In this document: one piece after another, positions 1 through 64,000 of the stretch
How the letters are laid out: the number at the start of each line of letters is the position of its first letter
Position numbering within the stretch: position 1 is the stretch's first letter
Sequence record: MN445185.1
DNA from: Escherichia phage vB_EcoM_EC001
Direction: 5' to 3' (one strand)
DNA length: 64,000 nt
Made by a program: the position numbers and the translations under genes
The notes under the pieces: generated by a model
What the model was told of the DNA's origin: nothing
Databases searched by the model: none
What the model saw: only the letters and a program-made list of their open reading frames with translations

Positions 1-1
1 C

Positions 2-643
2 GATCGCTATAACCCACGCTGGACATTCTATCTCAATGCCAGTCACCCGGATACTGGGTCACGTCTGGAACTCTTTAAAGAGATTTACGACTTCACGATT
101 CGTATCTGGCTTCCCCACGAATTGAATGCTACCCAGGTAGAAATCTGCCGTGCTCTAGGCGAGTATGCACCACGCAAGTCTAAGCTACTGATTACTAACT
201 ATCAGGGTGAGAAAGAGTGGACGAAGAACCAGTTCTACGTCGGCATGGTAGAGACTCTGCGCCTGGATAAAACCGGTCGTGAGTTCTCCAGTATCTCGTC
301 GATGTACACGAACTATTTGGGTTGTATTGATGCATCCAACCAAGGACGTGGTTCATATCCGATTAACCTGAAAGGGTTGAAGTGGGGTGGTCCTTCCGAG
401 CAGCGTCTTACCGACGGCTTTGGTCCGGGCAACTTCCCCGAAACTCATGACCGCGCTAATAACCCTGCGGTACACCGTGCGATCGTAACGGGGTTGTATA
501 ACTCGCCAACACCAACCAATCCGGGGGTGCTGGTCGATCGTAAGAAACTGCCAATGGGAGATTCGCAGATTGACAGGATGATACGTAACATCCATCGCTG
601 TGAAGGTTTTGAATTAGTGCGTCCAATTCGGGAGGATAAATAA
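2..643 (+). CDS. hypothetical protein, 5'-truncated by window edge
   Basis: Frame open from nt 2 to TAA 641-643 with no stop; stop overlaps next start (TAATG). Confidence 0.6.
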   Translation, partial: DRYNPRWTFYLNASHPDTGSRLELFKEIYDFTIRIWLPHELNATQVEICRALGEYAPRKSKLLITNYQGEKEWTKNQFYVGMVETLRLDKTGREFSSISSMYTNYLGCIDASNQGRGSYPINLKGLKWGGPSEQRLTDGFGPGNFPETHDRANNPAVHRAIVTGLYNSPTPTNPGVLVDRKKLPMGDSQIDRMIRNIHRCEGFELVRPIREDK

Positions 644-2748
644 TGGCGGGTCGTTCTGTACACGTGCGTGATTTGCGTATGCTTAACTCTGATCAGGTGT
701 GGAAACTACGCGGGCGTTATTACGTGACATTCGACGATGGTAAGTCGTTGGAAATGTCTAGTCGCCACATCAAACTCAGCTGGCCGTATTGGGGTGTGTC
801 GCGTCTGTATCCGCAGGTGCCCACTCCATCGACCATGGCGTATCGTCCAGGTCAGGTAGCAACAGATGACCTGCATCTGGACTTTATGTCGGAAGCAGCG
901 GTACTGGCCCGTAAAGCAGGTGTCGACCTTGCTGAAACGCGTTATATCCTGAGTCAACATGTCTACGCCGATGCGTTCAACATGACAGTGAAGAACCTGC
1001 TGTCCTATTGCACGACAATCGACTTTGATACGATGATGGAGATCTACGACCATCCGAACTTCGAACTCATCCGTCAGTGGGAAGTGCAATATCCTACTGG
1101 CTACGATGAAGATGGTCGGGATATGGTTGAAGAAGCGTACAAGCTTATCGAGAAAATCTTCAAAGACCCTGCGCTACGGTATAACCCGGTCGTGATGTCG
1201 GTACTGGATGGTACTGTGAAGATGAACCAGGTACTGCAAGCCTTCGTGCGTGGTAAAACGTCAGAAATTGACTCACGTGTATACACCAATCAGGTGTGGG
1301 AAGGCTTCTTTACCGGAATGCATTCGGTTATTTCGCGTTTGAAAGAATCTGGTGCAACTTCACGTTCCCACTTGTACAACACTGACAAGATTGCCGAAGC
1401 AGAATACGCCTCACGTAAACTGCAGCTGGCAGCAAACGTACTGATGTATTTCACGTACGACGACTGCGGTACAACTCACGCACACCGCTACACGTTTAAG
1501 GATACGCAGCTGGATGAGCGTGCCTATAAAGCGATGGTGGGGATGCGTTATCGTTTAGAAGGTGATAATGGTCCGTGGTTGAGATTTGAGAAAGGTGGAT
1601 ACGCAGACCTGGTTGGCAAACCGCTGGTCTTCCGTAGTGCCATGACCTGTAAAGAGATGGCGAATCAGTCCATCTGTGCGACCTGTATGGGGGATTTGAT
1701 TTATAACCTCTCTGAAGGTACGTCACCAGGTCATCTGGCATCCACGTCCATCTCGGAAAAGGGTACACAGGGAATTCTCTCTACCAAGCACCTTGACTTC
1801 TTGCGTTATCTGCTCAACCTGGTACTCACCCCACGTATGCGTGAGTATATGACCGAATACAAACATAACTCTCTGAAAGGGTTGTGCTTGCTGCCAAAAC
1901 CACAGCGTGGGAATTGGTCAGAATACGAGTTGGTTGTTACCGACAAAGTTTATTCGGAGCTGAGCCAGATTGCGTATCATGAAGATCTCGATGCAATTGA
2001 TGAAACGGCATTACCAGAAATCACCGACTTAACTTTCCAACGTCGTTTAGAAGATGGGCAGATAATCGCTGCGGATTCTATCGATGTGCGAATGGGTGTT
2101 TGTGGGAACTTCTCTAAACCGTTCCTGCACTACTTCTTGAAACAACGAGCGAACATTCGTATCGAGAAGAAGACGGTTCAGATTCCTTTGAAAGGATGGA
2201 ACCCGAAACACCCGGTCCTGGTCTACACCAACCGTTCTGAATCGATGGCGGAGTTCGTAGCCGGCTTAGAAACCAAGCTCCGTTCGATTGCTGCCGATAA
2301 GAACGAAGACATTGTGGAAATCATCAACACAGCCTCGACTGTGAAGCTGAACAAGAAACAAGGTCGTGTGAAACCGGTGACGTTGGTTGAAATGGGTGGT
2401 GCTACAGAGAAACAGTGTACTTATGCGTTGATGGACACGTTTAAGTATATCCAGCGTAAGCTGAGTGGTATACCGATGACGCACATTGCGATTATGTTGG
2501 CGATATCTCGTGTAGAGTCGCCAACCAATCCGTTCCCGGCAGTAGGATTTGACAGTGAGGATTCTACTAATGCCACCGGGAAACGGTTTGTCGATCACAA
2601 CACGCTCATTAGTTTGCGCTCGGCAATTCCGATGTTGTTGTTTGAAGGACAGCAGGGGAATATCGATCGCGTTGGTTTTTATACCGAGTACAAAATCCCG
2701 GCATCGTTGTACGATGACCTAGGAGCCGCTGTGGTAATTGAGTTGTAA
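643..2748 (+). CDS. hypothetical protein (701 aa)
   Basis: Long ORF, GGAGGA SD at 631-636, translationally coupled to upstream ORF, followed by intrinsic terminator; no motif recognised. Confidence 0.8.
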   Translation: MAGRSVHVRDLRMLNSDQVWKLRGRYYVTFDDGKSLEMSSRHIKLSWPYWGVSRLYPQVPTPSTMAYRPGQVATDDLHLDFMSEAAVLARKAGVDLAETRYILSQHVYADAFNMTVKNLLSYCTTIDFDTMMEIYDHPNFELIRQWEVQYPTGYDEDGRDMVEEAYKLIEKIFKDPALRYNPVVMSVLDGTVKMNQVLQAFVRGKTSEIDSRVYTNQVWEGFFTGMHSVISRLKESGATSRSHLYNTDKIAEAEYASRKLQLAANVLMYFTYDDCGTTHAHRYTFKDTQLDERAYKAMVGMRYRLEGDNGPWLRFEKGGYADLVGKPLVFRSAMTCKEMANQSICATCMGDLIYNLSEGTSPGHLASTSISEKGTQGILSTKHLDFLRYLLNLVLTPRMREYMTEYKHNSLKGLCLLPKPQRGNWSEYELVVTDKVYSELSQIAYHEDLDAIDETALPEITDLTFQRRLEDGQIIAADSIDVRMGVCGNFSKPFLHYFLKQRANIRIEKKTVQIPLKGWNPKHPVLVYTNRSESMAEFVAGLETKLRSIAADKNEDIVEIINTASTVKLNKKQGRVKPVTLVEMGGATEKQCTYALMDTFKYIQRKLSGIPMTHIAIMLAISRVESPTNPFPAVGFDSEDSTNATGKRFVDHNTLISLRSAIPMLLFEGQQGNIDRVGFYTEYKIPASLYDDLGAAVVIEL

Positions 2749-2751
2749 ACC

Positions 2752-2777
2752 GAGGGGCCTTGCGCCCCTCTTTTTTT
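2752..2777 (+). terminator. rho-independent terminator
   Basis: GC stem GAGGGGC/GCCCCTC followed by T7 run, directly after stop 2746-2748. Confidence 0.8.
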
Positions 2778-2794
2778 GTGCGAAGAGGGGCAGC

Positions 2795-5539
2795 ATGGTA
2801 GAAATTCAAATGACTTACACGAGTATGGGGGTACGGGTTGAAGTCCCTATCCGCCAGGCTGAAAGGGCCATACTCGCGTGGGCCGAAGAGAATATGCACG
2901 CCCCAAAGATGGGCAAGCAACATGGACGAATAACTACGGAACGCGGTGACGCGTACTACGCCCACATTCCGTCTTTAAGGACGTTCATTTTCCATAAAGT
3001 GTTCGCTGAGAAGATTAAACATATCCTCCAACGAGCAGCAATTGAATATGCTTTTCAGTACAAGCTTACAGAGCACCATCCTGAGCGAGGAACACCTTAC
3101 TGCTGTACATTTGATAACTACGGCTTCTCGATGGTAGAAAGCGATCCGGAGTCGCGTTTCTACTATCAGAACGAGGTTGTGGATGCAGCGTCCGATCCAA
3201 ACCGACCACAGACAATCTTTGCCATTCAGACAGGGAGAGGAAAATGCTGTGCTCATGGTACGCGTGTGCGTGTACCGGGTGGTTGGAAGAACATTGAGGA
3301 TATACAGCTAGGTGATTACGTTACGGGGCGTGACGGAAAACCAGCAATGGTCTCTGGAGTGTTCCCACAGGGTGTGGTTGACCTGTATCAGGTGACGTTT
3401 TGGGATGGTAGGAGTGTTGACGTATGTGGCGAGCACTTGTGGCAAAGCTACTACGTTAATACCACCGAGAATCGTCGCTGGGGTGTACGTGATACCCTAG
3501 AGATGAAACGTTTAATTTCGATGCCTAATCCACGGGTATACATCCCATTACCAGAACCAGAGGAAATGCCAGCTAAGGATTTTGTCATTCATCCGTATTT
3601 ACTCGGTATCCTCTTGGGTGATGGCTCCCTATCGATGCCTGGTGTTTTATACACCAAAGGCGATGTGGAGATTCGTGACCGTGTTGCTGAGGTCATGCCC
3701 GCTGGACATGCAATCCATGATTCATCGTACAGCGATGGGATAACGAAGTGCATCTCTTGTCCCGGCGGTGTTAACCTTGTCCGCAGAGAGCTTGAGCGGT
3801 TAGGGTTAATTGGCTGCAGGTCTTGGGAAAAGTTCATACCTGGAGATTACTTCGAAACGTCCATCGAACAACGGTGGGAGTTGTTGCGTGGCTTGATGGA
3901 TACTGACGGTACTGTGGATAAGGATGGTGGTACGCCTTCTTTCTGTTCCACCAGTAAAGAATTGGCTTTAGGTGTTCAGGAACTTGTGCGGTCTTTAGGA
4001 GGGATTGCAACACTACGCGAGAAACGTCCGTTCTTCACACACAACGGCGAACGTCGTGAAGGTCGTTTGGCTTATAACGTCTCCATCCGCCACAAAACAC
4101 CATCGAAACTGTTCCACCTTCCAAGGAAGAAAGAACTGTGTCGTGATAACGGACAATACACCGATATACTGAAACTCCGTGTTAAGTCTATCGAACCCAT
4201 TGGTCGTGATCTTGCCACGTGTATTCGTGTCGAGAACGACGATGCGTTGTTTGTGGTGGACAAGTGGATCGTTACGCACAACACCAAGACCTGTATGAAG
4301 TCGATGGTTAAACGGGGAACCCGTACCGCATTGATTCACCGTCCGTCGTACGTTCCCAAATGGCTGTTTGACGTCTGTGATGATGAAACAGGACTTCGTA
4401 TACTTCGTGACGAGGTGTTAGTTTGTACAGGCGTACAGGCGATTTACGACGCGCTGGAGATGGGTAAGTCGGGAGAGCTAGATAGTCGTGGTATTAAGGT
4501 AATAATCCTCCCCACGGTCTCTCTACAGCGTTTCCTGAAGGAGTACATTAACACTGCTGCGACTAACCCTGTGGACCTGGATACGTTTTATGATGTTCTG
4601 GGTGTGGGTCTGGTGGCGATGGATGAGGTGCACGAGCATTTTCACCTCGTTTACATGGCTGGTATAATGTTGAACCCTCCGGCATCGATAGAGATGTCTG
4701 CAACCCTTAAGCCGGGTAGCAGTAAAGCCTTTATCGCGGAGCGGTATTTAGAACGTTTCCCAATGGAGTACCGAATCAGTATTCCAATCATTCCGGTGGT
4801 TGACGTGAAGGCGTTGTACTATCGACTGGATGATAAGAAGTTTGCGTGGTGGGCGTCGAAGATGACGCCGTATAACCACAAGCTCTTCGAAGGGAAGCTG
4901 ATTAAAGAGAACTTGCATTTAGAATACGCGAACATGATCTGGGATGTGGTTGAGAAATCGTTCCTTAAACGGTATCAACCTGGCCAAAAATGTTTGATAC
5001 TCTTTGCTACGGTAGCGATGTGTGAGTTCTTTACCGAGTATGTGAAAGATAAGTTATCGCGTGACCCTGTATTCCATCCGTTGATGGTGGCGAAATATAA
5101 TGCAGGCGATTCGTATGACGACTTTATCCAAGCAGACTTCTCTATCTCCACACCGGGGAAAGCGGGGACTGCGGTCGATAAACCTGGGTTGGTACACATG
5201 TACATTTCAACCCCGGTAGAAGACCAGCAACTGAACGAACAGATGGCCGGTCGTCCACGTAAGATTCTCCACAACGAATGGGGTGAAATAGACCCAACGG
5301 TGTGGTTATTCCATGCGTATAACGTACCGAAGCATTGCAATTACCTGAATGCCCGCCAGAAATCACTCAAGGATGTCGTATTGTCGTTCCGTATCGCGAC
5401 ATCCCCCTACGTTGTAAGGAAATCACATGCTCACTCCGCCGCGTCCAGCAGAGCCGCTGCCACCCTACATCGGAATGACTTTAGCAAGTTTTCTCGAAAA
5501 CGTTCTAAAGGCGTATCCCGGCGTAGAAGACGTCGCTAA
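2795..5539 (+). CDS. SF2 DExH-box helicase interrupted by an intein (914 codons, about 568 aa after splicing)
   Basis: Motif I AIQTGRGK|T restored after intein removal, motif II VAMDEVHE, motif III MSATL, motif VI QMAGRPRK; ATG 2795 with GAGGGG SD; the track start 2738 is a TTG inside the upstream gene. Confidence 0.75.
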   Translation: MVEIQMTYTSMGVRVEVPIRQAERAILAWAEENMHAPKMGKQHGRITTERGDAYYAHIPSLRTFIFHKVFAEKIKHILQRAAIEYAFQYKLTEHHPERGTPYCCTFDNYGFSMVESDPESRFYYQNEVVDAASDPNRPQTIFAIQTGRGKCCAHGTRVRVPGGWKNIEDIQLGDYVTGRDGKPAMVSGVFPQGVVDLYQVTFWDGRSVDVCGEHLWQSYYVNTTENRRWGVRDTLEMKRLISMPNPRVYIPLPEPEEMPAKDFVIHPYLLGILLGDGSLSMPGVLYTKGDVEIRDRVAEVMPAGHAIHDSSYSDGITKCISCPGGVNLVRRELERLGLIGCRSWEKFIPGDYFETSIEQRWELLRGLMDTDGTVDKDGGTPSFCSTSKELALGVQELVRSLGGIATLREKRPFFTHNGERREGRLAYNVSIRHKTPSKLFHLPRKKELCRDNGQYTDILKLRVKSIEPIGRDLATCIRVENDDALFVVDKWIVTHNTKTCMKSMVKRGTRTALIHRPSYVPKWLFDVCDDETGLRILRDEVLVCTGVQAIYDALEMGKSGELDSRGIKVIILPTVSLQRFLKEYINTAATNPVDLDTFYDVLGVGLVAMDEVHEHFHLVYMAGIMLNPPASIEMSATLKPGSSKAFIAERYLERFPMEYRISIPIIPVVDVKALYYRLDDKKFAWWASKMTPYNHKLFEGKLIKENLHLEYANMIWDVVEKSFLKRYQPGQKCLILFATVAMCEFFTEYVKDKLSRDPVFHPLMVAKYNAGDSYDDFIQADFSISTPGKAGTAVDKPGLVHMYISTPVEDQQLNEQMAGRPRKILHNEWGEIDPTVWLFHAYNVPKHCNYLNARQKSLKDVVLSFRIATSPYVVRKSHAHSAASSRAAATLHRNDFSKFSRKRSKGVSRRRRRR
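3245..4282 (+). mobile_element. intein with LAGLIDADG homing-endonuclease domain (346 aa)
   Basis: In-frame insert begins with Cys right after GRGK, ends VTHN followed by Thr; two LAGLIDADG-type motifs LLGILLGDGSL and LLRGLMDTDGTV. Confidence 0.75.
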
Positions 5540-5810
5540 GAAACTCTGCACCGACGCCACTATCAACCAAGCGTTTCATTACTACATGGTCACTGAACAT
5601 TACAGTGGCCTGTTCCTTAACCAACGCGGGTTGACGTATTACGTCACCCGCACGTCAAGTATCCGTAACACTTCGTCGTACGAGCTTTATACGTACGTGT
5701 TGTGGAATGAGAACCCGGCCGGTAGTGTCGATCAGAATCCAAAGATGGCTTATCGTCTTTACTCTGAAAAATGGCACGATTGGGTGACTGTTCCACACGA
5801 TGCAAGTTAA
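5427..5810 (+). CDS. hypothetical protein (127 aa)
   Basis: ATG 5427 with AAGGA SD 6 nt upstream; overlaps helicase 3' end by 113 nt in another frame; alternative start ATG 5475. Confidence 0.55.
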   Translation: MLTPPRPAEPLPPYIGMTLASFLENVLKAYPGVEDVAKKLCTDATINQAFHYYMVTEHYSGLFLNQRGLTYYVTRTSSIRNTSSYELYTYVLWNENPAGSVDQNPKMAYRLYSEKWHDWVTVPHDAS

Positions 5811-5818
5811 TCACGTTT

Positions 5819-5843
5819 TGGGTGTATATTGTGTATACACCCA
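5819..5843. other. perfect 10-bp-stem inverted repeat (TGGGTGTATA/TATACACCCA), loop TTGTG
   Basis: Read directly; intergenic, no U-tract after it. Confidence 0.6.
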
Positions 5844-5870
5844 ACCCCTAATTTCAAAAGGATTATTACG

Positions 5871-6491
5871 ATGAGTCGTCGCAAAAAGAAACCCGCTTAT
5901 AACCCACGTAAAGACGCCCGCGATTTCGTCAAGGCGATGATGCAGTCTGTGTTGAAAAAACAAGCTGTGTTTATCGAAAGTACCGAATTCCTGTCAGGCA
6001 GAATTGATCGGGAGCGTGAAGTAACTGAAGCCATTACGCACGAAGAGCTGAAAGCCTTTACGTTGAAAGCGCTGGATGAAGCACAGGCGGCTTTCCTTGG
6101 CATGTGTCAGCAAGGCAAAGAGCTGTTCGGTAAACTGATTGTTGAGGCAGATGCTAAGGCTGTGCCGGTGTTTGACATGCTGAACGATAACAGCAAAACG
6201 TGGAAAGAAATCAAAGACCAGTTCCACGTCGACCACACCGAACTGTCCCTGATTGACCAGCGGGCAAACATGCTTGCGATGGATATTCAGGGCACCAGTA
6301 TCGAAATCTTCTCCACGTATAACGCGAAAGTGAAGTTCGTGAAGCAGGCGCTGAATAACGGGCATACCGTGGAACAAGCCGAAGTTCTGTTGGCTGAAGC
6401 TCTGGCTAATAATTCGAAGGAACTCCCTAAAAACGCCATCGTCGATCACAACGACGTTGTAGTAGAAACCGAGGAAGCGGCACATGTCTGA
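5871..6491 (+). CDS. hypothetical protein (206 aa)
   Basis: ATG 5871 preceded by AAAGGA; the track start 5829 is a TTG inside the palindrome. Confidence 0.7.
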   Translation: MSRRKKKPAYNPRKDARDFVKAMMQSVLKKQAVFIESTEFLSGRIDREREVTEAITHEELKAFTLKALDEAQAAFLGMCQQGKELFGKLIVEADAKAVPVFDMLNDNSKTWKEIKDQFHVDHTELSLIDQRANMLAMDIQGTSIEIFSTYNAKVKFVKQALNNGHTVEQAEVLLAEALANNSKELPKNAIVDHNDVVVETEEAAHV

Positions 6492-8454
6492 GATCCAAGA
6501 TCAGCGTCCGGGTAATGCCCGTCGCCCTAATCCCGACCAGCCAGCCCCTGTGGCGGCTGCTACCCAACAAGAGATGATTCTTCCGACCGTGCCTGATGAC
6601 GCGACCTCGGATGCAATCATCATGGCTATTAAACAAGCCAATCCCGATTTTTCTTTTGCCCGTGCAGAAGAAGTTTATCACCAACACTATCATCGTCCGG
6701 AGCCTAAGCTTGAGCGTCCGACGTTTGTAGAAGAGGCGTTGCCTGAACCTGCTGCACCTGTACCACCGGCACCTCAGACTTTTGCTGAACAGGTGCAGGA
6801 GCACCTACATCGTGCCCCGGAACCGGTAGTAGAGAAAGCGCCTACGGTAGAACCTGCTCCGCAGCCAAAAGCTCCGGAAGCGGTTGCACCGGCACAGCCG
6901 GCTGTAAAAGAAATGGAAGATGCAGCACCGAAGGTTCCGGAACAACAACAGATGCGTGAGATTGACTTCGGTAATACCCATTTAGCTGAAACCGCCGAAA
7001 TGGGTGAAGATGAAGCCGATCGTATTCTGACACAGTCGAAGATGTTGATTGGTCTGAAACAAGACCCTAACATCATTGCAGACTCCCTGCAAAAGTTCCT
7101 CGGTAATATTAAACGTTCACCGAAAGACGGCCGGCTGCTATTCGAAAGCCCTGAACAGCAACAGGTTTACGACGACATCTATCGTGCTTTGAACATGACC
7201 CCGCCACGTCTACAGGACGGCGTACCGGCATTCGCGGGTGCACTGGACCGTGGTGATACCGCTTGGGAACAGCGTGTGATGTTGCCGGACGGCAAGGCAT
7301 CTGGTGCTATTGCACCGCGTGACAATATGCACACTGGCGCGCTGGCTGCCTTACGTCGTGTACGTAAGTCGGGTATTCCGAACATGGTTTGGTTGCCGGC
7401 CACAGGTATCTACGTGGGCTTCCGCGCACCGCACGAACGTGACCTTTGTGACTTCGACATGCGTCTAACGCTGGAAACTGCGACCATCGGTATGCAGACC
7501 TACGGATTGATGCTGTCGTCGTCTTCTGGCGTGTACATGCGCCACATGGTTGAATTCGCACTTCAGTTTGTTACCGAAGCAACCATCGATTGTGCGGGTA
7601 ACGATCTGCGTACGGTGCTGTTGGATACCATTGATCTGGCTGACTACTGGCTGGTTATTCTGGGTCCGTTGCAGGCGAAGTGGCCGTCTGGTATTCCATG
7701 GACGCTGATGTGTGGCGAAGACGGTTGCAACCAGCAGGAAGATGTGAAGCTGAACATCGCGCGTTGTATCCGTTTCGGTTCCGGACTGTTTAGCGACCTG
7801 CAGAAACAACTGTGGGCACGTCAACGCGGTACTGAGCGTCCAGTGATTTCTATTGCAGAACAGCGCGAATATATCGCGGCGCATCAGGTTGATCCGTCCT
7901 CGGTATTTGAATACCACGACGTGCGTGTTGAATTTGGCCGTTCCACCCTGGGTAGCTTCTTTGACTCCACCGAGAAGTGGATTGAAGACGTTAACGCGTC
8001 AACTACGGCAGCGCTGTCTGAATTTGCTACCGAGCGTGAACGTGAATCCCATATGCGTTTAACTGCGGAAGCCCGTCGCTTAACGCGTTACGCTCACATG
8101 GTGAAGTCTATCACTGTTAATGAGCAACGTGAAGTAAACGGTGAAATGCAGGTTATCCCACAAACTGAAACCGACACAGCGAAAATCGTTGAGATGCTGG
8201 AAGAGCTGTCTTCCGACCGTATCTACGTTGGTCAGTTTGAAAACGCGATTGCTGAATACAACGAACGTACACGTTTAGCGGTATTCGGTTACATGGGTAA
8301 ACGCTGCCCGGCGTGTGGTAAAACACACGGCGAGAAAGACGGTCTGTATCGCGGTATTGTTACCATCAGTCCGGACAGGGTTTTTTTCGTGCTCTCTCGA
8401 GTGGTGTCCGAGATTCAGAAATTCTTGCTGGATCAATACGCCGATATTGGCTAG
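6484..8454 (+). CDS. hypothetical protein with Pro/Ala-rich N-terminal low-complexity region (656 aa)
   Basis: Long ORF, start overlaps upstream stop (ATGTCTGA); C-terminal CPACGK motif. Confidence 0.8.
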   Translation: MSEIQDQRPGNARRPNPDQPAPVAAATQQEMILPTVPDDATSDAIIMAIKQANPDFSFARAEEVYHQHYHRPEPKLERPTFVEEALPEPAAPVPPAPQTFAEQVQEHLHRAPEPVVEKAPTVEPAPQPKAPEAVAPAQPAVKEMEDAAPKVPEQQQMREIDFGNTHLAETAEMGEDEADRILTQSKMLIGLKQDPNIIADSLQKFLGNIKRSPKDGRLLFESPEQQQVYDDIYRALNMTPPRLQDGVPAFAGALDRGDTAWEQRVMLPDGKASGAIAPRDNMHTGALAALRRVRKSGIPNMVWLPATGIYVGFRAPHERDLCDFDMRLTLETATIGMQTYGLMLSSSSGVYMRHMVEFALQFVTEATIDCAGNDLRTVLLDTIDLADYWLVILGPLQAKWPSGIPWTLMCGEDGCNQQEDVKLNIARCIRFGSGLFSDLQKQLWARQRGTERPVISIAEQREYIAAHQVDPSSVFEYHDVRVEFGRSTLGSFFDSTEKWIEDVNASTTAALSEFATERERESHMRLTAEARRLTRYAHMVKSITVNEQREVNGEMQVIPQTETDTAKIVEMLEELSSDRIYVGQFENAIAEYNERTRLAVFGYMGKRCPACGKTHGEKDGLYRGIVTISPDRVFFVLSRVVSEIQKFLLDQYADIG

Positions 8455-8498
8455 ACCAGGAAGACGTTCCGTCCGAGCAAATCATTACAACGCTCAAG

Positions 8499-8870
8499 AT
8501 GGATACCACCTCTCTCTTCAAGCAGCGTAGCACACGTCCTATTACGTATCAGGAAGCCCATAACGAGCTTCTGGAAGCGTATGACCGTACACTGGCTCTT
8601 AATACCGGCGACCATCAGGTAGGGTTGTCGGATTTTGAAAACCCGGTATACGGTAGTCTTTACGATATCTGGTACGCCACTTACTTACGTGAAGAGGTCG
8701 GTGAAAACTACCGGATGTCGATAGACGAGTTCCTCGACCGTCCCCGCTGGCAGATACTGCTGATGCTCGACAATATCCGTCGTCGCAAAGCGATTATCGC
8801 CAAAGCCGGCGAACAGGTGGCAGGTGAACGTGCGCTAAAGGAGCTGGAGAAAGATCTGACGGGACATTAA
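8499..8870 (+). CDS. hypothetical protein (123 aa)
   Basis: ORF followed by strong terminator; weak SD. Confidence 0.65.
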   Translation: MDTTSLFKQRSTRPITYQEAHNELLEAYDRTLALNTGDHQVGLSDFENPVYGSLYDIWYATYLREEVGENYRMSIDEFLDRPRWQILLMLDNIRRRKAIIAKAGEQVAGERALKELEKDLTGH

Positions 8871-8878
8871 TAGAAATT

Positions 8879-8908
8879 CGGGGCTTCGGCCCCGTTTTCT
8901 TTTTTTTA
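8879..8908 (+). terminator. rho-independent terminator
   Basis: CGGGGC-TTCG-GCCCCG hairpin then T-rich run. Confidence 0.8.
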
Positions 8909-8923
8909 TTCGCCTTGGTATGA

Positions 8924-9808
8924 ATGCCCTTTTCACTATGGAACAGAGCCATGATTGATATTTATACCGACTATGCGGCTGTATTGACAGTCAACCGTCA
9001 CGAAGGTCGTGCAGCACCGATGCTAGATTTAGTGACGCTCGGTATGGATTACGGTTACGATGTGGCGTTATCCGATGTTTATAGCAACCCGTTGTCTGAC
9101 CCCGCGGACGAAACTGTCCGTCTGGAATCCATTATCGTGAAGGTAGCGGTTGGATTAGGCAACCGCCTCGGTATCGGACTTAATCCACAAATCGTCTTCC
9201 AGAAACCGAAAGAAACCGTACGTATCCTTCACGGTGTGTTGGAAGCCTTCGAGGAGTTCGAAGACAGTGATGCCCTTTACGGGATTGTCTCCTCTGGTGA
9301 GACACCAGAGTATATCCTGGAGAACATGTGTCGTTATGTTTACGGTGACGAAAACCTGCACTTCGAAGACCTGATTACTGTTGTCAGCCCACGCGTGCTT
9401 ACCGTGATGGAGAACTTCTTAGCAGCAGAGTCGTTGGAAAGCCAGAAACGAAACGGCGACGACGAGCGTCAACAGCGTATCGTCGCTTACTTGCGGTTGT
9501 TCCCTGAGAACCCGTCAGCGTTTGTCTTTATGAATCTGCCTGCTGAGCCAGACTTAACGGTGGTGCAGCAGTCGTTAGAGTTTCGCGTAGAGGACATTAG
9601 CGAAATTGATTTGCTGACGATGTATGCGGTGGGCTTATCGATTATTCCTCATGCGGAGTTTGATGGGGCTTACGGTGACTTAGAAAAGAACCTTGCCCTG
9701 TTGAACGTCGACAACGTCCCGCCTGGAGAAATCTTGCGGAAAGGATTGGAAGCGTTGAAAGTCATATACGCTAGTGGGGACGCGGAGGTAGATGATGAAC
9801 AAGATTGA
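8924..9808 (+). CDS. hypothetical protein (294 aa)
   Basis: Long ORF; start uncertain (ATG 8924 or 8951), neither with a strong SD. Confidence 0.7.
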   Translation: MPFSLWNRAMIDIYTDYAAVLTVNRHEGRAAPMLDLVTLGMDYGYDVALSDVYSNPLSDPADETVRLESIIVKVAVGLGNRLGIGLNPQIVFQKPKETVRILHGVLEAFEEFEDSDALYGIVSSGETPEYILENMCRYVYGDENLHFEDLITVVSPRVLTVMENFLAAESLESQKRNGDDERQQRIVAYLRLFPENPSAFVFMNLPAEPDLTVVQQSLEFRVEDISEIDLLTMYAVGLSIIPHAEFDGAYGDLEKNLALLNVDNVPPGEILRKGLEALKVIYASGDAEVDDEQD

Positions 9809-11090
9809 CTATCTGGTCGCTGCGTGTAAAGCAGAAGCTTGGCGTAGACTGGTGTGGCGTATTGCGGTTTTCAACGTGGCAATCTTTAATGAAAAAGGTG
9901 AGCCACCTGAGCAATACGACCTGAACTATATTGACGGCTTGCCCCACTACTGGGAAAACGAAGAAATTAAATGGGTGCCGATTGAAGGGTGCAAAAAAGA
10001 TGAAGAGCTGTTCGTGCCAGAAGAGCAGTTTGAATTGCGTCCTGAGATGTACCCAGGTTTAGCTGGTCCCATTCCGACTACCGTGGGTCGCTATGTCTTT
10101 AACTGGATTGCTATCTATTACGCTTTCGGTACCCGTCTCCCGTATCTGGCAGAGTCTCGTGACCCACTAGCCTACCGTAAAGAGATGTATGAGCGTTGTG
10201 TGGAATATGATGACAGCGATCCAGACAACGAAGACGCGATTCGACCGTACATGATAGGACGCTTTGTAGGGGGTCTACACGAGCTTGCTCCGTTGTGTCG
10301 TGGGATTGCCCCAACAGGAACTATTAGAAGCCTTACAACGCATCCTGACGCGTATAAGGTACGAGATGCGTTGCTGTTGAAGCACAAAGACGAACTGGAT
10401 AACCCTGCGGTTATCGTTATGATTGAAAAAGCTCTCGATGAACTTGATAAAGAGTGGTTGAGTGGCGACCAGTCCGTTGAGTTCTACAGCTCTCCTAAAG
10501 CGCGTATGCGTCGCCGTAAGCTGATGCTGATGTACGGTATTCAGACCGCTTTTAAAGAAGGTGCAGATTTTACCTTAATCCCAACGAGCCTGATGGAAGT
10601 TGATCAGACCGGGATGAAGTATCTGGTAGAGAAATTCAATGATACGCGAGAAGGTTCCTTCATGCGTGGTGCAGAAACTGCCAAGGGCGGGGAGCAAGTA
10701 CGTATCATCCAGATGATCTTCCAGAACCACAAAATCGTGCCTGGTGATTGCGGGACAAAACTGACACATGCAGTTGTAATTAACCAGTATAACTACAAGC
10801 GTTATGTTGGCATGAACGCGATGGTTAACGGTAAAGTTACCCAACTCACCGAAGAGTATTTGAAAACGCAATTTGGTAAAGTTGTTCGACTCCGCCGACC
10901 CATCTTATGTCAGCAAGGTCACGTAGACTGTTGTGCGGCGTGCTCCTCTGCACACAAAGCAGAAGAGCCACGGGCAATCGCTGCGGATATCTCTTCCGGC
11001 TTCTCGAACGTTATGACCACTGCAATGGGTGCGATGCACGGTCGTGAAACCGTGGTTAAAGAGTACATCCCTAAATTCCACATCACCTAA
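9792..11090 (+). CDS. hypothetical protein (432 aa)
   Basis: GGAGG SD at 9784-9788; overlaps upstream gene end; Cys-rich C-terminus. Confidence 0.75.
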   Translation: MMNKIDYLVAACKAEAWRRLVWRIAVFNVAIFNEKGEPPEQYDLNYIDGLPHYWENEEIKWVPIEGCKKDEELFVPEEQFELRPEMYPGLAGPIPTTVGRYVFNWIAIYYAFGTRLPYLAESRDPLAYRKEMYERCVEYDDSDPDNEDAIRPYMIGRFVGGLHELAPLCRGIAPTGTIRSLTTHPDAYKVRDALLLKHKDELDNPAVIVMIEKALDELDKEWLSGDQSVEFYSSPKARMRRRKLMLMYGIQTAFKEGADFTLIPTSLMEVDQTGMKYLVEKFNDTREGSFMRGAETAKGGEQVRIIQMIFQNHKIVPGDCGTKLTHAVVINQYNYKRYVGMNAMVNGKVTQLTEEYLKTQFGKVVRLRRPILCQQGHVDCCAACSSAHKAEEPRAIAADISSGFSNVMTTAMGAMHGRETVVKEYIPKFHIT

Positions 11091-11103
11091 GGATTGTTTC
11101 CTC

Positions 11104-11604
11104 ATGACTAAGAAAGACACTACTACCCTTGACCCGCGTACAGAAGGCGTGGTCCGTGATAGCGCTTCTTACAGCAACGACGACCAATATCGTGTTAAAC
11201 TGATCACCACGATGCTCGATGAAGCAGGTAACAATGCCGGTCCACGCAAAGCATCTGGTACCCAGGCTGAGAAAGATGCGTATAATAAGCTGCATCACTC
11301 TTTCCGTGAGCTGTTTAAACTGCGCGGTCAGGCCTTCCTGGACGGTTTCTACGCCTTCGTAGAAGCGGCTAATAAGCATCGTAACGGTATTTTCTACGCA
11401 CCGGCTGCTAATAACCGTATCAGTGAGAACTTCCCGAATCGCGACGAGCGTGAAGTCTTCGTTATCTTTATTAACATGCTGATTCGTTACGCACGTTGCG
11501 CCGACAAAGGCCGTTTCCGTGATACCAACGATGTTGACCGTCTGGCTCGTCGCTTGAACGACCCGGACCTGCGTTCGCTGGTTATGCACGCCTTTGGCGG
11601 TTAA
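11104..11604 (+). CDS. hypothetical protein (166 aa)
   Basis: ATG 11104 just after upstream stop (the track start 11029 would overlap it); followed by terminator. Confidence 0.65.
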   Translation: MTKKDTTTLDPRTEGVVRDSASYSNDDQYRVKLITTMLDEAGNNAGPRKASGTQAEKDAYNKLHHSFRELFKLRGQAFLDGFYAFVEAANKHRNGIFYAPAANNRISENFPNRDEREVFVIFINMLIRYARCADKGRFRDTNDVDRLARRLNDPDLRSLVMHAFGG

Positions 11605-11613
11605 ATAAAAGTA

Positions 11614-11650
11614 CCTCTCTACCCTAGGGTAGAGAGGCCTTTCTTTTTTT
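11614..11650. terminator. bidirectional rho-independent terminator between convergent genes
   Basis: CCTCTCTACCC/GGGTAGAGAGG hairpin flanked by A-run upstream and T-run downstream. Confidence 0.75.
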
Positions 11651-11653
11651 GTT

Positions 11654-13438
11654 TTAGAACCCGCAGATGTACTCCATAGGCTCTGTCACTACTTCCCCTT
11701 GCTTACGTAAGAACGTAGACAGGACAGTGTCTTTGTCCGGTAAGCAGAAGAAGTCTGTCGCTATTTCCATGGCATTAACTCGCCCAGCAGTTAAGTTGAC
11801 GCCCGTGCGACGTCGAATCTCTTCACTAACCCCATTGATGGACAGTAGTTCGATGAGTGTGGTCTCACGAGACTGGTTCATCATGTTTGTGGCCGAAGGG
11901 TAGGCCTGGGTTAAGTCCGCATCCGCAGTTTGTCCACGGAACGCAGAGTAATATTCGTCAATCTCCTCCAGAATGTTATTCAGACCGTTCTCAGCATTCA
12001 TACATGCTGTCAGGGTAACAATCCAACCGTCTGTACCGATAACCTCTTCATCGTAATCGTTACGCATTGCAGACCCTACGGAACCGATGACGTATCCTTT
12101 GTCATACAGATAATAGGTAAAGGCCACACAGATACGTTTTGGTAACGACGGGAAGATATCGTACATCGAGAAACCTGCCAGAATGGATATTGCTGAAGAC
12201 AAGTCGTTCGTCTTCTTATCCAACAACACGATTAACAAGTTATCCATCATGTTGTATACGGCATATTCGGCAGGGTAGTCCCGTTGTGCTTTTATGTGCC
12301 ATTGCAGGTTATCTTCATACGGCAGTCCAGGAATGTCGAGTTTGTGTAAACCGAGTTCGGTGTACAGTATGGCAGATAACTTGTACGAAGGACGTTGCCC
12401 TTCGTGGACACGCAACGAACGGAATAACACCATGGCATCCACACAGTAGAAAGACGCAGTACAGTAGAGTACGTGCCACTGTTGAGACGGTGCTTTGGTG
12501 AGTGACTTGGATTCCGTCTTTTTGTTCGCCTGGTCTTCTTTAAACCACAGACGACGGTATTTCTCCGGAACATCCGGATGGTTAAAGACGCCCAGTGGAT
12601 CGATACCTTCTTTCTGCAAGGTTTCCAACATGCGTGAAATATCGAACTGGTGGTTCCATGCGACCAGCAAATCAGGAAGACGTGGATGAATTTCTTCGAA
12701 CATCCTGACGATGCACTGCCCTGCCGTAGCGCAGGTATAGGTGAATATTTTATAACCGCTGATAATGTCTTTGGTCTTTGTCACCTTTTCGCCAGTCTTT
12801 TTGTCTTTCTCATCGAATTCGATTTTGCTTAAGAGTTCCTGCGCTTTTTTGAGAATGACTTCTTCCGCGTTTTTACCGATGCGGTCCATGTAGTTCTTAG
12901 CACCAAAGAAATGGATTTCGTCGTCTAAGATAAACGACACGATCCACGGTTCCTTCGTGCCGTCCATTTCGTTGGTCTCCACGTCGTATACGCAAAGACG
13001 GTTAGGGCTGATGTTGTTCGGCCAGCGCTTTAAGTATTTCTGTTTAATCCAGCTGGTAATCGGTAAGTCGGCCCAATAAACGTACGGGCTAGTACAGACT
13101 CGGCGCAGGTTCTTTTTCGGGTCAGGGAAACGTGCACCTAAACCCATCTGCAACGTCTTCGCCATCTGCGCATCAGTAGTCCAGAGTTCTTGACATTTTC
13201 CTTTTTCTTCGAACTCTTTTTTCTCCTGGTGGTTACGATATTCTTCACGGGTAACGTACACCGGACGCTTTAAATTCTCACGCATTACCAAGCGCGGGAT
13301 AAGCCTGCCATCCTTAGTATGGATGACCTCTTTGATGAGGACAAAGTCATTTTCTTTTTCTTCGTCCGTCGCATAAGCGACGTGCTTGCACTCTTTAGCG
13401 ATGACATCCTCGGGTGCGTAATAGGTATTGATTTCCAT
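11654..13438 (-). CDS. family-B DNA polymerase N-terminal fragment: 3'-5' exonuclease domain plus polymerase motif A (594 aa)
   Basis: Exo I YDVETNEMDG, Exo II VAWNHQFDISRML, Exo III YAVYNMMDNL, motif A-like DADLTQAYPS; no motif C (YGDTDS) before the stop. Confidence 0.7.
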   Translation of the reverse strand: MEINTYYAPEDVIAKECKHVAYATDEEKENDFVLIKEVIHTKDGRLIPRLVMRENLKRPVYVTREEYRNHQEKKEFEEKGKCQELWTTDAQMAKTLQMGLGARFPDPKKNLRRVCTSPYVYWADLPITSWIKQKYLKRWPNNISPNRLCVYDVETNEMDGTKEPWIVSFILDDEIHFFGAKNYMDRIGKNAEEVILKKAQELLSKIEFDEKDKKTGEKVTKTKDIISGYKIFTYTCATAGQCIVRMFEEIHPRLPDLLVAWNHQFDISRMLETLQKEGIDPLGVFNHPDVPEKYRRLWFKEDQANKKTESKSLTKAPSQQWHVLYCTASFYCVDAMVLFRSLRVHEGQRPSYKLSAILYTELGLHKLDIPGLPYEDNLQWHIKAQRDYPAEYAVYNMMDNLLIVLLDKKTNDLSSAISILAGFSMYDIFPSLPKRICVAFTYYLYDKGYVIGSVGSAMRNDYDEEVIGTDGWIVTLTACMNAENGLNNILEEIDEYYSAFRGQTADADLTQAYPSATNMMNQSRETTLIELLSINGVSEEIRRRTGVNLTAGRVNAMEIATDFFCLPDKDTVLSTFLRKQGEVVTEPMEYICGF

Positions 13439-13461
13439 GGTCTACTCTCAAATATGGTGTC

Positions 13462-13470
13462 TGCTATACT
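13462..13470 (+). promoter_or_regulatory. possible host sigma70 extended -10 element (TGcTATACT)
   Basis: TGnTATACT about 40 nt upstream of ATG 13509 in a divergent intergenic region; no clear -35. Confidence 0.3.
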
Positions 13471-13508
13471 GATTTGTGGGTAACGTATTTTCTAAAAGGA
13501 ACGTCTAA

Positions 13509-14861
13509 ATGGGACACTGGCAAAAGCACATAACCTCGTTGGCCGACGCGAAAGCCGTGGCCTCGGAATCCATCGGATTCCAAGATAAAAAGAAACTCGC
13601 CTCTTTGGCGGAAGTGGTACGTAAGTTCCGTGATGCGGGCGACTTCTCGCCAGCGGGTTATCAGAGTTCTGGTATTGCTGCCTGGGTCTTTGACAACAAC
13701 GGTATTACAGTCCTGCCTCGTAACGGGTCCGACTTAGGTGTGGCGGACGTTGTGTTTGCGGGTGTGGAGCCGCCGAAGCTCGACGCGAACAACCCAATCA
13801 TCGCCGACCTGCAACGCAAGATGGTGCAGGGTAACATCGACCTGGATGTCTACAGTAAGTTCTTAAAAGAGAACGAGCTGAACGGCGAGTTCGACGATAA
13901 AAATGCGAAGCTTTCAGGCGAACTCAGCAAGGTGCCGTCCCCACTTTGGCTGACCCCGAAACTACTGACCGGTATCGAGTTAACGGATTTAGAAGTCGCG
14001 GCGATAATTCTGCATGAAGTCGGCCACGTCTATTACTATTTCCGTACCTTGATGCGTACGGTGGTAACGAACCTGATTGCGGATGCTGCAGCGAACCGCA
14101 TGATGCAAACCGAAGACCCGACAGTGCGTTTAAAAGTCGTAAAAGACGTTGAACGTATGCTGAACACCAAAGTGAATCAGCCGGAAACTATCTGCAAAGA
14201 GATGTCTAAAGAGAACATCTACATGCATCTGGTGACAGACATTCTGCTTGAGCGTCCGTTTGTTACCGGTTCGGAAGGGTTCGCTAACCGTACCTGGGAA
14301 CGTGCTGCGGATGACTTCGCAGCTCGCTTTGGTGCAGCCCCGTACCTGGCGTCAGCCTTGTACAAAATCGAAACGTCCCAATTCTATCTCTGCCGGAACG
14401 CGTCGTACATGAACTACGGTGTGCATCTGATGCTGGAAATGCTTAACGTTTCGCTGCTGATTGTGGCTTCGACTAATCCAGTTGGCCTGTTCTTCACGAC
14501 TATCTCGGTGGCGTTCGGTCTGATTGTGAACGACCCACGCAACACCATCTACGATCCGCCGCAGGAACGTTTTGAGACGATGCGTCGTAACTTAGTGGAG
14601 GAGCTGAACACCTTAAAAGGCAGCACCACGAAAGAAGCGAACGAACACCGTAAACGTATTCTGCAGGGCATTGCGTCTATCGACGAATTACTGAAAACCG
14701 TGAAAGACAAAGACAACGTCTTTAGCTTCATCATGAAAACGCTGACCCCTGGCGGTCGCCGTGAGCGTGCTGGGGTGGATTATCAGCGTACGATGGAGCG
14801 CTATCTTTCTAATGACCTGCGTGTGGCTTCTGCGAAGCTTAGTCAGGCGACTTCTTCCTAA
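13509..14861 (+). CDS. putative zinc metallopeptidase-like protein (HExxH motif) (450 aa)
   Basis: AAIILHEVGHVYYYF contains HEVGH in a hydrophobic context; AAAGGA SD. Confidence 0.65.
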   Translation: MGHWQKHITSLADAKAVASESIGFQDKKKLASLAEVVRKFRDAGDFSPAGYQSSGIAAWVFDNNGITVLPRNGSDLGVADVVFAGVEPPKLDANNPIIADLQRKMVQGNIDLDVYSKFLKENELNGEFDDKNAKLSGELSKVPSPLWLTPKLLTGIELTDLEVAAIILHEVGHVYYYFRTLMRTVVTNLIADAAANRMMQTEDPTVRLKVVKDVERMLNTKVNQPETICKEMSKENIYMHLVTDILLERPFVTGSEGFANRTWERAADDFAARFGAAPYLASALYKIETSQFYLCRNASYMNYGVHLMLEMLNVSLLIVASTNPVGLFFTTISVAFGLIVNDPRNTIYDPPQERFETMRRNLVEELNTLKGSTTKEANEHRKRILQGIASIDELLKTVKDKDNVFSFIMKTLTPGGRRERAGVDYQRTMERYLSNDLRVASAKLSQATSS

Positions 14862-14876
14862 GTAAGGGTACTTAAC

Positions 14877-15320
14877 ATGACGCATAAAGTTTCTTTAAAT
14901 AACCTGGTACTGGATTTCAAACGTACCAACGAAGGGAAAGGTGTACACGCCCAGCGTGCTTTGACCGGCCTGGTTGCTTTCTCACTGGCGTATAACGCGG
15001 TACTGGCTGATAATGGTCAATATGGCGCTGCAGAGGCCGCTGGGACGTTTTTACGTCCGGTAATGCGTAATATCGTCTCTGACGTTAACGAGCTGTACTG
15101 TGTTGATTTGGGCGTGATTGAGGACATGACCGTGGGTCTGTACTGCAATCGTTACTGCAACGTGTATGGCGGCGCTAAAGCTCTGGAAAGTTTCTCAGTT
15201 CGTGAGATTTTCAACCAGGCACTCGGGGAAGATATCTGGGAAACCGTTGGTCTGTGGATTAGCCGCTTTATGGAAGTGGTTGGTTTCTACATGGCAGAAC
15301 TGAAAGGGCAAATTTCATGA
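14877..15320 (+). CDS. hypothetical protein (147 aa)
   Basis: TAAGGG SD; downstream gene start overlaps its stop (ATGA). Confidence 0.65.
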   Translation: MTHKVSLNNLVLDFKRTNEGKGVHAQRALTGLVAFSLAYNAVLADNGQYGAAEAAGTFLRPVMRNIVSDVNELYCVDLGVIEDMTVGLYCNRYCNVYGGAKALESFSVREIFNQALGEDIWETVGLWISRFMEVVGFYMAELKGQIS

Positions 15321-17050
15321 GCATGGAAATGACAGGTAACGCCACCCACCCCAAATGGCGTTTGGGGGAGATCGGTGAAGTCCTGCGTTCACGTATGGCC
15401 GAGCGTATTGATTCTGTCAACCAGCTCAATCTGTACATGCAACGCAACGAAGCCGACCTAATCTACGGCTCTCGACTGATTCTGCAAATTGACGCGATTC
15501 TTGACGAAGTGCGTCGCGCAGGTCTGTCGAAAGATGTCGCTGTCGCTGTTGAATCTTCTCGCCCAGGTACAATTCCCGAAGCCGTTCGCAAAATCCTGAC
15601 TTCGAACTATACCCGCACGCACCAGAAAGAGACTATTGTTGCGCTCGAATCCTGGGCAAATGCAGGTAAAGTGGGATTGGTTGTGCTGATCATGACCGCG
15701 ATTATCAAAATCATCGGTTGGATTATCAGCAACGGTAACGGGTTTGCTGGTAATGGCGAATTCGATGGCGAAGGTTACGCTGAGAAAGTCGGCGAAAAAG
15801 CAGAGAGTTTCTCCCAGACCGAAAATACTATCATCGGTCAGCTGAAAATCAGCGCAGTGAAAGATGCATACATCGAAGCCTCTAAGGGTCTGAAAGGTCG
15901 TGACCTGGAAAACCTGAACTTGGCTATCGCGATGGCCGACGAAGTGTTTACGAACATGAACGCGGAAGAGTATCTGAACGACTTGAGCAGCGCGCTGGGT
16001 CGTTCGCCGTTCACTGAGTTGTTCAAAGGTTACACTAAGAAACGTCAGTCAAGCCAGCAGGTTATTCACGATCTGTTAGATACCCTGTTACAACACAACG
16101 TGACGTACGGTATCTACCCGATTGAAGTGGGTAAGAAAGCCTGGCAGGCGTTACCGAAGTCTGCTCGCGAAGCCGGTGTGCGTATTCCGAACCTGTTGAA
16201 CTTCCATCAGATGTCGAATGTTGCCAGCGAACTTATCGGTTACTTTGGCTCGCTCCAGAGTGCCTTTAAAGCGATGATTGACCCAAGCGTCGCCGAAGGT
16301 TTTAAGAATCAGCAAGGTTCAACCACCACGCACAACGGTAAGCAGGTTAACAAAGCAGCACACGACACCGCGCTTATTTTCGGTCAGGCGTTAGCGCAGC
16401 TGAACACCACGATGAACTTCATCATCAGCGACGTTTCCCGCAAAGGATTCGAATACGCCACTGCACCTTTGGTCGTTATCCCAGAAAACAAAGTTCGTGG
16501 TTTAGTGGGTTATGATGATGGTGTGGACTTCGTGCCTGGTAAGGTATTGGTCAACGCACAAGCATCTGCGTTCTTGGGACGCGAGTGCTTAGAGCAAATG
16601 CGCCAGGCAGGCACGTTATCGGTTGGTGACGAACGTGAGTTGCTGGCTGTAGTGGTAACGTTAGGTAAACAAGGCTTTACCAACGACACCGCTGCGACTA
16701 ACCTGAATCGTTACAGTGCGCTGGATAAGGCGGTTAACAACACGATTAAAGTGTTGGAGCAGTTCCAGAAAGCAACCAAGGATAACGTTGAATACGTTAA
16801 CCTGATTAGCGAAGTCATCATGAATGAGCTTAATCAGCCTTCTGGCCTGCGTACCGATGGTCGTGAACTCTCGATGGTGTTATTCTCCCCAGACGGGGAT
16901 GAAGACCTCTTCGTCGGCTTGCGACGTAACCTGTCGTTGGTGCGTCGTTGTTGCAGTGCTGCCGCTACATTGCAGACGATACTGAACCTGGCCAAACGTA
17001 ACCCGTTGGTGAAAGGCAATAATCGCAAAAACATGCTTGACGGCGAATAA
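15317..17050 (+). CDS. hypothetical protein with one predicted TM helix (577 aa)
   Basis: Long ORF, ATGA overlap with upstream gene; hydrophobic segment VGLVVLIMTAIIKIIGWII. Confidence 0.75.
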   Translation: MSMEMTGNATHPKWRLGEIGEVLRSRMAERIDSVNQLNLYMQRNEADLIYGSRLILQIDAILDEVRRAGLSKDVAVAVESSRPGTIPEAVRKILTSNYTRTHQKETIVALESWANAGKVGLVVLIMTAIIKIIGWIISNGNGFAGNGEFDGEGYAEKVGEKAESFSQTENTIIGQLKISAVKDAYIEASKGLKGRDLENLNLAIAMADEVFTNMNAEEYLNDLSSALGRSPFTELFKGYTKKRQSSQQVIHDLLDTLLQHNVTYGIYPIEVGKKAWQALPKSAREAGVRIPNLLNFHQMSNVASELIGYFGSLQSAFKAMIDPSVAEGFKNQQGSTTTHNGKQVNKAAHDTALIFGQALAQLNTTMNFIISDVSRKGFEYATAPLVVIPENKVRGLVGYDDGVDFVPGKVLVNAQASAFLGRECLEQMRQAGTLSVGDERELLAVVVTLGKQGFTNDTAATNLNRYSALDKAVNNTIKVLEQFQKATKDNVEYVNLISEVIMNELNQPSGLRTDGRELSMVLFSPDGDEDLFVGLRRNLSLVRRCCSAAATLQTILNLAKRNPLVKGNNRKNMLDGE

Positions 17051-17059
17051 AATAAAAGG

Positions 17060-17096
17060 CTACCCTCTCCTTCGGGAGAGGGTAGTGCTTTTTTTA
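17060..17096. terminator. bidirectional rho-independent terminator between convergent genes
   Basis: CTACCCTCTCC-TTCG-GGAGAGGGTAG hairpin flanked by A-run and T-run. Confidence 0.8.
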
Positions 17097-20054
17097 TTCT
17101 TTTTCGGTATCGTGACGGTTGTACGACAGTACGATGTCATCTTTCAAACCGATGTCGCCATTGGCTTCAATATCGAGCTTCTTACCAATTGTAGCTCGCG
17201 CTGCTTCGGTAATGACAGTGAACAGCCGCAGGTCTTTATCTGGCCCCATATCGTCGAGTTCAACACCGATAATGGCATCGTTAAGCGTATTGCGTAACGC
17301 ATTACCGATCTCGGTTGCTGAAACGGTCAGATGTGTTGACAGATAGTCGTTAATGACTTGCGAAGTCCGTTTCCGGATTTGTGCCAGAAGCTCGCTGTTT
17401 GCACGGTTCGCTGCAGTGAGGTAATATTTGACAGTGAACTGGTTTTCAGCAGGCAACGGTGACACAACCCCGTCTTCGGTACGTACGTCGATATAACCCA
17501 TCGTGGTGATAGGAACAAAGAAGCCTTCAGTTTGCTCCAACAGCAGCGGTTTCAGATTAGGCAGTACCACCGTAACATAGTTGATGATGTTGTCAATTAC
17601 GCTATCAAGGTACGTTTTAACCGCCTTCGAGGTTGCGAACTTATAACGGGCATCAAAGACAGCCATTTCACTACGGAACTTAATACTGCGCGGTTTCGCA
17701 ATAATAGGCTGACCGTTCCCGTCGAAGATTTGCTCCCCAACGTGGTGTGCGATTTCTTGTTCACCGGTGGCCGGGTCTATTTTCGGATCGCCTTTACGAT
17801 GCAGGTACGTGATTTGCAACGGTGGAACAGCATTAGGGTCGTACGTATACTCAGGCGTTACACCGTCGTCTTTGGTTTTAATAACATCCTTTTCCCAATA
17901 CGCCAGAACGTCCTTCTGGTAGTATTCGTAGTTTATGCTGTCCGTTACTGCACGTGCTTTTCGCCAGTAATAGGACATGGCTTTACCCAGCTCGATTTTG
18001 AAAATCTCATGAGTAATCCCAATACCATCGCGCGCAGGTGGTACAATCATTGTATCCATTTCAGCGCGTTCGTAATTACCGGGGTAGTAACCCGTACAGC
18101 CGTAGAACACGTTATACTCGGTTAACAACGGTACCGGAGTATCCACGTCCGCTTCGGTGGTGATTCGGGTGTTGTTGATAATCAGCTCATCGTTACGGTC
18201 AACATCGAGATTGGTTTTCAACAAGAATTCCCATACACGCTCCGAACCTTGACGACCCACTAAGGTGCCGTTGATGTACGCCAACTTACCGTCTGCGTTA
18301 CGCGGCGAGAAGGAAATCTGCGCAAAGACTTGGTCATCACTTAACGCCTGGTACGGCGGTTCTGACTTAGTCACAGTGCGCAGGATATAACCTTCGCTCG
18401 TTTTCTCAATCTGATAATCTGCAGTGACAACACTCAGCTCCGTTGTCACGTTGGTGCTAACGAAACGTTTTGAGTTCAACTGCGGTTTATCGAGTTGGTA
18501 AATACGAACATCGCAAGATTTGTTGTTAATGTCCACCACGTAATGGAACGGCGTGAACAGGTAACGGTTAGTGTTACCCGCGTTAACCAAATCTTCTTTA
18601 CGCATGGTCTTCGCAAGAATGGTCATCTCCGCATCGATTTGCAGACTGGTATCCGTAAAGCGATACAGCGTATCTGGCTCAATTGTCAAACGGTTGCCGT
18701 TAATACGGACCGTCGGCAGTTTCACCAGTTCATCCCAGCTAAAGTACAGCGGGGCGGTGATGGTCCCGATAGGGGAACTCACTTTAGATAACGTGGATTC
18801 CGGCATCGGCGCGGTCAGGAAGTAAGTACGCCCAGTTACGTAATCGTTCGGCTTAGACAAGGTCAGGCCGTAATCCGATACCGTGGCTTCTAACTGCTTC
18901 TCTGTTACTGGCAGTTTGCGAATCCCCACTGCATTGTTTACCACACGGTCACGCAACTCATCAAACGAAAGTTGTGTACGCCCCCCAGTGGCGTAACTGC
19001 CTTCTTCCGCAACCAACATTTTGATGGAGAATGATTTCAACGGGTTGATGTATCCCGCATCGTATTCACCGTTCAAGTCTCGCAATGAGAAGGTGTACTC
19101 GTCCGCCGGAAATGCAGAAACGTCGAGGTCGAGTGGGCCGATGGTCGTATATACGTCCATGCGGATTTCACCACTTACCAGGTTCTTCGCCATGTAGATA
19201 GACGGTATCGTACAGCGAATGGACTGGTTAACGACTTGAATCAGCGCCGTAGGTGTGTTTGGATCGTAAACGTCACGACTGTGCGTGTGGTGGATTTCTG
19301 TCCAGGTGTTTGAATTGGACGGTTTATTCCACACCCGTGCGTAGAAGAACTTGTTGGTGAACGTGCGCGTCATCACAAACGTGTTCTGCCCCAACAACGT
19401 ATCGTTCTCGTCCTTTACACTGTACTGCATCACCGGAATACGGATAGCCAGTATCTGCGACGGTGTGCTAGGAACACTTGTCAGTTCCCAGTCCAACGCG
19501 TTAGTGGTTACGGGCGATATCGGTGACTGGGTTTCGGTAATCCACAAGACCTGGAAGGCTGGATTATCAACGGTACCATACGGCAGCACTCGAATTTCGA
19601 TGGGATACTGAATGGCAAAGTTGTAACCTGAAACAGTAAAGACGGTATCCCGTGGAATCACGACTTTACGAATACCTGCCACGTTTAACGGCATCGCCTT
19701 CGCTAATAGAGAGTCGACATCTAGAAGCAGCAGTAAGGTCGCTTGTGATGGCTGGGCAAAAACATCGACATAATCCACGTCAGACATGTGGCGGAACAGA
19801 TCATCGTGAGTTTGTGCCATAGAGGGGAACATTTTCGGAATGGTGTCCCGATCGCCCTGGATAATCGTGTGGCCCATCGTAATTCCGACTTCGGTCATGT
19901 AGACCACCGGGTCGGTCGGGTCACGTAGCAGGATTTGCCCGTCGGCGTCCTGCACGTCTTGGAGCTGGTTCAGCATTAATGACTGCATTGCTGATGGGTT
20001 ATGTGCCATCAGCAGCAAGTCTTTCGATAATGCGTCGTACGTTTTCGTAGTCAT
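17094..20054 (-). CDS. hypothetical large protein, possibly virion structural (986 aa)
   Basis: Long ORF on minus strand, start overlaps upstream stop. Confidence 0.8.
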   Translation of the reverse strand: MTTKTYDALSKDLLLMAHNPSAMQSLMLNQLQDVQDADGQILLRDPTDPVVYMTEVGITMGHTIIQGDRDTIPKMFPSMAQTHDDLFRHMSDVDYVDVFAQPSQATLLLLLDVDSLLAKAMPLNVAGIRKVVIPRDTVFTVSGYNFAIQYPIEIRVLPYGTVDNPAFQVLWITETQSPISPVTTNALDWELTSVPSTPSQILAIRIPVMQYSVKDENDTLLGQNTFVMTRTFTNKFFYARVWNKPSNSNTWTEIHHTHSRDVYDPNTPTALIQVVNQSIRCTIPSIYMAKNLVSGEIRMDVYTTIGPLDLDVSAFPADEYTFSLRDLNGEYDAGYINPLKSFSIKMLVAEEGSYATGGRTQLSFDELRDRVVNNAVGIRKLPVTEKQLEATVSDYGLTLSKPNDYVTGRTYFLTAPMPESTLSKVSSPIGTITAPLYFSWDELVKLPTVRINGNRLTIEPDTLYRFTDTSLQIDAEMTILAKTMRKEDLVNAGNTNRYLFTPFHYVVDINNKSCDVRIYQLDKPQLNSKRFVSTNVTTELSVVTADYQIEKTSEGYILRTVTKSEPPYQALSDDQVFAQISFSPRNADGKLAYINGTLVGRQGSERVWEFLLKTNLDVDRNDELIINNTRITTEADVDTPVPLLTEYNVFYGCTGYYPGNYERAEMDTMIVPPARDGIGITHEIFKIELGKAMSYYWRKARAVTDSINYEYYQKDVLAYWEKDVIKTKDDGVTPEYTYDPNAVPPLQITYLHRKGDPKIDPATGEQEIAHHVGEQIFDGNGQPIIAKPRSIKFRSEMAVFDARYKFATSKAVKTYLDSVIDNIINYVTVVLPNLKPLLLEQTEGFFVPITTMGYIDVRTEDGVVSPLPAENQFTVKYYLTAANRANSELLAQIRKRTSQVINDYLSTHLTVSATEIGNALRNTLNDAIIGVELDDMGPDKDLRLFTVITEAARATIGKKLDIEANGDIGLKDDIVLSYNRHDTEKE

Positions 20055-21316
20055 TACAGTAAGCCCGCTCGTTTAAGGATGAATTGGTAATCTGCCTGAT
20101 AAACATACCAGGTCAGTTTACGACGCAGGGAGTCGATGTGCGGATAGCCGTAGTAGTTGAACAGCGGTAGTAGCTGTGGTGCAATCGGCACAAGCTGGTC
20201 TTCAGCAATCGGGATAAAGTTGCCCGCTGCAACACTCCCTGGTTGCGGCATCATATCCGGGTTAAACATAGACACCGTCAAGTTGAACATCTCCATGTAC
20301 AATGGGTCATCGAAGCGCGCCCCGATGCATTGCCAGTTGAGGTTAATTGTGGTGTCGTCATTTAATTGAGGCTTGGTGTTATCGACATTCGCCATTTGAC
20401 CGGCGTTATCGTTCATCGGCCAACAAACACACGCTGTCCAGAAACGGGTAATGTTTCCGAGCGCGTCGTATTTAAACCCGTACATCCTTGACTGGTAGTC
20501 GATACGACGTTGGATGGAGTTACGCATCTTCGGTTTGAACTTACCCATTTTAATGCCGGACATATACTCCAGCCACACGCCCATCATTCGCATGATTGGG
20601 TTGCCGTATGGGTTGTTCAGCGACATCGACATGCTGTACTGGTTATTGATTTCATGTGTGGAGTCAACCATACCCCATTGTTCGCGCATTAAACCTTCTT
20701 CAGACATCCAGTTATCGACAGACTGGTCAGGCATCCCCGAGAGGCTCAGCATCTGCGTACTCAGCAATGGTATGAATGCCTGAAGATTGTCAAACATAAT
20801 GTCCTTCATGAATGGCGTGCCCAAACGGTTCTTTCTTCGCCCATCTTCCATCGGTGAATCAGAGAACCCCAATTCAAAATCTGGGTCTAACGCTGCCAGA
20901 ATGGAATAGTCGAGTGACGATTTCGGCTGAGAAGCCATGTTCGACATCTTGCGCGAGTTGGCAATGTTGTCAAAGCACAAGTTGAAGTCAGGGCGGGTAA
21001 TGAAGGTTAGGCCACCGTACTCACGGTTAACAGGCGTCGGGTTCGACGCCATCATATGGTTGAACCCCATGTAGGGGTTGGTCACACGCTGCGCAGCCAG
21101 ACCCAAACCTAACGTAAGACGGATACGGTCATTCCAACCCGATAACTCATCATTAACGTTGTACGCCGTGGTGGGTTTCGCATCGGACAGTCGACGGTCA
21201 AAGTAGTCGGCGACCGATGGTACTGCATCGATATTATTCGGGTTTTGATACGAATTGTCGTAGTCGGTATTCGGGTCATACCCCGGATCGTTCTTATCGG
21301 TCTCGTTACTCATCAT
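20054..21316 (-). CDS. hypothetical protein (420 aa)
   Basis: GGAG SD; first gene of minus-strand operon. Confidence 0.75.
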   Translation of the reverse strand: MMSNETDKNDPGYDPNTDYDNSYQNPNNIDAVPSVADYFDRRLSDAKPTTAYNVNDELSGWNDRIRLTLGLGLAAQRVTNPYMGFNHMMASNPTPVNREYGGLTFITRPDFNLCFDNIANSRKMSNMASQPKSSLDYSILAALDPDFELGFSDSPMEDGRRKNRLGTPFMKDIMFDNLQAFIPLLSTQMLSLSGMPDQSVDNWMSEEGLMREQWGMVDSTHEINNQYSMSMSLNNPYGNPIMRMMGVWLEYMSGIKMGKFKPKMRNSIQRRIDYQSRMYGFKYDALGNITRFWTACVCWPMNDNAGQMANVDNTKPQLNDDTTINLNWQCIGARFDDPLYMEMFNLTVSMFNPDMMPQPGSVAAGNFIPIAEDQLVPIAPQLLPLFNYYGYPHIDSLRRKLTWYVYQADYQFILKRAGLL

Positions 21317-21338
21317 TAACTCCGGAGTTTAGTTAAAA

Positions 21339-22457
21339 ATGGCAGAAAAAACATTTGAGACATCGCTCGTCTCCTTTCTTTCTAAGTTTCCCATGCTGCT
21401 TCGCCAGCGGGCGGAATCGACGGAAGAATTCAACTCTGTGCTGTACAACGAGCACACCACGCTGGTTGAACAAAGTCTGTTGGGCTTAGATTACCTGCCA
21501 GGTATTCTGGAGAAAATCCAAATCCTGCTCGCGGGCAACCAACTTACCGCCATCTCAATTCTGGTAGGTGTTCCTGAGGTTGATATCCTTGGTACGCTTG
21601 ACCAGGTTAGCACCCGTCGTAATGCCCTCGATGCGGCTGCACGTTCGGGTTCTCGCTTAGCGTCTTTCGCAATCGGCGAGTCCTCCCGTCACACGCTGCC
21701 GTCATACGATAAAATCGGGCTTGCGGTCGGTGAATCCCGTCGCCAGAAATCCGATAACAAAGTAGCGACTGAATCATCCGCAGGTTCTGTGCTGCCGAAC
21801 AACACGCTGAAGCTCCTGCACGATCAGGAAGGTCTGTCCAACGGTAAAGTGTTCTCTGTTACCTTCGAACGCGACGGTAATAAAGTCGAGCTGCCGATGC
21901 GTCTGCGTCTTGATGTGAAGTCTCTGCCAACCGATGAAATGAAGACGCTGATTGCGTTCAGCGATCAAACCAAAACCTTCTGGGAACGTGTGCTGCGGGC
22001 GAAGGTCGGTTCTCTCAGCTACGCGAAAGATATCGCGCTGTGTAATGACCTCATTGAAGAATACCGTAAGAACCGCTTCCGTGATAAGTCCGGTTATTAC
22101 CGTAAGATGATGGAAAAGAAAAACGCCAACTGGCTGTCTGGCCTGCTGACGCTGAGCCCATCCATCAACAACGCGTCTTCGGTTATGGTGGTTTCTCAAG
22201 AAACTATCGACGATCTGACTGCTCAGCTGGGCGGAGACTTCGATGATTACAATATCCGCCAGCGTGTGTTCAAAGACACCCTGACTGTTTACTACGTGGT
22301 TGTCGACCAGACCTGGAACCGTGTAACCATTTATACGCGTGGTCAGACCGGGTCTCAGGAACTCGACAAATCAGACTTTAGCAAGGCGAAGTCCGGTAGC
22401 GGCGATGTAAACAAAATCATCGATGCCTATCGCGTCGGCGCGAATCCGGTACTGTAA
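21339..22457 (+). CDS. hypothetical protein (372 aa)
   Basis: Long ORF diverging from the minus operon with only 22 bp between start codons. Confidence 0.7.
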   Translation: MAEKTFETSLVSFLSKFPMLLRQRAESTEEFNSVLYNEHTTLVEQSLLGLDYLPGILEKIQILLAGNQLTAISILVGVPEVDILGTLDQVSTRRNALDAAARSGSRLASFAIGESSRHTLPSYDKIGLAVGESRRQKSDNKVATESSAGSVLPNNTLKLLHDQEGLSNGKVFSVTFERDGNKVELPMRLRLDVKSLPTDEMKTLIAFSDQTKTFWERVLRAKVGSLSYAKDIALCNDLIEEYRKNRFRDKSGYYRKMMEKKNANWLSGLLTLSPSINNASSVMVVSQETIDDLTAQLGGDFDDYNIRQRVFKDTLTVYYVVVDQTWNRVTIYTRGQTGSQELDKSDFSKAKSGSGDVNKIIDAYRVGANPVL

Positions 22458-22467
22458 GGGGAAAAGA

Positions 22468-23400
22468 ATGCCGATTCCGAATATGTTGGCGATGTTGCTG
22501 CCGAGCTTCGAAGCCACCAACTTAAAAAATCAACTGTCATCTAACTGCGACTCGATTGCTGCGTTAGAGCCACAGTTCCAGAACCTCCAGGAACTGGTAG
22601 GAAGTATCCAGGGTAAGCCATTTAAAGCGAAGCCTGTTGCAGACCTTTCTACTGAAATCGTTAAGTACCTGCATAGCTCCGGTTTGGAAGTTAAAGGGTT
22701 ACGTAACGCAAGTATGCTGGAGTACGTCATCGCGTCTATGCAGAACGTACAGGCGCTGCGACCTTTCCTGGAGCAGTGTATCGACCGTGACATCGGGAAA
22801 ACGTTGGTGACATCATCTCTAACGTTCAACAAACAAACCGTGTTGCAGTTGCTGGATATGATCGAATTCTTCGTCGGTTACGCTAGCACCCTGATTAACT
22901 ACATCACGGCCGAAGAGATTGCCGCTGTACAAGACTCGAACATTGCAGTGAAGGGAATCGGTCCGAAAGACCTTCAGTATCTGCAAACCCGTAAGACGTC
23001 TTTCTGTATTGCGGTGCGCGTCCTGGCAACCCCCATTACCAAACTGAAAGCAGACTACGCTGAGATACCCGAAGCGGTGTTTGACGAAGAGACATATAGC
23101 CAATTGGTTCAGCAGTTCGGTTCGAACACCACTGACCCGCTGGGTATGTCCTCCGTTCCGTTCCCGCTGTCGATCGTCTACCGCGTGCGTCTGAATATTG
23201 CAGAATGGCAAATGGATCGTTATGACGAGTGCGTGGAAGCCGCGAAAGCGACTGAGCTGCGTATTCTGTTGTACAAGAAACAACAGGCTGCCGGTGAAGG
23301 GGACGTGCACATTGAGAAACTCATCGAAGCACACGAAAAGCGCTTGATGGAACTCAAGTACAAACGTGAACGTCTGGAGAAAAAATACGGTCTGGTCTAA
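22468..23400 (+). CDS. hypothetical protein (310 aa)
   Basis: ATG 22468 with AAGGGG SD just after upstream stop (the track start 22423 lies inside the upstream gene). Confidence 0.7.
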   Translation: MPIPNMLAMLLPSFEATNLKNQLSSNCDSIAALEPQFQNLQELVGSIQGKPFKAKPVADLSTEIVKYLHSSGLEVKGLRNASMLEYVIASMQNVQALRPFLEQCIDRDIGKTLVTSSLTFNKQTVLQLLDMIEFFVGYASTLINYITAEEIAAVQDSNIAVKGIGPKDLQYLQTRKTSFCIAVRVLATPITKLKADYAEIPEAVFDEETYSQLVQQFGSNTTDPLGMSSVPFPLSIVYRVRLNIAEWQMDRYDECVEAAKATELRILLYKKQQAAGEGDVHIEKLIEAHEKRLMELKYKRERLEKKYGLV

Positions 23401-23423
23401 GACCGTATTATCAGGAGAGTCTC

Positions 23424-23981
23424 ATGTTTGACAATGACCAGAATTTTAACCTCGCCGAGAAGTTGATTAAAAACTACATGGCGAAACTGACCCAAAACCC
23501 CGTGCTGGTTCATGACGACGAACTGATACATGAAACCCTGGAAGCTGCAGCCGTTGTGCTGCCGTATTTCCGCATGATGGGCGCTGACTCTGTCCAACAA
23601 GTATTATATGACGAATATCCGCAGGTCGGTTTTACGTTTAATACGTTTTATAACGAATCTGCATCGTTCATACTTGACGGTAAACGCCGTACAGTGTCAA
23701 CAGGACAGTGGTCCGTTCTTCTGGTATCGTACATGAACGATATCCACTCTACTAAGCAAGTAGAGCGAACCGGTTCCCTGGGCTCACGACTTCTTGCTGC
23801 GGCTTACGGTCGTAGTGGGCAAGTTCGCCGTATGGGAACTGCGCATCAGACGTACACGCCTGACCGGCGTCTATTATCTTATGCAGACCACGAACTGCTG
23901 GCACGTTGGTTGACACGTCCGAACGGGTTATCCGATATGATCTCGTCGTTAGCAGTGTTTTTAAAAATCGCACGTCCCTAA
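23424..23981 (+). CDS. hypothetical protein (185 aa)
   Basis: AGGAG SD at 23413-23417. Confidence 0.65.
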   Translation: MFDNDQNFNLAEKLIKNYMAKLTQNPVLVHDDELIHETLEAAAVVLPYFRMMGADSVQQVLYDEYPQVGFTFNTFYNESASFILDGKRRTVSTGQWSVLLVSYMNDIHSTKQVERTGSLGSRLLAAAYGRSGQVRRMGTAHQTYTPDRRLLSYADHELLARWLTRPNGLSDMISSLAVFLKIARP

Positions 23982-24037
23982 GGGGGCCCCTTATCTAGGG
24001 GCGTGTAATTGGGTTATAACCAAAGGAACCGAAACAA

Positions 24038-24082
24038 ATGGCAAACTTTGTAAAAAGTAAACTCGCCCGCGAGTCCGTTGAA
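24038..24082 (+). repeat. direct repeat, copy 1 (5' ends of the paralogous genes)
   Basis: First 29 nt identical to 25393..25421, then synonymous differences. Confidence 0.8.
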
Positions 24083-25315
24083 GCTACCGGCGACGTAATC
24101 GACGGTCTGAGCAACGTTGAACCGGCAGAAGAGAACATCGACGTTCAGCTGGCAGAAGTTGCGTCTATCGACGGTCAGCTGGAACAGCTCGATGGTGACC
24201 AGGAAACCCTGGCTGCTGATACCGAGCGTACCGAAGCTGCTATCGACGCTGCTGACGAAAAAATCGAAAACGGTGAAGAGATGCCTGAAGAAGCCATCGC
24301 TCACACCGAAGTGGCGCAGGAATCTATCCGTAAGCGTTGGGCTATCGATCGTACCAAACTGGCACGCGAATCTTATCGCCGCGGCCGTGGCATGACCAAA
24401 GCAGCTCAGGAAGGCTGGAAAGAAACCCTGAAAGATCTGTTCAAGCGCTTCGTTGAACTGTGTAAAGCAGTTATCGCGAAAGCGAAAGAGCTGAAGCTGA
24501 AATACATCAACGTTGGTAAGTCTGCACAGAAACGTGCGAAAGCTTACCAAGAGATGCTGCGTAAGCTCGGTAAGCAGAAGAAAGAAAACATCTCTGGCGG
24601 CTTTATTAGCAAACTGTCTATCGAAGGCGACTTCGATGTGGCCAACTCCATCGCTATCGCGAAAGAGCTGACCGGCGGTAAAGCGAAAGATGCTATCAAC
24701 AAGCTGTCCTCTCAGGCGGCTGACTCTGCCGTAGCGATCACCAAAACTGCAGAAGGTACTGCAACGGCTGCTAAAGGCGCCGTTGATGTTGCCCTGTTCG
24801 GTACCGCTGCTAAGAAACTGCGCACCCTGCCGCAGTTCGAAGATGGCGAAGGCGGTCAGAAAGTTCTGGCACTGCCAGGCAACGCCTATGTGCAGATCGG
24901 TAGCAAAACTCTGGCCGGCGGCCAGGAGTACACTGCGGTGGCGTTCCTGTCAACTGGCGACTCTACCGACACGAAAGAGATTGCTACCCCGGCAATTACC
25001 GCACTGGCGTCTGCAGCAACCGCTCTTGATGCGATCGGTAAAGGTTTCGAGAAAGTGCTGCAGGACTTCCGCTCCTATGACGCCGAAGTTGAGAAACTGG
25101 AGCAGGCTGCTAGCAAAGCTGCTGCTGCCCTGGATAAATCCAACGACGAAGGCGAGTGGGAAGCACTGCGTAATGCACGTACTGCAGCCGACCAGGCTGT
25201 GCGTAACTACCAGACTCTGAACCGTGCCGTGGCGCATGTTGGTAACACTGTTATCAGCGGCCTGAACGGTTACATCGGTGCTGGTATCGGCGCGTACGAA
25301 AAGTCTAAAGCTTAA
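24038..25315 (+). CDS. abundant virion protein candidate, paralog A (425 aa)
   Basis: Strong codon bias; acidic N-terminal region; repeated A-Q-E motifs; paralogous to 25393..26652. Confidence 0.8.
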   Translation: MANFVKSKLARESVEATGDVIDGLSNVEPAEENIDVQLAEVASIDGQLEQLDGDQETLAADTERTEAAIDAADEKIENGEEMPEEAIAHTEVAQESIRKRWAIDRTKLARESYRRGRGMTKAAQEGWKETLKDLFKRFVELCKAVIAKAKELKLKYINVGKSAQKRAKAYQEMLRKLGKQKKENISGGFISKLSIEGDFDVANSIAIAKELTGGKAKDAINKLSSQAADSAVAITKTAEGTATAAKGAVDVALFGTAAKKLRTLPQFEDGEGGQKVLALPGNAYVQIGSKTLAGGQEYTAVAFLSTGDSTDTKEIATPAITALASAATALDAIGKGFEKVLQDFRSYDAEVEKLEQAASKAAAALDKSNDEGEWEALRNARTAADQAVRNYQTLNRAVAHVGNTVISGLNGYIGAGIGAYEKSKA

Positions 25316-25355
25316 TCCGCTTTACGTACCAAACGTCGGTTGACAAATCATTAAT

Positions 25356-25376
25356 GGCGGTACACGGCGTACCGCC
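25356..25376 (+). other. intergenic hairpin between the paralogs (GGCGGTAC/GTACCGCC, loop ACGGC)
   Basis: Read directly; no U-tract, so not a canonical terminator. Confidence 0.5.
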
Positions 25377-25392
25377 TAGAGGATAGAAAAAG

Positions 25393-25437
25393 ATGGCAAA
25401 CTTTGTAAAAAGTAAACTCGCTCGTGAATCTGTCGAA
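25393..25437 (+). repeat. direct repeat, copy 2
   Basis: See copy 1. Confidence 0.8.
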
Positions 25438-26652
25438 GGCGCAGGCACTGTCGTTCCAGATGGTATCGAGCTGCCGGCTGAGTCCGTGGAAGGTACTCTG
25501 GCTGACATCGAGCATGACACCAAACCGATCGACCAGCTGGACGCAGAAGCAGACGTGCTGGCAGAAGACGGTGACGAAACTGATGCACAGCTGGATGCAG
25601 TTGATGCTGCTGAAGCTGCCGCTGACGGTGAAGGTGAAGATGGCGAAGAGCCAATGGAAGTGGAAGAAGATATGCCTGACGATGCTGCTGAGCAGCTGGA
25701 CGTTGCGCAGGAATCTATCCGTAAACGTTGGGCATTCGACCACCGCGTAAGCGTTGCGCAGGAATCTTACGGTGCACGTAAGCGTCGTCAGGTTGCTCGT
25801 GAAAGCCTGTGGGAAGATATCAAAGCCTTCCTGAAGCGCATCTACGAGTGGCTGAAAGAGCAGGGCCGTAAAATCAAAGATCGCTGGCTCAAGTTCAGCA
25901 ACCAGGGTAAATCCATTCAGGCGCGTGCTAAGAAATATGACGCTGCGCTGTCTGGCCTGGGCAAGCAGAAGAAAGACACCGTTTCCGGTGGCTTCATCAA
26001 GAACCTGACCTCTAACGGCAAGTTCCTGGGTGACAACCTGCAGGTGCTGAAAGAGCTGCTGGCTAACATCGGTGGCGTTTACAGCATGCAAGAAGACGTC
26101 GTTCGTGAAGCAACTGTAATGGTAACTTCTATTGAGTCTGGCAAACACGTTGGCGGTTTCGCTGCAGCGGTTAATAAAGCAGTTTCTGGTAAGTCCGGCG
26201 ATCTGCAGCTGCTGGGCAACCAGATCGGTAAAGCTGACGTTAAAGTCAACGGTGACGACCTGGAAGCATCCTTCACTGTTATCGATGCAGAAGGCAGCGT
26301 AGAGCAGTCCGTAGCGACTCCTTCTCTGACCACCCTGAGTGGTCTGGTGGCGTTCTTCAATCAGCTGGGTAAAGCTGTGGAAGAAAACGTGAAAGCGTAC
26401 CACAAGAACAACCAGGCGCAAGAGAAGTACGAGCAGGCTATTGACAAGCTGCTGAAGCGTATCGACAGCGTGAAGATCGACGACAACGCCGAGCTGACCA
26501 ACAACGTACGTGTTGCTCGCCGTGCTATCACCATCGCGAACCAGTTCGTTTCCTGGACCGAACGTTGCGTTGCAACTGGCCAGAAAAACCTGATCGCCGG
26601 TGTTAACGGCTACATCAGCGCCGGTATCGGTGCTTATGAAAAGGCTAAGTAA
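25393..26652 (+). CDS. abundant virion protein candidate, paralog B (419 aa)
   Basis: Same N-terminus MANFVKSKLARESVE, shared VAQESIRKRW and C-terminal GYIxAGIGAYEK; AGAGGA SD. Confidence 0.8.
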   Translation: MANFVKSKLARESVEGAGTVVPDGIELPAESVEGTLADIEHDTKPIDQLDAEADVLAEDGDETDAQLDAVDAAEAAADGEGEDGEEPMEVEEDMPDDAAEQLDVAQESIRKRWAFDHRVSVAQESYGARKRRQVARESLWEDIKAFLKRIYEWLKEQGRKIKDRWLKFSNQGKSIQARAKKYDAALSGLGKQKKDTVSGGFIKNLTSNGKFLGDNLQVLKELLANIGGVYSMQEDVVREATVMVTSIESGKHVGGFAAAVNKAVSGKSGDLQLLGNQIGKADVKVNGDDLEASFTVIDAEGSVEQSVATPSLTTLSGLVAFFNQLGKAVEENVKAYHKNNQAQEKYEQAIDKLLKRIDSVKIDDNAELTNNVRVARRAITIANQFVSWTERCVATGQKNLIAGVNGYISAGIGAYEKAK

Positions 26653-26663
26653 TTAGTCTGGCG

Positions 26664-26703
26664 AATCCCCCACTTCGGTGGGGGATTTACCCTTTCTTTT
26701 TTT
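26664..26703 (+). terminator. rho-independent terminator
   Basis: AATCCCCCAC-TTCG-GTGGGGGATT hairpin, T-run after a 5-nt gap. Confidence 0.65.
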
Positions 26704-26720
26704 GTCTCGGATTAGAAAAG

Positions 26721-26746
26721 ATTTCAGATATATATTACCTAGGTGA
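26721..26746 (+). promoter_or_regulatory. phage promoter-like motif, class I (ATTTCAGATATATATTACCTAGGTGA)
   Basis: 26/26 identical to 35839..35864; just downstream of a terminator, 43 nt before ATG 26789. Confidence 0.6.
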
Positions 26747-26788
26747 GATTGCATTGGTAATCTTTTAACCGACTATCACTTAAGGAAT

Positions 26789-27550
26789 ATGAAAATGAAA
26801 ACTATCAATCTGCTCACTCTGGCTAATGGCTCTATCGAACGTAACGAAGACGACGGTGCTATCCTGCAAGCAACCAACGGCTTTAAAGTTATACTGTCCC
26901 CAATTCAATTCACAGGCTTACAAGTCTGGCTGCGCGAAATCAACAAACGCAAACTGCCGCGTCGTATGGCGGTTGGCGACCTGCTCTTTACACTGGATAA
27001 CGTTGACGGTGTTAAACCGGAACTGTACGAAGTTCAGTACAAAGCCGCAGTCGATACACTGCGACTGAAGAAAGGGGAAGAAATCAAATTCATTCCGGTG
27101 ACCTATAATGGTAACACTTACCTGCAGATGGAAGACACTCCGTTCGCTGCGCACGTCACTGACACTGCTGTTGAACTGGTCATTGCCATTGGTCTGGTTG
27201 CGACTCCGGCGGTACTGGAAGTCAGCGAAGATCCACTGCAGGATTTCGGTACGCTGTTCGAAACCATACTGGGTGGCACGAAGCTCGGGAACATCACCAA
27301 GGTCATCCGCCGTATTCCGATTCGGAATGCGCAGCCGAAAGTGATGACGCTGGCAGAAAGCATGACGGAACACCCGGAGCTGACTGCTGAAGAAATTCAG
27401 GCGCAAGAAGAAGCAATTGAAGAAGAACGTCAGAACGCCCAGCGTGAAGCCATGAAGCCGTTCCGTGGTTTCCTGGATGCTATCTTCGACTGTGCGAACT
27501 CGCTGATGAAACCGGTTGAAGTGAAAACCGCTGAAGAACCAGCAGCGTAA
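26789..27550 (+). CDS. hypothetical protein (253 aa)
   Basis: First gene after the promoter motif; TAAGGAA SD. Confidence 0.7.
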   Translation: MKMKTINLLTLANGSIERNEDDGAILQATNGFKVILSPIQFTGLQVWLREINKRKLPRRMAVGDLLFTLDNVDGVKPELYEVQYKAAVDTLRLKKGEEIKFIPVTYNGNTYLQMEDTPFAAHVTDTAVELVIAIGLVATPAVLEVSEDPLQDFGTLFETILGGTKLGNITKVIRRIPIRNAQPKVMTLAESMTEHPELTAEEIQAQEEAIEEERQNAQREAMKPFRGFLDAIFDCANSLMKPVEVKTAEEPAA

Positions 27551-27608
27551 ATATTACGTTAGCCCGAAACCGTATGTAATCGACCATTAATCTTAAGGAG
27601 TATTTATA

Positions 27609-28154
27609 ATGAAACGTGTCAATCTTAAAGATATTATTAGCGTAAGTAACGATAAATCATCACCCCTTTGGGATGAGGTTACTACGCTGCAATTTAGTAC
27701 CAGTGTCATGACAATTCCACGTCCAGTTATGATTGGTCTAGGTGTGTTTATTTTAGAATGTGACCGTCGCTCAGCAGGCACGCACATTCTAACGTACGGT
27801 GGGTACGAGTTTGTCGTCGAAAGCGAACTTAACAAACATTGCTCAGAGGGCATCATCGGTCTTTGGAAATACTTAATCGATGCGGGATTGTCCGACATGT
27901 CTAAAGTCTGTAGTCACGATTACGGTAAGTTGGAGCATTTTGTTCGTCGTAACGGTGAGCGTGTTCCGGTGACGATTGATGGTTACCAGACCAAAATGGT
28001 CACCGCGCCTTACAGCGCTGAGGGGATACGTGCAACGCTTTACATTCGCCAGACGCTCGTACGCGATGACCTGTTAGACGAAGCAGAGCAAACTCTACAT
28101 GGTCGTGTTGTGAACCTCGCACCGTCTTACGACGCGCAGCGTATGGTTCAATGA
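27609..28154 (+). CDS. hypothetical protein (181 aa)
   Basis: CTTAAGGAGTATT SD context; followed by terminator. Confidence 0.7.
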   Translation: MKRVNLKDIISVSNDKSSPLWDEVTTLQFSTSVMTIPRPVMIGLGVFILECDRRSAGTHILTYGGYEFVVESELNKHCSEGIIGLWKYLIDAGLSDMSKVCSHDYGKLEHFVRRNGERVPVTIDGYQTKMVTAPYSAEGIRATLYIRQTLVRDDLLDEAEQTLHGRVVNLAPSYDAQRMVQ

Positions 28155-28160
28155 TTTAAT

Positions 28161-28190
28161 AAGGTGGCCTAACAAGCCACCTTCTTTTTT
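28161..28190 (+). terminator. rho-independent terminator
   Basis: AAGGTGGC/GCCACCTT hairpin then T6. Confidence 0.7.
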
Positions 28191-28201
28191 GGGATTGTGT
28201 G

Positions 28202-28573
28202 ATGACTGATAAATTTAAATTTGAGATGACGCCAGAAACCGCAAACGTAGAACCGCAGATTCGCCTCCGTGTACGAGATGACGAATACTGTCTAGCGATA
28301 GTTGAAGAAGACCTGGCAGAGGCCTTGTTGCTGCTCGGCGACAGAGAATGGCTTGGCACGCTAACTATTAGGCTTAAGAGGCCGTTGGTTGGTAGTGGGA
28401 TGTTTGCAGGTTGCTGTACGAACAGTCTGTTGGTCGATGTGGATGCCAGAACGGTATCACTGTCGGTGATTCTGGACTATCCGGTGACATTCTCGTATAG
28501 CCGTCTTGAATTTAGTCGCCATTTACGCCACGCAATGAAAGAATTATCTAAAGCCCGTAGGAGCAAACCGTGA
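28202..28573 (+). CDS. hypothetical protein (123 aa)
   Basis: ATG 28202 (GTG 28199 also possible); stop overlaps DHFR start. Confidence 0.6.
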   Translation: MTDKFKFEMTPETANVEPQIRLRVRDDEYCLAIVEEDLAEALLLLGDREWLGTLTIRLKRPLVGSGMFAGCCTNSLLVDVDARTVSLSVILDYPVTFSYSRLEFSRHLRHAMKELSKARRSKP

Positions 28574-29121
28574 AACTCTCTATTATCGTCGCGATGGACC
28601 GCAACAATGCCATCGGTAAAAACAATGAACTGCCGTGGCGTCTGCCTGCCGACCTGGCTAACTTTAAGGCAATTACCACAGGGAAGAACGTTATCATGGG
28701 TAGTAGGACCTGGGAATCGTTAGGTTGTCGTCCTTTGCCTAACCGCGGCAACTTAATTGTTACTCGTAACCCAGAAGGGTACATCAATGGCCGGGAAGAA
28801 CACACGGACATGCGTTTGGTGACGTTTCACACGAGTATTGATTTAGCCATCAAAGCTCTGGAACGTATCGAGAAAGATACCGGAAAAGAGCAAGAGGTGA
28901 TGATTATTGGTGGCGCATCAGTTTATCAACAAACCCTCGCTCGTGCGGATCGTATTTATCTATCGCGTATTGACATCGCTGTTGAAGGTGCCGATGCTTT
29001 CTTCCCAGAAATTGACAGAGATGTTTTTCAAGTCGATTACACCATGACCCATTTACCCGACGGCCAGAAACACACGCACCGTTGGACGTATCAAATTTTA
29101 AATCGTATCGCTGGAGTTTAA
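28570..29121 (+). CDS. folA: dihydrofolate reductase (183 aa)
   Basis: Matches DHFR family signatures (NAIGKNNELPW, LPADLANFK, VIMGSRTWES, PLPNRGNLIVT, MIIGGASVY, IDIAVEGADAFFPE); GTG start with AGGAG SD. Confidence 0.9.
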   Translation: MKLSIIVAMDRNNAIGKNNELPWRLPADLANFKAITTGKNVIMGSRTWESLGCRPLPNRGNLIVTRNPEGYINGREEHTDMRLVTFHTSIDLAIKALERIEKDTGKEQEVMIIGGASVYQQTLARADRIYLSRIDIAVEGADAFFPEIDRDVFQVDYTMTHLPDGQKHTHRWTYQILNRIAGV

Positions 29122-29122
29122 A

Positions 29123-29452
29123 GTGGAAAAGAAATCTGTTAAAGGTTACGTGATGGAAGTAACCCCAAAAGCGGCTGAACTGGCGAGAGAATATACCGGA
29201 TGTATCGTGCCACTGACCTCAATCGTGGTGTGTGAGGGTTCCTTCTATCTCATCTTCGGCAGTAATGAGCCGGTCTATGCGTACATCGATGACCCTGATC
29301 AAGTTACAGCCCTCTCTATTGCGATGGGTAAAATGGTATCAGACAAGATGATTGAATTCGTTGTCGGGAAAACGATGGACATTATCCGCAATCCGGTTGG
29401 ACACAGCGGAATAAAATGTAAGAAGTGGCAGCTAGCTTGGCTGGCACATTAA
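29123..29452 (+). CDS. hypothetical protein (109 aa)
   Basis: GTG 29123 with GGAG SD right after the DHFR stop; alternative ATG 29153. Confidence 0.55.
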   Translation: MEKKSVKGYVMEVTPKAAELAREYTGCIVPLTSIVVCEGSFYLIFGSNEPVYAYIDDPDQVTALSIAMGKMVSDKMIEFVVGKTMDIIRNPVGHSGIKCKKWQLAWLAH

Positions 29453-29479
29453 ACGGTTATCTTCTTAAGGAGTATTAAA

Positions 29480-30070
29480 ATGCTTAGTGAACGTGCGCCC
29501 CGTTTAGAAGCGGCGGTATTGAAAATTGAACGTGTGAATATCAAATTGTTATCGAACGATGTTGGTCGGGCATCGTACAGTGACTTATGGAGTATCCCCG
29601 CACCACCGCGTACGTTGGTGGTGAACTGGTTAACGAATCGTTTGGGCTCATGCGATGTTAAAGCCAAGGATGTCGTACTAACGCTACCTGACGGCAAAAC
29701 AACTACCGGCGATGTGTTGATTGCCAGTGGTTCTAAATTGCGTATGGGCGATATTCGCTTGGGTGAGTCCTATCTTCCGGACGGTATGCGACCTATGCCG
29801 ATTGGCGAGGTAGAAAACCGAATTCTGGAAAAAGAAAGAGTGCTGGCGTTCATACGCCGCCCGCCGGATAGCACGGTGTCGTTTAAGCAACGTAAACCGG
29901 CTGCAGACAACACACCCGTTGTCGAGTGGCTCGAAAAGTATTTTGGCGAATATGGCATCAGTCCTGATGAGGTCATTCTCATCAACGGCCACGCCATGAT
30001 GCCGTTTAAGCCCAGCCCGTATTACACGATGGGACAACTGCGCGCTTCCTTCAAAGGGAAAGCACGCTAA
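29480..30070 (+). CDS. hypothetical protein (196 aa)
   Basis: CTTAAGGAGTATT SD context; followed by terminator. Confidence 0.7.
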   Translation: MLSERAPRLEAAVLKIERVNIKLLSNDVGRASYSDLWSIPAPPRTLVVNWLTNRLGSCDVKAKDVVLTLPDGKTTTGDVLIASGSKLRMGDIRLGESYLPDGMRPMPIGEVENRILEKERVLAFIRRPPDSTVSFKQRKPAADNTPVVEWLEKYFGEYGISPDEVILINGHAMMPFKPSPYYTMGQLRASFKGKAR

Positions 30071-30076
30071 AGTGTG

Positions 30077-30104
30077 GGGGACTTCGGTCCCCTTTCTTTT
30101 TTTG
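30077..30104 (+). terminator. rho-independent terminator
   Basis: GGGGAC-TTCG-GTCCCC hairpin then T-run. Confidence 0.8.
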
Positions 30105-30144
30105 CGTTTTAGGCCAGTGATATGACTACAACGAGGGACAGCTA

Positions 30145-31647
30145 ATGCAACAGTATTTTGAAATTCCATCGTTGGACAAGACCATGCGCAAAGCTGTGGT
30201 CGACGGCGTCGTAGAACGTGTGCTAAACGAATCTGGTATTGAACGTGCCAGTGTTGTTTTCACGGATAGCTTCAACACCGCCCATCAGCCAGGCTCTACG
30301 CTCGGCGATGAGACACCGGTGGACTATTCAGCACCGAACCGTGTCTACGTCGAAGTGGAAGAAGAACGTGATGAACGCGCACGCATTAACCGTCAAGTTG
30401 GGTTAGCGGCAGAGATTCCATTCTTCCATAACCCCGAAGACCAAGTACGCGCCGCTCCTGTCCGCGTAATGTATAACGTGACTATCACGCTACGGCGTGT
30501 CGGCCCATCGCGTGACGAATTGTTACGTTGGGCGAACCGCCTGGATTCACTTATCGACATGGGTCGCTATTCAACCATGACGGAATCCGAAGCGTACTAC
30601 TTGATTCCAAAACCTGCGCTTAAGCTATTGAACGAATGCTATATCGCCGCAGGGACCCGTGTGCCGAAATACGATGACTTTAAAGATTATCTAAAGGCGC
30701 ACTTCACACCCGACGTTTTCACCACAGGTAATGTTGCCGGTGGTCAGAATGTCTTAGCGGTACGCTACGCACCAACCCGTATCGAGACGGTTTACGATGT
30801 TATCTCTCCTACCTGGGATAACGACGAAAACCGTTACGAGACCAGCTTCGTTATACGCTTCTCATATCAGCGACCCGAAGAGGTGGTGATTACCTACCCG
30901 TACATTATCAACCAGACACCGTTGCCTGATGAATGGTGGCCTGAGATAGACCCACCGTTTGTGAGTAATGAAGAGGGTGTGCAACGTCACCAACAGCAAA
31001 AGAACCTCGACGGCACTTGGTGGATTAATGAATCTCGCCAGTTCTTACGCCTACCGTATCTGCTGTCACCGACAGAACAGTTTGAACGTACACACTCGCC
31101 GCTAAAAGCAAAGCTTCTGCATGTGTTCGGCACCGATGTAGCCTTCGGTGAAGAAAACATGATCGACCCTGAGGTTTGTAGTATCGATGATTTACCGTAT
31201 GTCTGGAATGCCGACGTGGTTCCTTATATCGAACACTGTCGCACGATAGACCCGACAGGTCAGACTGGCATTATCCGTATGGAATTGTTCGAGAATGGTC
31301 AAATCATTGAACCACGTTTCTACCATTGGGAAAACGGCGTCTTCTCGCTACGTAACCGTGAAGTTCATGTCGAGAAAGCGTACTACTTAACAGAGTCGGC
31401 AATACACGACTGGCGTAATATGGACTTATGGCCACTGCATCTTTATCCAAAAGCGGCAAAAGTGCTTATTGAGTGGTTATTCCCAGATTGGGATTGCCCG
31501 GATTGGTGGTGGGATAAACCTGTGTTACCACCAAGTGTGATTGATGAAATCACGAAGTTCTATCGCCGTGTCCTGTTGACGCAATTTAATACCACGATTA
31601 TAGCCATCAGAGGAGCCGATAATGCTCAAGGCGAACAAGAGGGGTGA
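30145..31647 (+). CDS. hypothetical protein, first of a five-gene operon (500 aa)
   Basis: GAGGGA SD; long ORF. Confidence 0.75.
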   Translation: MQQYFEIPSLDKTMRKAVVDGVVERVLNESGIERASVVFTDSFNTAHQPGSTLGDETPVDYSAPNRVYVEVEEERDERARINRQVGLAAEIPFFHNPEDQVRAAPVRVMYNVTITLRRVGPSRDELLRWANRLDSLIDMGRYSTMTESEAYYLIPKPALKLLNECYIAAGTRVPKYDDFKDYLKAHFTPDVFTTGNVAGGQNVLAVRYAPTRIETVYDVISPTWDNDENRYETSFVIRFSYQRPEEVVITYPYIINQTPLPDEWWPEIDPPFVSNEEGVQRHQQQKNLDGTWWINESRQFLRLPYLLSPTEQFERTHSPLKAKLLHVFGTDVAFGEENMIDPEVCSIDDLPYVWNADVVPYIEHCRTIDPTGQTGIIRMELFENGQIIEPRFYHWENGVFSLRNREVHVEKAYYLTESAIHDWRNMDLWPLHLYPKAAKVLIEWLFPDWDCPDWWWDKPVLPPSVIDEITKFYRRVLLTQFNTTIIAIRGADNAQGEQEG

Positions 31648-32977
31648 TACTAAATTCGTTCCTGTTGAACCTGAAATTCCGATTATCAATAAACCGCAGG
31701 ACGGGGTGAAAGAAGCCAGCAACTTGGTAACGATTCCAACCCGCACCACGGTAACGGACTTCGACAGGATTCCGAAACAGTATCTCCTGCAATACAACGA
31801 AGGTTCTGAATGGCCGGTTGATTTTTATCACGCGTTGTCGGGTCGCAACGATCCGAAGACGATGTTCGATACTCAGAATGACAGCCCTACGCAACAGCTG
31901 CTTAAGATTGTTAATCTGTCATTACGTGTTAACGCACCGCTCGACCGTACGCAGGACGAACAACGTAAGACTTTCGAACTGACCGGGACGTCGACCCTGG
32001 TAGCATCGATTACACCGAACGAGGGTGACTTCTTTGTTGCGCCGATAGGCGACCATCGCCACGGTCTGTTTAACATCACTGCCGTTACCCGAATGTCGAA
32101 CAACAAAATTGCAACGTACCAGATACGTTACACGATGTTGTACGAGATTACACCGCAGATTGCAGAGACGATTCGTCTGTGCACTGTGAGAACGCTCCAT
32201 TACGTCCGTGAGCGCGCGTGGACCGGTGGTGATACCTTACTGACCCCCAACGAGTATCGTACGTTCCTGGAGCTGGGAGACCGCATTAAGGACATTGAGA
32301 CGACGTTTGTTCGCCGTTTCTACGATACCAGTTTAGAAACCCTCGCCTATCCACGTGACTGGAAACTCGACGGGTTAAAGGCGGGGGGTTATTACGACGT
32401 TTTCTTGGCGATGTTTGTGAAGGCTATTGGTCTTCGAACCGTTGGTAAAGATATCCGTATTTACCCGCACCCGCCGAAACCCGTGCAAGATATCGAAACG
32501 CTGTTCACGGTGTTGTTAAATCAACAGCCAGAACTGCTACCTTACGTCGAGAAAGAATGCAGCGCAGTTAACCCGCGCACGTTCAGAACGATGCAGACCC
32601 GCAACACTATTGCATGGTCACAGTTCAGTTCGACGCGTTACTTTACATCACAGATTCGTCAGTTGGCAACGTACGATGGGGAGTGGCCAGAGTTCGAAGC
32701 ATTCGAACCGGTTATGTTCCCTGAGTATCATGGCAACGCAGGCGAGGATATGGTGGCTTTTCTGCCGTTGACGTATAAACCCTACCTGTTAAGCGAAACG
32801 TTCTATAGCGGCTCGTACAGCTCGGTTCTGGAGCATTGTTTGTACCTGTATCTGAACAAACAACCAGTACCTAGTGAAGTGGCTGCGCGTTTAGCAGAAT
32901 TGGTGCTGGCTTTACCGAAGGACAGTCAGTTCTATTACGTCCCGATGGTCTACGTGATTTTGAAATACGCGAGGTAG
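31622..32977 (+). CDS. hypothetical protein (451 aa)
   Basis: AGGAG SD; overlaps upstream gene end. Confidence 0.75.
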   Translation: MLKANKRGDTKFVPVEPEIPIINKPQDGVKEASNLVTIPTRTTVTDFDRIPKQYLLQYNEGSEWPVDFYHALSGRNDPKTMFDTQNDSPTQQLLKIVNLSLRVNAPLDRTQDEQRKTFELTGTSTLVASITPNEGDFFVAPIGDHRHGLFNITAVTRMSNNKIATYQIRYTMLYEITPQIAETIRLCTVRTLHYVRERAWTGGDTLLTPNEYRTFLELGDRIKDIETTFVRRFYDTSLETLAYPRDWKLDGLKAGGYYDVFLAMFVKAIGLRTVGKDIRIYPHPPKPVQDIETLFTVLLNQQPELLPYVEKECSAVNPRTFRTMQTRNTIAWSQFSSTRYFTSQIRQLATYDGEWPEFEAFEPVMFPEYHGNAGEDMVAFLPLTYKPYLLSETFYSGSYSSVLEHCLYLYLNKQPVPSEVAARLAELVLALPKDSQFYYVPMVYVILKYAR

Positions 32978-32979
32978 TA

Positions 32980-33519
32980 ATGTCGGAGAAGAAGCGCAGT
33001 GCAGCATTTATGCTGTTTAAAGCGTGGGTGTTCTTCCGGGTACCGGAATACGCAACCATCACAACCTACGCCAGTCAGGAACACGGATTGTTCTTGCCAG
33101 AAGACCCGAAGAAACGACAAGCGTTGTTACTGAACATGAAGCCTATCTATCTGCACCCCTCAGAAGCTGCCGAGTATTTAGCGACCGGTGGTGCGTTAGA
33201 TGTACACGACCCGCATGACGGGATTAAAGTGTACGGGTGGATTATGGAACACCTTGCGGACTGGCTGAACTATCTGGAGAACCCGACGCTGATTTACCGG
33301 GAAGTCCCTATCGAAGGGTTGCGTCAGTTCAATGTGCTGGCTTCGAAACTGTTTCCTGTGGCTAACCGCTACGGGTATTTCAAGAAACCCACTGCAACGA
33401 TGGCGGACTGTGTTCAGTCGTTATTTGGGCAGGTCCGCCTGGAGTCTAAACTCCACCGTTTTAATGATACGATTATGAAACGTATTGAGTACGCTTATAG
33501 AGCCCGAGGAGGTCGCTAA
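32980..33519 (+). CDS. hypothetical protein (179 aa)
   Basis: GAGG SD; starts 3 nt after upstream stop. Confidence 0.7.
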   Translation: MSEKKRSAAFMLFKAWVFFRVPEYATITTYASQEHGLFLPEDPKKRQALLLNMKPIYLHPSEAAEYLATGGALDVHDPHDGIKVYGWIMEHLADWLNYLENPTLIYREVPIEGLRQFNVLASKLFPVANRYGYFKKPTATMADCVQSLFGQVRLESKLHRFNDTIMKRIEYAYRARGGR

Positions 33520-34832
33520 TGTCGTTTGGTCGGTTACAACAGATGGCGAACGGTCACATCGCTAATGCTCGGGGGTTACCGGCTATCGACTACGGGATAT
33601 TCCTCACGGTACACGGTGCCCCAGTGACGGTGTTGAAGATGCTGTCTATCATTCACACCGGTCACTTTACGCGTGATATCTGTTTATTGACACATCTCAC
33701 CTTGGCTATACCCTACAGCCACATGCGAATGATCACGTCGTCCGCAGAAGGGGATTTGAAGGTAAAGCTGTTATTGCGTCGTGGACAGAAAATCGCGGGG
33801 GTCTTTAACTACCGCGGCATCGTGATAAATAACCGCGACCACAACGCGGAAACACCGACGATGTTCTTGAGTCAGTCTGATGAGAAATCTATCGCTTTGG
33901 TAACATTGGAGCTGATGGATGAGTCGATGTGGTTCCTGCGTAATCGTCAAGTGGGCGGCATCTACCACGAAACAGATGGGTTAACAGTGGCACGCTCGAT
34001 ACTGGCGGATACGTTGCCGGAAGGGGTGGCTGCAGAGGGGCAGTTGAAAGGGATTGAATACGATGAAGAAGAACAGCAGGCATATCGGGACATCGTTATA
34101 CCAGACTCCGAAGACTTCTTAAGCGTGTTTGATTATCTGCAGAACCATTACGGTGTTTACAGCAAAGGTATTGGGGTCTTCCAATACCTACAACGTTGGT
34201 ATCTGTATCGACCTTGGGACTCGTTGAAGTTTAATAACACAACGAAGCCTAAACTGGTCATTTATAACTTGCCTCGTGAACAGGCTGCTCACATTGACCG
34301 CACCACCGATATCGCGGGTAATGTTATCTATCTGATTTGTGGCGGCGACACCAGTAGTTTGGAATACCGTGACCAGACCGCGCTTAACCAGGGTACGGGT
34401 TACCGGGTAGGGTCTGTACGTGTGTTGGATGGGCGTAGTAGTTCATTTACGCCTGGCGACATCAGTATGACCACACCTGATAAATTTGTGGCACAGGCCG
34501 ACCCTGCTGCGTATCCAGGTGGTGTGGTTAACGCACCAATCGATCCTGATAAGCACTTTAGCGATACCGATAAGCCGCAGCGGTCTAAACTGGAGATGGG
34601 TCTGGGTACGATTGTGCAAACAACCTGGAACCGTTCAACGCACGGCATCCTATATCCTGGTATGCCAGTAAAATACGTTTTTGCCAACGAGTATGGGGTC
34701 TATACCCGCTACGGCACGTTGGTGGGGGAGGTGTTCCAGTCTGCTATCGACGGTCAAACGATGGCGTCCGGGCGCTATAACACCCAATCTCAACTGAGCC
34801 TTTGGCTCAAAGATGAAAAATTTACAGCTTAG
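33519..34832 (+). CDS. hypothetical protein (437 aa)
   Basis: GGAGG SD; TAATG overlap with upstream gene. Confidence 0.75.
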   Translation: MSFGRLQQMANGHIANARGLPAIDYGIFLTVHGAPVTVLKMLSIIHTGHFTRDICLLTHLTLAIPYSHMRMITSSAEGDLKVKLLLRRGQKIAGVFNYRGIVINNRDHNAETPTMFLSQSDEKSIALVTLELMDESMWFLRNRQVGGIYHETDGLTVARSILADTLPEGVAAEGQLKGIEYDEEEQQAYRDIVIPDSEDFLSVFDYLQNHYGVYSKGIGVFQYLQRWYLYRPWDSLKFNNTTKPKLVIYNLPREQAAHIDRTTDIAGNVIYLICGGDTSSLEYRDQTALNQGTGYRVGSVRVLDGRSSSFTPGDISMTTPDKFVAQADPAAYPGGVVNAPIDPDKHFSDTDKPQRSKLEMGLGTIVQTTWNRSTHGILYPGMPVKYVFANEYGVYTRYGTLVGEVFQSAIDGQTMASGRYNTQSQLSLWLKDEKFTA

Positions 34833-34875
34833 TCATCTAGTATGACCCGTAAGTAACCTTAAGGAAAATATTGCA

Positions 34876-35673
34876 ATGAAAGCGATTCACACCTTTCGCA
34901 TGACCGGCCAAACTGTTCTCGACATTGATGCGTATGAAGCCGCTAACTTCACCAAACCGACCAAGCTCTGGGATCGCTTGGTTAAGGTACTGCCGCAAAG
35001 CGGTGAGGTGCAGTTGGATTTTGTCATGGCATCGACGTTGGATAAAACAGTGGCAGTTATTTATACTGCTGACGGTGTGCAGAGTAAGAAGGACCTGGCA
35101 ATCGAAGATAAAGGCGGGCTGGGTTATCACTTGTTCCTGCACTGCGTAACCACTGCACCGATTTCAGCTGCGCTGGCGGGACAGTACGGTTTCGCGAATG
35201 CGTATTTCCTGGCACAGAAACTCGCCGTGAATGTTATTCCGGGTGACGTGACCACTTACCCTGAATACGTACAGCGTATCCTGCCAGAGCACTTCGCTGC
35301 AGACGACTACGATTTCAACGTGTTCCGTTTCGCATTGATCGGCGAATCGCGCGATCCAGAATACACCGTTGGCTTGCGTGCCTGTCTGCGTCACTCCGTT
35401 ATCTCTTCGGATGAAGGGATGTCGAATAACGTGAACGAAGTGTTCCCGATGATGCAAGTCGGTCCGTATATCACTTTCAACTCGTACATTCCGTTCCCGG
35501 CACAGATTCTGCCGCCGCAGAACGATAACAGTGTACTGCCAATCGCCGACAAGTATTCACTGCGTGCGAGCGAAGCAGTTGAAGTGATTAACGATCGTCG
35601 CTTTACATTGTCAGTGACCAGCGGCATCAGTGAACCGGAAGTTGCGGTCTCTCAGAGCCTGGATTTGATGTAA
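34876..35673 (+). CDS. hypothetical protein, possibly structural (265 aa)
   Basis: CTTAAGGA SD; moderately biased codon usage; followed by terminator. Confidence 0.75.
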   Translation: MKAIHTFRMTGQTVLDIDAYEAANFTKPTKLWDRLVKVLPQSGEVQLDFVMASTLDKTVAVIYTADGVQSKKDLAIEDKGGLGYHLFLHCVTTAPISAALAGQYGFANAYFLAQKLAVNVIPGDVTTYPEYVQRILPEHFAADDYDFNVFRFALIGESRDPEYTVGLRACLRHSVISSDEGMSNNVNEVFPMMQVGPYITFNSYIPFPAQILPPQNDNSVLPIADKYSLRASEAVEVINDRRFTLSVTSGISEPEVAVSQSLDLM

Positions 35674-35680
35674 AAGTGTG

Positions 35681-35715
35681 CCTGGTCTCCTTGTGAGACC
35701 AGGTCTCTTTATTTT
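35681..35715 (+). terminator. rho-independent terminator
   Basis: CCTGGTCTC/GAGACCAGG hairpin then T-rich run. Confidence 0.75.
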
Positions 35716-35717
35716 AG

Positions 35718-35828
35718 CCCTCTAAACGCACTCACAACCTTCTAAAGCCTCTCTAACGGTAGAACGACCCTCTAAAGTGATAAAAGCTCTCAAAACGCGT
35801 TTGAGAGCGTTATAGAGGGTATACTCTG
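35718..35828 (+). repeat. array of CCCTCTAAA(G)-like direct repeats plus near-palindrome CTCTCAAAACGCGTTTGAGAG
   Basis: Copies at 35718, 35738, 35748, 35768; palindrome 35787..35807; inverted TATAGAGGGTATA at 35811. Confidence 0.6.
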
Positions 35829-35838
35829 AATAAAAATA

Positions 35839-35864
35839 ATTTCAGATATATATTACCTAGGTGA
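35839..35864 (+). promoter_or_regulatory. phage promoter-like motif, class I (ATTTCAGATATATATTACCTAGGTGA)
   Basis: Identical to 26721..26746; 52 nt upstream of ATG 35916. Confidence 0.6.
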
Positions 35865-35915
35865 TAGAAGACAATCTATCAACTCAATCGACTATTAATC
35901 TAAAGGAGTATTGCC

Positions 35916-36059
35916 ATGTTAACTCGTAACCATAAACGTGCCATCTTCGCCATCGTTGCTGTTGTTGCTTTCGCGGTATTGTCTATCACTGTAACTCAAG
36001 ATTACAACAAATGCATCGATAACGGTAACTCTGTTGCCATGTGTACAGGTCGCGGCTAA
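35916..36059 (+). CDS. small membrane protein (47 aa, one TM helix)
   Basis: TAAAGGAGT SD 6 nt upstream; hydrophobic core AIFAIVAVVAFAVLSITV; below the ORF-track size cutoff. Confidence 0.5.
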   Translation: MLTRNHKRAIFAIVAVVAFAVLSITVTQDYNKCIDNGNSVAMCTGRG

Positions 36060-36241
36060 TGGACTTTTCTGATACGCAGTTTGCCGAGTTCTTATCTCAC
36101 CCGCGTGTTAAACGTGAGTGGGATAATCTCACTAACGGTGTTCGTCATCAGGACGAAGAAGAAATTGTTCACGTTACCGCGCAAGTCTTACTCGTCTCAC
36201 CGACAGGTAATGTGTTTCCAATGCAGCAGGAGATTTACTAA
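36059..36241 (+). CDS. small hypothetical protein (60 aa)
   Basis: ATG overlaps upstream stop (TAATG); the track start 36041 is a GTG inside the upstream ORF. Confidence 0.5.
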   Translation: MDFSDTQFAEFLSHPRVKREWDNLTNGVRHQDEEEIVHVTAQVLLVSPTGNVFPMQQEIY

Positions 36242-36429
36242 TGGGCGTTTTAGTTAATTACGATGGTAAAAACGGAATCGTGCTTCGCGAAGTGGAAGAT
36301 AACGAAACAGTAGAGGTGAATCCGCAAACCTCAGAACGTACGTTTATCGTGGGGCCGAAAAGCGCATTACCGAAGCCGGACTGGAAAGAAGAGCTGGCGA
36401 AGTTCCGTGGGGAACTCGGGAAGAAGTAG
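36241..36429 (+). CDS. small hypothetical protein (62 aa)
   Basis: TAATG coupling; followed by terminator. Confidence 0.5.
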   Translation: MGVLVNYDGKNGIVLREVEDNETVEVNPQTSERTFIVGPKSALPKPDWKEELAKFRGELGKK

Positions 36430-36442
36430 TATAGATAATTTA

Positions 36443-36470
36443 ATACCACCTACGGGTGGTATTATTTTTT
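36443..36470 (+). terminator. rho-independent terminator
   Basis: ATACCACC-TACG-GGTGGTAT hairpin then T6. Confidence 0.75.
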
Positions 36471-36481
36471 GCCTAAGGAAC

Positions 36482-36904
36482 ATGAAAATGATTAATGAGA
36501 AGCTCCAAAAGTATTTAAAGAACGACACTGACTGGATGGTTCTTGACCAGTACGGACGATTTGTTCCGCTATCCAAGGATTCCCCTATACCCCGTGACAA
36601 GGCGATTTATATTCCTGACGGTAAGGGTGGCTATCGTTTCTGGGAAGGCCAGGAAGTAAAAGAGGAAATGTTCTACATGGAGCCGAAGTTCCGTGCAGCG
36701 TTCCCATCGAAAAATATTAACGGATATGTTTACAACGCAATTCCGCCAATCACGCATCCTAACTTTGAGGTTGTGAACTACCCCGCAACTGTTCTGGATT
36801 GGCAACGTGCCATTAGTGAACACTACACGATTCCGCTTGAAGGTGTTTACTTCCCATTCCGTGATATTAGTTTAGATGACTTTATTAACTCTCTTAAGGA
36901 CTAA
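36482..36904 (+). CDS. hypothetical protein (140 aa)
   Basis: CTAAGGAA SD then ATG 36482; the track start 36407 is a GTG inside the upstream gene and terminator. Confidence 0.65.
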   Translation: MKMINEKLQKYLKNDTDWMVLDQYGRFVPLSKDSPIPRDKAIYIPDGKGGYRFWEGQEVKEEMFYMEPKFRAAFPSKNINGYVYNAIPPITHPNFEVVNYPATVLDWQRAISEHYTIPLEGVYFPFRDISLDDFINSLKD

Positions 36905-36908
36905 AAAA

Positions 36909-37769
36909 ATGTACAGCATTACTGATTTTATCAAAAGTTCAGATTTCCCCCTACCTCCAGACCACGAAGTATTGGCTAGCGATCCGTTAACCGATGCGGC
37001 CATTGTCCAGCTGGACCGTGACAAACGTCGTACTTACGTCGTGTTGGTCGAAGGAAAGAGCTACGGCCTGTCTTCTTACGACCTGGAGCAGCAAGAGCGC
37101 TTCCTCGATGAAAACCGCAAAACGTCAATGTATAGCGCTATCTCGCGCGCGTTGTGCAAGGTAATGGCGACGATCACGGACAGCAAAAAGCGCGTCGCCG
37201 TGCTACAGGGTATCAATGCGCTAACGACCAAAATCCAACAACTTGAAGGTTTCCATTGCCCACGATTGGAAGCCGCACAGAAGGATGCTAAGGGTGATGA
37301 GGCCATGGTGCTGTTTGGAGGCAATACTGTCTTTGCAACAGCTGAAGCTTGTTATCTCACCTATCCAACCTTTAACTATACGCCAATCAGCGACACCGTA
37401 GACGGGATTAAAGTAGAGAACGTCGTGCAATGGGGTCGCGCAAATCTCAAGTTTGTGATGTCCCATGAAGAAGAAAATCAAGACGGCCTTGGCCAGAAGA
37501 TTCAACGTTGGTTCACGGCACGTTTGGACGCCGACTGGGAAGCGCATGTTAACGCACAGCTTCGTAAATTTCACGCGGTGGTCGCATTGTTAAAAGAAAA
37601 TACTCCTGCCCCGAAACAATCGAAGGCACCGGTGGTTGGCTGGACGTGTTCCGGCTGTAACCGCAACCATGTCGCCACAGTACCGAGAACCCATCGCTAC
37701 ACTTCGCAGACGATGAACATTGCTTGTCCGGCTTGCGGCAAGATCAACGAAGTTGATTATAAACCGTAG
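36909..37769 (+). CDS. hypothetical protein with C-terminal zinc-ribbon-like CxxC...CxxC (286 aa)
   Basis: AAGGA SD; motifs CSGCN and CPACGK near the C-terminus. Confidence 0.7.
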   Translation: MYSITDFIKSSDFPLPPDHEVLASDPLTDAAIVQLDRDKRRTYVVLVEGKSYGLSSYDLEQQERFLDENRKTSMYSAISRALCKVMATITDSKKRVAVLQGINALTTKIQQLEGFHCPRLEAAQKDAKGDEAMVLFGGNTVFATAEACYLTYPTFNYTPISDTVDGIKVENVVQWGRANLKFVMSHEEENQDGLGQKIQRWFTARLDADWEAHVNAQLRKFHAVVALLKENTPAPKQSKAPVVGWTCSGCNRNHVATVPRTHRYTSQTMNIACPACGKINEVDYKP

Positions 37770-37776
37770 TAGTACC

Positions 37777-37815
37777 CCCTCTTACCTTCGGGTAAGAGGG
37801 TTTTATATTTATTTT
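37777..37815 (+). terminator. rho-independent terminator
   Basis: CCCTCTTACC-TTCG-GGTAAGAGGG hairpin then T-rich run. Confidence 0.8.
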
Positions 37816-37857
37816 CCGAAAAGAAAATAAAAGGCGCTCTCTCCCGAAGGAGAGAGC
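37816..37857 (-). terminator. probable minus-strand rho-independent terminator
   Basis: GCTCTCTCC/GGAGAGAGC hairpin whose loop reads UUCG and whose U-run follows only on the minus strand. Confidence 0.55.
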
Positions 37858-37883
37858 TTATTCACATCCACTTAGAGGTTAAC

Positions 37884-38030
37884 ATGAATACCTTTATGCA
37901 ACAACTGCGTCAGCAACAGCTGAAACAAGTCGCTTTTCAACAACGTCTGCAAGAGGTTACCCGCCAACCGCAGACTTCCACCCGTACCATTAAAGGACTA
38001 GGAGGTGAGATAATACTCAACAAGAGATAA
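37884..38030 (+). CDS. possible small Gln-rich protein (48 aa)
   Basis: AGAGG SD 5 nt upstream; lies between convergent terminators, so possibly non-coding. Confidence 0.3.
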   Translation: MNTFMQQLRQQQLKQVAFQQRLQEVTRQPQTSTRTIKGLGGEIILNKR

Positions 38031-38175
38031 CATGAATATTTGCATGGACTAACTGTACCCGAGTGTTCACAGCACTCGGGTTATTCCATGCATATAAATA
38101 GTTCGTCGTATTTTTTTTTGATCTTGGCAGGACGCATAAACTGCCCGTAGGGGAGCTTAGGCTCCCCAGTGTTCG

Positions 38176-39738
38176 TTAGAACAAATCATCACCCATTCCA
38201 CCGGTGAAGAAGTTGATAGACGACGCTGTTACGGTTTCTTCTTTATCACAATCCCAAGGCAGGATGCCAACATCCTGGAAAGGTATCACTGTGTAGTGAT
38301 AAGATTCTTTAGTATCGATAATGGTGCGGTGCTTACCGCGTTGAACTTCTAAGAAGCTATGGCCGTTGACCACACGCTTGTTAAAATACATTTCACCATC
38401 GGCCTCGTTATCAAGGCTCGAACAACTATCGTAAAGACCACGACCAGGTAAGTTCTTACAGAAACCTACCGGGTCTAACGCTTTTAAGCGCTTACCTTCT
38501 GGGGAAATCTGGTGTGGGGCAATTAAGAACCCACGGTTGCGTACCACTTGGATGTTACGAGCAATACGATAAATTTCTTTGATATCACTCCCGGCAATAC
38601 CGTTGCCGTGTCCTGCTTTGCTGATTGTGCCTAAGTAGTCTGCGCGAATGCCAACAACATGATAACCGCGACGACGTAAGTCGAGAATAAGGTCGTTGAT
38701 GTAGTGCACTTTAAAATCGGAGTTGGTGTGCTTTTGGAAAACGTAGTCCCAACCGTTTGCGCGAATCTTACCACAGAGGTAATCAGACATTGCTGTTGTG
38801 TGTGCTAACTTCTCTTCAGCGGTTGCATCCTGTGCAATGGTCATCTGTGGAACTTGTCCTTCAAAATGACCGTACAGTGCTTGATAGCCGTAAGCTAAGT
38901 TAACGTCGAGTTCGTTTTCTAAACTCAAGTCAAGAATAATTGGTTGCAGTGTGCCCTTCACATCCGCCATTACTTTCTCAGGCGTGTTGAAGATAGGAAT
39001 CGACAAGCTCAGTAAGAGACTGAACAAAGACTTACAGTTAAAAGGTAACGCCGGCATTAGCCACAGTTCTTCGGTAATCCCTTTGTTACAACCGAGCATT
39101 TGGTTAATGGCTTTCCAGCCCGTCTGCAAACCATTACCTGCTGCTTTCTTGTTAATCGAGTCGAACACTTTAACAAACGGAGCCCGATTATCTGTAACCA
39201 GCTCACCGACCAGCGATGGAATCTTATTATGAGAGCGTTCACCGAACGTAGATAGCGCCTCTTTGAGTTCGAGCACTGCGGTGTTCAGATCAACACGTGT
39301 CTCAGTTCCATTCAATGCTCCGAACGCGCGACCCATTTTTGTTTTGAGTTCGACGCTCTGTAAACATTGACGTAATTGGAAATAATATTGAGACAGTTGT
39401 CGATTAAGATGCTCGGTACGTTTGTCTTCTTCCTCGGGCAAATCGTCTTCGAGGAATTTGGTAATCGTATCGTATAGAGGACGTACTTGAGTGGTGGCCA
39501 GCTTCAAGCGCTTCATAACGCTCGCGTGGTCGTATTCCATGCCGCCGTCTATGATAGATGTGATAATGTCCTTGATCTCGATGAGTGCAAAGCGCTCTTC
39601 GCCATCTTCCGCATATTCCGGAAGCTTGATCTGCATCAGAACTTTTCTTATGACATCATGATCCTTGCTAGGGTCCGTCAGCATAGATTCTGTATACAGT
39701 GCGGCTAAGGCGGTTATCAACATCATTTTACTATTCAT
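38176..39738 (-). CDS. hypothetical protein (520 aa)
   Basis: Long ORF; AAGGA SD on minus strand; hydrophobic N-terminus. Confidence 0.75.
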   Translation of the reverse strand: MNSKMMLITALAALYTESMLTDPSKDHDVIRKVLMQIKLPEYAEDGEERFALIEIKDIITSIIDGGMEYDHASVMKRLKLATTQVRPLYDTITKFLEDDLPEEEDKRTEHLNRQLSQYYFQLRQCLQSVELKTKMGRAFGALNGTETRVDLNTAVLELKEALSTFGERSHNKIPSLVGELVTDNRAPFVKVFDSINKKAAGNGLQTGWKAINQMLGCNKGITEELWLMPALPFNCKSLFSLLLSLSIPIFNTPEKVMADVKGTLQPIILDLSLENELDVNLAYGYQALYGHFEGQVPQMTIAQDATAEEKLAHTTAMSDYLCGKIRANGWDYVFQKHTNSDFKVHYINDLILDLRRRGYHVVGIRADYLGTISKAGHGNGIAGSDIKEIYRIARNIQVVRNRGFLIAPHQISPEGKRLKALDPVGFCKNLPGRGLYDSCSSLDNEADGEMYFNKRVVNGHSFLEVQRGKHRTIIDTKESYHYTVIPFQDVGILPWDCDKEETVTASSINFFTGGMGDDLF

Positions 39739-39752
39739 GGAGCATCCTTAAA

Positions 39753-40277
39753 ATGCAAATTCGTTTTAGTCCACCGTGGGAAGTTCAATCTAACATAGAT
39801 AAAGGGGCTGGCGTTAAAAAGTTGGAGGAACTCCAAGCAAGCTTCTTTAACTGGTTATATGACTGCTCGTCGGGCTTTAGTTCCATCATACTGCCAGTGA
39901 GTGACCCTATTTCGATTTATAAATCGATTATGGCACCACCTGCACTTCCGACTCTTTATTATGACCAGGTCTTAAACCTGGTTGAGAAAGGTACGAATGA
40001 AACCCTTGCTGATTTATATGGGGAATCATTCGACGGTCGTTTACGTTGGGTGTTCTCACAACGTGGCGATGTTGTTGTGGCGTCTTTTGCAGAAGCTAAA
40101 TCCGGACCGGGTTTTTCTTTAAGTGAAGACCACGCTGCGAAAAAGATGTTCTGCGCAGAACTTTTTAAATATATGCGTCCCAAGACTCGTGTCGTGGATG
40201 ATACGTTCAGTACGTCGACGCAGTTTGCTGCGCACGAAGTGCTGACGCAGTTGTACGCATGTCATTTATCTAAATAA
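39753..40277 (+). CDS. hypothetical protein (174 aa)
   Basis: ATG 39753 is 14 bp from the divergent minus-strand start; the track start 39699 overlaps that gene. Confidence 0.65.
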   Translation: MQIRFSPPWEVQSNIDKGAGVKKLEELQASFFNWLYDCSSGFSSIILPVSDPISIYKSIMAPPALPTLYYDQVLNLVEKGTNETLADLYGESFDGRLRWVFSQRGDVVVASFAEAKSGPGFSLSEDHAAKKMFCAELFKYMRPKTRVVDDTFSTSTQFAAHEVLTQLYACHLSK

Positions 40278-40289
40278 GGTAAACTTGAA

Positions 40290-42590
40290 ATGAAAGATAC
40301 CCGTATCGCTAGTCTGGACCAGCTGGTTCAGCAGGGCAATGCTCTGGTCGCTGCTGCCAAGGCAGGCTCTTCCGCTAATGACGTATGGCAAACCGTAGCC
40401 GTTGGCGAATCTGTACGTAAAAATGCTGCCGGCTTCACCAACCTGCGTGACACTGCTCAGCAGCACTACGAAGCTGTAAACCCTGGCAAAACCATGAGCC
40501 ACGCTGCTCAGGTTGCTTCTGCGATGATTCTGGCTGCTGCCGGTCACGAAGACGACTTCATGACCCGTGTTGCTGCCGAGAGCGCGAAGCCGGAATACGC
40601 CAGCTACATGCCGATCGCTATTTCTGGTGCAGCATCTCTGGCTGCTGACTACGGTAAAACTCCGCTGGTCGCAACTGAATACTACACCAACAAAGACCTG
40701 GACAAAAACCTGGGTCTGACCTGGACGCTGAACGTGCGTGCTCTGGAAACTCAATCCAAGTTTGCAGAAACCCTGTTCCCGACCATCACTGTGGACACCA
40801 ACGACGTCGGCATCACCGTTCGTACCAAAGTTACTACTGTATCTCGTGGTATCCTGAACGCCCTGCTGACCAAAGACGTGGTTGAAGACAACCGTCAGCC
40901 GCTGCATAACGCGCTGTCTAACCACAAAGTCCTGCAGGACGATGCTATCCGTATCGTACCTTACGTGATGGAAACCGGTGAGAACGCGAAGTTCTTCGTA
41001 TCCGAAGACATCATCGAAAACGAAAACGTTCAGCTGGGTCGTGTGCCGGCGTATCCGACCAACTACCTGAGCTTCTCTGAACGTCGTCTGAACCTGTTCC
41101 AGCTGTCTGCCCATCCGGGTATCGTGCAGGAAGGTTACGATGAAACCGACGAAATCGCACCGGGTGCAGCGCTGGGTAGCCTGCTGCTGTCTGTGCGTAA
41201 GCCGACTGAAGAAGCGAAAGATGGCGCGCTGATCAAACTGAACGTACGCGACATGCAGTTCGCTACCTTCCAGCGTCCTCCTGAAGGTGATGGCCGTGAG
41301 CTGGTCCTGCAGTTCCGTCGCACTGTGTTCTCCCTGAACGCCAAGTCTCTGGACTGGAAAGGTGCTGAAATCCCGGCACTGGCCGCTCTGGCACAGAACG
41401 ATTACACCATTCGTTATTCCATGAACATCAGCATGTCTCTGTTCACCAACGGTCAGTTCTCTGGTCGTGTTGACGTGACTGCACCGTCTCTGGAAATCGA
41501 AGGTCTGTACGACGCAACTGGTACTGCTGTTGATATCGAAAGCGGCACCGGTAAAGTTATCATCGACAACCTGAAACTGGAGCTGCTGGGCTGGCGCTTC
41601 GACGGTACTCGTACCAACGAGAACCGGAGAACCCAGGGCCTTCTGCTCGACCCGATTTGGGAACAAGAGAACTACAAACTGCAGTACGGTTCTCCGATCA
41701 TGACCAAATCTCCGGTTGGCGTTGAATACGACGACACCGAACGTCTGGACGACCTCGTTTCTGCGGTTAACATCCGTAACGAAATGCTGGCTATCACTCA
41801 GACTCTGTCTTACACCGAAGCGGTTAAGAACGCAGCTGCGTCCATGATCACTCCGTGGGACAAACCTGCTATCCGCGGCCTGGGCCGTCACTGGGTTGCT
41901 CCGTGGTACAGCGAAAGCGACTACGAAGTGGACAAAGTGATCCAGTCTCTGGATACCAAAGATGCGCTCATCAACGCCCGTCAGGGTCTGGTACAGCGTA
42001 TCGGCGACCAGGTAACTCGTGCTATCCAGGATTCTCGTTTCATGCCGGCTCTGCGCCTGCTGACTGCGGACCCGAACGCACTGCCGAAAGTTGTTATCGC
42101 AACTGACGAACCGACTGCTGCAATGCTGCTGCTGGTTCAGGGTGACCAGCGTCTGCTGGGCGATCGCTACGAGTACGAAGTTATCACCACCAACGATGAC
42201 CGCTGGCGTGTGAAGAACGAAGCTGACGGCAGCTGGACTCGCCGCCTGCAGTGGGTTCTGAAAGTTCCAACCGCTGATGACGGTTCTTACTGTGTTCTGA
42301 ACTGGGGTAACCACTTCTGGTCTCCGATCATGGTAACCAACATCAACATCCAGCGTAACGGCGCTACCAGCAAAGAGCTGGCAGTACAGCCTCGTAACGC
42401 GCACATCTGCCACTGCCCGATCACTGGTCTGATCTGGATTAAAGGTATCACCAAGTTCGTGGAAGAGAAACTGGCGTTCAACGTCACTACTACTTCCAAC
42501 GGTACTGGCGGTACTAATGGCGGTAATGCGGGTGATGTTGGCGGCGGCGCTACCCAGCCAGGTACTGGCGGTGAAGGCGCTGGCGGCTAA
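40290..42590 (+). CDS. abundant virion structural protein, candidate major capsid protein (766 aa)
   Basis: Strongest codon bias in the window; size typical of jumbo-phage capsid proteins; Gly-rich C-terminal tail; strong terminator downstream. Confidence 0.6.
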   Translation: MKDTRIASLDQLVQQGNALVAAAKAGSSANDVWQTVAVGESVRKNAAGFTNLRDTAQQHYEAVNPGKTMSHAAQVASAMILAAAGHEDDFMTRVAAESAKPEYASYMPIAISGAASLAADYGKTPLVATEYYTNKDLDKNLGLTWTLNVRALETQSKFAETLFPTITVDTNDVGITVRTKVTTVSRGILNALLTKDVVEDNRQPLHNALSNHKVLQDDAIRIVPYVMETGENAKFFVSEDIIENENVQLGRVPAYPTNYLSFSERRLNLFQLSAHPGIVQEGYDETDEIAPGAALGSLLLSVRKPTEEAKDGALIKLNVRDMQFATFQRPPEGDGRELVLQFRRTVFSLNAKSLDWKGAEIPALAALAQNDYTIRYSMNISMSLFTNGQFSGRVDVTAPSLEIEGLYDATGTAVDIESGTGKVIIDNLKLELLGWRFDGTRTNENRRTQGLLLDPIWEQENYKLQYGSPIMTKSPVGVEYDDTERLDDLVSAVNIRNEMLAITQTLSYTEAVKNAAASMITPWDKPAIRGLGRHWVAPWYSESDYEVDKVIQSLDTKDALINARQGLVQRIGDQVTRAIQDSRFMPALRLLTADPNALPKVVIATDEPTAAMLLLVQGDQRLLGDRYEYEVITTNDDRWRVKNEADGSWTRRLQWVLKVPTADDGSYCVLNWGNHFWSPIMVTNINIQRNGATSKELAVQPRNAHICHCPITGLIWIKGITKFVEEKLAFNVTTTSNGTGGTNGGNAGDVGGGATQPGTGGEGAGG

Positions 42591-42620
42591 TAATCCGTAA
42601 GGATTACGTTGCCTAAGATT

Positions 42621-42659
42621 AGCTTACTCCCTTCGGGGAGTAAGCTTTTTCTTTTTTTC
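42621..42659 (+). terminator. rho-independent terminator
   Basis: AGCTTACTCCC-TTCG-GGGAGTAAGCT hairpin then long T-run. Confidence 0.85.
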
Positions 42660-42670
42660 TAAAAATTTAT

Positions 42671-42693
42671 AGATAGATATTATCTTAGGGAGA
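42671..42693 (+). promoter_or_regulatory. phage promoter-like motif, class II (AGATAGATATTATCTTAGGGAGA)
   Basis: Related copies at 42869 and 63176; directly downstream of a terminator. Confidence 0.6.
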
Positions 42694-42725
42694 GAGTCAT
42701 TCGGTTTTAACTTAAGGAGACAGTA

Positions 42726-42809
42726 ATGGAAGTCAATTTAGAGAGATCAAGACTAGTTGCACCGATGTTTGATGGGCGCGGTTTTATGGCGAACGGTCAC
42801 CACGTTTGA
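42726..42809 (+). CDS. possible leader peptide (27 aa)
   Basis: TAAGGAGA SD 6 nt upstream; sits between two promoter motifs and is followed by a hairpin. Confidence 0.3.
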   Translation: MEVNLERSRLVAPMFDGRGFMANGHHV

Positions 42810-42832
42810 TACCCTAAAGTTTTTTACGTTAA

Positions 42833-42857
42833 GGGCACTGGGTATGAACCCGTGCCC
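42833..42857 (+). other. stable hairpin without U-tract (GGGCAC...GTGCCC)
   Basis: 10-bp stem with one bulge, loop ATGA; between the small ORF and the second promoter motif. Confidence 0.5.
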
Positions 42858-42868
42858 AAAGTAATCTG

Positions 42869-42889
42869 AGATAGATATTATCTACGTGA
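42869..42889 (+). promoter_or_regulatory. phage promoter-like motif, class II variant (AGATAGATATTATCTACGTGA)
   Basis: 15/15 identical core with 42671; 33 nt upstream of ATG 42923. Confidence 0.55.
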
Positions 42890-42922
42890 ATAATTCTTTT
42901 GGTATTATTACTGGGATGTTCA

Positions 42923-43927
42923 ATGAACCGTTATGATTTAGACGTTCAGCCAACGCTAACCCAGCGGCCCATGCACCGTGGTGCCGTGTCGAAGACTATC
43001 ACGTACGAAAATAATACCGGGTTTCCCATATACGTCACTGAACTCAGTGGCGGGCATTTTGTTTTAGCCCCGTCGTCCACCACAGCGGCGGAATTTGGGA
43101 TTGTGATTTACGTGACCTATACGGTGTTTGCGAACGGTGCTAACCTATCTGGTTTGCGCGACGCACATTCGCCAAAGCAGTATGCGCAGATATGTAAGGA
43201 ATTAACTACGAACGGCGAAACAACGCTGATGTATGTAGTTGATGATATCGGAGCGTTAATGCGAGGCGACTTGGTGGTGTTGAAGAAGCTAGGAATGGCT
43301 TTCTCTACCCAACCAGTAAAACTCGATTCTGAGGTTATTGGTAAGCCAGGAGGGGATCGTAAAGAATTTGCCTTGGGCGTGGTAGTTGTACAGAAGTACG
43401 AAGACCCAGCACCTTTAAAGTGGCTGAGGTTCTATACAACGATGTTGGAAGTCGAACCGATTCGATCGAAGTATTACGACGAGGGTATATACATGGTAAT
43501 CGGTGGTGCGGAGTGCGTCGAAGGGGGTAAGATGATAATGTACTCTTTCGATGACCCGATGTCCCCGTTCCGGGCGTTTGCATCTGAAGATGAAGCGAGG
43601 CGTTATCGGTGGCTCGATAACATTCCAGAGTTGCGAGATGTTCGTGCGAAGCTGGAAGCCACGTATCAGGCCAAGTTGCAAGATCTCGATGAGAAAAAGA
43701 ATCGGCAAGACCTCGATTATCGTACACAACTTAATAATCTGGCGCTAGAGAAGGAGAGGATTAACACCCTTAACACAATCCAGACGAATGAGCTTAAGTT
43801 GCGTTCCGATGTTCGTAAAGACCAATACGAGTCCCGAGCTTATCAGCGAAAAGATAGCTCGGAGTTCTTGAAATCCATTCCCGCGTATTTGGCTGCAGGG
43901 GTAGCACTCGTTGGGATGATTCTCTGA
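42923..43927 (+). CDS. hypothetical protein with C-terminal coiled coil and hydrophobic anchor (334 aa)
   Basis: First in-frame ATG (the track start 42899 is a TTG); C-terminus IPAYLAAGVALVGMIL. Confidence 0.7.
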   Translation: MNRYDLDVQPTLTQRPMHRGAVSKTITYENNTGFPIYVTELSGGHFVLAPSSTTAAEFGIVIYVTYTVFANGANLSGLRDAHSPKQYAQICKELTTNGETTLMYVVDDIGALMRGDLVVLKKLGMAFSTQPVKLDSEVIGKPGGDRKEFALGVVVVQKYEDPAPLKWLRFYTTMLEVEPIRSKYYDEGIYMVIGGAECVEGGKMIMYSFDDPMSPFRAFASEDEARRYRWLDNIPELRDVRAKLEATYQAKLQDLDEKKNRQDLDYRTQLNNLALEKERINTLNTIQTNELKLRSDVRKDQYESRAYQRKDSSEFLKSIPAYLAAGVALVGMIL

Positions 43928-43938
43928 GGGAGGCCGGT

Positions 43939-45717
43939 GTGTTTAAAGATGCGATTAGGAAGATTAAAGAGGCAGGCGAAATAGTGCCTTTTAATCGTGC
44001 AATTGCAGAAGGAGTTGGGTACACACAAGCTAAAGACGGGATACATGATCGTGTGGCAACCATTCTACGTCGTGAGTTGACGTATGATGAAATCGATAAC
44101 CCGAAATTACCAGAAGGGTTAACGGTATTAGGTTGTCGCCAAATGTCGCCGTTTGAAGCTTTTATCTTTAAGTTATCGAAGTCGGATAACAATTCACGAA
44201 ATAATCGTGGCCGGTCAATTATTAACATCTCATCCACTGATACGTATATGGTAATGGCCTCGTTCCGAGTTCCAGGCGATCCTCGCCCGGTGCAACGACC
44301 AATGAGCTTACCATTTATTCGTCGTGGCGGCTTAATGAACTACTACGGTACAACGTACCACGTAGCACCTGTAATCCACCAACCTGGTATTTGTCGTGAG
44401 CACGGTGGTATCTTTATTAACTTTGACTTCACCCGCAAGGTGTCTATCAAGTTCTGTAAGAAACCAACGAAGATTCTGGTGAATGGTCGCCCTGAGCAGC
44501 TGTTCTTGCCAGGTACATCGAATCTGTTTGTCTCAACCGGACAGATTGGACACGACACCGATGAGAAGCCGTTGATGTATTGGCTCTTCGGGCGCTACGG
44601 CTTTAAACAAGCTGTGAAGCGTTATGCGGGTGTTGATGTGGCGATTTGGCCAGCGATTAAAGTACGTGATGTGGACTTAACGAAGTATGTGGTGATTCAG
44701 TCCGGTGAGCCACAACTCGCGAAGACCATCCAGTACGTACTGTTGGTTAAACGTGAAGATATGCCTAACACCGATGCAGGGCGTTGGGATCAGAATGAAC
44801 ATCTGTTGCTGGTAGCGACTGCCGCATTCTTCAAAGCAGCGCACTACTACGCAGGTAAACAGAACAGTAAGAACGGTCGTGCACCAACACTGCCGGGGCT
44901 GTTTACACAGATTAACGAAATGGCAATGGACGAAGATATTGCGAACCTCAATTCTGCAGCCTCCTGGCGCGAAGTGTTGGGTCGTAGTATTCGCGGACTG
45001 AAGCCTTCGGATATCGAACTGAGTCGCAGTATGGACAGCCACTTCCAGGAATGTGAACGCTATGTCAACAGCACCTTCCGTGGTGAGCTGATGGCAAACG
45101 ATCCGTCCATCCCTGATGATTTGGATATGTTTGATTTCCTCTGGTACACCACGCAGCTGATGGTGCGTACTCGTCTTACCAAACAAGATGATATTCCGTC
45201 TATGTACGGAAAACGTCTCACGGTAACCGATTACTTACTGTTGGGCCAACGTGGCTTTACCACAACGATCTCGAAAATACGTTGGAAGCTGGGGCAGTTG
45301 GAACATCGGACTCCAGAGACAGCGGCGAAGTCTATTCGAGACGCACTGAACAAACAGATCGTGCTCAATCTGGTGATGCGCACCATTACGAGCAACGGCG
45401 GTATCAGTTTCTTCAATGCCTCTACAGAATCAATGGTATTGGCAGTGTCTACGCACGCCATCGGTCAAACCGAAACCGATGCTAAGCGTTCGAAGAAAGG
45501 AGGCAAGACCGTTAACTTGAACGACCGTACTAAGCACGCATCTGCGTCGCATCTGGAATGTGGTAACGTCTACTATATTCCTAAGTCGGCACCGTTTAAG
45601 GCAAACATCCTCAACCCGTACATGAAGACCAACCCAAGTTTGGTAATGATGCGGAACCCTAAACTGGACCCGTACATCAGACCGACCGAAGAAGACATTG
45701 CTAAAATCGGCCGCTAA
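43939..45717 (+). CDS. hypothetical protein (592 aa)
   Basis: GTG start with GAGGGAGG SD 5 nt upstream. Confidence 0.75.
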   Translation: MFKDAIRKIKEAGEIVPFNRAIAEGVGYTQAKDGIHDRVATILRRELTYDEIDNPKLPEGLTVLGCRQMSPFEAFIFKLSKSDNNSRNNRGRSIINISSTDTYMVMASFRVPGDPRPVQRPMSLPFIRRGGLMNYYGTTYHVAPVIHQPGICREHGGIFINFDFTRKVSIKFCKKPTKILVNGRPEQLFLPGTSNLFVSTGQIGHDTDEKPLMYWLFGRYGFKQAVKRYAGVDVAIWPAIKVRDVDLTKYVVIQSGEPQLAKTIQYVLLVKREDMPNTDAGRWDQNEHLLLVATAAFFKAAHYYAGKQNSKNGRAPTLPGLFTQINEMAMDEDIANLNSAASWREVLGRSIRGLKPSDIELSRSMDSHFQECERYVNSTFRGELMANDPSIPDDLDMFDFLWYTTQLMVRTRLTKQDDIPSMYGKRLTVTDYLLLGQRGFTTTISKIRWKLGQLEHRTPETAAKSIRDALNKQIVLNLVMRTITSNGGISFFNASTESMVLAVSTHAIGQTETDAKRSKKGGKTVNLNDRTKHASASHLECGNVYYIPKSAPFKANILNPYMKTNPSLVMMRNPKLDPYIRPTEEDIAKIGR

Positions 45718-45748
45718 TTATTACATCTCTTAAGGAGTATTATTTACA

Positions 45749-47419
45749 ATGAGCATTACTGTTGAACAAATCAAAAACGTCATCGTTAAACACCTCGATC
45801 AGGACGCGGTACTGTCGCAGCTGAATAATGTGATGCGCAGCCGTAGCATTCCGCCAGATCAGGCGTTAAAGATTGCGACGTATGTTGCGGCATGGGCAGC
45901 ATCCAAAGGGGGTAGTGAAGCACAGGTTATCGCATATGCGGTCGATGCGTATAAAGCAGCTGCCTATCAGCAGGTGCATAACGCAGGCGACGCGTATAAC
46001 GACGATCGTCACACCAAACTGGTTAATGCTTGGGAACAAGTCGGTAAGATTCTTGCCGAAATTCGTTCTCAGCAGTCTGGCGGTTTGGGTGGCAGTGGTG
46101 GTTTAGGTGGTGGTAGCAACGCAGGTGGGTTACTGGGCGGTAACAGTTCTGGCGGTGTTCGTGTTACTGATGGCCTGACCATGTCTTCTGCGCCATCTGG
46201 TGGTGTTAAGATTGGTAACACAGATGCGGCACTAACCGTGATTGCTGGCGGTGAAGGTCTTAACCTGGTCAATGATCCTATTCTGAACCCACAACCGGCG
46301 CAAGTAGCCCCAGCACAACAGCCCCGGCCTGAACCAGCACCGGTGCCTGTACAACCAATGCCGGTGTCTAATGCTACAGTTAATAACCCAGTGCTTTCCC
46401 CACTCGGCGCAACAGAAGAAACCGAGAAGGACACTATCAATGGCCCAATTAACAACATTCTGCAGGAGATTGATTTGATGGAAGACTACGCACTTCACGA
46501 GCTGAAAACCCCCGAGCTTAAAATGTCGATTCCAGCGAAGGAAGCTAACAGTCGCATTAAGCAATCTGTTTACGCGGAAACTCGTGATTGGGCTACACCG
46601 TTGCAAGATATCTTTAACGGTAATGAAGAGGTTGTTTTCTACGACGGGGCTGACCTGATTGTGCGTGCACGTGATAGCTATCGCGCGTATCTGGTCGGTG
46701 TTAACACTGACATGTGCGAACGCATGAAACAATTCGTTGCTAAGCACGATGCGCTGAAATCCGATCTCGACAACCTGGCACTGGTAGAAGATGTTGAAAC
46801 TATCATGGCTAAGGTGAAGCGTACGATCGATGAACTGCGTAAGAACACGAAAGAACTGCACGAATATGCGATTGCGAACAGCAGCGAAGCAGAAGTGGTT
46901 ATCAGTGAAATTTCTCGCTTTGCTAATGCGTACCTGGCGAATATCACTTTCCTGGTACACAACGCGCTGTCGCTGGGCACTAAGCGTGGTAAAGATGTGC
47001 CGAAGTTCAAAGCTATCGATTTCGAACGGAAAATCAGCGATATTGATTTCTTCGTAAAAGATCTGTTCACAGCAACCGCTGGCGACAACGGTGTAAGTGA
47101 ATATGAAGACTGGTTCCGTGACCTGTTCCTGATGGTAGCAAACTCTCTGCGCAAACTGACTATCAAGCTGAGCGATTCTGGCAAGGTGGTTAATCTGATT
47201 CAGAGCCAGTTCACCATCGTGATTCCAGGCATGTACCATTCTGTTGATAAACACGACGTAGTTACGGTAGCGTCTCTGGGCAATACCGCAGACCCAGTTG
47301 TGTCTATCTACGAAGCAGTACAGGAAAACGTGCCACATGCAATTGTGTTAATGCAGCTGCCGCAGCGCACCTACCTGCTTCTGAGCAATGGTGAGAAAAC
47401 TGCACCAGTGTTGTACTAA
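45749..47419 (+). CDS. hypothetical protein with Gly-rich and Pro-rich linker segments (556 aa)
   Basis: CTTAAGGAGTATT SD context; followed by terminator. Confidence 0.8.
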   Translation: MSITVEQIKNVIVKHLDQDAVLSQLNNVMRSRSIPPDQALKIATYVAAWAASKGGSEAQVIAYAVDAYKAAAYQQVHNAGDAYNDDRHTKLVNAWEQVGKILAEIRSQQSGGLGGSGGLGGGSNAGGLLGGNSSGGVRVTDGLTMSSAPSGGVKIGNTDAALTVIAGGEGLNLVNDPILNPQPAQVAPAQQPRPEPAPVPVQPMPVSNATVNNPVLSPLGATEETEKDTINGPINNILQEIDLMEDYALHELKTPELKMSIPAKEANSRIKQSVYAETRDWATPLQDIFNGNEEVVFYDGADLIVRARDSYRAYLVGVNTDMCERMKQFVAKHDALKSDLDNLALVEDVETIMAKVKRTIDELRKNTKELHEYAIANSSEAEVVISEISRFANAYLANITFLVHNALSLGTKRGKDVPKFKAIDFERKISDIDFFVKDLFTATAGDNGVSEYEDWFRDLFLMVANSLRKLTIKLSDSGKVVNLIQSQFTIVIPGMYHSVDKHDVVTVASLGNTADPVVSIYEAVQENVPHAIVLMQLPQRTYLLLSNGEKTAPVLY

Positions 47420-47426
47420 GTAATAC

Positions 47427-47460
47427 GGAGACCTTCGGGTCTCCTATTATTATTTTTTAT
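47427..47460 (+). terminator. rho-independent terminator
   Basis: GGAGACC-TTCG-GGTCTCC hairpin then T-rich run. Confidence 0.8.
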
Positions 47461-47484
47461 TCTATCATGAAAAGGAGTATTAAA

Positions 47485-47751
47485 ATGTCTAGTGTTGAAG
47501 CAGTAATCTATTTTGAAAACGATGGGGTCGCAGGGTGTGGCTTCCCGAAGACAACAGGGGTTAAATCTCTGTTGGCAAAGTATAAAGAAGAGCTTAAGAA
47601 AACGGCAGGGCAGAACCCTGGCGTGCCACTGCGTAGTGTTTTTCCTGAGATGGAGAAGGCCGCAAAAACTGATCCGGTGTTGGATATGTTCTGCGGGATG
47701 ATCAAAGAGCGATTCCCTGACATTGATAAGTACCACATTACGCTGGCGTAA
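47485..47751 (+). CDS. hypothetical protein (88 aa)
   Basis: ATG 47485 preceded by AAAGGAGTATT; the track start 47467 has no SD. Confidence 0.6.
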   Translation: MSSVEAVIYFENDGVAGCGFPKTTGVKSLLAKYKEELKKTAGQNPGVPLRSVFPEMEKAAKTDPVLDMFCGMIKERFPDIDKYHITLA

Positions 47752-47754
47752 TTA

Positions 47755-47773
47755 TTATAGAGTAGCTCTATAA
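47755..47773. other. intergenic inverted repeat TTATAGAG/CTCTATAA
   Basis: Read directly; 8-bp arms, 3-nt spacer, no U-tract. Confidence 0.5.
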
Positions 47774-47785
47774 TGAGGTTCGAGC

Positions 47786-48088
47786 ATGGTAAAGTTCATT
47801 GTTGTCAACATGGATTTTGAGCGTAGTGTGCGTTTTCGCTTTGAGTTACCTGAAAACAAAGCGACTGAAGCTTTCTTAGCCGACTTCCACAAAGCCAAAA
47901 CAGCGATCAGTCATGGACGTCGCTGGCAAATCTTCTATAACGCCCGTAAAGGCCTCCTGAAGGCGTTAAAAGCAGCAAAGGATACAAAGGTATTGGAAAA
48001 GCTAGAACCTTTCCAGAACGACCCTCTGGCGATTGGTATCATGCTCGACGAACTGGTTAATAAACCCAAAGCTGCTACAGAAGATTAA
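47786..48088 (+). CDS. hypothetical protein (100 aa)
   Basis: GAGG SD; followed by bidirectional terminator. Confidence 0.6.
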   Translation: MVKFIVVNMDFERSVRFRFELPENKATEAFLADFHKAKTAISHGRRWQIFYNARKGLLKALKAAKDTKVLEKLEPFQNDPLAIGIMLDELVNKPKAATED

Positions 48089-48148
48089 AAAAAGAAAAGG
48101 TACCTCTCCCCGAAGGGAGAGGTAAACCTTATTTCTTTTTCTTTTTTT
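48089..48148. terminator. bidirectional rho-independent terminator between convergent genes
   Basis: TACCTCTCCC/GGGAGAGGTA hairpin flanked by A-run and T-run. Confidence 0.85.
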
Positions 48149-48150
48149 GT

Positions 48151-50895
48151 TTAGAGGACGTTGTCTGGGTTGTCGTCGGTAGTTCCTTCACCACCTTCTG
48201 TGCCTTCCGTTCCCTCGGTAGTTGTTTCCGTGGTTTCGGTCGACTCAGTCGTTTCCCCTGTACTATCCCCGTCGGTTCCGTTATCCGTATCGAAATCGAG
48301 GTCTAAATCATCGTCACCCCCACCACCGAGATCTCCTTCGCCACCACCGGTGTCACCGCCCGCATCAAAACCACCGCTGAATCCGCCAGCAGATTCGTTA
48401 GGGTCAAGGTCAGCATTTTTCGCCAACGTTTCCAGACGACCTGTAAAACGTTTCGCCAACTGAATCAGCGTCTTCGAAGCAGCCATCGCTTCATCAGTCA
48501 TCATGGTGATGTTGTCTTGACGAGATTTATCGTCGTAAACCAGATCGAAGAAGTCAGTTTCAATGCCTTGTTTACGCAGCCAGTTGCGCGTATAGAAGGA
48601 TTTGATCATCGTCTTCAGATCGTTCGGGTCCATCGAGATGCCTTCTTGCTGGAGTTGCGCAGCAATGTCATCCGTTACAACCAGATCAGCCAGCTTCTCA
48701 AAGAACTCCGTACGTTTATCGAACAGCTCCATCTGCGAAGCTGCTGCAGAGGTGTCTGGCGGTGGTAAGGTTACTTTCATACCGTTGATAAACGCAGCCA
48801 GGTACTCAGAGACCTTTTTCGTAATCTGGTCAGTAGTCATCCCATTGCCGTTAGCATTGATATACTCTGCAATGATTTTAATCATCGCTGATTGCAACGA
48901 CGGGGAGGCCAACATCCCATTAACTACGTAACGTGTCAGTGGCTTAGAGAGAATCTCTTGCTTCTTAACAACTTGTTGCGTGACCAGCAACGATTTAGAG
49001 AAAATCTGTGAAGCGAATTCGATGTTCTCGGGGGTCATTACCAGGTCGGGGTCAACGCCAGCGATGTGACAAGTGCGACGTAACAGACCTTCGTCGAAAT
49101 CCTTATCCGGGTATTTATAATCCGGCGTAGTATCCGACACAGACACTTTGGTACTACCGTAGTAGTCGTTACCAATAACGTTAAACGCAATACCTGCGTT
49201 TGTCGTCATTGCCCAGGTGTCGTTCATGTCCCCCCACATCGGTTGACGACGGTTATAGGAGTTCATGATGTCTGTTTTCAGCTGGTCAATTGTTTTCTGA
49301 CCGTTCATGTCGTCTGGTGCCAACTCAATGTCGTACTGCATGTGACGTGCAGAGTTCAACACCGCAGAGTTCATGGTAGCGAACAACAGCGCCATACGGA
49401 CAGTAGAGATAACGAACGAGCGTTCGGTAATAGACACACCGATACCATCTTCATCAAAGTCCGTGGCAAAATAGCAAAGGTTTTCCGCAGGAATATAGAT
49501 AACCTGCGTGTGGCGTTTTGCCAGATGGCGCGCCAGCATGATACGGCTGAACGTTTCGGTTACCGTCATGCTAATCTCAGCACCACCCAACGCCTCACCC
49601 AACGCTTTTGTCAGCTGGTCTTCAGCAATCTCACCATAACGCGCTGTTAAGCGGTTAGCAATGTCTGGTGTGATTCGGGTTGTGTTGCCCATCCCCAGAT
49701 TCGCGCGGTTGATTGTCGAATCTACCATACCGTCGTTGTTCAGGTAGTTCATGAAGTTCGCATCCCCGTAAAGTGTGGAACGCGAGTTAATGAAGTTACC
49801 CATTTCGTCAACGATGGCCAGATAACCTATGGGGTTACGAACATCGTCACCGATAACGAGTGGGAGTGTGGACTCTGCTGGCAGTAATCGTTCCGTGTAT
49901 TCGATTTTGTTGGCATCGGAGAAACTCATCTTCGGTACTTCGCCGTAAAGCTTTTGCTCAGGCGTTTTCTGGTACGCTTCGTTGAGGTCGCCGATGTTGA
50001 TTAAACCGAGTTTTGCCTTCTCTTGTTCACTGTCTGTGAACTGGTCAGCGTTATACTCTGACGCACCTGTCGGCGTAGAAGGTTGTTCATATGCGTACTG
50101 CTCTAACTGACCGAACAGGCCGGTGCGAGCATTCTCCTGTGCTACACGGCGATAAGCCTCCGGTAGCAGGGTAATACGCGGGTTGTCGGTGATAACGATA
50201 TCCAGGGAAGCTAACATACCGTCTGCTTTAAACGGACTGTTAGGGGCTGCTGCAAAGTTAAGTTTAATGGTTTGTGGCTTGGTGGGCTTGTCAGCTCCAC
50301 GTGCACGACCCAGAATACTTTCTACACCAACCTTCGGTTTGTTCTCACCACCAATCTTGCCTAAAATACCCAACTGACGTTCAAAGAAGTCAGATTGGCT
50401 ACGGCGCAACGATTCGGTTGCAACAGACGGCTTTAAGCCGAAGAGTTCATCGAATCCGGTATCTGAAATCAGCAACACCGGGCTCGCGCCTTTGGATTTC
50501 AGTGCATCGTAAATCCACTGATACAGTTTGTTGGGTAACTGGCGCGTGTGGTCATGGAATTCACGCACAGGTTCCAACAACTGTTGACGCAGGTCGATCG
50601 GGATATCAGCCACGTTGTCGTAAATCAGCGTGGTGTTAATCAAATCTTTTGTGGACAGGAGTGAGGAGGTCGCGATGGTAACAATGACCTCTAACTCAGG
50701 GAGCGCATCAAAGATACGTTCGGCATTTTTAACGGTGCGAATGCGGCTACTCGCAATGCCCGTGAGTTCTGTACGGGTTGGTGTAACGCCACCATCTTCA
50801 CGCTTACCGCGTTGCTGCTGAGCCGACGGGCTCGTGGACTTACGCAGTATGGCAGCTACCGCGGGGTCGCCCGTTAATTTACTAATATCTTCCAT
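48151..50895 (-). CDS. hypothetical large protein with acidic Gly/Asp/Thr/Glu-rich C-terminal tail, possibly virion structural (914 aa)
   Basis: Long ORF; GGAG SD on minus strand. Confidence 0.8.
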   Translation of the reverse strand: MEDISKLTGDPAVAAILRKSTSPSAQQQRGKREDGGVTPTRTELTGIASSRIRTVKNAERIFDALPELEVIVTIATSSLLSTKDLINTTLIYDNVADIPIDLRQQLLEPVREFHDHTRQLPNKLYQWIYDALKSKGASPVLLISDTGFDELFGLKPSVATESLRRSQSDFFERQLGILGKIGGENKPKVGVESILGRARGADKPTKPQTIKLNFAAAPNSPFKADGMLASLDIVITDNPRITLLPEAYRRVAQENARTGLFGQLEQYAYEQPSTPTGASEYNADQFTDSEQEKAKLGLINIGDLNEAYQKTPEQKLYGEVPKMSFSDANKIEYTERLLPAESTLPLVIGDDVRNPIGYLAIVDEMGNFINSRSTLYGDANFMNYLNNDGMVDSTINRANLGMGNTTRITPDIANRLTARYGEIAEDQLTKALGEALGGAEISMTVTETFSRIMLARHLAKRHTQVIYIPAENLCYFATDFDEDGIGVSITERSFVISTVRMALLFATMNSAVLNSARHMQYDIELAPDDMNGQKTIDQLKTDIMNSYNRRQPMWGDMNDTWAMTTNAGIAFNVIGNDYYGSTKVSVSDTTPDYKYPDKDFDEGLLRRTCHIAGVDPDLVMTPENIEFASQIFSKSLLVTQQVVKKQEILSKPLTRYVVNGMLASPSLQSAMIKIIAEYINANGNGMTTDQITKKVSEYLAAFINGMKVTLPPPDTSAAASQMELFDKRTEFFEKLADLVVTDDIAAQLQQEGISMDPNDLKTMIKSFYTRNWLRKQGIETDFFDLVYDDKSRQDNITMMTDEAMAASKTLIQLAKRFTGRLETLAKNADLDPNESAGGFSGGFDAGGDTGGGEGDLGGGGDDDLDLDFDTDNGTDGDSTGETTESTETTETTTEGTEGTEGGEGTTDDNPDNVL

Positions 50896-50906
50896 TGGGG
50901 TCTCCG

Positions 50907-53090
50907 ATGCAGAGATTTAACATTTTTCGTGACCAGGCTATCCAGTTAGCGAAATCCCTGATTGTCAAATCAGAGAGCATCGCACAACAGATGAACCTGG
51001 CAATAACCAAAAACGGCGGTTTCGTTTCCGAGAACCGTGAGACGTGGCGGTATTACCTACACTTAGCAGGTAAACGACATGCAATCGACAAGCCGATATA
51101 CATTACGTCACTCGACACGCAAGAGCAGATAGAGTTAACGACGCAGAACCTCTCCCGTCATAAAAAGACCTCAAACGTATATCGTTCTAACCCGGAGTAT
51201 ATCGACGACTTAATCGCCGAGTATCCGGACTACGCAGTATATATTCGAGGCACTTTCAATCCGATTGATATTGCATACGCGATACGTGTCGATGACTGCT
51301 CAATTTTGTATTACGATCCTGCTTTAGTTGAACCGCAGGAGACGTCGTTAATTACACATATTGAGAACTTTATTCGTGCGGCACATGTGCGGTTCATGGC
51401 CGATGGCTGGAAAGTTCACAACGACTGTTTCGTACTGGCCTTTTACATGCAACAGTACCCGGTGTGGCCGGGGCTTATCATGTACATCCGCAAACGGTTA
51501 CAGTTTACGACCGAAACGCACTCCTACTACGTGACCGAGTTCTTGGCTTCACACCAAGAACTGCACGAGTTCATGCCGTACCTGACCCTCAAGCAGAAAT
51601 TCACACTGTATCGCAATATCCGTTACTGGGAACGTAACTCTGGTAAGGAAGAAATCTTTACCTGGATGATTGACACCCTGCTGACGGGTTGGGGTATGCC
51701 TGCTGTTGGATATAAGGTCGCCCAGCAGATTCACGACCCGACGACGGGCAGTGATGATGACCTGACACCACTCCCGATCGGCTACCAGTCATCGCTTAAC
51801 TATACTGAACGTGACTCGGGTCGTGACCTGGACATTGTTAGCACAACTGACATCATCCGGAAAGAAATCAATCTGGCGTACAATAACCCAGTGCACGAAC
51901 CTGACTATCAGGAAGACCTCGATCGGCGTTTGAGCTTGACGCAGTATCCGAACCTGCCAACGAAGTTAGTTGAGGTAACGGCGATTGACCCAGAGGCCAT
52001 CGAACGTTGGGAATTTATGCATGGCTTGTTCAACGAGTGGATGCATATCGTGGCACGTGGACAGTACAACATTTACCACGAAATTCTTAACCCAACGAAC
52101 GGGGATACGCTAAAGCTCACTTCAAAAGAGCTGCTGGCACTGTTCTTGTATGCGAGCTTCAAAGGTTATTCTGGCGTAGCACTGGATAAGATCCCGGTGT
52201 GGAACGTGTTTGGTGTGTTAATCAAACGCTGGGTTGGTTTTGATGAGATGGAGCAGTATCTGCCAAGCTCATGGCCCGGTCGTTTTAATGCGTTGATTAA
52301 CTATTACACGGACACGCATCATGAAGTTATCGGTAATTTGACGTCTGCAGATGAGTTGTACGATGAAATCAGCGAAATCATGGTGCAGAAGCGTCGTCGT
52401 TACCGTTACTCGTATAATCGACACAAGCTAGCCGACCGTGCTGCCGGCACAATGTTGTTTACCTACCACTACCGTGACTATAAGTGCGATCTTGACCTAC
52501 CTTACCGCGATTACGACGAGTTCTTCAAAACGTTTGGTTTTGATTACAAGTTAGTCTCCGCGGAAACCTGGCAGGACATCGCCACCGACGCTTTAAACGT
52601 GGCCACTAATCTGGAAACACGTGCGTCTGTCTCACAAGCTGAAATACAACGCGCGATGGTGCGGTTAATGACGAAACTCTCGTCGTATACTGTCCATTTT
52701 GCCGCACGTATGGGTTCTGACACCTACGATGTCACCGACCCAGTCATCCCGATTCTGGATGATATTCTCGCAGAGGCTGCCGATACAACAAATATCATTT
52801 ACCCTCTGACAGACGTGCAGCGTGTGAGCCGTAGTTCATTCATGACGACGGATAAGCCCATCCCTGTCGCTCCCGTGATAAAGGAAATGGCAATCCCGCA
52901 ACGTATTAAGTTGCGGATGAATGTCTACCCTGGTATCCGCGTGAAGGTCGAGCAGGATGTTGTGGTCGATATGGTACAGCCGCCTATTGATATTATCCGT
53001 GTGCGGACGTCATTTGAGGAGTGGACGCTTGCCGAGCGCGTGGCCGACCGTGACATGGATGGCTTCCGGTTAGACCAATTACCAAAGTGA
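50907..53090 (+). CDS. hypothetical protein (727 aa)
   Basis: First in-frame ATG (the track start 50895 is a TTG that overlaps the divergent start codon). Confidence 0.8.
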   Translation: MQRFNIFRDQAIQLAKSLIVKSESIAQQMNLAITKNGGFVSENRETWRYYLHLAGKRHAIDKPIYITSLDTQEQIELTTQNLSRHKKTSNVYRSNPEYIDDLIAEYPDYAVYIRGTFNPIDIAYAIRVDDCSILYYDPALVEPQETSLITHIENFIRAAHVRFMADGWKVHNDCFVLAFYMQQYPVWPGLIMYIRKRLQFTTETHSYYVTEFLASHQELHEFMPYLTLKQKFTLYRNIRYWERNSGKEEIFTWMIDTLLTGWGMPAVGYKVAQQIHDPTTGSDDDLTPLPIGYQSSLNYTERDSGRDLDIVSTTDIIRKEINLAYNNPVHEPDYQEDLDRRLSLTQYPNLPTKLVEVTAIDPEAIERWEFMHGLFNEWMHIVARGQYNIYHEILNPTNGDTLKLTSKELLALFLYASFKGYSGVALDKIPVWNVFGVLIKRWVGFDEMEQYLPSSWPGRFNALINYYTDTHHEVIGNLTSADELYDEISEIMVQKRRRYRYSYNRHKLADRAAGTMLFTYHYRDYKCDLDLPYRDYDEFFKTFGFDYKLVSAETWQDIATDALNVATNLETRASVSQAEIQRAMVRLMTKLSSYTVHFAARMGSDTYDVTDPVIPILDDILAEAADTTNIIYPLTDVQRVSRSSFMTTDKPIPVAPVIKEMAIPQRIKLRMNVYPGIRVKVEQDVVVDMVQPPIDIIRVRTSFEEWTLAERVADRDMDGFRLDQLPK

Positions 53091-53097
53091 GAGACTT

Positions 53098-53625
53098 ATG
53101 GGATACCGTATAGATTTATCAAAAACCCCGAAACAGATTCTGGTTGAGAGAATCAATTACGTTTTTAAGTTATCGTATAGTGAAAATAACTACGAGTTTA
53201 ACCCACGTGGGGTGTGGCCGTTAACCCAAGCAGAGCGACGCGCTAAAGGTGTGGAGTCTAAAGTTGCGGCGCGCTTTGTAAATGGGGTACACGGCACTCA
53301 AGAGTTTTACCTGACTCGTGCGGACTTAAACAAGTTACTTAAAGACGTAACGGTTGAAGTCCCGAAGGGTGCGGCAGAATGGAGCCATGAATTAGTTCCG
53401 TATATTGTCGATGAGCTGGGTCTCCAGCTTGACACCTACGATATCATGGTTGAACCGATTACCCCGGAAATGGAATCGTATGAGGCGCGCTTAATCCCGC
53501 ACCATCTATCTTTCAAAGGCACGATTGCGATTACTTTTGTTGACCCAACTCCCCGTAAGCTGGCGCAGCTGGTAACTAAACGGGCACTCGACGGGTTTCG
53601 CCCAGGAGAATTTTTAAATGGCTAA
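53098..53625 (+). CDS. hypothetical protein (175 aa)
   Basis: Tightly packed operon member. Confidence 0.65.
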   Translation: MGYRIDLSKTPKQILVERINYVFKLSYSENNYEFNPRGVWPLTQAERRAKGVESKVAARFVNGVHGTQEFYLTRADLNKLLKDVTVEVPKGAAEWSHELVPYIVDELGLQLDTYDIMVEPITPEMESYEARLIPHHLSFKGTIAITFVDPTPRKLAQLVTKRALDGFRPGEFLNG

Positions 53626-54505
53626 CACCAAAGTTTACGACGGTAAACTGTCAACAGTGACTCTTAACGCGATGCGACTTACGACCGCGCTATTGACAGG
53701 TGCTGACGTGCAGTACCCACAGAAATCCACGATGAATGAGTTTTATAAACTCATGACCGCGAAGGTTCCCGATGGCGCTACACGTCCGCATTTAGGATAC
53801 ATGTGCGTGGGTAACCGTGGTCACATCGTTGATCAGTCTGATGTTGTGGCAGACGTTGTTCCCGTCGCGAAATCCCCGATTGCGTCAGGGATGTTCTCGC
53901 GCGTTCCATTGGTACTGCGTACGTTGGATAATGACTTGTCTGATGAGCAACGTAAACAGTACGCTTTCCGTACTCGTGAAACTATCGGCGCGCGGGATTA
54001 CTGGGCGTATTATCTGAAACGTATCGACATGCGCGCAGTGAAGACCACTGACCTGGATATCACTCGCGAAAACGGTGTTGAAACCGTCAAAGATTTCGTC
54101 TATACCGATGCGGAACTGAACCCGGTACCGAAAGAACTCCCAGACTACGATTACGACGATGACGGCACTGTAGAGATCCCCGACGGTCGTTATGTTGAAT
54201 CGGGCGCAGACCTGGTGATTCCATGGACTGAGTTTGATGTTCAGGAATACATGAACGTGACGGCGATTCTACGTGGTACGCCACGCAGTTCGATTATCTC
54301 TGAAATTGCGCTGTGCTCTGGCGTTGATACCCCTGAAACGGGTGAGTCGGCTACCGGTTCACAGTTCAGCTACGACGAAGCTATCGGTGTGCAGGCGTTG
54401 TACTACATCTCCCTGTTCACTAACCTGGCACAGACCAACGATCGTCTGTCACTGACCATCCGTATCGGCCAGCCGGCACCGTGGTTCTTAGGGACAGCTA
54501 ACTGA
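53618..54505 (+). CDS. hypothetical protein (295 aa)
   Basis: AGGAGAA SD; overlaps upstream gene end. Confidence 0.7.
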   Translation: MANTKVYDGKLSTVTLNAMRLTTALLTGADVQYPQKSTMNEFYKLMTAKVPDGATRPHLGYMCVGNRGHIVDQSDVVADVVPVAKSPIASGMFSRVPLVLRTLDNDLSDEQRKQYAFRTRETIGARDYWAYYLKRIDMRAVKTTDLDITRENGVETVKDFVYTDAELNPVPKELPDYDYDDDGTVEIPDGRYVESGADLVIPWTEFDVQEYMNVTAILRGTPRSSIISEIALCSGVDTPETGESATGSQFSYDEAIGVQALYYISLFTNLAQTNDRLSLTIRIGQPAPWFLGTAN

Positions 54506-55155
54506 TGCTGATTCCTGAGCCGAGGTTACCCGACAGTATGGTGAGGATTGCGGCTGTTGACCCCGGTACTGCCCATCTTGGGATGGCGGTTATCGACTGG
54601 GAATTTGGCCAACCTCAAGGTGAAGTTGTCTGGGCGGGCACGGCTCATGTTGCGGACCCTACGCACAATGGCTCTTTTGGTGAGTGCGTAGGGAAACGCG
54701 ATGCGCGTTTGGTAGAATTAGAAGAACGCTTTCGTGAGTTTTTAAAACTGGCAAGGCCGACTTTTGTCGCTACCGAAACTCCGTTCATGCGAAGAGCTAA
54801 GCTCTCAGCGTACGAGTCTGGGGTGGAGTTGCAACTGATGTTGCGGCGAACGCTTTGGGACGTGTTTCCCGAAAAATATCTCCATGGGTTTAATCCTATT
54901 ATTGTGAAGTCGTACGTTGGTGTGGAAGCAAAGGGTACAGATAAATCGCATATGCAGCAAGCGGTTACCAAGCTCTACGCTAACCATACCCGGTGCGACT
55001 TATCGGTATTGGATGAACACAGTATCGATGCCGTGGCGGTGGGTAATATCTTCGTCAGGGTCAACTTATTAAACCTAAATAGTCTCCTTCCGCCCAAGGT
55101 TAAAGTTCCTAAAGCTAAGGCTGGTAAGCGGAAAGGAAGACGCCGGAGGAAATAG
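54505..55155 (+). CDS. RuvC-like Holliday junction resolvase (216 aa)
   Basis: N-terminal VRIAAVDPGTAHLGMAV resembles the RuvC catalytic strand; C-terminal DEHSIDAVAVG resembles the RuvC acidic helix; basic tail; alternative start 54538. Confidence 0.6.
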   Translation: MLIPEPRLPDSMVRIAAVDPGTAHLGMAVIDWEFGQPQGEVVWAGTAHVADPTHNGSFGECVGKRDARLVELEERFREFLKLARPTFVATETPFMRRAKLSAYESGVELQLMLRRTLWDVFPEKYLHGFNPIIVKSYVGVEAKGTDKSHMQQAVTKLYANHTRCDLSVLDEHSIDAVAVGNIFVRVNLLNLNSLLPPKVKVPKAKAGKRKGRRRRK

Positions 55156-55157
55156 CG

Positions 55158-55730
55158 ATGTCGCAGTCTTTGCAAGAAGCCTCGACGGATGTGTTGGATG
55201 TTCTTATCCAGGCGGGCACCAATAAATTAAGCCTGGAAGAGAGTAAACGACTAAAAACAGCCGCCCAGACCGCCTTGGGAAGTGATGTTGAAATTGATGT
55301 CACTAAACCTGCTAACGTGATTCTTACTTCTTTACGCCCCCTCATCCTTGAGCAGGTGGGGAACATGGCGAAAACGTTTGAATCGCAAGCAAAAGCCGCC
55401 GTAGAAAGCATGGATGAAAAGCTCGCCAAAGAAACGTTATTGACCCTGTGGCCAAATTTGAAAGGTCCGCAGAAAGTCCTTATCGTTTTGTTGGTGCTGA
55501 CCACTGTGGTGATTACTGGCGTGATGGCCTGGGACACACACCTGCATTATCCACAAGAGTTAACGGATGTGCTGGTTGTGGCGCTCTTACCTTTGTTTGC
55601 TCAGGCCGTGTTCTTTACATGGCCGATTAAGACGCTTGCTTATAACTCGATGGCCATTGGTGCCAAAGTTGTTGAATACAAGCTGAATAAGAGCAACGCG
55701 AAGCAACAGACTACCGCACCTAAAGTGTAA
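55158..55730 (+). CDS. putative membrane protein with two C-terminal TM helices (190 aa)
   Basis: GGAGGA SD; hydrophobic segments KVLIVLLVLTTVVITGVMAW and LVVALLPLFAQAVFF. Confidence 0.65.
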   Translation: MSQSLQEASTDVLDVLIQAGTNKLSLEESKRLKTAAQTALGSDVEIDVTKPANVILTSLRPLILEQVGNMAKTFESQAKAAVESMDEKLAKETLLTLWPNLKGPQKVLIVLLVLTTVVITGVMAWDTHLHYPQELTDVLVVALLPLFAQAVFFTWPIKTLAYNSMAIGAKVVEYKLNKSNAKQQTTAPKV

Positions 55731-55736
55731 TTAAGC

Positions 55737-55777
55737 CCTCTTCTCCTCCGGGGGAAGAGGCTTCTTATTTTTTTTAT
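55737..55777 (+). terminator. rho-independent terminator
   Basis: 10-bp GC-rich stem with UCCG loop then T-rich run. Confidence 0.75.
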
Positions 55778-55827
55778 TACGTCTACGTAAATTACTGTGT
55801 AAGCACGACCCAAAAGGAATATAAAAA

Positions 55828-56466
55828 ATGCAATTACAATTTCGTCAACGGTCTGTACTACTACCGTTTAGCGCTATATTAGGTTCGTTTACCAAAATGC
55901 TGTCTGTGGATTTTACTGCAGCTGAGAAAGAAGCGCTGTTATTGGCGGCAGTCGAAGAAGTATTGTGGGAGGCATTTTACGTAGTGCCGTTTCGTAGCTG
56001 CTTAAACGCCCCGTATGTTGAAGGGCAGTTTGTCAGCGCGCTTTCCGCCGCGATTACCAAACGTAAACTAAATGCCATGGCGCATGTCAAAGAGATCACC
56101 GCGCAACGAGGACGGATATTCGCTGCCGTCAGAAATGTGTTAATTAAAGAAGGGTTTCTTGCAGATGCGTTAGGTCCCGAAGTTCCTTGGGAACCAGGCC
56201 ATCCGCCGCGTCAGTTTGACCACGGGTACAAGTTAAATATAATTATGCCACGCGGTAAGCGTGACGTCTCATTGGGGAAATGGTTACAGATAAGTTGGGT
56301 TCGTCCTACTATCGATTGGCAAGAAATGTCGGTCAATCGCTATCTGGAACACCTGGCAAAAACACCGGCACAGTTTCACCGTTCAACAATCCTGCCGCTA
56401 CACATGCTGTTAAAACCGTCCCTGTCATTGGCAGAAGCCAGATACCTGCTTAGTGGAGAGAAGTGA
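55828..56466 (+). CDS. hypothetical protein (212 aa)
   Basis: AAAGGAA SD. Confidence 0.65.
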   Translation: MQLQFRQRSVLLPFSAILGSFTKMLSVDFTAAEKEALLLAAVEEVLWEAFYVVPFRSCLNAPYVEGQFVSALSAAITKRKLNAMAHVKEITAQRGRIFAAVRNVLIKEGFLADALGPEVPWEPGHPPRQFDHGYKLNIIMPRGKRDVSLGKWLQISWVRPTIDWQEMSVNRYLEHLAKTPAQFHRSTILPLHMLLKPSLSLAEARYLLSGEK

Positions 56467-56948
56467 TGCTTGTTATTAATGTGGTCGAGGATAAGATTCC
56501 CGCGAATGTTTATCCTGAACTGGTTGAATGGGTGCGCGACTTAAACAGTATCCGCGAGGAGCCTATTAAACTCACGATGTTTGTTGAGGATGATATCGTG
56601 CGTGGAATCATGGCATGGGAACCTGGCCATTTGGTCTATATGGTAGTGCCCGAAGAATCGCGGCGGGGCGGTGTCGGCAGATTTATGCTTAAGTATCTTC
56701 AGCAGAACTCCGATCGTAAACACATCAGCTGTCGTGTTCACCCGACCAACATTCCCGCGCTAGGATTCTTTCACCAACAAGGCTTCCAGATTGACCGATG
56801 GTATATTGCTGCTGACGGCCAACGGTATTTTCGTATGACGAACTACAATGTTATTTCGTCACACACGCCACCGGAGGAAAAGCTTTTAACTCATTACGCT
56901 GAAAGCGTTCCCATTTTTCTCTCGATGGCAGAAGGTCATTTCGTCTAA
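56466..56948 (+). CDS. GNAT family N-acetyltransferase (160 aa)
   Basis: Motif A RRGGVGRFMLKYL and motif B NIPALGFFHQQGF; ATG overlaps upstream stop (TGATG). Confidence 0.7.
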   Translation: MLVINVVEDKIPANVYPELVEWVRDLNSIREEPIKLTMFVEDDIVRGIMAWEPGHLVYMVVPEESRRGGVGRFMLKYLQQNSDRKHISCRVHPTNIPALGFFHQQGFQIDRWYIAADGQRYFRMTNYNVISSHTPPEEKLLTHYAESVPIFLSMAEGHFV

Positions 56949-56965
56949 ACGAGCGAGAGTGTATA

Positions 56966-57442
56966 ATGATACGTGTTGCTTACGAAACACGAGATACGGA
57001 TGGAACCCGTATAAACGTCATCCGCCGTGTGGAGCTTGTTCCTCAGCATGAACTGAATATTGCAGACAGTTCGCTTAGGGGCACTCCTGTTAAGATTCTG
57101 AATCTTACGAGACGTTCTTTTCATCACAGTAAGACTTCACCAGCAATACGGTCCAGTAAAAGAAAAAGTTATGCCGATTTAAAACATCGGTTGTCCCGGC
57201 ATTTTCGTCGGAGTGCCTGGAAGGCTTTAGTTGAGATTTTGGTTGACGAACACCTTATCCAGAAGTTGGAATGGGAAGAGGTTCTCAAGGAAGCGGGCTA
57301 TCCAACTAAACCTTTCTCTTATCACTGGCATCACTTCAAAAAACAGTTCCATGATACTTTACAGGTATCGCCAAACACTCGCAACATGATTCACCGTTTG
57401 GAGAAAATGGACTGGCTTCTACCCTATCTGGAAGAGGACTAG
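56966..57442 (+). CDS. hypothetical protein (158 aa)
   Basis: GAGAG SD. Confidence 0.6.
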   Translation: MIRVAYETRDTDGTRINVIRRVELVPQHELNIADSSLRGTPVKILNLTRRSFHHSKTSPAIRSSKRKSYADLKHRLSRHFRRSAWKALVEILVDEHLIQKLEWEEVLKEAGYPTKPFSYHWHHFKKQFHDTLQVSPNTRNMIHRLEKMDWLLPYLEED

Positions 57443-57444
57443 AT

Positions 57445-57834
57445 ATGATGCGTGCTGTATTAGCTGTGTTTATAATTTGCGTTACTACGTCAGTATACGC
57501 GTTTACTGTTCAGGACTTCCCGCAATACAAACCAATGTGGGAAACTGACGCACCTGTGAAATTCAGCGACAAAGATGAACCAGTCGTGTCGGTGGAGAAG
57601 GGTGAGTTTGCCGTGGTCAACTACGGACGTTCTGAACTGTGTCCAGGCGGTGGCTTTTATCTCATTAACACAAAGCGTAAGACGTACCAGCCGATAGATG
57701 CCGGTACGTGTTCGCCGAAAGTTAAAGCGACAATTGTCCCGTCAGTACGAACACATCGCAGCGTTAATACCCACCAGTTAACTTTTTGGGTAGGTAAAGA
57801 AATTTCCGCGCGGTATCCTTTGTACGATTACTAA
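57445..57834 (+). CDS. small secreted or periplasmic protein with N-terminal signal peptide (129 aa)
   Basis: MMRAVLAVFIICVTTSVYA then polar mature region. Confidence 0.6.
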   Translation: MMRAVLAVFIICVTTSVYAFTVQDFPQYKPMWETDAPVKFSDKDEPVVSVEKGEFAVVNYGRSELCPGGGFYLINTKRKTYQPIDAGTCSPKVKATIVPSVRTHRSVNTHQLTFWVGKEISARYPLYDY

Positions 57835-57842
57835 ACACAGCG

Positions 57843-57879
57843 TATAGGGGCTTCGGCCCCTATACTGTTTATTATTTTC
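57843..57879 (+). terminator. rho-independent terminator
   Basis: TATAGGGGC-TTCG-GCCCCTATA hairpin, T-rich tail interrupted. Confidence 0.6.
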
Positions 57880-57924
57880 CTGTGAAGTATTATGACCCCC
57901 TTAATCAAATACCAGGAGCGAGGC

Positions 57925-58542
57925 ATGTCTTTTGTTATTGACTTTAACCACCATCATAGTCAAACCTTGCTCGATTTAGTCAATGCTTTTAATGCTGAAA
58001 CCGTTTATACGCCCCTGACCACAGAACGTATCCGAGTGGAGAGTTATGGTCCACCGGAACCGGACGGTCGTGTAAGTGCTTTGCTGACTAATAAGAGTAA
58101 GCCAGATGACTATGTGGTTGTGCGTTACCGCAAATTGAGCTTAAATGATATAATCACGTTGAAGCCTGAACATCTCACATGGTTTGATTTGTCGAAAGGT
58201 AAACCGGCCGATTTGCGCGTATGGTCTGAACCTGCAATGGCCAGTTTTGAATCGGCGTGTGCAGAACGTGGCATCGTTGTAAGTAAGGCGTGGGAAAACC
58301 CCGCGCAATGCCACGTAGAGTACGACATCCCGACTGATCGATACGTCCTCGTCTATGAATGTGAATCATTTGTTTACGAATCGCGCACACGCATTACGCT
58401 ACCGTACCATATCGGCCAAGACTTAACCAAGACAACGTTGCCTGGTCTGGAATACGACTTGGCTGGTTTCTGGGGGCATAAGCTGTTAGAAGAAGTGACT
58501 ATCACGAAGCTTAACGGTTTTCGTTATCGTGAGTTTGTTTAA
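57925..58542 (+). CDS. hypothetical protein (205 aa)
   Basis: ATG 57925 has AGGAG 6 nt upstream; the track start 57892 has no SD. Confidence 0.65.
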   Translation: MSFVIDFNHHHSQTLLDLVNAFNAETVYTPLTTERIRVESYGPPEPDGRVSALLTNKSKPDDYVVVRYRKLSLNDIITLKPEHLTWFDLSKGKPADLRVWSEPAMASFESACAERGIVVSKAWENPAQCHVEYDIPTDRYVLVYECESFVYESRTRITLPYHIGQDLTKTTLPGLEYDLAGFWGHKLLEEVTITKLNGFRYREFV

Positions 58543-58546
58543 GACA

Positions 58547-58590
58547 CTACCCTCGCCCGTTTAGCGAGGGTAGGTATTTATTTTTTTCTT
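58547..58590 (+). terminator. rho-independent terminator
   Basis: CTACCCTCGC/GCGAGGGTAG hairpin then T-rich run. Confidence 0.75.
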
Positions 58591-58623
58591 ACGAATCGTC
58601 CACTCCGTATAGGAGGTAAGTCC

Positions 58624-59223
58624 ATGAAAAAGATTTATAAAATTGCGGTAATCGGTTCTCGGAAGACCGATGAAGATACCATGTCTGAAATGTACATGCG
58701 ATTGTTACGTGGGTTTAATGCGCTGCACGCCAAAGATTACACGATTCGTTTTTCTTCTGGCGGCTGCTGGTGTGGTCCAGACCAATTGCAATTCCGATTT
58801 GCCCGACAGTGGGCGAATACAATAGACCAAGATACCGGCAAGAAAGTGGCGTGGGATGATGAGTTCATTTGTTACCTACCCGATGAGAAAAAGCTCTGGC
58901 TCAGGAAACAGAATCCCAACGTAGAGTTCCGTGTAATCCCTCAGGATGACCGCTATCGTGAGATAGTAGGTAAGCTTCATCCCGCGCCAGAAAAGCTCCA
59001 GGAGTTCGCCTGGGCGCTTCACGGGCGTAATCTGAATATAATTATGGGCGATGATTTAGCAACGCCTGTAGACGCAGTCTATTACTCTGCGCCTTTAGAT
59101 AAACAAGGTAATCCGACCGGCGGTACTGCAATGGGCGTAAAATACGCTAAGCAGTGTGGTATTCCTTGTTACCACCATGCGCTTGAAGGACATCTGTGGC
59201 TTGAGAGCTTGTGCTTATTATGA
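58624..59223 (+). CDS. SLOG-superfamily Rossmann-fold protein (DprA/LOG-like) (199 aa)
   Basis: AGGAGG SD; IAVIGSR, SSGGCWCGPD and PTGGTAMG resemble SLOG glycine-rich loops. Confidence 0.5.
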   Translation: MKKIYKIAVIGSRKTDEDTMSEMYMRLLRGFNALHAKDYTIRFSSGGCWCGPDQLQFRFARQWANTIDQDTGKKVAWDDEFICYLPDEKKLWLRKQNPNVEFRVIPQDDRYREIVGKLHPAPEKLQEFAWALHGRNLNIIMGDDLATPVDAVYYSAPLDKQGNPTGGTAMGVKYAKQCGIPCYHHALEGHLWLESLCLL

Positions 59224-59253
59224 CCACGTTGCCTTTAATCAGAGGTCGCTATT

Positions 59254-59526
59254 ATGCAAACAACCGGTTTAGCTCGTCGTTTGTGGGAAGCCTTCTTCCC
59301 CACGCCATCAAAACCCATTAAGAAGGTGACTAGCCTTCGCTTGTTCCCAGGCACCGAGGATGAGTTCTTCGATTACCTGGAACGGCATGGTTTTGATTCG
59401 AAAGTTGCACCGCAGGAAAATGACCCAATTCAGACGGTCTACACTACACCGGATACGGGTGAAATATTTGCTTTGTGTGTTCGCTGGCCACATCGTAATT
59501 ATTACTACACTTTGACGCAGATATAA
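59254..59526 (+). CDS. hypothetical protein (90 aa)
   Basis: AGAGG SD. Confidence 0.55.
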   Translation: MQTTGLARRLWEAFFPTPSKPIKKVTSLRLFPGTEDEFFDYLERHGFDSKVAPQENDPIQTVYTTPDTGEIFALCVRWPHRNYYYTLTQI

Positions 59527-59536
59527 GGAGCAGGGG

Positions 59537-60670
59537 ATGTCGACGCTCGATTTAGATTTAGAAGTCCTGACTGACGACTACGATCGCCTGGTCGCACTCG
59601 AAGGTCTGGGAGTTAAGCCCGACTTCCCTGCGGTTTGCGCGATTCGTCAGCGTTGGTGCTTAACCGACGACGGTGAAGATATGTTGGTTGCTCGTGAATC
59701 GCGTGAAGCGATGGAGCGTGCTCAGTTTATGACTGATACCGACCCGCGAGCTGGTATCCATCGCGCAGCAGGGCGCATTACTGCGAAGGCTGTTAAAGGC
59801 GCTGGAAAGTTAGTGGGTGCTGGACTAGGTGCAACCGCAAAGGGTGCGGGTAAACTTTCGAAAAAGCTCGCATTACGCTTTTACGATTTCGCGGAAGCGC
59901 TAGCGAAAGAACAAGCCGACCGTTTGAAAGAAATAACTTCGAAAGCTGCTTTCATGGAACGTAAGCTCAATAAGCTTAAAACGCGAATGTCGCTGCTAGA
60001 TGAGCACAAAACACTCGCTGCAGTTGACGTTCACACTAGCAGCTGGACGTCTAAAATTTGTTTTGAAGATCGACCCGATTTTGAAGCGTGTGTTCGGTTT
60101 TCTAAACAAACAAATGCGTACGAAGGCGTCGTGCAAAAGTACACGGTTTACACACGCACTGCTCTGAAGAAAAGCAAAGCATTCGAAGGGCCGGGCTTAA
60201 AACAAATCAGCAAGTCCACAAACTGGGCAGTTAAGCGTGCCGCTGGATTGCTTGGCATCATCGATCCCTTTAAAAAGGTGGAAGCTTTTCCTGTTCCTGG
60301 AAATATCGTTGTGGTTGAGCACCATAGTGGTAAGATCAGTTGGGCAATTGCGCGTGACGGCGATTATGGTGAAACCATTAAATCGCTGGATATGCATCAG
60401 TGTGGGAAAGCAATAGAGGCTGTGGAAGCACTTATCAAATCTATTGCTGCGCGCGGAACAAAGAACCGTGTTGTAGGCTACACTGGTATCTACGAAGAAG
60501 TGGAAGCGATGAAGTCCGAGCTTAAGAACCTGGAAGGGGATGAGCTGAAAGAAGCCACTTTGCGCTACCGCAATGCAATGGCGATGGAAGACGCTTTTAC
60601 CACGGCATTGGTACGTGTGGCGGAGGGTCTAATGGAATGGACGAAGCAATCGCTGGCCGAGGTGAACTGA
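59537..60670 (+). CDS. hypothetical protein (377 aa)
   Basis: AAGGAG SD. Confidence 0.7.
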   Translation: MSTLDLDLEVLTDDYDRLVALEGLGVKPDFPAVCAIRQRWCLTDDGEDMLVARESREAMERAQFMTDTDPRAGIHRAAGRITAKAVKGAGKLVGAGLGATAKGAGKLSKKLALRFYDFAEALAKEQADRLKEITSKAAFMERKLNKLKTRMSLLDEHKTLAAVDVHTSSWTSKICFEDRPDFEACVRFSKQTNAYEGVVQKYTVYTRTALKKSKAFEGPGLKQISKSTNWAVKRAAGLLGIIDPFKKVEAFPVPGNIVVVEHHSGKISWAIARDGDYGETIKSLDMHQCGKAIEAVEALIKSIAARGTKNRVVGYTGIYEEVEAMKSELKNLEGDELKEATLRYRNAMAMEDAFTTALVRVAEGLMEWTKQSLAEVN

Positions 60671-61131
60671 TGAAGATTATTACCATAGTGGGGCCAGACA
60701 CGGCTAACGGCAGGAAATATTCCACAGATATCCTCGCGCTTTATAACGAGCTGGACAAAAGCGAAATAGAAAGCTATCGAAAAGAGACGGGTATTAATGT
60801 CCGTTTTACGCCGGCTAAATCGTTAGCCGAGCGCTTCCGGGGTCGTTTACTGGCGGTCGTGGACGACGGTGTCTTGTATGGCTTTGCGCAATACCGCACG
60901 ATGACTGAAGAGGGTGTGACGATGATGTCGGTATCCTCACTGGTCGTTAGCAGCAGCGCACGTGGTAAAGGTTACGGCACCGCGTTGATGGATGCGGTAA
61001 AGAAATCCGCAACGGAAAAAGGGTGTACAGTTGTTCACCTGTCCGTGAACGCCGGTAACGCTGCCGCGAAGTCGCTCTACGACAAAGCTGGCTTTAAGGT
61101 AGGTGCTTACCAGATGTATTGGAGGGTGTGA
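60670..61131 (+). CDS. GNAT family N-acetyltransferase, tandem paralog 1 (153 aa)
   Basis: Motif A ARGKGYGTALMDAV and motif B NAGNAAAKSLYDKAGF; TGATG coupling. Confidence 0.7.
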   Translation: MKIITIVGPDTANGRKYSTDILALYNELDKSEIESYRKETGINVRFTPAKSLAERFRGRLLAVVDDGVLYGFAQYRTMTEEGVTMMSVSSLVVSSSARGKGYGTALMDAVKKSATEKGCTVVHLSVNAGNAAAKSLYDKAGFKVGAYQMYWRV

Positions 61132-61595
61132 TGAAAATTGTTTTTGTCACCAAGCCCAACTCTCCGTATGGAAAGAAATACTACGCGGACTTGTTAGGAC
61201 TACACAACAAGTTATACGACGATCAGAAAATAAAACTTGCCGACTTAAACGGTCGTGAAGGGTTTAATCAAATCTCAAAACTGGAGGAGGTTTGGGGTGA
61301 AGGTACGCTGTGCGCTTGCGCCGTTGATGACCGTGGTGTGGCTGTTGGTTTCATCACCTTTGGCTACACCAAAAAGGGACAACGTTTCCTCTGGGTATAT
61401 AACTTTTTTGTAGATGAATCGGTTCGTTCACAAGGCGTTGGCCATGAACTGATCGAAGCCGTAGAGAACTATGGCAAATCAAAAGGCTGCGCATGGATGC
61501 AGCTTAACGTGCTCGGTAATAACGACCGTGCTATTGCGTTTTATGAACGTTTCGGATTCCGAACTGAATACCAGGATATGGTAAAGGAGCTTTAA
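61131..61595 (+). CDS. GNAT family N-acetyltransferase, tandem paralog 2 (154 aa)
   Basis: Motif A RSQGVGHELIEAV and motif B NNDRAIAFYERFGF; GGAGGG SD; N-terminus parallels paralog 1. Confidence 0.7.
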   Translation: MKIVFVTKPNSPYGKKYYADLLGLHNKLYDDQKIKLADLNGREGFNQISKLEEVWGEGTLCACAVDDRGVAVGFITFGYTKKGQRFLWVYNFFVDESVRSQGVGHELIEAVENYGKSKGCAWMQLNVLGNNDRAIAFYERFGFRTEYQDMVKEL

Positions 61596-61596
61596 C

Positions 61597-62205
61597 ATGG
61601 TGGCTGTCCGCAGCGTGCCACATCAGACTGGCTCGCGATATACTTTTTGTGTAAAGCGTTTCGGGGCAAGAAATCGCCCTGGTTGGAAGGTGGTACGTGC
61701 GATGGGACAGTTCTGGCAATTACCACCTGGCACGTTAAAATATTTTTCAGTAGACAGAATAACCCGGTTCTTAAACGCGGCTGACCCAAGTCAACGCTCC
61801 AGTTTTATGGCAGGGATCGTTTGTCGTCCCGATGGGAAAACACGCGATGCAACCACTCGTGGAATCTACTGGACAGGACAGAACGCGTTTCAGGTTGGCT
61901 TACCTTGCCTGAAGTGTGAAGTGACACCGTTTAATGGTCCCTACGCCGATGCGCACTTCACCGGTATCTTTGTGTCGTTCCCAGACGACCCGTCTTTAAA
62001 CTACTTTTTATCAGTGGACAAAGACGTCAGTATTGATACCTTTTACAAATACTTGTTGTTTTACAGCCGGTATATCCGCGTGACTCCTGTGCATGAAGAT
62101 TGGTATTATAAAAATCCCTTGAACTATGGGAGGGACAGGAGACTAGAAGGATGTTCTATCGAGAGCTTCAACTCTGTACCGCAGCGCTCCATGGCGCTAA
62201 TGTGA
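61597..62205 (+). CDS. hypothetical protein (202 aa)
   Basis: AAGGAG SD. Confidence 0.65.
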   Translation: MVAVRSVPHQTGSRYTFCVKRFGARNRPGWKVVRAMGQFWQLPPGTLKYFSVDRITRFLNAADPSQRSSFMAGIVCRPDGKTRDATTRGIYWTGQNAFQVGLPCLKCEVTPFNGPYADAHFTGIFVSFPDDPSLNYFLSVDKDVSIDTFYKYLLFYSRYIRVTPVHEDWYYKNPLNYGRDRRLEGCSIESFNSVPQRSMALM

Positions 62206-62522
62206 GCAAGAACGGGGACCTGGAAGACGTCGCGCAAGCCTTACGGGCTGTGTCGGAGGTTGACCAGGTCGACATCGACGCTAAGTATTTAGGCGGCGGT
62301 GTAAAGCGTATTCAGTTGACCGTGCGAGCCAAACATGGCAGCTGCTCGTTACATTTTCGAGTCAGTGCGGATTATTTCCTGGTACTGCGCTCCACATTCA
62401 GTCACGATGGTCGGACTCACCGGGTTCGGTGGATGCACGACATTACTAAATTTGGCTACCCGCTTGCAGAACAACGTAAAGTCGTACATGACTTTATGGC
62501 TGCAGTCGTTGCGGGGTTTTAA
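62151..62522 (+). CDS. hypothetical protein (123 aa)
   Basis: AGAAGG SD; overlaps upstream gene by 55 nt. Confidence 0.55.
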   Translation: MFYRELQLCTAALHGANVSKNGDLEDVAQALRAVSEVDQVDIDAKYLGGGVKRIQLTVRAKHGSCSLHFRVSADYFLVLRSTFSHDGRTHRVRWMHDITKFGYPLAEQRKVVHDFMAAVVAGF

Positions 62523-62534
62523 GGGGAGACTGTG

Positions 62535-63131
62535 ATGTCTGAGATGATTCTCGATTCGCTGTTTTTGATTACGGTTGCAAACATCAATAAAAACGGCAAT
62601 CTTCCAGAATACGTAGACATAAGTCGTCATGGCTTTAAGCGTCGTTATCAAATCGGTAAGGTACTAGAGATTGCCTGCTTAGTAACGAACATGCGTAGAC
62701 CGGTGGAAGGCTGTAGCGTTAAACATGCACAGATGATACTCGGGCGTGCTATTTCAGAAGTACGTCGTAAGCGTCGTCGTGCACCGTATCGCTTTTATCC
62801 TAACTCCACCAAACAGGTGGTCGGTGAGGGGGAAGGTGTGGTTGATTTGCGTGAGGCCAGTTGTAATGTAGGCGGTATTGCACGTGACTGGTTAATGAGC
62901 ATTATCAGTAAGCATCCACGTACACCTACGCCGCAAGAAGGACAGGCGGTACTCGCACTTATGCGTAAGACCCATTTGGTGATTACTGATACACCAAACC
63001 AGGCAGCACGAATGCAGCACTATTTGGCATGTCGTGGCTTCACCACACTTGCAGTACCTTCTGAATACACAGCTGATATTAAACTTCCGCCAGTCCCAGA
63101 TTGGTCTGAACCGACAGTTGATCATCAGTGA
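62535..63131 (+). CDS. hypothetical protein with basic RRKRRR segment (198 aa)
   Basis: AAGGGGA SD; followed by terminator. Confidence 0.65.
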   Translation: MSEMILDSLFLITVANINKNGNLPEYVDISRHGFKRRYQIGKVLEIACLVTNMRRPVEGCSVKHAQMILGRAISEVRRKRRRAPYRFYPNSTKQVVGEGEGVVDLREASCNVGGIARDWLMSIISKHPRTPTPQEGQAVLALMRKTHLVITDTPNQAARMQHYLACRGFTTLAVPSEYTADIKLPPVPDWSEPTVDHQ

Positions 63132-63137
63132 GTTATA

Positions 63138-63174
63138 CCCACTCCTTCGGGAGTGGGTCGACTCTATTTTTTTT
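63138..63174 (+). terminator. rho-independent terminator
   Basis: CCCACTCC-TTCG-GGAGTGGG hairpin, T8 run after an 8-nt gap. Confidence 0.55.
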
Positions 63175-63175
63175 G

Positions 63176-63197
63176 GATAGATGTTATCTTAGGGAGA
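63176..63197 (+). promoter_or_regulatory. phage promoter-like motif, class II (GATAGATGTTATCTTAGGGAGA)
   Basis: 21/23 identical to 42671..42693; abuts the terminator T-run; 95 nt upstream of ATG 63292. Confidence 0.55.
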
Positions 63198-63221
63198 CGT
63201 GCAAAAATTACGTTTCATCCT

Positions 63222-63233
63222 TAGCATATGCTA
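63222..63233. other. perfect 12-bp palindrome TAGCATATGCTA in the leader
   Basis: Read directly; between the promoter motif and ATG 63292. Confidence 0.5.
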
Positions 63234-63291
63234 GAAGCCGTTGTGAGTCGGTTAAAACTCACCAACTTAAACTTAAAAGCGAGTAAACAAA

Positions 63292-64000
63292 ATGTCAAAA
63301 CTCAATAAAGCAGCAACCAAAGAATGGCTTTCCGTACCTACCGCAGATGGTCAGTATCGCTACGTATTCACGTATGACGAAAATGACCTGACGGCAAAAG
63401 GTATTCCGCACATGTTAAGTCACAAACTGATTAACAGCGTGACCGGTGCCACCTTAGTAGGTTCCGGCGGAAGGACAATCTTTTGTGCCCCCAGTTGGGA
63501 TCAAACTGAACTGACCAAGAAAATGCTCGGTGAACTCCGGGCGGTTTCCGCACGTCTGTTCTTTAAGCTGATTGCCAGAAAACCGGCGCTATGGGATGCA
63601 TGGTCTCAACACAATCTCGAGGCATTGCGTGGGGAGTGTCTGAATTACGTATTGGTCGAAGAAGTGATTGATAACTTCTTCGCTAACGTGATGAAAACCG
63701 AACGACTGCGTAAGCCGAACACCGACGGTTATTCGTTTGTCTCCGTTAAGAGCAGCGAACTGATTCGGGGTGAGTTTGCAGGGCATGTCCTTTCGGTAAC
63801 TCGGAACCTGAGTTTCTTTGGCCAGCCTTTCAGTGAGCCAGTTGTTCAGGTAACTTATGATTTCCGTTTACCGTTTACTGTTCGGAATGAGTTTGACCCA
63901 GGTCAAGTTTCGTTGAAGTTTTTATATCCTCTCCAGTCATGGCCGTTATTGAAGAGGTTCTTAGCTGAGCCCCGTGTAGCTGCGGTGCTGCAAGCGTGGA
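63292..64000 (+). CDS. hypothetical protein, 3'-truncated by window edge (>=236 aa)
   Basis: ATG 63292; frame translated by hand to the window end with no stop; absent from the ORF track. Confidence 0.6.
   Translation, partial: MSKLNKAATKEWLSVPTADGQYRYVFTYDENDLTAKGIPHMLSHKLINSVTGATLVGSGGRTIFCAPSWDQTELTKKMLGELRAVSARLFFKLIARKPALWDAWSQHNLEALRGECLNYVLVEEVIDNFFANVMKTERLRKPNTDGYSFVSVKSSELIRGEFAGHVLSVTRNLSFFGQPFSEPVVQVTYDFRLPFTVRNEFDPGQVSLKFLYPLQSWPLLKRFLAEPRVAAVLQAW

Follow-up and report, generated by a model that had tools for sequence, protein, structure and literature searches.

A 64-kb window of Escherichia phage vB_EcoM_EC001 reads as an internal segment of a Seoulvirus jumbo phage genome

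Salmonella phage SPN3US (NC_027402 / JN641803) is the type species of the genus Seoulvirus, and we took functional assignments from its genetics and proteomics (PMC5105663, PMC10052503). SPN3US is reported to encode a homolog of chimallin and to show a square lattice resembling a nuclear shell, and the Seoulvirus chimallin has just 10% identity to that of 201phi2-1 (PMC9365700); SPN3US is also listed as forming a nucleus (PMC13282480). NCBI taxonomy places Seoulvirus and Phikzvirus, the genus of Pseudomonas phage phiKZ, both within Chimalliviridae, of which PhuZ is not a core gene (PMC13282480). The chimallin locus is expected between the DNA polymerase and RNA polymerase (RNAP) beta' genes (bioRxiv 10.1101/2024.03.27.586873). 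Bacillus phage AR9 lies outside Chimalliviridae, and its early (vRNAP) promoters, mapped experimentally, have in common an extended AT-rich element, ATATATATTA(T/C), followed by N6 and G (PMC5312081).

Lineage and gene layout

We analyzed a 64,000-nt stretch of the phage genome (hereafter, the window) and read it, with a probability of about 97%, as an internal segment of a ~240-kb lytic jumbo myovirus genome from Seoulvirus (SPN3US-like), Chimalliviridae, a genome size that is not derivable from the window alone. The initial annotation had proposed part of a phiKZ-like jumbo phage, and the searches supported it: the top nucleotide and protein matches were all to Seoulvirus jumbo phages (SPN3US, Lh1B, JN03 and others, 240 kb), and every megablast match was to Seoulvirus or related enterobacterial jumbo phages. 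The dense, mainly plus-strand operons it described are also present, with 61 plus-strand and five minus-strand genes (66 in total) coding 95.9% of the window, counts that rest on coordinates coinciding exactly with the Lh1B annotation.

Escherichia phage vB_EcoM_Lh1B (OK428535.1, 240,200 bp, Seoulvirus) is collinear with the window over its positions 32001-96000, with zero indels and identical CDS coordinates, and shares the helicase intein (100% aa identity), an extra GNAT gene and a divergent right-end ORF. The two are separated by 1333 substitutions, most of them in third codon positions, across a stretch in which the Lh1B record has 280 scattered N; the frequency of these substitutions varies in a mosaic, reaching as much as 13% in gp54 and dropping to 0% at 57445-58542 and at 60637-64000. 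SPN3US is 97.6% identical in nucleotide sequence over 61.7 of the 64 kb, with genes in the same order and protein identities of 98-100% in most cases. Unlike the window, SPN3US has neither the helicase intein nor the second GNAT gene; it also carries 225 bp extra near window position 38000 and different alleles of the last ORF (40% aa identity) and gp54 (87%). Erwinia phage vB_EamM_Asesino (Erskinevirus) is syntenic over the 42 kb compared, at ~75% nucleotide identity and with a capsid protein 85.6% identical.

Could the window instead come from Phikzvirus itself, as a close relative of phiKZ? Pfam models built on phiKZ proteins do match (among the phiKZ-family models, PhiKZ_MCP, phiKZ_IP twice, PhiKZ_gp91 and divDNAB), three RNAP pieces match the phiKZ nvRNAP structure, and phiKZ has in common with the window phiKZ-type capsid and internal head proteins as well as split nvRNAP and vRNAP. 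The protein homology is distant only, however: Pseudomonas phage capsid matches all fall below 60% aa identity, with phiKZ at ~24% (PMC5105663), and the nvRNAP matches (E=1e-13 to 1e-39) are those of distant homologs. Pseudomonas phages are missing from the megablast matches, phiKZ itself has no nucleotide similarity to the window, whose GC content is 49%, and, unlike phiKZ, Seoulvirus has no detectable PhuZ signature in its genome. The identity to SPN3US assigns the window to Seoulvirus and refutes membership of Phikzvirus, which we consider extremely improbable.

A second alternative is that the window belongs to a bacterial replicon, either a prophage or a large plasmid, rather than to a lytic phage genome. 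An E. coli 'plasmid' (NZ_CP173450.1; 221,873 bp) is 77.8% identical to the gp53 region over 700 nt, and chimallivirus-like replicons thus do occur in bacterial assemblies. Against a replicon origin, complete E. coli genomes all fall short of 80% coverage of a 4-kb probe, no tRNA genes were found in the window, family scans gave no integrase or plasmid-replication match, and the closest relatives are isolated lytic phages (PMC10302289). We regard this origin as very unlikely and retain the lytic Seoulvirus genome.

Head proteins and A-x-E processing sites

The 766-aa capsid candidate of the initial annotation is a phiKZ-type major capsid protein (40290-42590, plus strand; Pfam PhiKZ_MCP, E=2.1e-225), 99.9% identical to its ortholog SPN3US gp75. 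The tandem A-x-E-bearing paralogs described earlier turn out to be the abundant phiKZ-type internal head (ejection) proteins, with motifs at published cleavage sites, namely the orthologs of gp53 (paralog A1; 24038-25315, plus; E=5e-77) and gp54 (paralog A2; 25393-26652, plus; E=5e-54). Both match PF12699 phiKZ_IP, are mutually 35% identical (E=6e-58), carry nine A-x-E motifs each and are within the three densest proteins of the window. ARE-12 and AQE-125 (followed by GWKETLKDLF) in the gp53 ortholog, together with AQE-124 and ARE-137 (followed by SLWEDIK) in the gp54 ortholog, coincide with the cleavage sites published for SPN3US gp53 and gp54 (PMC10052503). A third A-x-E-rich protein (59537-60670, plus) also has nine motifs, at the highest density in the window, and is a weak phiKZ_IP relative (E=4e-4, under the gathering score).

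Similar sites occur in three further head proteins. The gp45 ortholog (13509-14861, plus; 99.8% aa identity to SPN3US) has an ASE-20 site followed by S, and a 20-residue propeptide is reported for gp45 (PMC10052503). The ortholog of gp47, a protease substrate (PMC10052503), carries ALE-111 followed by S (15317-17050, plus; 99.7%). In the portal protein, the ortholog of gp81 (48151-50895, minus; 98.9%; PHROG 3004, head and packaging; portal identity from PMC5105663), AQE-254 agrees with a 254-residue propeptide (PMC10052503). By extension from work on SPN3US, phiKZ and AR9, a prohead protease encoded elsewhere in the genome would trim these head proteins after A-x-E; the likeness to phiKZ extends to a prohead protease that cuts after S/A/G-x-E (PMC13282480).

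The remaining virion genes include a PhiKZ gp91-like vertex-binding protein (23424-23981, plus; Pfam PF25618, E=4.9e-7, over the gathering score), a head-tail joining protein (31622-32977, plus; Pfam Phage_H_T_join_2, E=4.8e-61; H_T_assoc, E=8e-19) and two virion protein genes (17094-21313, minus; 986 and 419 aa; PHROG 3248) whose SPN3US counterparts are annotated as virion structural proteins. The gene at 20054-21313 (minus) matches Pfam Phage_TTP_15 (E=8e-184). A dihydrofolate reductase is encoded at 28570-29121 (plus; Pfam DHFR_1, E=1e-46).

Split polymerases, helicases and an intein

A search of all six frames of the window found no D-x-D-G-D motif; the initial annotation had likewise seen no RNAP subunit motif such as NADFDGD. 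Despite the missing motif, the window itself encodes four split RNAP pieces, three of nvRNAP and one of vRNAP; neither a lack of multisubunit RNAP genes nor best hits to unrelated phages, both proposed as evidence against a phiKZ-like phage, was found. The three nvRNAP pieces each match one chain (C, D or E) of the solved phiKZ structure (PDB 7OGP): the 3' end of the beta C-terminal gene (1-643, plus; phiKZ gp71-73 homolog; 7ogp_C PHIKZ071, E=2.6e-13; PHROG 3295, E=2.5e-78; 100% aa identity to SPN3US), the beta' C-terminal piece (643-2748, plus; phiKZ gp74 homolog, SPN3US gp35; 7ogp_D PHIKZ074, E=8.9e-39; weak Pfam Rpb1_5 match) and the beta N-terminal piece (43939-45717, plus; gp77 ortholog, phiKZ gp123 homolog; 7ogp_E PHIKZ123, E=3e-20). 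gp77 is the N-terminal fragment of nvRNAP beta (PMC5105663); its gene is labeled merely 'polymerase' in RefSeq. The vRNAP beta' piece (9795-11090, plus; PHROG 2962, E=8e-176) is 99.3% identical in amino acids to SPN3US gp42, for which this role and a virion location are given in PMC5105663; it had no match in a PDB search and matches the nvRNAP beta' piece weakly (E=0.013). The catalytic beta'-N piece, whose SPN3US position is ~13 kb upstream of the window, is absent from the window, as are chimallin, terminase and protease, all seen only in that close relative.

The stand-alone polymerase fragment noted earlier is confirmed as the N-terminal piece of a split family-B DNA polymerase (11654-13438, minus; SPN3US gp44; PHROG 3011, E=4e-251; PHROG 262, E=2.5e-7). 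It carries 3'-5' exonuclease motifs ExoI, ExoII and ExoIII and polymerase motif A (YDVET, NHQFD, YNMMD, DLTQAYPS) but lacks motifs B and C. In SPN3US the partner piece lies outside the window (11544-13823), with motif C SDTDS and a Pfam divDNApol match (E=4.6e-284).

An intein had been proposed within a replication helicase. The intein stands, but its host is an SF2 DExH-type DNA helicase (2795-5539, plus; SPN3US gp36 ortholog; PHROG 16 DNA helicase, E=1.5e-57) with a Walker A motif TGRGKT and a DEVH box, not the divergent DnaB-like replicative helicase (38176-39738, minus; Pfam divDNAB, E=1.2e-124), which is without intein and whose divDNAB match is contiguous over residues 150-517. The 346-aa class-1 intein (3245-4282, plus) sits between the K and T of the SF2 Walker A and has Hint and LAGLIDADG homing endonuclease domains (Pfam LAGLIDADG_3, E=1.3e-10; Hom_end_hint; Hom_end). 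It starts CCAHG and finishes THN before T, giving Cys1, a C-terminal His-Asn and Thr+1. Relative to SPN3US, whose 568-aa protein lacks the intein, it is an exact, in-frame 1038-bp insertion; the exteins align to that protein, and the spliced gene, at 1707 nt, is as long as the SPN3US gene. This spliced gene is 99-100% identical to that of SPN3US outside nt 271-990 and 58-86% within, a divergent tract flanking the intein (3065-4822, plus) that we infer to be a co-conversion tract from homing.

Promoter-like motif and TTCG-loop terminators

Promoter motifs containing TATATTAC had been suggested. The short sequence is not enriched (2 copies versus 1.4 expected, a chance level), whereas a longer 30-nt motif that includes both copies is: its consensus, tttCAGATA(G/T)ATATTA(C/T)CTaGGTGAG, has five copies in the window versus 0.23 expected, all intergenic and on the plus strand, and at least 16 in SPN3US, every one on the plus strand. 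Copies 1 (26720-26749, 45 nt upstream of the gene at 26795) and 2 (35838-35867) contain TATATTAC and score 40.9 bits each by PWM; copies 3 (42665-42694), 4 (42863-42892) and 5 (63169-63198) score 37.1, 37.2 and 29.9 bits. Two copies stand immediately upstream of gp76, the gene before that for nvRNAP beta-N, copy 4 being upstream of the gp76/gp77 operon. Asesino keeps the motif at four orthologous intergenic sites, copies 1, 3 and 4 among them; at copy 2 a 19-nt core is invariant and the flanks are divergent. Between the two post-capsid copies Asesino has an intact gene, of which no more than a 27-codon remnant is left in the window. Sequence and conservation thus point to a probable promoter role.

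The motif core, ATATATTA(Y)-N6-G, is similar to the mapped early promoter of AR9, AAATATATATTAT-N6-G (PMC5312081), whereas the flanking consensus CAGATA...CTAGGTGAG differs from AR9, and the Seoulvirus motif is a prediction; we found no transcript mapping for Seoulvirus. This resemblance might suggest a split-RNAP jumbo phage outside Chimalliviridae, AR9/PBS1-like and forming no phage nucleus, as might the facts that chimallin is unconfirmed by sequence search and that a check of the SPN3US genome for a tubulin-like PhuZ turned up no tubulin signature. The SPN3US chimallin candidate (15768-17621; 617 aa) had no PDB or Pfam match, and its identity therefore rests on PMC9365700 and synteny. It nevertheless lies between the DNA polymerase and RNAP beta' genes, at the expected locus, and the reported chimallin homolog, lattice and nucleus formation of SPN3US, with its near identity to the window and the placement of Seoulvirus in Chimalliviridae, make a non-nucleus-forming phage a most improbable source. 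The Seoulvirus assignment is unaffected.

UUCG-loop terminators whose orientation tracks the transcribed strand had been described, and the pattern was borne out. Among 37 perfect hairpins with a 4-nt loop and a stem of at least 6 bp, 11 have a TTCG loop, and each of these lies between genes and has a T-tail. In nine the loop reads TTCG on the plus strand: 8879-8894 (6-bp stem, T-rich tail), 17060-17085 (11 bp, at a convergent junction with T-runs on both strands), 26664-26687 (10 bp), 30077-30092 (6 bp), 37777-37800 (10 bp), 42621-42646 (11 bp, after the capsid gene), 47427-47444 (7 bp), 57842-57865 (10 bp) and 63137-63158 (9 bp). The two on the minus strand lie 3' of minus-strand genes, at 37836-37857 (9 bp, downstream of the DnaB-like helicase gene) and 48101-48124 (10 bp, after the portal gene). 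Asesino keeps the TTCG-loop terminators, including both minus-strand ones, with its equivalent of 37836-37857 directly 3' of the helicase gene. Their form and conservation suggest that these hairpins act as terminators.

Extrapolating from SPN3US, phiKZ and AR9, the virion polymerase would initiate early transcription at the five promoter-like copies, the non-virion polymerase would transcribe the structural genes, and operons would terminate at G+C-rich hairpins that precede a U-run and mostly have a UUCG tetraloop. The lineage itself is already known: the window is an ordinary stretch of Seoulvirus with nothing new in it, and the kinship of this phage with phiKZ is at the level of the family only.

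Identity and gene content of the window

The initial annotation read the window as part of a phiKZ-like jumbo phage genome, and this reading holds. Direct alignment with positions 29000-95000 of Salmonella phage SPN3US, the Seoulvirus reference (NC_027402 / JN641803), yielded four collinear blocks that cover 61.7 kb, or 96.4% of the window, at 97.6% identity and in fully syntenic gene order. Genera are delimited by the ICTV at ~70% nucleotide identity over the genome and species at 95%, and NCBI taxonomy places Seoulvirus in Chimalliviridae together with Phikzvirus. Megablast of 40000-48000 and 1-12000 against 50,697 phage records returned enterobacterial jumbo phages only, with SPN3US and its relatives at the top (~98% identical); no unrelated phage group supplied a best match. 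All close relatives among these records measure 233-243 kb, and the window is an internal 64 kb. The same matches included no Pseudomonas phage, which argues against membership in Phikzvirus itself; Pseudomonas phages are each less than 60% identical in amino acid sequence to the window capsid protein. Judged by nucleotide identity, the classification is already decided.

The exact counterpart of the window is 32001-96000 of Escherichia phage vB_EcoM_Lh1B (Lh1B, OK428535.1), another Seoulvirus. Base-by-base comparison over the 64,000 positions gave 0 indels and 1333 substitutions; within the matching stretch, the OK428535.1 record also contains 280 isolated, scattered N. Roughly 74% of the substitutions fall at third codon positions, synonymous codon changes number 915 vs 252 non-synonymous, and at 483 substituted sites SPN3US carries the Lh1B state, not that of the window. 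The differences are mosaic, with 0% at 57445-58542 and 60637-64000 and up to 13% in the gp54 ortholog (gp numbers are those of SPN3US genes). Random alteration of the Lh1B sequence is ruled out by the third-position bias and by the 483 SPN3US-supported sites, and the substitutions look natural. On sequence grounds, the source of the window is an Lh1B-like Seoulvirus. At the right edge, DNA similarity to SPN3US ends at 63273, and the last ORF (63292-64000, truncated at the window boundary) shares 40% identity with the SPN3US version and is identical to that of Lh1B; we read this as an allelic replacement.

Lh1B gene coordinates, each of which translates cleanly in the window, give 66 genes, 61 on the plus strand, with 95.9% of the sequence coding, in agreement with the dense, mainly plus-strand organization first described. 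The proposed capsid gene (40290-42590, gp75 ortholog) matches Pfam PF25620 PhiKZ_MCP at E=2.1e-225 over 634/635 model positions, a capsid type that marks Chimalliviridae. Pfam further identified a PhiKZ_gp91 protein (23424-23981), DHFR (28570-29121), a head-tail joining domain protein (31622-32977), and GNAT domains in three genes. ARAGORN found no tRNA and Rfam, at the gathering threshold, no family in the window, and an NCBIfam search of eight key proteins returned nothing useful.

Several loci depart from SPN3US or from their database labels. An additional GNAT acetyltransferase gene at 60637-61131 is present in Lh1B, JN03 and phage 1252 and missing from SPN3US; since it is 35% identical to the adjacent GNAT gene (61131-61595), it is a diverged paralog and no recent duplicate. 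The product of 20054-21313 (minus strand) matches Pfam PF23971, 'putative phage tail tube protein', at E=8e-184. We dropped this label because proteomics of SPN3US identified the tube as gp255, whose gene lies elsewhere (PMC5105663); the PF23971 name may be wrong for the Seoulvirus clade. Outside phage records, positions 100765-101465 of NZ_CP173450.1, a 221,873-bp 'plasmid' from a human E. coli isolate, are 77.8% identical to window 24000-24699 in the gp53 region, and the entry is probably a chimallivirus genome deposited as a plasmid.

Split polymerases and head proteins with putative cleavage sites

The initial annotation had found no RNA polymerase subunit motif, and indeed no D-x-D-G-D, NADFDGD included, occurs in any of the six window frames. 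The search was negative because the catalytic-aspartate piece (beta'-N) lies upstream of the window: it maps to SPN3US 17704-19299, ~13 kb away, and matches chain A of the solved structure of the phiKZ non-virion RNA polymerase (nvRNAP; 7OGP) at E=5e-39. The window itself carries four RNA polymerase pieces, which corrects the first description. Positions 1-643 and 643-2748 match 7OGP chains C (PHIKZ071, E=2.6e-13) and D (PHIKZ074, E=8.9e-39), and 43939-45717, labelled merely 'polymerase' in RefSeq, matches chain E (PHIKZ123, E=3e-20). The last encodes gp77, the N-terminal fragment of nvRNAP beta (PMC5105663). The fourth, 9795-11090, is 99.3% identical to SPN3US gp42, which mass spectrometry identified as a head-associated beta' piece of the virion-packaged polymerase (vRNAP; PMC5105663). 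It matches PHROG 2962 at E=8e-176 and, weakly, the nvRNAP beta' piece (E=0.013); phmmer against the PDB gave no useful match. The SPN3US annotation places further vRNAP pieces at 212-218 kb. Both a split nvRNAP with beta and beta' pieces and a second, virion-packaged split RNA polymerase, as expected of Chimalliviridae, are present, so multisubunit polymerase genes are not lacking.

The stand-alone DNA polymerase fragment was likewise correctly recognized. The minus-strand gene 11654-13438 (gp44) matches PHROG 3011 'DNA polymerase' at E=4e-251 and, weakly, the N-terminal third of a general family-B model; phmmer against the PDB was uninformative. It contains ExoI (YDVET), ExoII (NHQFD), ExoIII (YNMMD) and motif A (DLTQAYPS), and motifs B and C are absent. 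Its partner, SPN3US 11544-13823, lies ~28 kb away on the opposite strand, matches Pfam divDNApol at E=4.6e-284 and has motif C (SDTDS) and no exonuclease motifs. From the motif content of the two genes, the break in the replicative polymerase therefore falls between motifs A and B, and one half of the enzyme is encoded in the window.

Other jumbo phage hallmarks were sought in SPN3US, whose record holds more RNA polymerase pieces, terminase, sheath and prohead protease. The candidate for the nuclear-shell protein chimallin (ChmA) is a 617-aa ORF at SPN3US 15768-17621, outside the window and flanked by the genes for DNA polymerase and RNAP beta', the expected chimallin locus (bioRxiv 10.1101/2024.03.27.586873). 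It has been described as a highly diverged chimallin homolog, 10% identical (PMC9365700); phmmer against the PDB and a Pfam search found no match for it. Within the window, the 656-aa ORF 6484-8454 was considered as chimallin and rejected, as literature and synteny put chimallin upstream (PMC9365700). For the 656-aa gp39 ortholog, phmmer against the PDB gave nothing useful, the lone match being a chance one to Cas12f (E=0.21). The tubulin-like PhuZ, proposed as a further check, did not materialize: the signature [SAG]GG[TS]G[SAT]G occurs in no frame of the SPN3US genome. PhuZ is non-core, and because many chimallin-encoding phages, including Erwinia phage vB_EamM_Asesino (Asesino, an Erskinevirus), lack it (PMC13282480), the negative result is irrelevant to Chimalliviridae membership.

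The abundant tandem paralogs with A-x-E motifs proved to be two phiKZ_IP proteins (Pfam PF12699), the gp53 and gp54 orthologs at 24038-25315 and 25393-26652, which share 35% identity (E=6e-58). No other window proteins are as dense in A-x-E as these two and the product of 59537-60670. Sites in the first paralog are ARE-12 and AQE-125 (followed by GWKETLKDLF), and in the second AQE-124 and ARE-137 (followed by SLWEDIK); these motifs coincide with published cleavage positions (PMC10052503). For two further head proteins, the gp45 ortholog with ASE-20 and the portal (gp81 ortholog, 48151-50895, minus strand) with AQE-254, the published propeptides are 20 and 254 residues long, in agreement with these sites. 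The window thus shows another Chimalliviridae trait, phiKZ-type internal head proteins that carry protease sites after (S/A/G)-x-E. The gp54 ortholog is also the most divergent conserved gene: it is 87% identical to SPN3US in amino acid sequence and differs from Lh1B at 13% of nucleotides. Almost no change is seen in its propeptide, and identity among three phages is 43-77% in a central patch of the mature protein (~26023-26232, residues 211-280). No phage record matches 24000-28000 at more than 94%.

An intein in an SF2 helicase

The window was first said to carry an intein in a replication helicase. The intein stands; the replicative type does not. The host is an SF2 DExH-type helicase (PHROG 16, DEVH box), and the DnaB-like replicative helicase (38176-39738, minus strand; Pfam divDNAB E=1.2e-124) is uninterrupted. 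Residues 1-150 and 497-914 of the 914-aa product of ORF 2795-5539 form two blocks of alignment with the 568-aa SPN3US helicase. Between them lie the 346 residues of the intein (3245-4282), which begins at C151 (CCAHG) and ends at VTHN496, before T497. It splits Walker A after TGRGK and before T, between K and T/S of GxGK[TS], and its removal leaves a 1707-nt gene, the same length as that of SPN3US. Hint and LAGLIDADG domains are both present: Hom_end_hint and Hint_2 match the N-terminus, and PF14528 (E=1.3e-10) accompanies the LAGLIDADG motifs LLGILLGDGS and LLRGLMDTDGT. The features are those of a class 1 intein, namely Cys1, His-Asn and a +1 nucleophile, in-frame insertion into a motif with an intein-less allele, and two LAGLIDADG motifs.

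The intein occurs in four Seoulvirus records, Lh1B, SPLA3, SPLA5c and JN03 (98-100%); SPN3US and the remaining ~20 full-length records of the genus lack it. The relatives next in similarity (41-57% identity) are found in helicases from further jumbo phages, among them Erwinia Kwan, PhiPA3 and EL. Once the intein is removed, the gene is 58-86% identical to SPN3US at nt 271-990 (720 nt) and 99-100% identical elsewhere. This divergent extein tract (window 3065-4822) extends ~180 nt upstream and ~540 nt downstream of the intein and resembles a co-conversion tract of the kind that homing from a diverged donor allele would leave. Protein splicing and homing are predicted, and the patchy distribution and the divergent tract lend them indirect support.

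In OR413581.1 (SPLA3) and OR413585.1 (SPLA5c), the intein-bearing helicase is labelled 'terminase large subunit'. All PHROG terminase matches fall on residues 121-506, almost wholly intein (151-496), so the label is an intein artefact.

Predicted terminators and a candidate early promoter

Among perfect 4-nt-loop hairpins with stems of at least 6 bp, 11/37 have a TTCG loop. All 11 are intergenic, with G+C-rich stems of 6-11 bp and T-rich tails, and are predicted to be intrinsic, factor-independent terminators with C(UUCG)G-type loops. In a broader scan that gave 23 intergenic terminator-like sites (counted per strand), TTCG was by far the commonest loop. Nine of the 11 follow plus-strand genes and present TTCG on that strand. 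The other two read it on the minus strand, 3' of the portal and DnaB-like helicase genes, both minus, and both are conserved in Asesino. Loop orientation tracks the transcribed strand, as first proposed, in a rule that is weakly powered given the few minus-strand cases and a convergent-junction hairpin (17060-17085) that reads TTCG on plus.

Next to one of these terminators, 37884-38175 has 225 bp fewer than SPN3US, between direct repeats of ~34 nt, and one of two tandem 48-codon ORFs is gone. The remaining plus-strand ORF (37884-38030) sits between the minus-strand helicase gene and the minus-strand TTCG terminator at 37836-37857. Because the hairpin directly follows the helicase gene in Asesino, this ORF may be no real gene.

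Promoter motifs containing TATATTAC, reportedly the early-promoter consensus of phiKZ, had also been listed. The literal sequence occurs twice vs 1.4 expected, and its enrichment was rejected as stand-alone evidence; both copies sit inside one identical 25-mer. What survives is a longer motif. The degenerate 16-mer AGATAKATRTTAYCTW has 5 matches vs 0.23 expected, all plus-strand and all intergenic, and a weight matrix found five window sites that reach about 30 bits (29.9-40.9), with no such site in shuffled sequence. The 30-nt element has the consensus tttCAGATA(G/T)ATATTA(C/T)CTaGGTGAG, for which a literature search found no published description. In SPN3US at least 16 sites occur, every one of them plus-strand, and one is located 45 nt upstream of the nvRNAP beta-C gene; two window sites immediately precede gp76, the gene before that for nvRNAP beta-N. 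In Asesino, which belongs to another genus (~75% nucleotide identity), the motif is present at 4/4 orthologous intergenic positions examined, its 19-nt core invariant within an otherwise diverged spacer, and the adjoining terminator stem keeps its pairing via compensatory changes.

The Seoulvirus core, ATATATTA(Y)-N6-G, resembles the experimentally mapped early promoter of the Bacillus jumbo phage AR9, AAATATATATTAT-N6-G+1. Because of this parallel we infer that the motif marks vRNAP early promoters, and we put the odds that the 30-nt element is a vRNAP early promoter of the Seoulvirus/Erskinevirus clade at slightly better than even, roughly 0.55.

The motif comes in two forms. In the G-type AGATAGATATTATCT (e.g. 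42665-42694), a partial palindrome, AGATA-N5-TATCT, is accompanied by a weak score on the opposite strand; symmetry is lower in the T-type AGATATATATTACCT. Within the intergenic stretch 42591-42922, a 27-codon ORF (42726-42809) is what remains of the N-terminus of a 232-aa gene: SPLA3 and most relatives keep the gene intact, and the window and SPN3US have lost ~625 bp here. The remnant is flanked by two motif copies, each of which has a gene of its own downstream in Asesino. Elsewhere, 35718-35811 contains three direct CC(C/T)TCTAAA repeats in 60 nt, with an inverted copy at 35813; these repeats are not conserved in Asesino. The 16-nt block CGCGTTTGAGAGCGTT (35796-35811), ~30 nt upstream of a promoter-like motif, is invariant there and may be a regulatory site.

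Taken together, the features first observed and their interpretation hold, with two corrections, to the helicase type and to the presence of polymerase pieces in the window. The lineage, capsid, ejection proteins, A-x-E processing, protease motif and split polymerases are already known from published work; SPN3US already serves as a genetic model, and the biological gain from the window is small. Its main value is calibration: a chimallivirus segment was correctly recognized without tools, by sequence features alone. Three by-products are of modest practical use: a tidy case of probable intein homing in which the apparent co-conversion tract can be seen, a caution that automatic annotation labels helicases with inteins 'terminase large subunit', and a sequence-level early promoter candidate for the clade. 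If that candidate is right, jumbo phages within Chimalliviridae and beyond it would share a conserved mode of promoter recognition by the sigma-less virion polymerase, and the early regulon would be predictable from sequence alone; in the window, it would include the nvRNAP beta-N and DHFR operons.

Follow-up and report, generated by a model that had tools for sequence, protein, structure and literature searches.

A probable class 3 intein with a LAGLIDADG endonuclease domain in the Walker A motif of a Seoulvirus jumbo phage helicase

In the Seoulvirus jumbo phage vB_EcoM_EC001, the helicase gene probably carries a bifunctional class 3 intein, one that would both splice and home. Class 3 inteins are the rarer kind, in which an internal cysteine starts splicing. 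The element is an in-frame insert of 346 codons between the Lys and the Thr of the host's Walker A motif, and it combines the residues of a class 3 splicing domain with two LAGLIDADG motifs. Below we describe its boundaries, its relatives and the traces of its mobility, and we weigh the other ways in which the insert might be understood.

Results

An insert splits the P-loop of a helicase gene

The window, a stretch of 64,000 nucleotides from sequence record MN445185.1, contains the following features of the helicase gene and its insert.

2795..5539, + strand: helicase precursor gene, 914 codons and a stop, comprising N-extein, intein and C-extein; product identical to QKN85877.1 (Escherichia phage vB_EcoM_EC001)
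2795..3244, + strand: N-extein of 150 aa; its last residues, IQTGRGK (3224-3244), belong to Walker A
3235..3244, no strand assigned: candidate upstream co-conversion tract; 5/10 nt differ from the intein-less SEGD1 allele, all five synonymous
3245..4282, + strand: 346-aa intein; a LAGLIDADG endonuclease domain interrupts its Hint splicing domain
3245..3283, + strand: splicing block A (CCAHGTRVRVPGG), in which residue 1, Cys in this allele, is Ala in ~99%-identical ones
3407..3448, + strand: splicing block B (GRSVDVCGEHLWQS), with Cys61 at B:7, His64 at B:10 and Trp66 at B:12 (the W of WCT)
3593..3628, + strand: LAGLIDADG motif 1 (PYLLGILLGDGS), with Asp126 (predicted catalytic)
3881..3910, + strand: LAGLIDADG motif 2 (LLRGLMDTDG), with Asp221 (predicted catalytic)
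4211..4258, + strand: splicing block F (LATCIRVENDDALFVV), with Cys326 at F:4 (codon 4220-4222), the predicted initiating nucleophile
4262..4285, + strand: splicing block G and residue +1 (KWIVTHN/T), with Thr344 at G:5, His345, Asn346 and Thr+1
4283..4292, no strand assigned: candidate downstream co-conversion tract; 3/10 nt differ from SEGD1, with one synonymous and one Ser-to-Thr change
4283..5539, + strand: C-extein, with the Walker A Thr and motifs II, III and VI; its poly-Arg tail is disordered
4622-4633, + strand: host motif II, DEVH
4697-4705, + strand: host motif III, SAT
5240-5260, + strand: host motif VI, QMAGRPR

The open reading frame ends at 5539 on the + strand and starts at 2738 (TTG) or at 2795 (ATG), the annotated start in relatives. 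An earlier note on this DNA had called the host a DExH helicase that retains motifs II, III and VI, and our results agree: all three motifs were located, the joined exteins match PHROG 16 'DNA helicase' (3.7e-58), and the predicted structure resembles those of XPB/Ssl2, T4 UvsW, HsdR and Rad54. GRGKT, DEVH, SAT and QxxGRxR are conserved among 24 orthologues, and motifs I, II, III and VI together with a predicted fold of two RecA lobes place the protein in SF2 (DExH). With the joined exteins as query, the Pfam matches, to ResIII and DEAD, stayed below threshold (ResIII 16.5 bits, cut-off 22.5) and a sequence search of the PDB gave no meaningful match (the top one being an antibody chain, E=0.2), so the helicase assignment derives from PHROG 16 together with the predicted fold. 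We describe the host as an XPB/UvsW-like SF2 helicase; calling it a replication protein is an assumption, and we likewise assume that it is essential for the phage. The helicase is conserved across jumbo-phage genera. Its gene adjoins phage RNA polymerase genes.

The insert comprises 1038 nt, reads in frame with no stop codon and is flanked by AIQTGRGK and TKTCMK. As the earlier note had read it, the insert opens with Cys (TGC, 3245-3247), closes with His-Asn (CAC AAC, 4277-4282) and is followed by Thr (ACC, 4283-4285); once it is removed, the joined exteins read GRGKTKT, the intact host motif. That note had also suggested aligning the joined exteins with intein-free homologs and looking for an intein-less allele in related phages, and both gave clear results. 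A MAFFT alignment with the SEGD1 and SPN3US alleles, which have no intein, places the gap precisely at 3245-4282, and about 35 related Seoulvirus records lack the insert, with a gene of 1764 nt, which is 2802 minus 1038. The exteins of the SEGD1 allele are 99.4% identical to those of EC001. More widely, intein-less orthologues of ~565-569 aa, of which there are dozens, and intein-bearing ones of ~907-937 aa are intermixed across 40-100% identity. GC content sets no foreign mark on the intein (0.492, against 0.484 and 0.486 in the exteins).

The insert has the motifs and predicted fold of an intein with an endonuclease

Intein and LAGLIDADG profiles, another check proposed in the earlier note, both match the insert. 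Pfam LAGLIDADG_3 (PF14528) is found at E=1.3e-10 (41.9 bits, cut-off 22.5), while Hint profiles begin at residue 1, so the motifs are not there by chance; NCBIfam matches are the intein portions of DnaB, RecA and GyrA models. Splicing blocks A, B, F and G are present, with His at B:10, the C-terminal His-Asn and Thr+1, and H64, H345, N346 and T+1 are invariant in 39/39 inteins of the same helicase site. A reading of the insert as a BIL domain was dropped, as His-Asn and Thr+1 are present. Both predicted LAGLIDADG helices terminate in an acidic residue, and D126 and D221 align with D129 and D227 of MP-Be, the intein of mycobacteriophage Bethlehem. We take the same two residues to be equivalent to the catalytic D218 and D326 of PI-SceI.

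The AF2 model of the intein (pLDDT 94.3) was compared with known structures using Foldseek. PI-SceI came first (TM 0.74-0.76), followed by TliVMA and PI-PfuI, and the best mini-intein matches were the class 3 DnaB inteins 6bs8, 6rix and 6riy, all of which gives the predicted model a Hint fold. The allele in the window has every catalytic splicing and endonuclease residue, and, judged from its sequence, the insert is an intein with an intact LAGLIDADG endonuclease of two motifs.

An internal cysteine is the likely nucleophile

Class 3 inteins are defined by Trp at B:12, Cys at F:4, Thr at G:5 and Ser or Thr at +1 (PMC2807308, PMC3196547). The window intein has the WCT triplet as Trp66, Cys326 and Thr344, and in alignment with the Bethlehem prototype its H64, W66, C326, T344, H345, N346 and T+1 correspond to H65, W67, C320, T339, H340, N341 and T+1. 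Among 39 inteins at the same helicase site, His at B:10, Trp, Cys at F:4, His-Asn and Thr+1 are invariant and Thr at G:5 is found in 37; residue +1 is Thr or Ser in all 76 alignable homologues. Block B:7 is Cys, versus Thr in class 1. Close homologues are all WCT inteins that mostly begin with Ala, and they interrupt GK|T(S) in PhoH, terminase, DnaB and SF2 helicases.

Residue 1 is much more variable. WCT is near-invariant in 97 homologous inteins, 41 of the 49 alignable cases having Ala at residue 1, and at the same helicase site (n=39) the residue is Ala in 14, Cys in 10, Val in 7, Ser in 5, and Met, Gly or Leu in one each, with at least four switches between sister alleles in the tree. The same intein, 98-99% identical, begins ALA in SPLA3, SPLA5c and JN03, and the P0138 allele, equally close to that of the window, also has Ala1. 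Taken together, the WCT triplet, the non-nucleophilic residue 1 of relatives and the Ala1 near-twins indicate that Cys1 is most likely not the initiator. The proposal of an intein with a homing endonuclease in the earlier note thus stands, supported by Pfam and the fold, but its use of the Cys start as a catalytic signature probably does not. We conclude that the window intein likely belongs to class 3, with Cys326 rather than Cys1 as the initiating nucleophile, and that Cys1 is probably dispensable for splicing.

Two points bear on how this assignment is to be read. The original 2010 definition allowed no Ser, Thr or Cys at residue 1, and by that definition the Cys1 of the window allele falls outside class 3; 3 of the 37 WCT inteins in Tori et al. 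2010 (PMC2807308) have Ser or Cys there, and later class 3 texts call a residue-1 nucleophile 'not required'. Additionally, WCT grafted onto a class 1 intein did not yield a class 3 splicer (PMC7664689), so motifs alone are no proof of a splicing mechanism, and by sequence score alone the class 1 gp41-1 and PI-SceI are roughly equal to the class 3 DnaB mini-inteins.

The alternative that survives best, although we consider it unlikely, is a canonical class 1 intein in which Cys1 undergoes the N-S acyl shift, Thr+1 accepts the N-extein and Asn346 cyclises, or a variant in which either cysteine initiates. This was the implicit reading of the earlier note, and Cys326 would then only occupy F:4, a position that is normally Asp. 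Cys1, His64, His345-Asn346 and Thr+1 are all there, same-site inteins start with Cys (10/39) or Ser (5/39) more often than a wholly unconstrained position 1 would predict, and class 1 inteins with Cys at F:4 do exist (PMC3196547). Nevertheless, a class 1 assignment has to accommodate the complete WCT triplet, Cys instead of Thr at B:7, and a residue 1 that is Ala, Val, Leu, Met or Gly in the nearest relatives. It must also account for the 98-99%-identical Ala1 alleles of viable, isolated phages, which imply that Cys1 is not catalytic unless another residue takes over in them.

It also seems rather improbable that the choice between Cys or Ser and Ala or Val at residue 1 is non-neutral. Cys1 alleles might have dual routes (Cys1 and Cys326), or a disulfide of Cys326 with Cys1, Cys2 or Cys61 might form a redox trap. 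If true, such a DnaBi1-like 'trap' would gate helicase activation in infection.

The intein bears signatures of recent transfer

Differences between EC001 and SEGD1 cluster at the junctions (8/20 nt versus 7/1687 elsewhere, p=4e-13), and six of the seven changed junction codons are synonymous. The intein-less site of the SEGD1 type reads …GGTCGTGGGAAG|ACGAAGTCG… and the joined site of the donor type …AGAGGAAAA|ACCAAGACC…, with the same junction flanks common to all five intein-bearing phages. Instead of co-conversion, these substitutions could partly be polymorphisms that give intein-less alleles resistance to cleavage. Between EC001 and Lh1B, the intein differs at 0/1038 nt and the exteins at 40/1707 (p=5.5e-9), and an identical intein within diverged exteins points to recent transfer. 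Haplotypes within the protein cluster are mosaics, which bear indirectly on homing together with the sporadic distribution, the junction tracts and the identical intein. At this one site Seoulvirus has at least three intein lineages as well as empty alleles, and in several jumbo-phage genera inteins occupy this Walker A site. The suggestion that the insert is a plausible mobile element is supported by the clustered synonymous changes, the shared intein and an intein pN/pS of 0.08 (window versus JN03).

Decay would be a different outcome: a former intein that no longer splices, or whose endonuclease is dead, might persist as precise removal is difficult. Inteins at this site have indeed decayed elsewhere, since 260-264-aa forms have a gutted endonuclease domain (P0198, P0207) and the first LAGLIDADG Asp is Asn in 11/39. 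The window allele, however, retains all its catalytic residues under a low pN/pS, and the identical intein occurs in diverged extein backgrounds. Furthermore, it splits the Walker A Lys-Thr of a conserved helicase, and its carriers are plaque-forming isolates; we regard decay as very improbable here. That the 346-aa segment is a true, non-mobile accessory domain of the helicase has next to no probability, as nothing more than its being in frame favors it, while it is absent with base precision from orthologues with 99.4%-identical flanks and has homologues in unrelated hosts, among them PhoH, terminase, DnaB, primase, a methyltransferase and dCTP deaminase. The dozens of intein-less orthologues of ~565-569 aa refute the related reading as a conserved helicase domain.

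A model for splicing and homing

We infer the chemistry of the class 3 reading as follows. The gene would be expressed as a 914-aa precursor with a split P-loop (GRGK / T), and because the intein interrupts this loop, the ATPase should stay inactive before splicing. Cys326, placed by His64 and Trp66 of block B and by Thr344, would attack the peptide bond between Lys(-1) and Cys1, giving a thioester, the 'block F' branched intermediate. The N-extein would then be transferred onto the side chain of Thr+1, cyclisation of Asn346 would free the 346-aa intein, and an O-to-N shift would restore the native Walker A GRGKT in a 568-aa SF2 helicase. Cys1 would be a tolerated, non-essential variant at a position that is mostly Ala or Val in the clade. 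The freed intein would act as a LAGLIDADG endonuclease through Asp126 and Asp221, which during mixed infection would cut the GRGK|TK coding sequence of helicase alleles that have no intein; repair of the cut allele would then copy in the intein with a few flanking bases.

Discussion

None of the phage records and protein names of carriers that we inspected marks the insert as an intein. Carriers are labeled 'putative ATP-dependent DNA helicase', 'terminase large subunit', 'LAGLIDADG family homing endonuclease' or 'Recombinase A', and related inteins have led to similar mislabels in other jumbo phages. In literature on SPN3US, Lh1B, JN03 and SPLA3 combined with 'intein', we found no description of the element.

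The finding introduces no new principle, as class 3 P-loop inteins of phage helicase-type proteins were already described in 2010-2011. Rather, its value may lie in the population around it. At least three lineages of inteins, along with recombinant subdomains of the endonuclease, compete for one site in Seoulvirus, which could be a tractable natural system in which intein class switching and the homing cycle are observable in progress. Its Cys1 and Ala1 alleles, near-isogenic forms of one full-length class 3 intein, are a ready test of how important the residue-1 nucleophile is, and the lineages with their empty alleles make up a textbook homing cycle that is open to phage crosses.

PI-SceI, the yeast VMA1 intein, is the archetypal LAGLIDADG intein and homes with co-conversion. 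It shares with the window intein a two-domain architecture, the structural similarity of the model noted above and the conserved LAGLIDADG Asp residues. Unlike the window intein, it is a class 1 intein (Cys1, no WCT) with an extra DNA-recognition region and a eukaryotic host, and the two are only ~16% identical.

The mini-inteins M. smegmatis DnaBi1 and M. chimaera DnaB1 (6bs8, 6rix/6riy) are class 3 and, like the window intein, have WCT, a helicase P-loop as their site and Ser or Thr at +1. Among mini-inteins they match best, both by sequence and by fold of the predicted model. In contrast to the window intein, they lack an endonuclease domain, begin with Ala and occur in the bacterial SF4 helicase DnaB. 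Splicing of DnaBi1 is reportedly under redox control.

A close parallel is the 'DnaB' intein of Bethlehem (MP-Be, gp11), the class 3 prototype (Tori et al. 2010, PMC2807308). Both are full-length LAGLIDADG inteins of phage P-loop NTPases (346 aa versus 341 aa in MP-Be), and in their alignment each of the catalytic residues H, W, C at F:4, T, H, N and T+1 has its counterpart. They are ~27% identical, MP-Be has Pro1 and Ser at B:7 where the window intein has Cys at both positions, and the host of MP-Be is a terminase-like protein instead of an SF2 helicase. The annotated DnaB-like gene of Bethlehem, gp62, was rejected as the site of MP-Be; it is too short, and the intein is in gp11. Lastly, in three of the WCT inteins of Tori et al. 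2010 residue 1 is Ser or Cys, so that WCT occurs together with a nucleophile at the N terminus, a combination also found in the window allele. Unlike those three, the Cys1 and Ala1 forms described here are near-identical alleles within one phage genus, and they therefore constitute a natural point-mutant pair.

An in-frame insert splits the helicase P-loop

The helicase gene of this phage, whose protein is identical to QKN85877.1 of Escherichia phage vB_EcoM_EC001, is interrupted by an insert of 1038 nt (346 codons) that keeps the reading frame and separates AIQTGRGK from TKTCMK in the flanking protein sequence. Reading the codons placed the boundaries to the base where an earlier note had proposed them, with a Cys start and a His-Asn end followed by Thr, and both LAGLIDADG motifs and the host motifs DEVH, SAT and QMAGRPR also lie where that note located them.

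Features of the gene and its insert (window positions)
2738 (TTG) to 5539, + strand: helicase ORF; start in relatives annotated at ATG 2795
3245-4282, + strand: insert
3245-3247, + strand: first insert codon, TGC (Cys)
3593-3628: LAGLIDADG motif 1, PYLLGILLGDGS
3881-3910: LAGLIDADG motif 2, LLRGLMDTDG
4277-4282, + strand: last insert codons, CAC AAC (His-Asn)
4283-4285, + strand: +1 codon, ACC (Thr)

Profile searches recovered both halves of the proposed element. Pfam LAGLIDADG_3 matched the insert at 41.9 bits (E=1.3e-10; curated cut-off 22.5), and the Hint profiles Hom_end_hint and Hint_2 start at insert residue 1. NCBIfam matches are confined to the intein portions of intein-containing DnaB, RecA, GyrA and Tes models, and in PHROGs the matched regions of terminase, primase and helicase families are those that bear inteins. 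An AlphaFold2 model of the insert, built from 51 homologues (mean pLDDT 94.3, pTM 0.92), has PI-SceI as its top Foldseek match in the PDB (TM 0.74-0.76), followed by the TliVMA and PhoVMA inteins and PI-PfuI; the I-DmoI match spans the endonuclease domain, and the best mini-intein matches are the class 3 DnaB inteins 6bs8, 6rix and 6riy. Profile matches and modelled fold together indicate a full-length intein, with a predicted Hint splicing domain split by a two-motif LAGLIDADG endonuclease.

A probable class 3 intein that begins with cysteine

What defines a class 3 intein is a non-contiguous triplet, Trp B:12, Cys F:4 and Thr G:5 (WCT, numbered by splicing block), together with Ser or Thr at +1, the first C-extein residue (PMC2807308, PMC3196547). 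The window intein carries GEHLW (His64, Trp66), ATCIRV (Cys326) and VTHN/T (Thr344, His345, Asn346, Thr+1), and these seven residues align one-to-one with His65, Trp67, Cys320, Thr339, His340, Asn341 and Thr+1 of the experimentally characterised Bethlehem intein, from gp11 of phage Bethlehem. The original class 3 description has no N-terminal nucleophile, whereas the window allele has Cys1; the mechanism-defining residues are nevertheless all there. A Ser or Cys start has been recorded in 3 of 37 WCT inteins (Tori et al. 2010, PMC2807308).

A collection of 5.8 billion proteins yielded 97 homologous inteins from any host, residing in PhoH, terminase, DnaB, primase, PD-(D/E)XK and other proteins. 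Of the 49 whose first residue could be aligned, 41 begin with Ala; WCT is almost invariant. We also compared 39 inteins that occupy the same helicase site, GK/T.

Splicing residues in the 39 same-site inteins
His B:10, Trp B:12, Cys F:4, His-Asn, Thr+1: invariant, 39 of 39
Thr G:5: 37 of 39
Residue 1: Ala 14, Cys 10, Val 7, Ser 5, Met 1, Gly 1, Leu 1

At G:5, the homologous proteins P0203 and P0207 have Asn and Gln, respectively. In a neighbour-joining tree from which the first residues were left out, residue 1 flips between Ala and Cys/Ser at least four times between sister alleles. Judged from sequence, the most telling comparison on intein class is with near-identical Ala1 alleles: SPLA3, SPLA5c and JN03, all isolated, viable phages, carry the same intein (98-99% identical) starting Ala-Leu-Ala instead of the window's Cys-Cys-Ala. 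Block B:7 holds Cys or Gly, where class 1 has Thr. Class 1 initiation would make use of the Cys1 that the window allele possesses, alone or as one of dual routes, and we consider it unlikely. The WCT residues, the Ala-rich relatives and the precedent for Ser or Cys starts argue that the window intein belongs to the class 3 clade, as a member with Cys1. The earlier note's reading of the termini and motifs as an intein with a homing endonuclease is upheld by profiles and fold, but the kind of intein is revised to class 3 by the WCT triplet and the Ala1 near-twins.

By the class 3 route, the 914-aa precursor would be inactive, its P-loop split. Cys326 would attack the Lys-Cys1 bond, the N-extein would then be transferred to Thr+1, and Asn346 would cyclise, with GRGKT restored.

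Outside the window, four stand-alone proteins of ~360 aa (P0024, P0034, P0038 and P0040) are homologous to the entire intein. Each begins with Met, and His B:10, Cys F:4 and the His-Asn end are absent. These proteins resemble endonucleases that arose from class 3 inteins, now stand alone and can no longer splice, much like yeast HO.

Intein-less alleles and signs of probable homing

When 50,697 phage records were searched with the gene by megablast, 41 Seoulvirus-type records matched. Four (vB_EcoM_Lh1B, SPLA3, SPLA5c and JN03) hold the whole gene; in ~35 the match falls into two parts that together cover 1764 nt, exactly 2802 - 1038. The intein-less allele that the earlier note suggested seeking is present in related phages: SEGD1 and SPN3US lack precisely window 3245-4282 in a multiple alignment, and the SEGD1 exteins are 99.4% identical to those of the window.

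Between the window and Lh1B, the intein differs at 0 of 1038 nt and the exteins at 40 of 1707 (Fisher p=5.5e-9); an identical intein in differing exteins suggests that it moved recently from one phage lineage to another. In comparison with the intein-less but otherwise near-identical SEGD1 allele, differences affect 8 of the 20 nt closest to the junction and 7 of 1687 in the rest (p=4e-13); seven codons are changed, six of them synonymously. The flanks, AGAGGAAAA before the intein and ACCAAGACC after it, are common to all five intein-bearing phages across extein backgrounds. Junction differences and common flanks together have the appearance of short co-conversion tracts left by homing. Members of a 162-sequence protein cluster are mosaic for N-extein haplotype, CCA/ALA start and endonuclease-subdomain type. 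During co-infection, the free intein would cut intein-less alleles, and repair would copy the intein in.

The catalytic residues for splicing and endonuclease activity are all intact in the window allele. Its intein differs from that of JN03, first three codons left out, by 23 synonymous and 6 non-synonymous changes (pN/pS 0.08), a ratio that indicates purifying selection on the whole element; that it has decayed seems very improbable. In a wider protein search, helicase orthologues of ~565-569 aa (without insert) and ~907-937 aa (with insert) are interleaved over 40-100% identity, a sporadic distribution as expected for a homing element. The same interleaving refutes the idea that the 346-aa segment is a genuine, conserved helicase domain.

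Related inteins at this site and in other helicases

A second Seoulvirus lineage at this site, P0137, is only 58% identical, starts with Val and resembles the intein of Erwinia phage Kwan. Another variant there, P0001, is 82% identical overall and ~50% over residues ~108-200, the first endonuclease subdomain; the Hint parts of P0001, P0219 and P0224 are near-identical to the window's. This suggests that the P0001-type allele had its first endonuclease subdomain swapped. The two subdomain types recombine freely with CCA/ALA start and extein haplotypes. The orthologous helicases of Erwinia phages Kwan and Rebecca, Xanthomonas phage RTH11 and Proteus phage 10 carry related inteins at this position; those in PhiPA3 and EL sit in other helicases.

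In 11 of the 39 same-site inteins (e.g. Kwan, P0137, P0160, P0164), the first LAGLIDADG catalytic Asp is Asn (GNG for GDG) and the second Asp is unchanged; such endonucleases may have become nickases or lost their activity. Both Asp residues are retained in the window allele. P0198 (264 aa) and P0207 (260 aa) are short same-site inteins with most of the endonuclease domain gone; together with P0203 they appear to represent steps of decay in the homing cycle.

The host helicase and its surroundings

The joined exteins match PHROG 16 'DNA helicase' (E=3.7e-58); their Pfam ResIII match is below cut-off, and a PDB sequence search with them gave no match. A model made from P0098, an identical intein-less protein (pLDDT 86), matches XPB/Ssl2 of TFIIH, T4 UvsW, an HsdR fragment and Rad54, which identifies the host protein as an SF2 DExH ATPase. 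In 24 orthologues, motifs I, II, III and VI are kept. Phage RNA polymerase beta/beta' genes (window 643-2748) lie directly upstream of this XPB/UvsW-like helicase gene (2795-5539), an order also found in Kwan, Rebecca and Proteus phage 10 that hints at a transcription-linked role. A 127-codon ORF (window 5427-5810, + strand), annotated in Lh1B and SPN3US, overlaps the helicase's final 113 nt (5427-5539) in another frame; the helicase tail under the overlap (~last 36 aa, ending RRRRRR) is conserved in orthologues and disordered in the model (pLDDT <50).

Elsewhere in the window, a ~630-nt segment (29454-30082) is missing in SEGD1 and may be a mobile or accessory gene; its ORF (29480-30070, + strand) encodes a 196-aa protein matching phrog_23313 (E=4.5e-44). 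At ~42790-42809, ~626 nt of SEGD1 are missing, covering gp076 (hypothetical protein). Tandem GNAT acetyltransferase genes lie at 60637-61131 and 61119-61595 (+ strand); the window has one copy more than SEGD1, which lacks the first (~450 nt).

Annotation and relation to known inteins

No intein label for the insert appeared among the phage records inspected or the protein names seen, and we found no description of it in the literature searched. The carrier genes go by the names helicase, 'terminase large subunit', 'LAGLIDADG family homing endonuclease' or 'Recombinase A'. Intein similarity accounts for the wrong names: the Seoulvirus helicase is misnamed 'terminase large subunit' in SPLA3 and SPLA5c and 'Recombinase A' in an E. 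coli assembly, and intein-bearing genes of other jumbo phages are misnamed 'DarB-like antirestriction', 'RNA polymerase beta subunit' and 'gyrA'.

Class 3 LAGLIDADG inteins in the P-loops of phage helicase-type proteins are already established, and most WCT inteins are found in the P-loops of terminases and helicase-type proteins (Tori et al. 2010, PMC2807308). To these known systems the present one adds a natural Cys1/Ala1 allele pair and several intein lineages competing for one site, in culturable phages.

Follow-up and report, generated by a model that had tools for sequence, protein, structure and literature searches.

The window analysed here is a 64,000-nucleotide stretch of the genome of Escherichia phage vB_EcoM_EC001 (sequence record MN445185.1). 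One of its minus-strand genes encodes a protein of 594 amino acids (Table 1) that carries the motifs of the first half of a family-B DNA polymerase (PolB) and ends shortly after them. The locus raises the question of what such a protein does: is it one half of a polymerase whose catalytic part is encoded elsewhere, an exonuclease diverted to another task, or what is left of a longer gene? We conclude that the ORF very probably corresponds to DNAP-N, the N-terminal subunit of a replicative family-B DNA polymerase that Seoulvirus phages, SPN3US-like jumbo phages related to phiKZ, make as a heterodimer. DNAP-N would associate non-covalently and in a 1:1 ratio with a second protein, DNAP-C (gp18), to form a composite active site. 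The split polymerase of this phage type is already known. It was first recognised in Pseudomonas phage OBP (Cornelissen et al. 2012, as quoted in PMC5105663 and PMC5694885), and the products gp18 and gp44 of phage SPN3US were named a split-subunit DNA polymerase by Thomas et al. 2017 (PMC5694885).

Motif content of the ORF

The protein is composed of a PolB N-terminal domain, a DEDDy 3'-5' exonuclease domain, a first palm element with motif A, and a tail; the chain ends 79 residues past motif A. The motifs follow each other in the canonical order Exo I, Exo II, Exo III and motif A. A first-pass annotation, made from the letters alone, had described the three exonuclease motifs and a motif-A-like stretch in this minus-strand protein, and all of them were located as described. 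It had also pointed out that the region of motifs B and C is lacking, which holds both for the ORF and for its surroundings. Neither motif B (KxxxNSxYG) nor motif C (YGDTDS) is present in the DNAP-N ORF, a six-frame scan of the whole 64 kb detected no [YFVLI][GAVS]DTDS motif, and a tblastn search of the window with the partner half described below returned nothing real (best E=0.58). Since motifs B and C are carried by another polypeptide, the DNAP-N ORF is to be regarded as a subunit and not as a complete PolB.

Table 1. Position of the DNAP-N gene, its motifs and other features of the window
Feature	Position	Strand	Basis
CDS DNAP-N, 594 aa, ATG start	11654..13438	-	ORF call; SPN3US gp44 orthologue
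Exo I YDVETNEMDG, aa 151-160; D152 and E154 are metal ligands	12959..12988	-	Homolog alignment
Exo II WNHQFDISRML, aa 261-271; N262 and D266	12626..12658	-	Homolog alignment
Exo III YAVYNMMDNL, aa 392-401; Y395 and D399	12236..12265	-	Homolog alignment
Polymerase motif A DADLTQAYPS, aa 506-515; D508 equivalent to RB69 catalytic D411	11894..11923	-	
Conserved 79-aa C-terminal tail beyond motif A	11657..11893	-	Alignment
Bidirectional intrinsic-terminator-like hairpin, 11-bp stem, T-runs on both strands	11613..11638	.	
Divergent intergenic region, 70 bp, upstream of the DNAP-N gene	13439..13508	.	
Divergent DnaB (divDNAB, PF20307, E=1e-124)	38176..39738		
phiKZ gp123 nvRNAP subunit homolog (PDB 7ogp_E, E=3e-20)	43939..45717		
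Helicase gene with Hint and LAGLIDADG insertion (intein)	2738..5539		

Conservation and homology of the N half

The catalytic positions are strictly conserved. In an alignment of 37 homologs, whose identity goes down to 22%, residues D152, E154, D266, Y395, D399, D506, D508, Y513 and P514 are invariant (37/37) and N262 of Exo II is kept in all homologs except one (36/37). Invariant or near-invariant residues are also spread through the 79-residue tail. Both this alignment and the structure model presented below were built without Met1 of the query, whereas the residue numbers used here are those of the full-length protein. Such a set of motifs is far beyond what chance would produce. Judging from its catalytic residues, the exonuclease appears to be an intact DEDDy enzyme, and exonuclease activity is predicted.

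Searches with profiles and with the single sequence gave different views of the family. The PHROG 3011 profile ('DNA polymerase') matched at E=4e-251, with amino acids 4-586 aligned to profile positions 1-574 of 576. Pfam gave no match with DNAP-N at E up to 1, and a single-sequence phmmer search of the PDB retrieved only a chance match to granzyme. As RB69 gp43 is not reached by a single-sequence search of the PDB, a family profile is needed. The profile built from the 37-homolog alignment retrieved RB69 gp43 at E=3e-10 in three colinear stretches, and the relationship with PolB that the first-pass annotation had suggested looking for by profile search was thereby found. This profile places Exo I on RB69 D114/E116, Exo II on N217/D222, Exo III on Y323/D327 and motif A on D411. 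In the motif A region, 'DlDvtsaYPsaeavlNiskeT' is aligned with RB69 404-431 ('SFDLTSLYPSIIRQVNISPET'), D508-LTQA-Y513-P514-S being paired with RB69 D411-LTSL-YPS, and the alignment runs on into an NxSxET that likewise comes after motif A in RB69 gp43. The motif A stretch is weak when taken alone (i-Evalue 55), yet it is colinear with the exonuclease motifs.

DNAP-N and gp43 of RB69 and T4 thus have the same N-terminal/exonuclease fold, with Exo I, Exo II, Exo III and motif A in the same order, at a sequence identity of 13-16% with RB69 gp43. However, gp43 is a single chain of 898-903 amino acids, while in the system of the window a break separates motif A from the fingers.

The N half is widely distributed. 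A tblastn search with DNAP-N matched 309 phage records, phiKZ included. The lengths of 94 N-half homologs range from 430 to 640 amino acids, most of them falling between 552 and 640; the few with 430-539 amino acids are largely fragments or frameshifted SPFM records.

Structure model of the N half

The AF2 model of DNAP-N has a mean pLDDT of 83.1, and its N-terminal and exonuclease domains are modelled confidently without a partner. In a Foldseek comparison of this model with the PDB, RB69 gp43 chains came out on top (E=3.8e-12, probability 1.00, about 470 aligned columns), followed by Pol epsilon and archaeal PolB (E about 1e-11). The model therefore predicts a PolB N-terminal and exonuclease fold in DNAP-N. 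In the singly modelled protein, pLDDT drops below 50 in segments 465-478, 504-540 and 542-555, which cover much of the region from about residue 465 to 555. Low values around and after motif A are expected where a segment needs its partner.

In SPN3US the catalytic half is encoded by a distant gene

In SPN3US the partner is gp18, a protein of 759 amino acids (YP_009153312.1) encoded at 11544..13823 on the plus strand. Its gene is oriented opposite to that of gp44 at a distance of 27.4 kb, and it precedes the position equivalent to the start of the window by about 18 kb. The absence of an adjacent C-terminal partner, noted in the first-pass annotation, is in line with this distance, and the ORF with motifs B and C that it proposed to look for, lacking in the window, is found in SPN3US as gp18. 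This protein matches the Pfam family PF20286, 'Divergent Family B DNA polymerase' (E=5e-284), as well as PHROG 2927. Its motif B reads KTLNNGMSG and its motif C VVSDTDS; residues K157, N160, N161, S164 and G165 of the former and S418-D419-T420-D421-S422 of the latter are invariant in 27 C-half homologs. In Pol zeta, the region around motif B aligns with the fingers of gp18. The best PDB match of the gp18 model is again RB69 gp43 (E=4e-5); neither half has a close match in the PDB. A sequence 'RDIDV' near the N-terminus of gp18 is not invariant among the C-half homologs, which indicates that the real motif A aspartate sits on the N protein.

The partner gene of the phage studied here would lie in its own genome outside the 64 kb, as can be expected from relatives that are 98-99% identical. 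In IMG/VR, every contig with an N half also carries a C half (14/14), the two being 27-30 kb apart and on opposite strands, and the identity of the N half across these 14 contigs goes down to 68%. No fused N+C protein occurs among the 94 N-half matches or the best 120 C-half matches. The latter are full-length proteins of 679-807 amino acids, apart from two shorter ones (420 and 589 amino acids) which are partial. A full-length PolB elsewhere in the genome, which the first-pass annotation had regarded as an argument against a split enzyme, did not turn up: the annotation of SPN3US contains no further PolB. Of the two options that it had left open, a split polymerase with its catalytic half elsewhere is the one supported by gp18 with its motifs B and C, by the co-occurrence in 14/14 contigs and by the literature.

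Genomic surroundings

Both genes flanking the ORF are on the plus strand, as had been stated in the first-pass annotation. The 3' side has two convergent stop codons, at 11654 (DNAP-N) and 11604, and the hairpin listed in Table 1 separates them, 16 nt past the DNAP-N stop. Since this terminator and a conserved convergent gene follow the ORF, a frameshift cannot fuse it to a polymerase domain. Such a downstream fusion, which had been put forward as a finding that would undo the split, is rejected for this reason. On the 5' side, the DNAP-N gene and the plus-strand gene beginning at 13509 have the 70-bp intergenic region in common. Inspection of this region revealed neither a promoter nor a sigma-70-like site; the lack of the latter is to be expected in a phage that relies on RNA polymerases of its own. 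Genes for RNAP beta-like subunits lie on both sides of the ORF. With multisubunit RNA polymerases and a divergent DnaB, the setting is typical of a phiKZ-related jumbo phage, or chimallivirus.

Comparison with the phiKZ enzyme and with other split polymerases

Phage phiKZ has an orthologous two-subunit PolB; its PHIKZ082 region aligns with 96% of the window protein at 33.9% identity. Matches to the phiKZ and PhiPA3 genes are divided into 2-3 pieces, a pattern suggestive of insertions that the window gene lacks. A bioRxiv preprint of October 2026 (Basu et al., PMC13648687) describes phiKZ DNAP-N and DNAP-C, which are homologous to other B-family polymerases, as a stable 1:1 complex solved by cryo-EM at 2.1 Å. 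It also describes a third phiKZ subunit, Rhc, which stimulates the polymerase and combines an RNase H domain with a sliding-clamp-like domain. Complex formation, interaction with Rhc and activity, including primer extension, are shown only for the phiKZ proteins (PMC13648687). For the Seoulvirus pair, a 1:1 complex and a PolB-like architecture would follow by homology with these orthologues.

The replication repertoire is the same as that of phiKZ, with the divergent DnaB in the window and a candidate Rhc in SPN3US. This candidate (181783..183297, 504 amino acids) contains an N-terminal RNase H domain (PF00075) at residues 89-190 and about 310 further residues; its position is far outside the window. 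The gene at 43939..45717, annotated 'polymerase', was considered as the missing half or as Rhc and was rejected, being a homolog of the phiKZ gp123 nvRNAP subunit.

Other PolBs are also divided. PolB1/PolB2 of Methanothermobacter and gp43 of some T4-related Aeromonas phages are split PolBs, the archaeal break point being located after motif B. These enzymes, like the PolB of phage MIJ3, likewise consist of two polypeptides that must associate. However, their pieces are adjacent, nearly adjacent or separated by a mobile element, whereas those of the window type are about 27 kb apart and on opposite strands. Unlike the PolBs separated by a mobile element, the window-type halves have no such element at their junction.

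The position of the break can also be compared with a published scheme. In the drawing of Iyer et al. the C protein has the whole RRM palm, and the exonuclease is described as a free-standing protein whose gene lies elsewhere (PMC7824862). This conflicts with the presence of motif A on the N protein; according to our alignment, the first palm element would be part of the same protein as the exonuclease.

Alternative explanations

The N half might have been repurposed as a stand-alone 3'-5' exonuclease that acts independently of the polymerase, for example in repair, recombination or degradation of host DNA. All its exonuclease catalytic residues are intact, its gene, which is distant from that of the polymerase half and has the opposite orientation, is transcribed on its own, and its N-terminal and exonuclease domains are those modelled with confidence without a partner. 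However, motif A (D506, D508, Y513, P514) and the tail would be useless to an exonuclease and are conserved nonetheless, and the stretch from about residue 465 to 555 has mostly low confidence when modelled alone, as would a segment that depends on a partner. Moreover, the C half accompanies the N half in 14/14 contigs and the phiKZ orthologues are described in the preprint as a stable 1:1 complex (PMC13648687). We consider this function very unlikely. The second option of the first-pass annotation, a repurposed exonuclease, is thus disfavoured by the invariant motif A aspartates and YP and by a conserved tail that is poorly modelled on its own.

Two further explanations assume a single PolB chain, either restored after translation or lost. 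Joining of the halves by a split intein or by trans-splicing would agree with the occurrence of inteins in this genome (the helicase gene of Table 1) and with another jumbo phage, MIJ3, where PolB is interrupted by an intein/HNH (PMC6892783). A Hint or intein domain was detected neither in the N half (Pfam, E up to 1) nor in the C half, the sequence past motif A is PolB-like (NxSxET) and not intein-like, and the phiKZ enzyme is described in the preprint as a two-subunit complex (PMC13648687). Ligation by a split intein, which we regard as hardly credible, is rejected on the lack of a Hint domain in either half. That the ORF is a pseudogene or an artefact, namely the remnant of a full-length PolB truncated by a frameshift, an assembly error or decay, is the least credible explanation and practically negligible. 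The fragmented, frameshifted matches in several SPFM records could be read in this way, but length is kept across the 94 homologs and the 309 phage records, all 22 nucleotide differences from SPN3US are synonymous, and beyond the clean stop come a bidirectional terminator and a convergent gene that is conserved. The conserved length and the purely synonymous divergence exclude it. The subunit of a two-protein polymerase is therefore the interpretation retained below.

A predicted composite active site

With the break located past motif A and ahead of the fingers, the polymerase active site of the heterodimer is predicted to be built from two chains. DNAP-N would supply the PolB N-terminal domain, the DEDDy proofreading exonuclease and the motif A aspartate D508, and DNAP-C the fingers with motif B, the palm hairpin with the Asp-Thr-Asp of motif C, and the thumb. 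The two proteins, encoded by genes about 27 kb apart, would assemble non-covalently in a 1:1 ratio. In such an assembly DNAP-N would contribute motif A and DNAP-C motif C, and a single subunit should be unable to polymerise. The 79-residue tail of DNAP-N may complete the palm, and this tail together with the first ~115 residues of DNAP-C probably forms the interface. From the motif A aspartate to the motif B lysine there are about 243 residues distributed over the two proteins (87 + 156), compared with 149 in RB69 gp43 (D411-K560), where we take K560 to be the motif B lysine. The composite site would deserve mention should it not be evident already from the published structure of the phiKZ enzyme.

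The halves are transcribed from distant and oppositely oriented units, so that the timing of DNAP-N might differ from that of DNAP-C. It is conceivable, though improbable, that DNAP-N accumulates on another schedule than its partner and acts alone as a proofreading or DNA-processing exonuclease, assembly of the heterodimer then being a regulatory step.

Relatives and annotation

The ORF is 98.5-99.1% identical at the nucleotide level to its counterparts in Seoulvirus Salmonella phages (SPN3US, SPFM, SEGD1, SPLA and others), in whose genomes the gene is annotated as DNA polymerase. The product of the SPN3US gene, gp44, is 100% identical in amino acid sequence (593/593 compared), the 22 nucleotide differences between the two genes being silent, and its neighbours, strand and length match those of the window gene. 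As a discovery the present finding has little weight, since the same protein sequence has been published as SPN3US gp44, a split polymerase subunit. Its practical value lies in annotation: many deposited relatives are labelled 'hypothetical protein', 'T4-like DNA polymerase' or 'DNA polymerase II', and a Pfam model exists for the C half (PF20286) while none matches the N half. Another outcome of the analysis is the location of the break, which falls after motif A and before the fingers.

Several SPFM phage records contain only fragmented and frameshifted matches for the DNAP-N gene; this reflects the sequence quality of those records and not of the window. SPN3US differs from the genome of the window in lacking the helicase intein, and among deposited phages the one closest to the first 25 kb of the window, JN03, reaches no more than 98.3% identity. 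The exact sequence of the N half is also present on a metagenome scaffold of 239,546 bp, which is without the helicase intein.

Candidate third subunit and helicase partner of the split polymerase

The DNA polymerase of phiKZ is reported to include a third, clamp-like subunit, Rhc (PMC13648687), in addition to the halves that bear the exonuclease (N half) and the catalytic motifs B and C (C half). In SPN3US, a protein annotated as a ribonuclease (see table) extends about 310 residues beyond its RNase H domain, and no domain is assigned to this C-terminal part. This architecture, an RNase H domain followed by a long C-terminal part, fits that of Rhc, for which the protein is a candidate with a putative clamp-like fold. 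The DnaB-like protein of the window is the helicase that pairs with the split polymerase of phiKZ-like phages. The protein labelled "polymerase" was considered as a possible DNA polymerase part and rejected: it is homologous to PHIKZ123, which belongs to the non-virion RNA polymerase of phiKZ as one of its subunits (nvRNAP; PDB 7ogp_E, E=3e-20). It has no match in the Pfam search.

Features discussed in the text (window coordinates unless stated otherwise)
Feature	Position	Strand	Description
SF2 "DNA helicase" gene	2738..5539	+	933 aa (568 aa in SPN3US)
Hairpin	11613..11638		perfect 11-bp stem, T-runs on both strands; between two convergent genes
Divergently transcribed neighbour of the N-half gene	13509..14861	+	450 aa; annotated as virion structural protein
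Divergent DnaB-like replicative helicase	38176..39738	-	PF20307, E=1e-124
nvRNAP subunit homolog	43939..45717	+	592 aa; sole annotation "polymerase" (PHROG 2943)
"Ribonuclease" of SPN3US	SPN3US 181783..183297 (L061, a stretch of that genome: 36784-38298)		504 aa; RNase H domain aa 89-190; outside the window

Surroundings of the N-half gene

The divergently transcribed neighbour carries an HEVGH motif, and its match to peptidase family M48 is weak and below threshold (E=0.0034, 17.7 bits for a cut-off of 20.3). The hairpin is a candidate bidirectional intrinsic terminator. This phage uses its own RNA polymerases for transcription.

Intein, possible insertions and broken matches

The N-half orthologues are matched in two separate pieces in phiKZ (AF399011.1, 78008..79888) and in three in PhiPA3 (NC_028999.1, 74326..76694), where about 1.7 kb of coding sequence is spread over about 2.4 kb. 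The fragmentation, together with the excess length in PhiPA3, suggests that in both phages an intron, intein or homing element has been inserted into the gene, unlike in the window. Matches to several SPFM records (e.g. LR535907.1, LR535905.1) are split into about 30 pieces, and the SPFM proteins P0039-P0053, P0186 and P0213 give odd, partial matches to both polymerase halves. These broken matches look like the product of indel-rich assemblies rather than biology.

The SF2 helicase gene exceeds its SPN3US counterpart by about 345 aa. Within this surplus lie a Hint domain at aa 170-221 and, at aa 380-430 (E=4e-10), one of the LAGLIDADG homing-endonuclease type, so the insertion is an intein. 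It is missing from the helicase genes of SPN3US and of the metagenome scaffold carrying the N half (L004), and is shared with SPLA3. The intein-bearing gene of SPLA3 is wrongly labelled "terminase large subunit".
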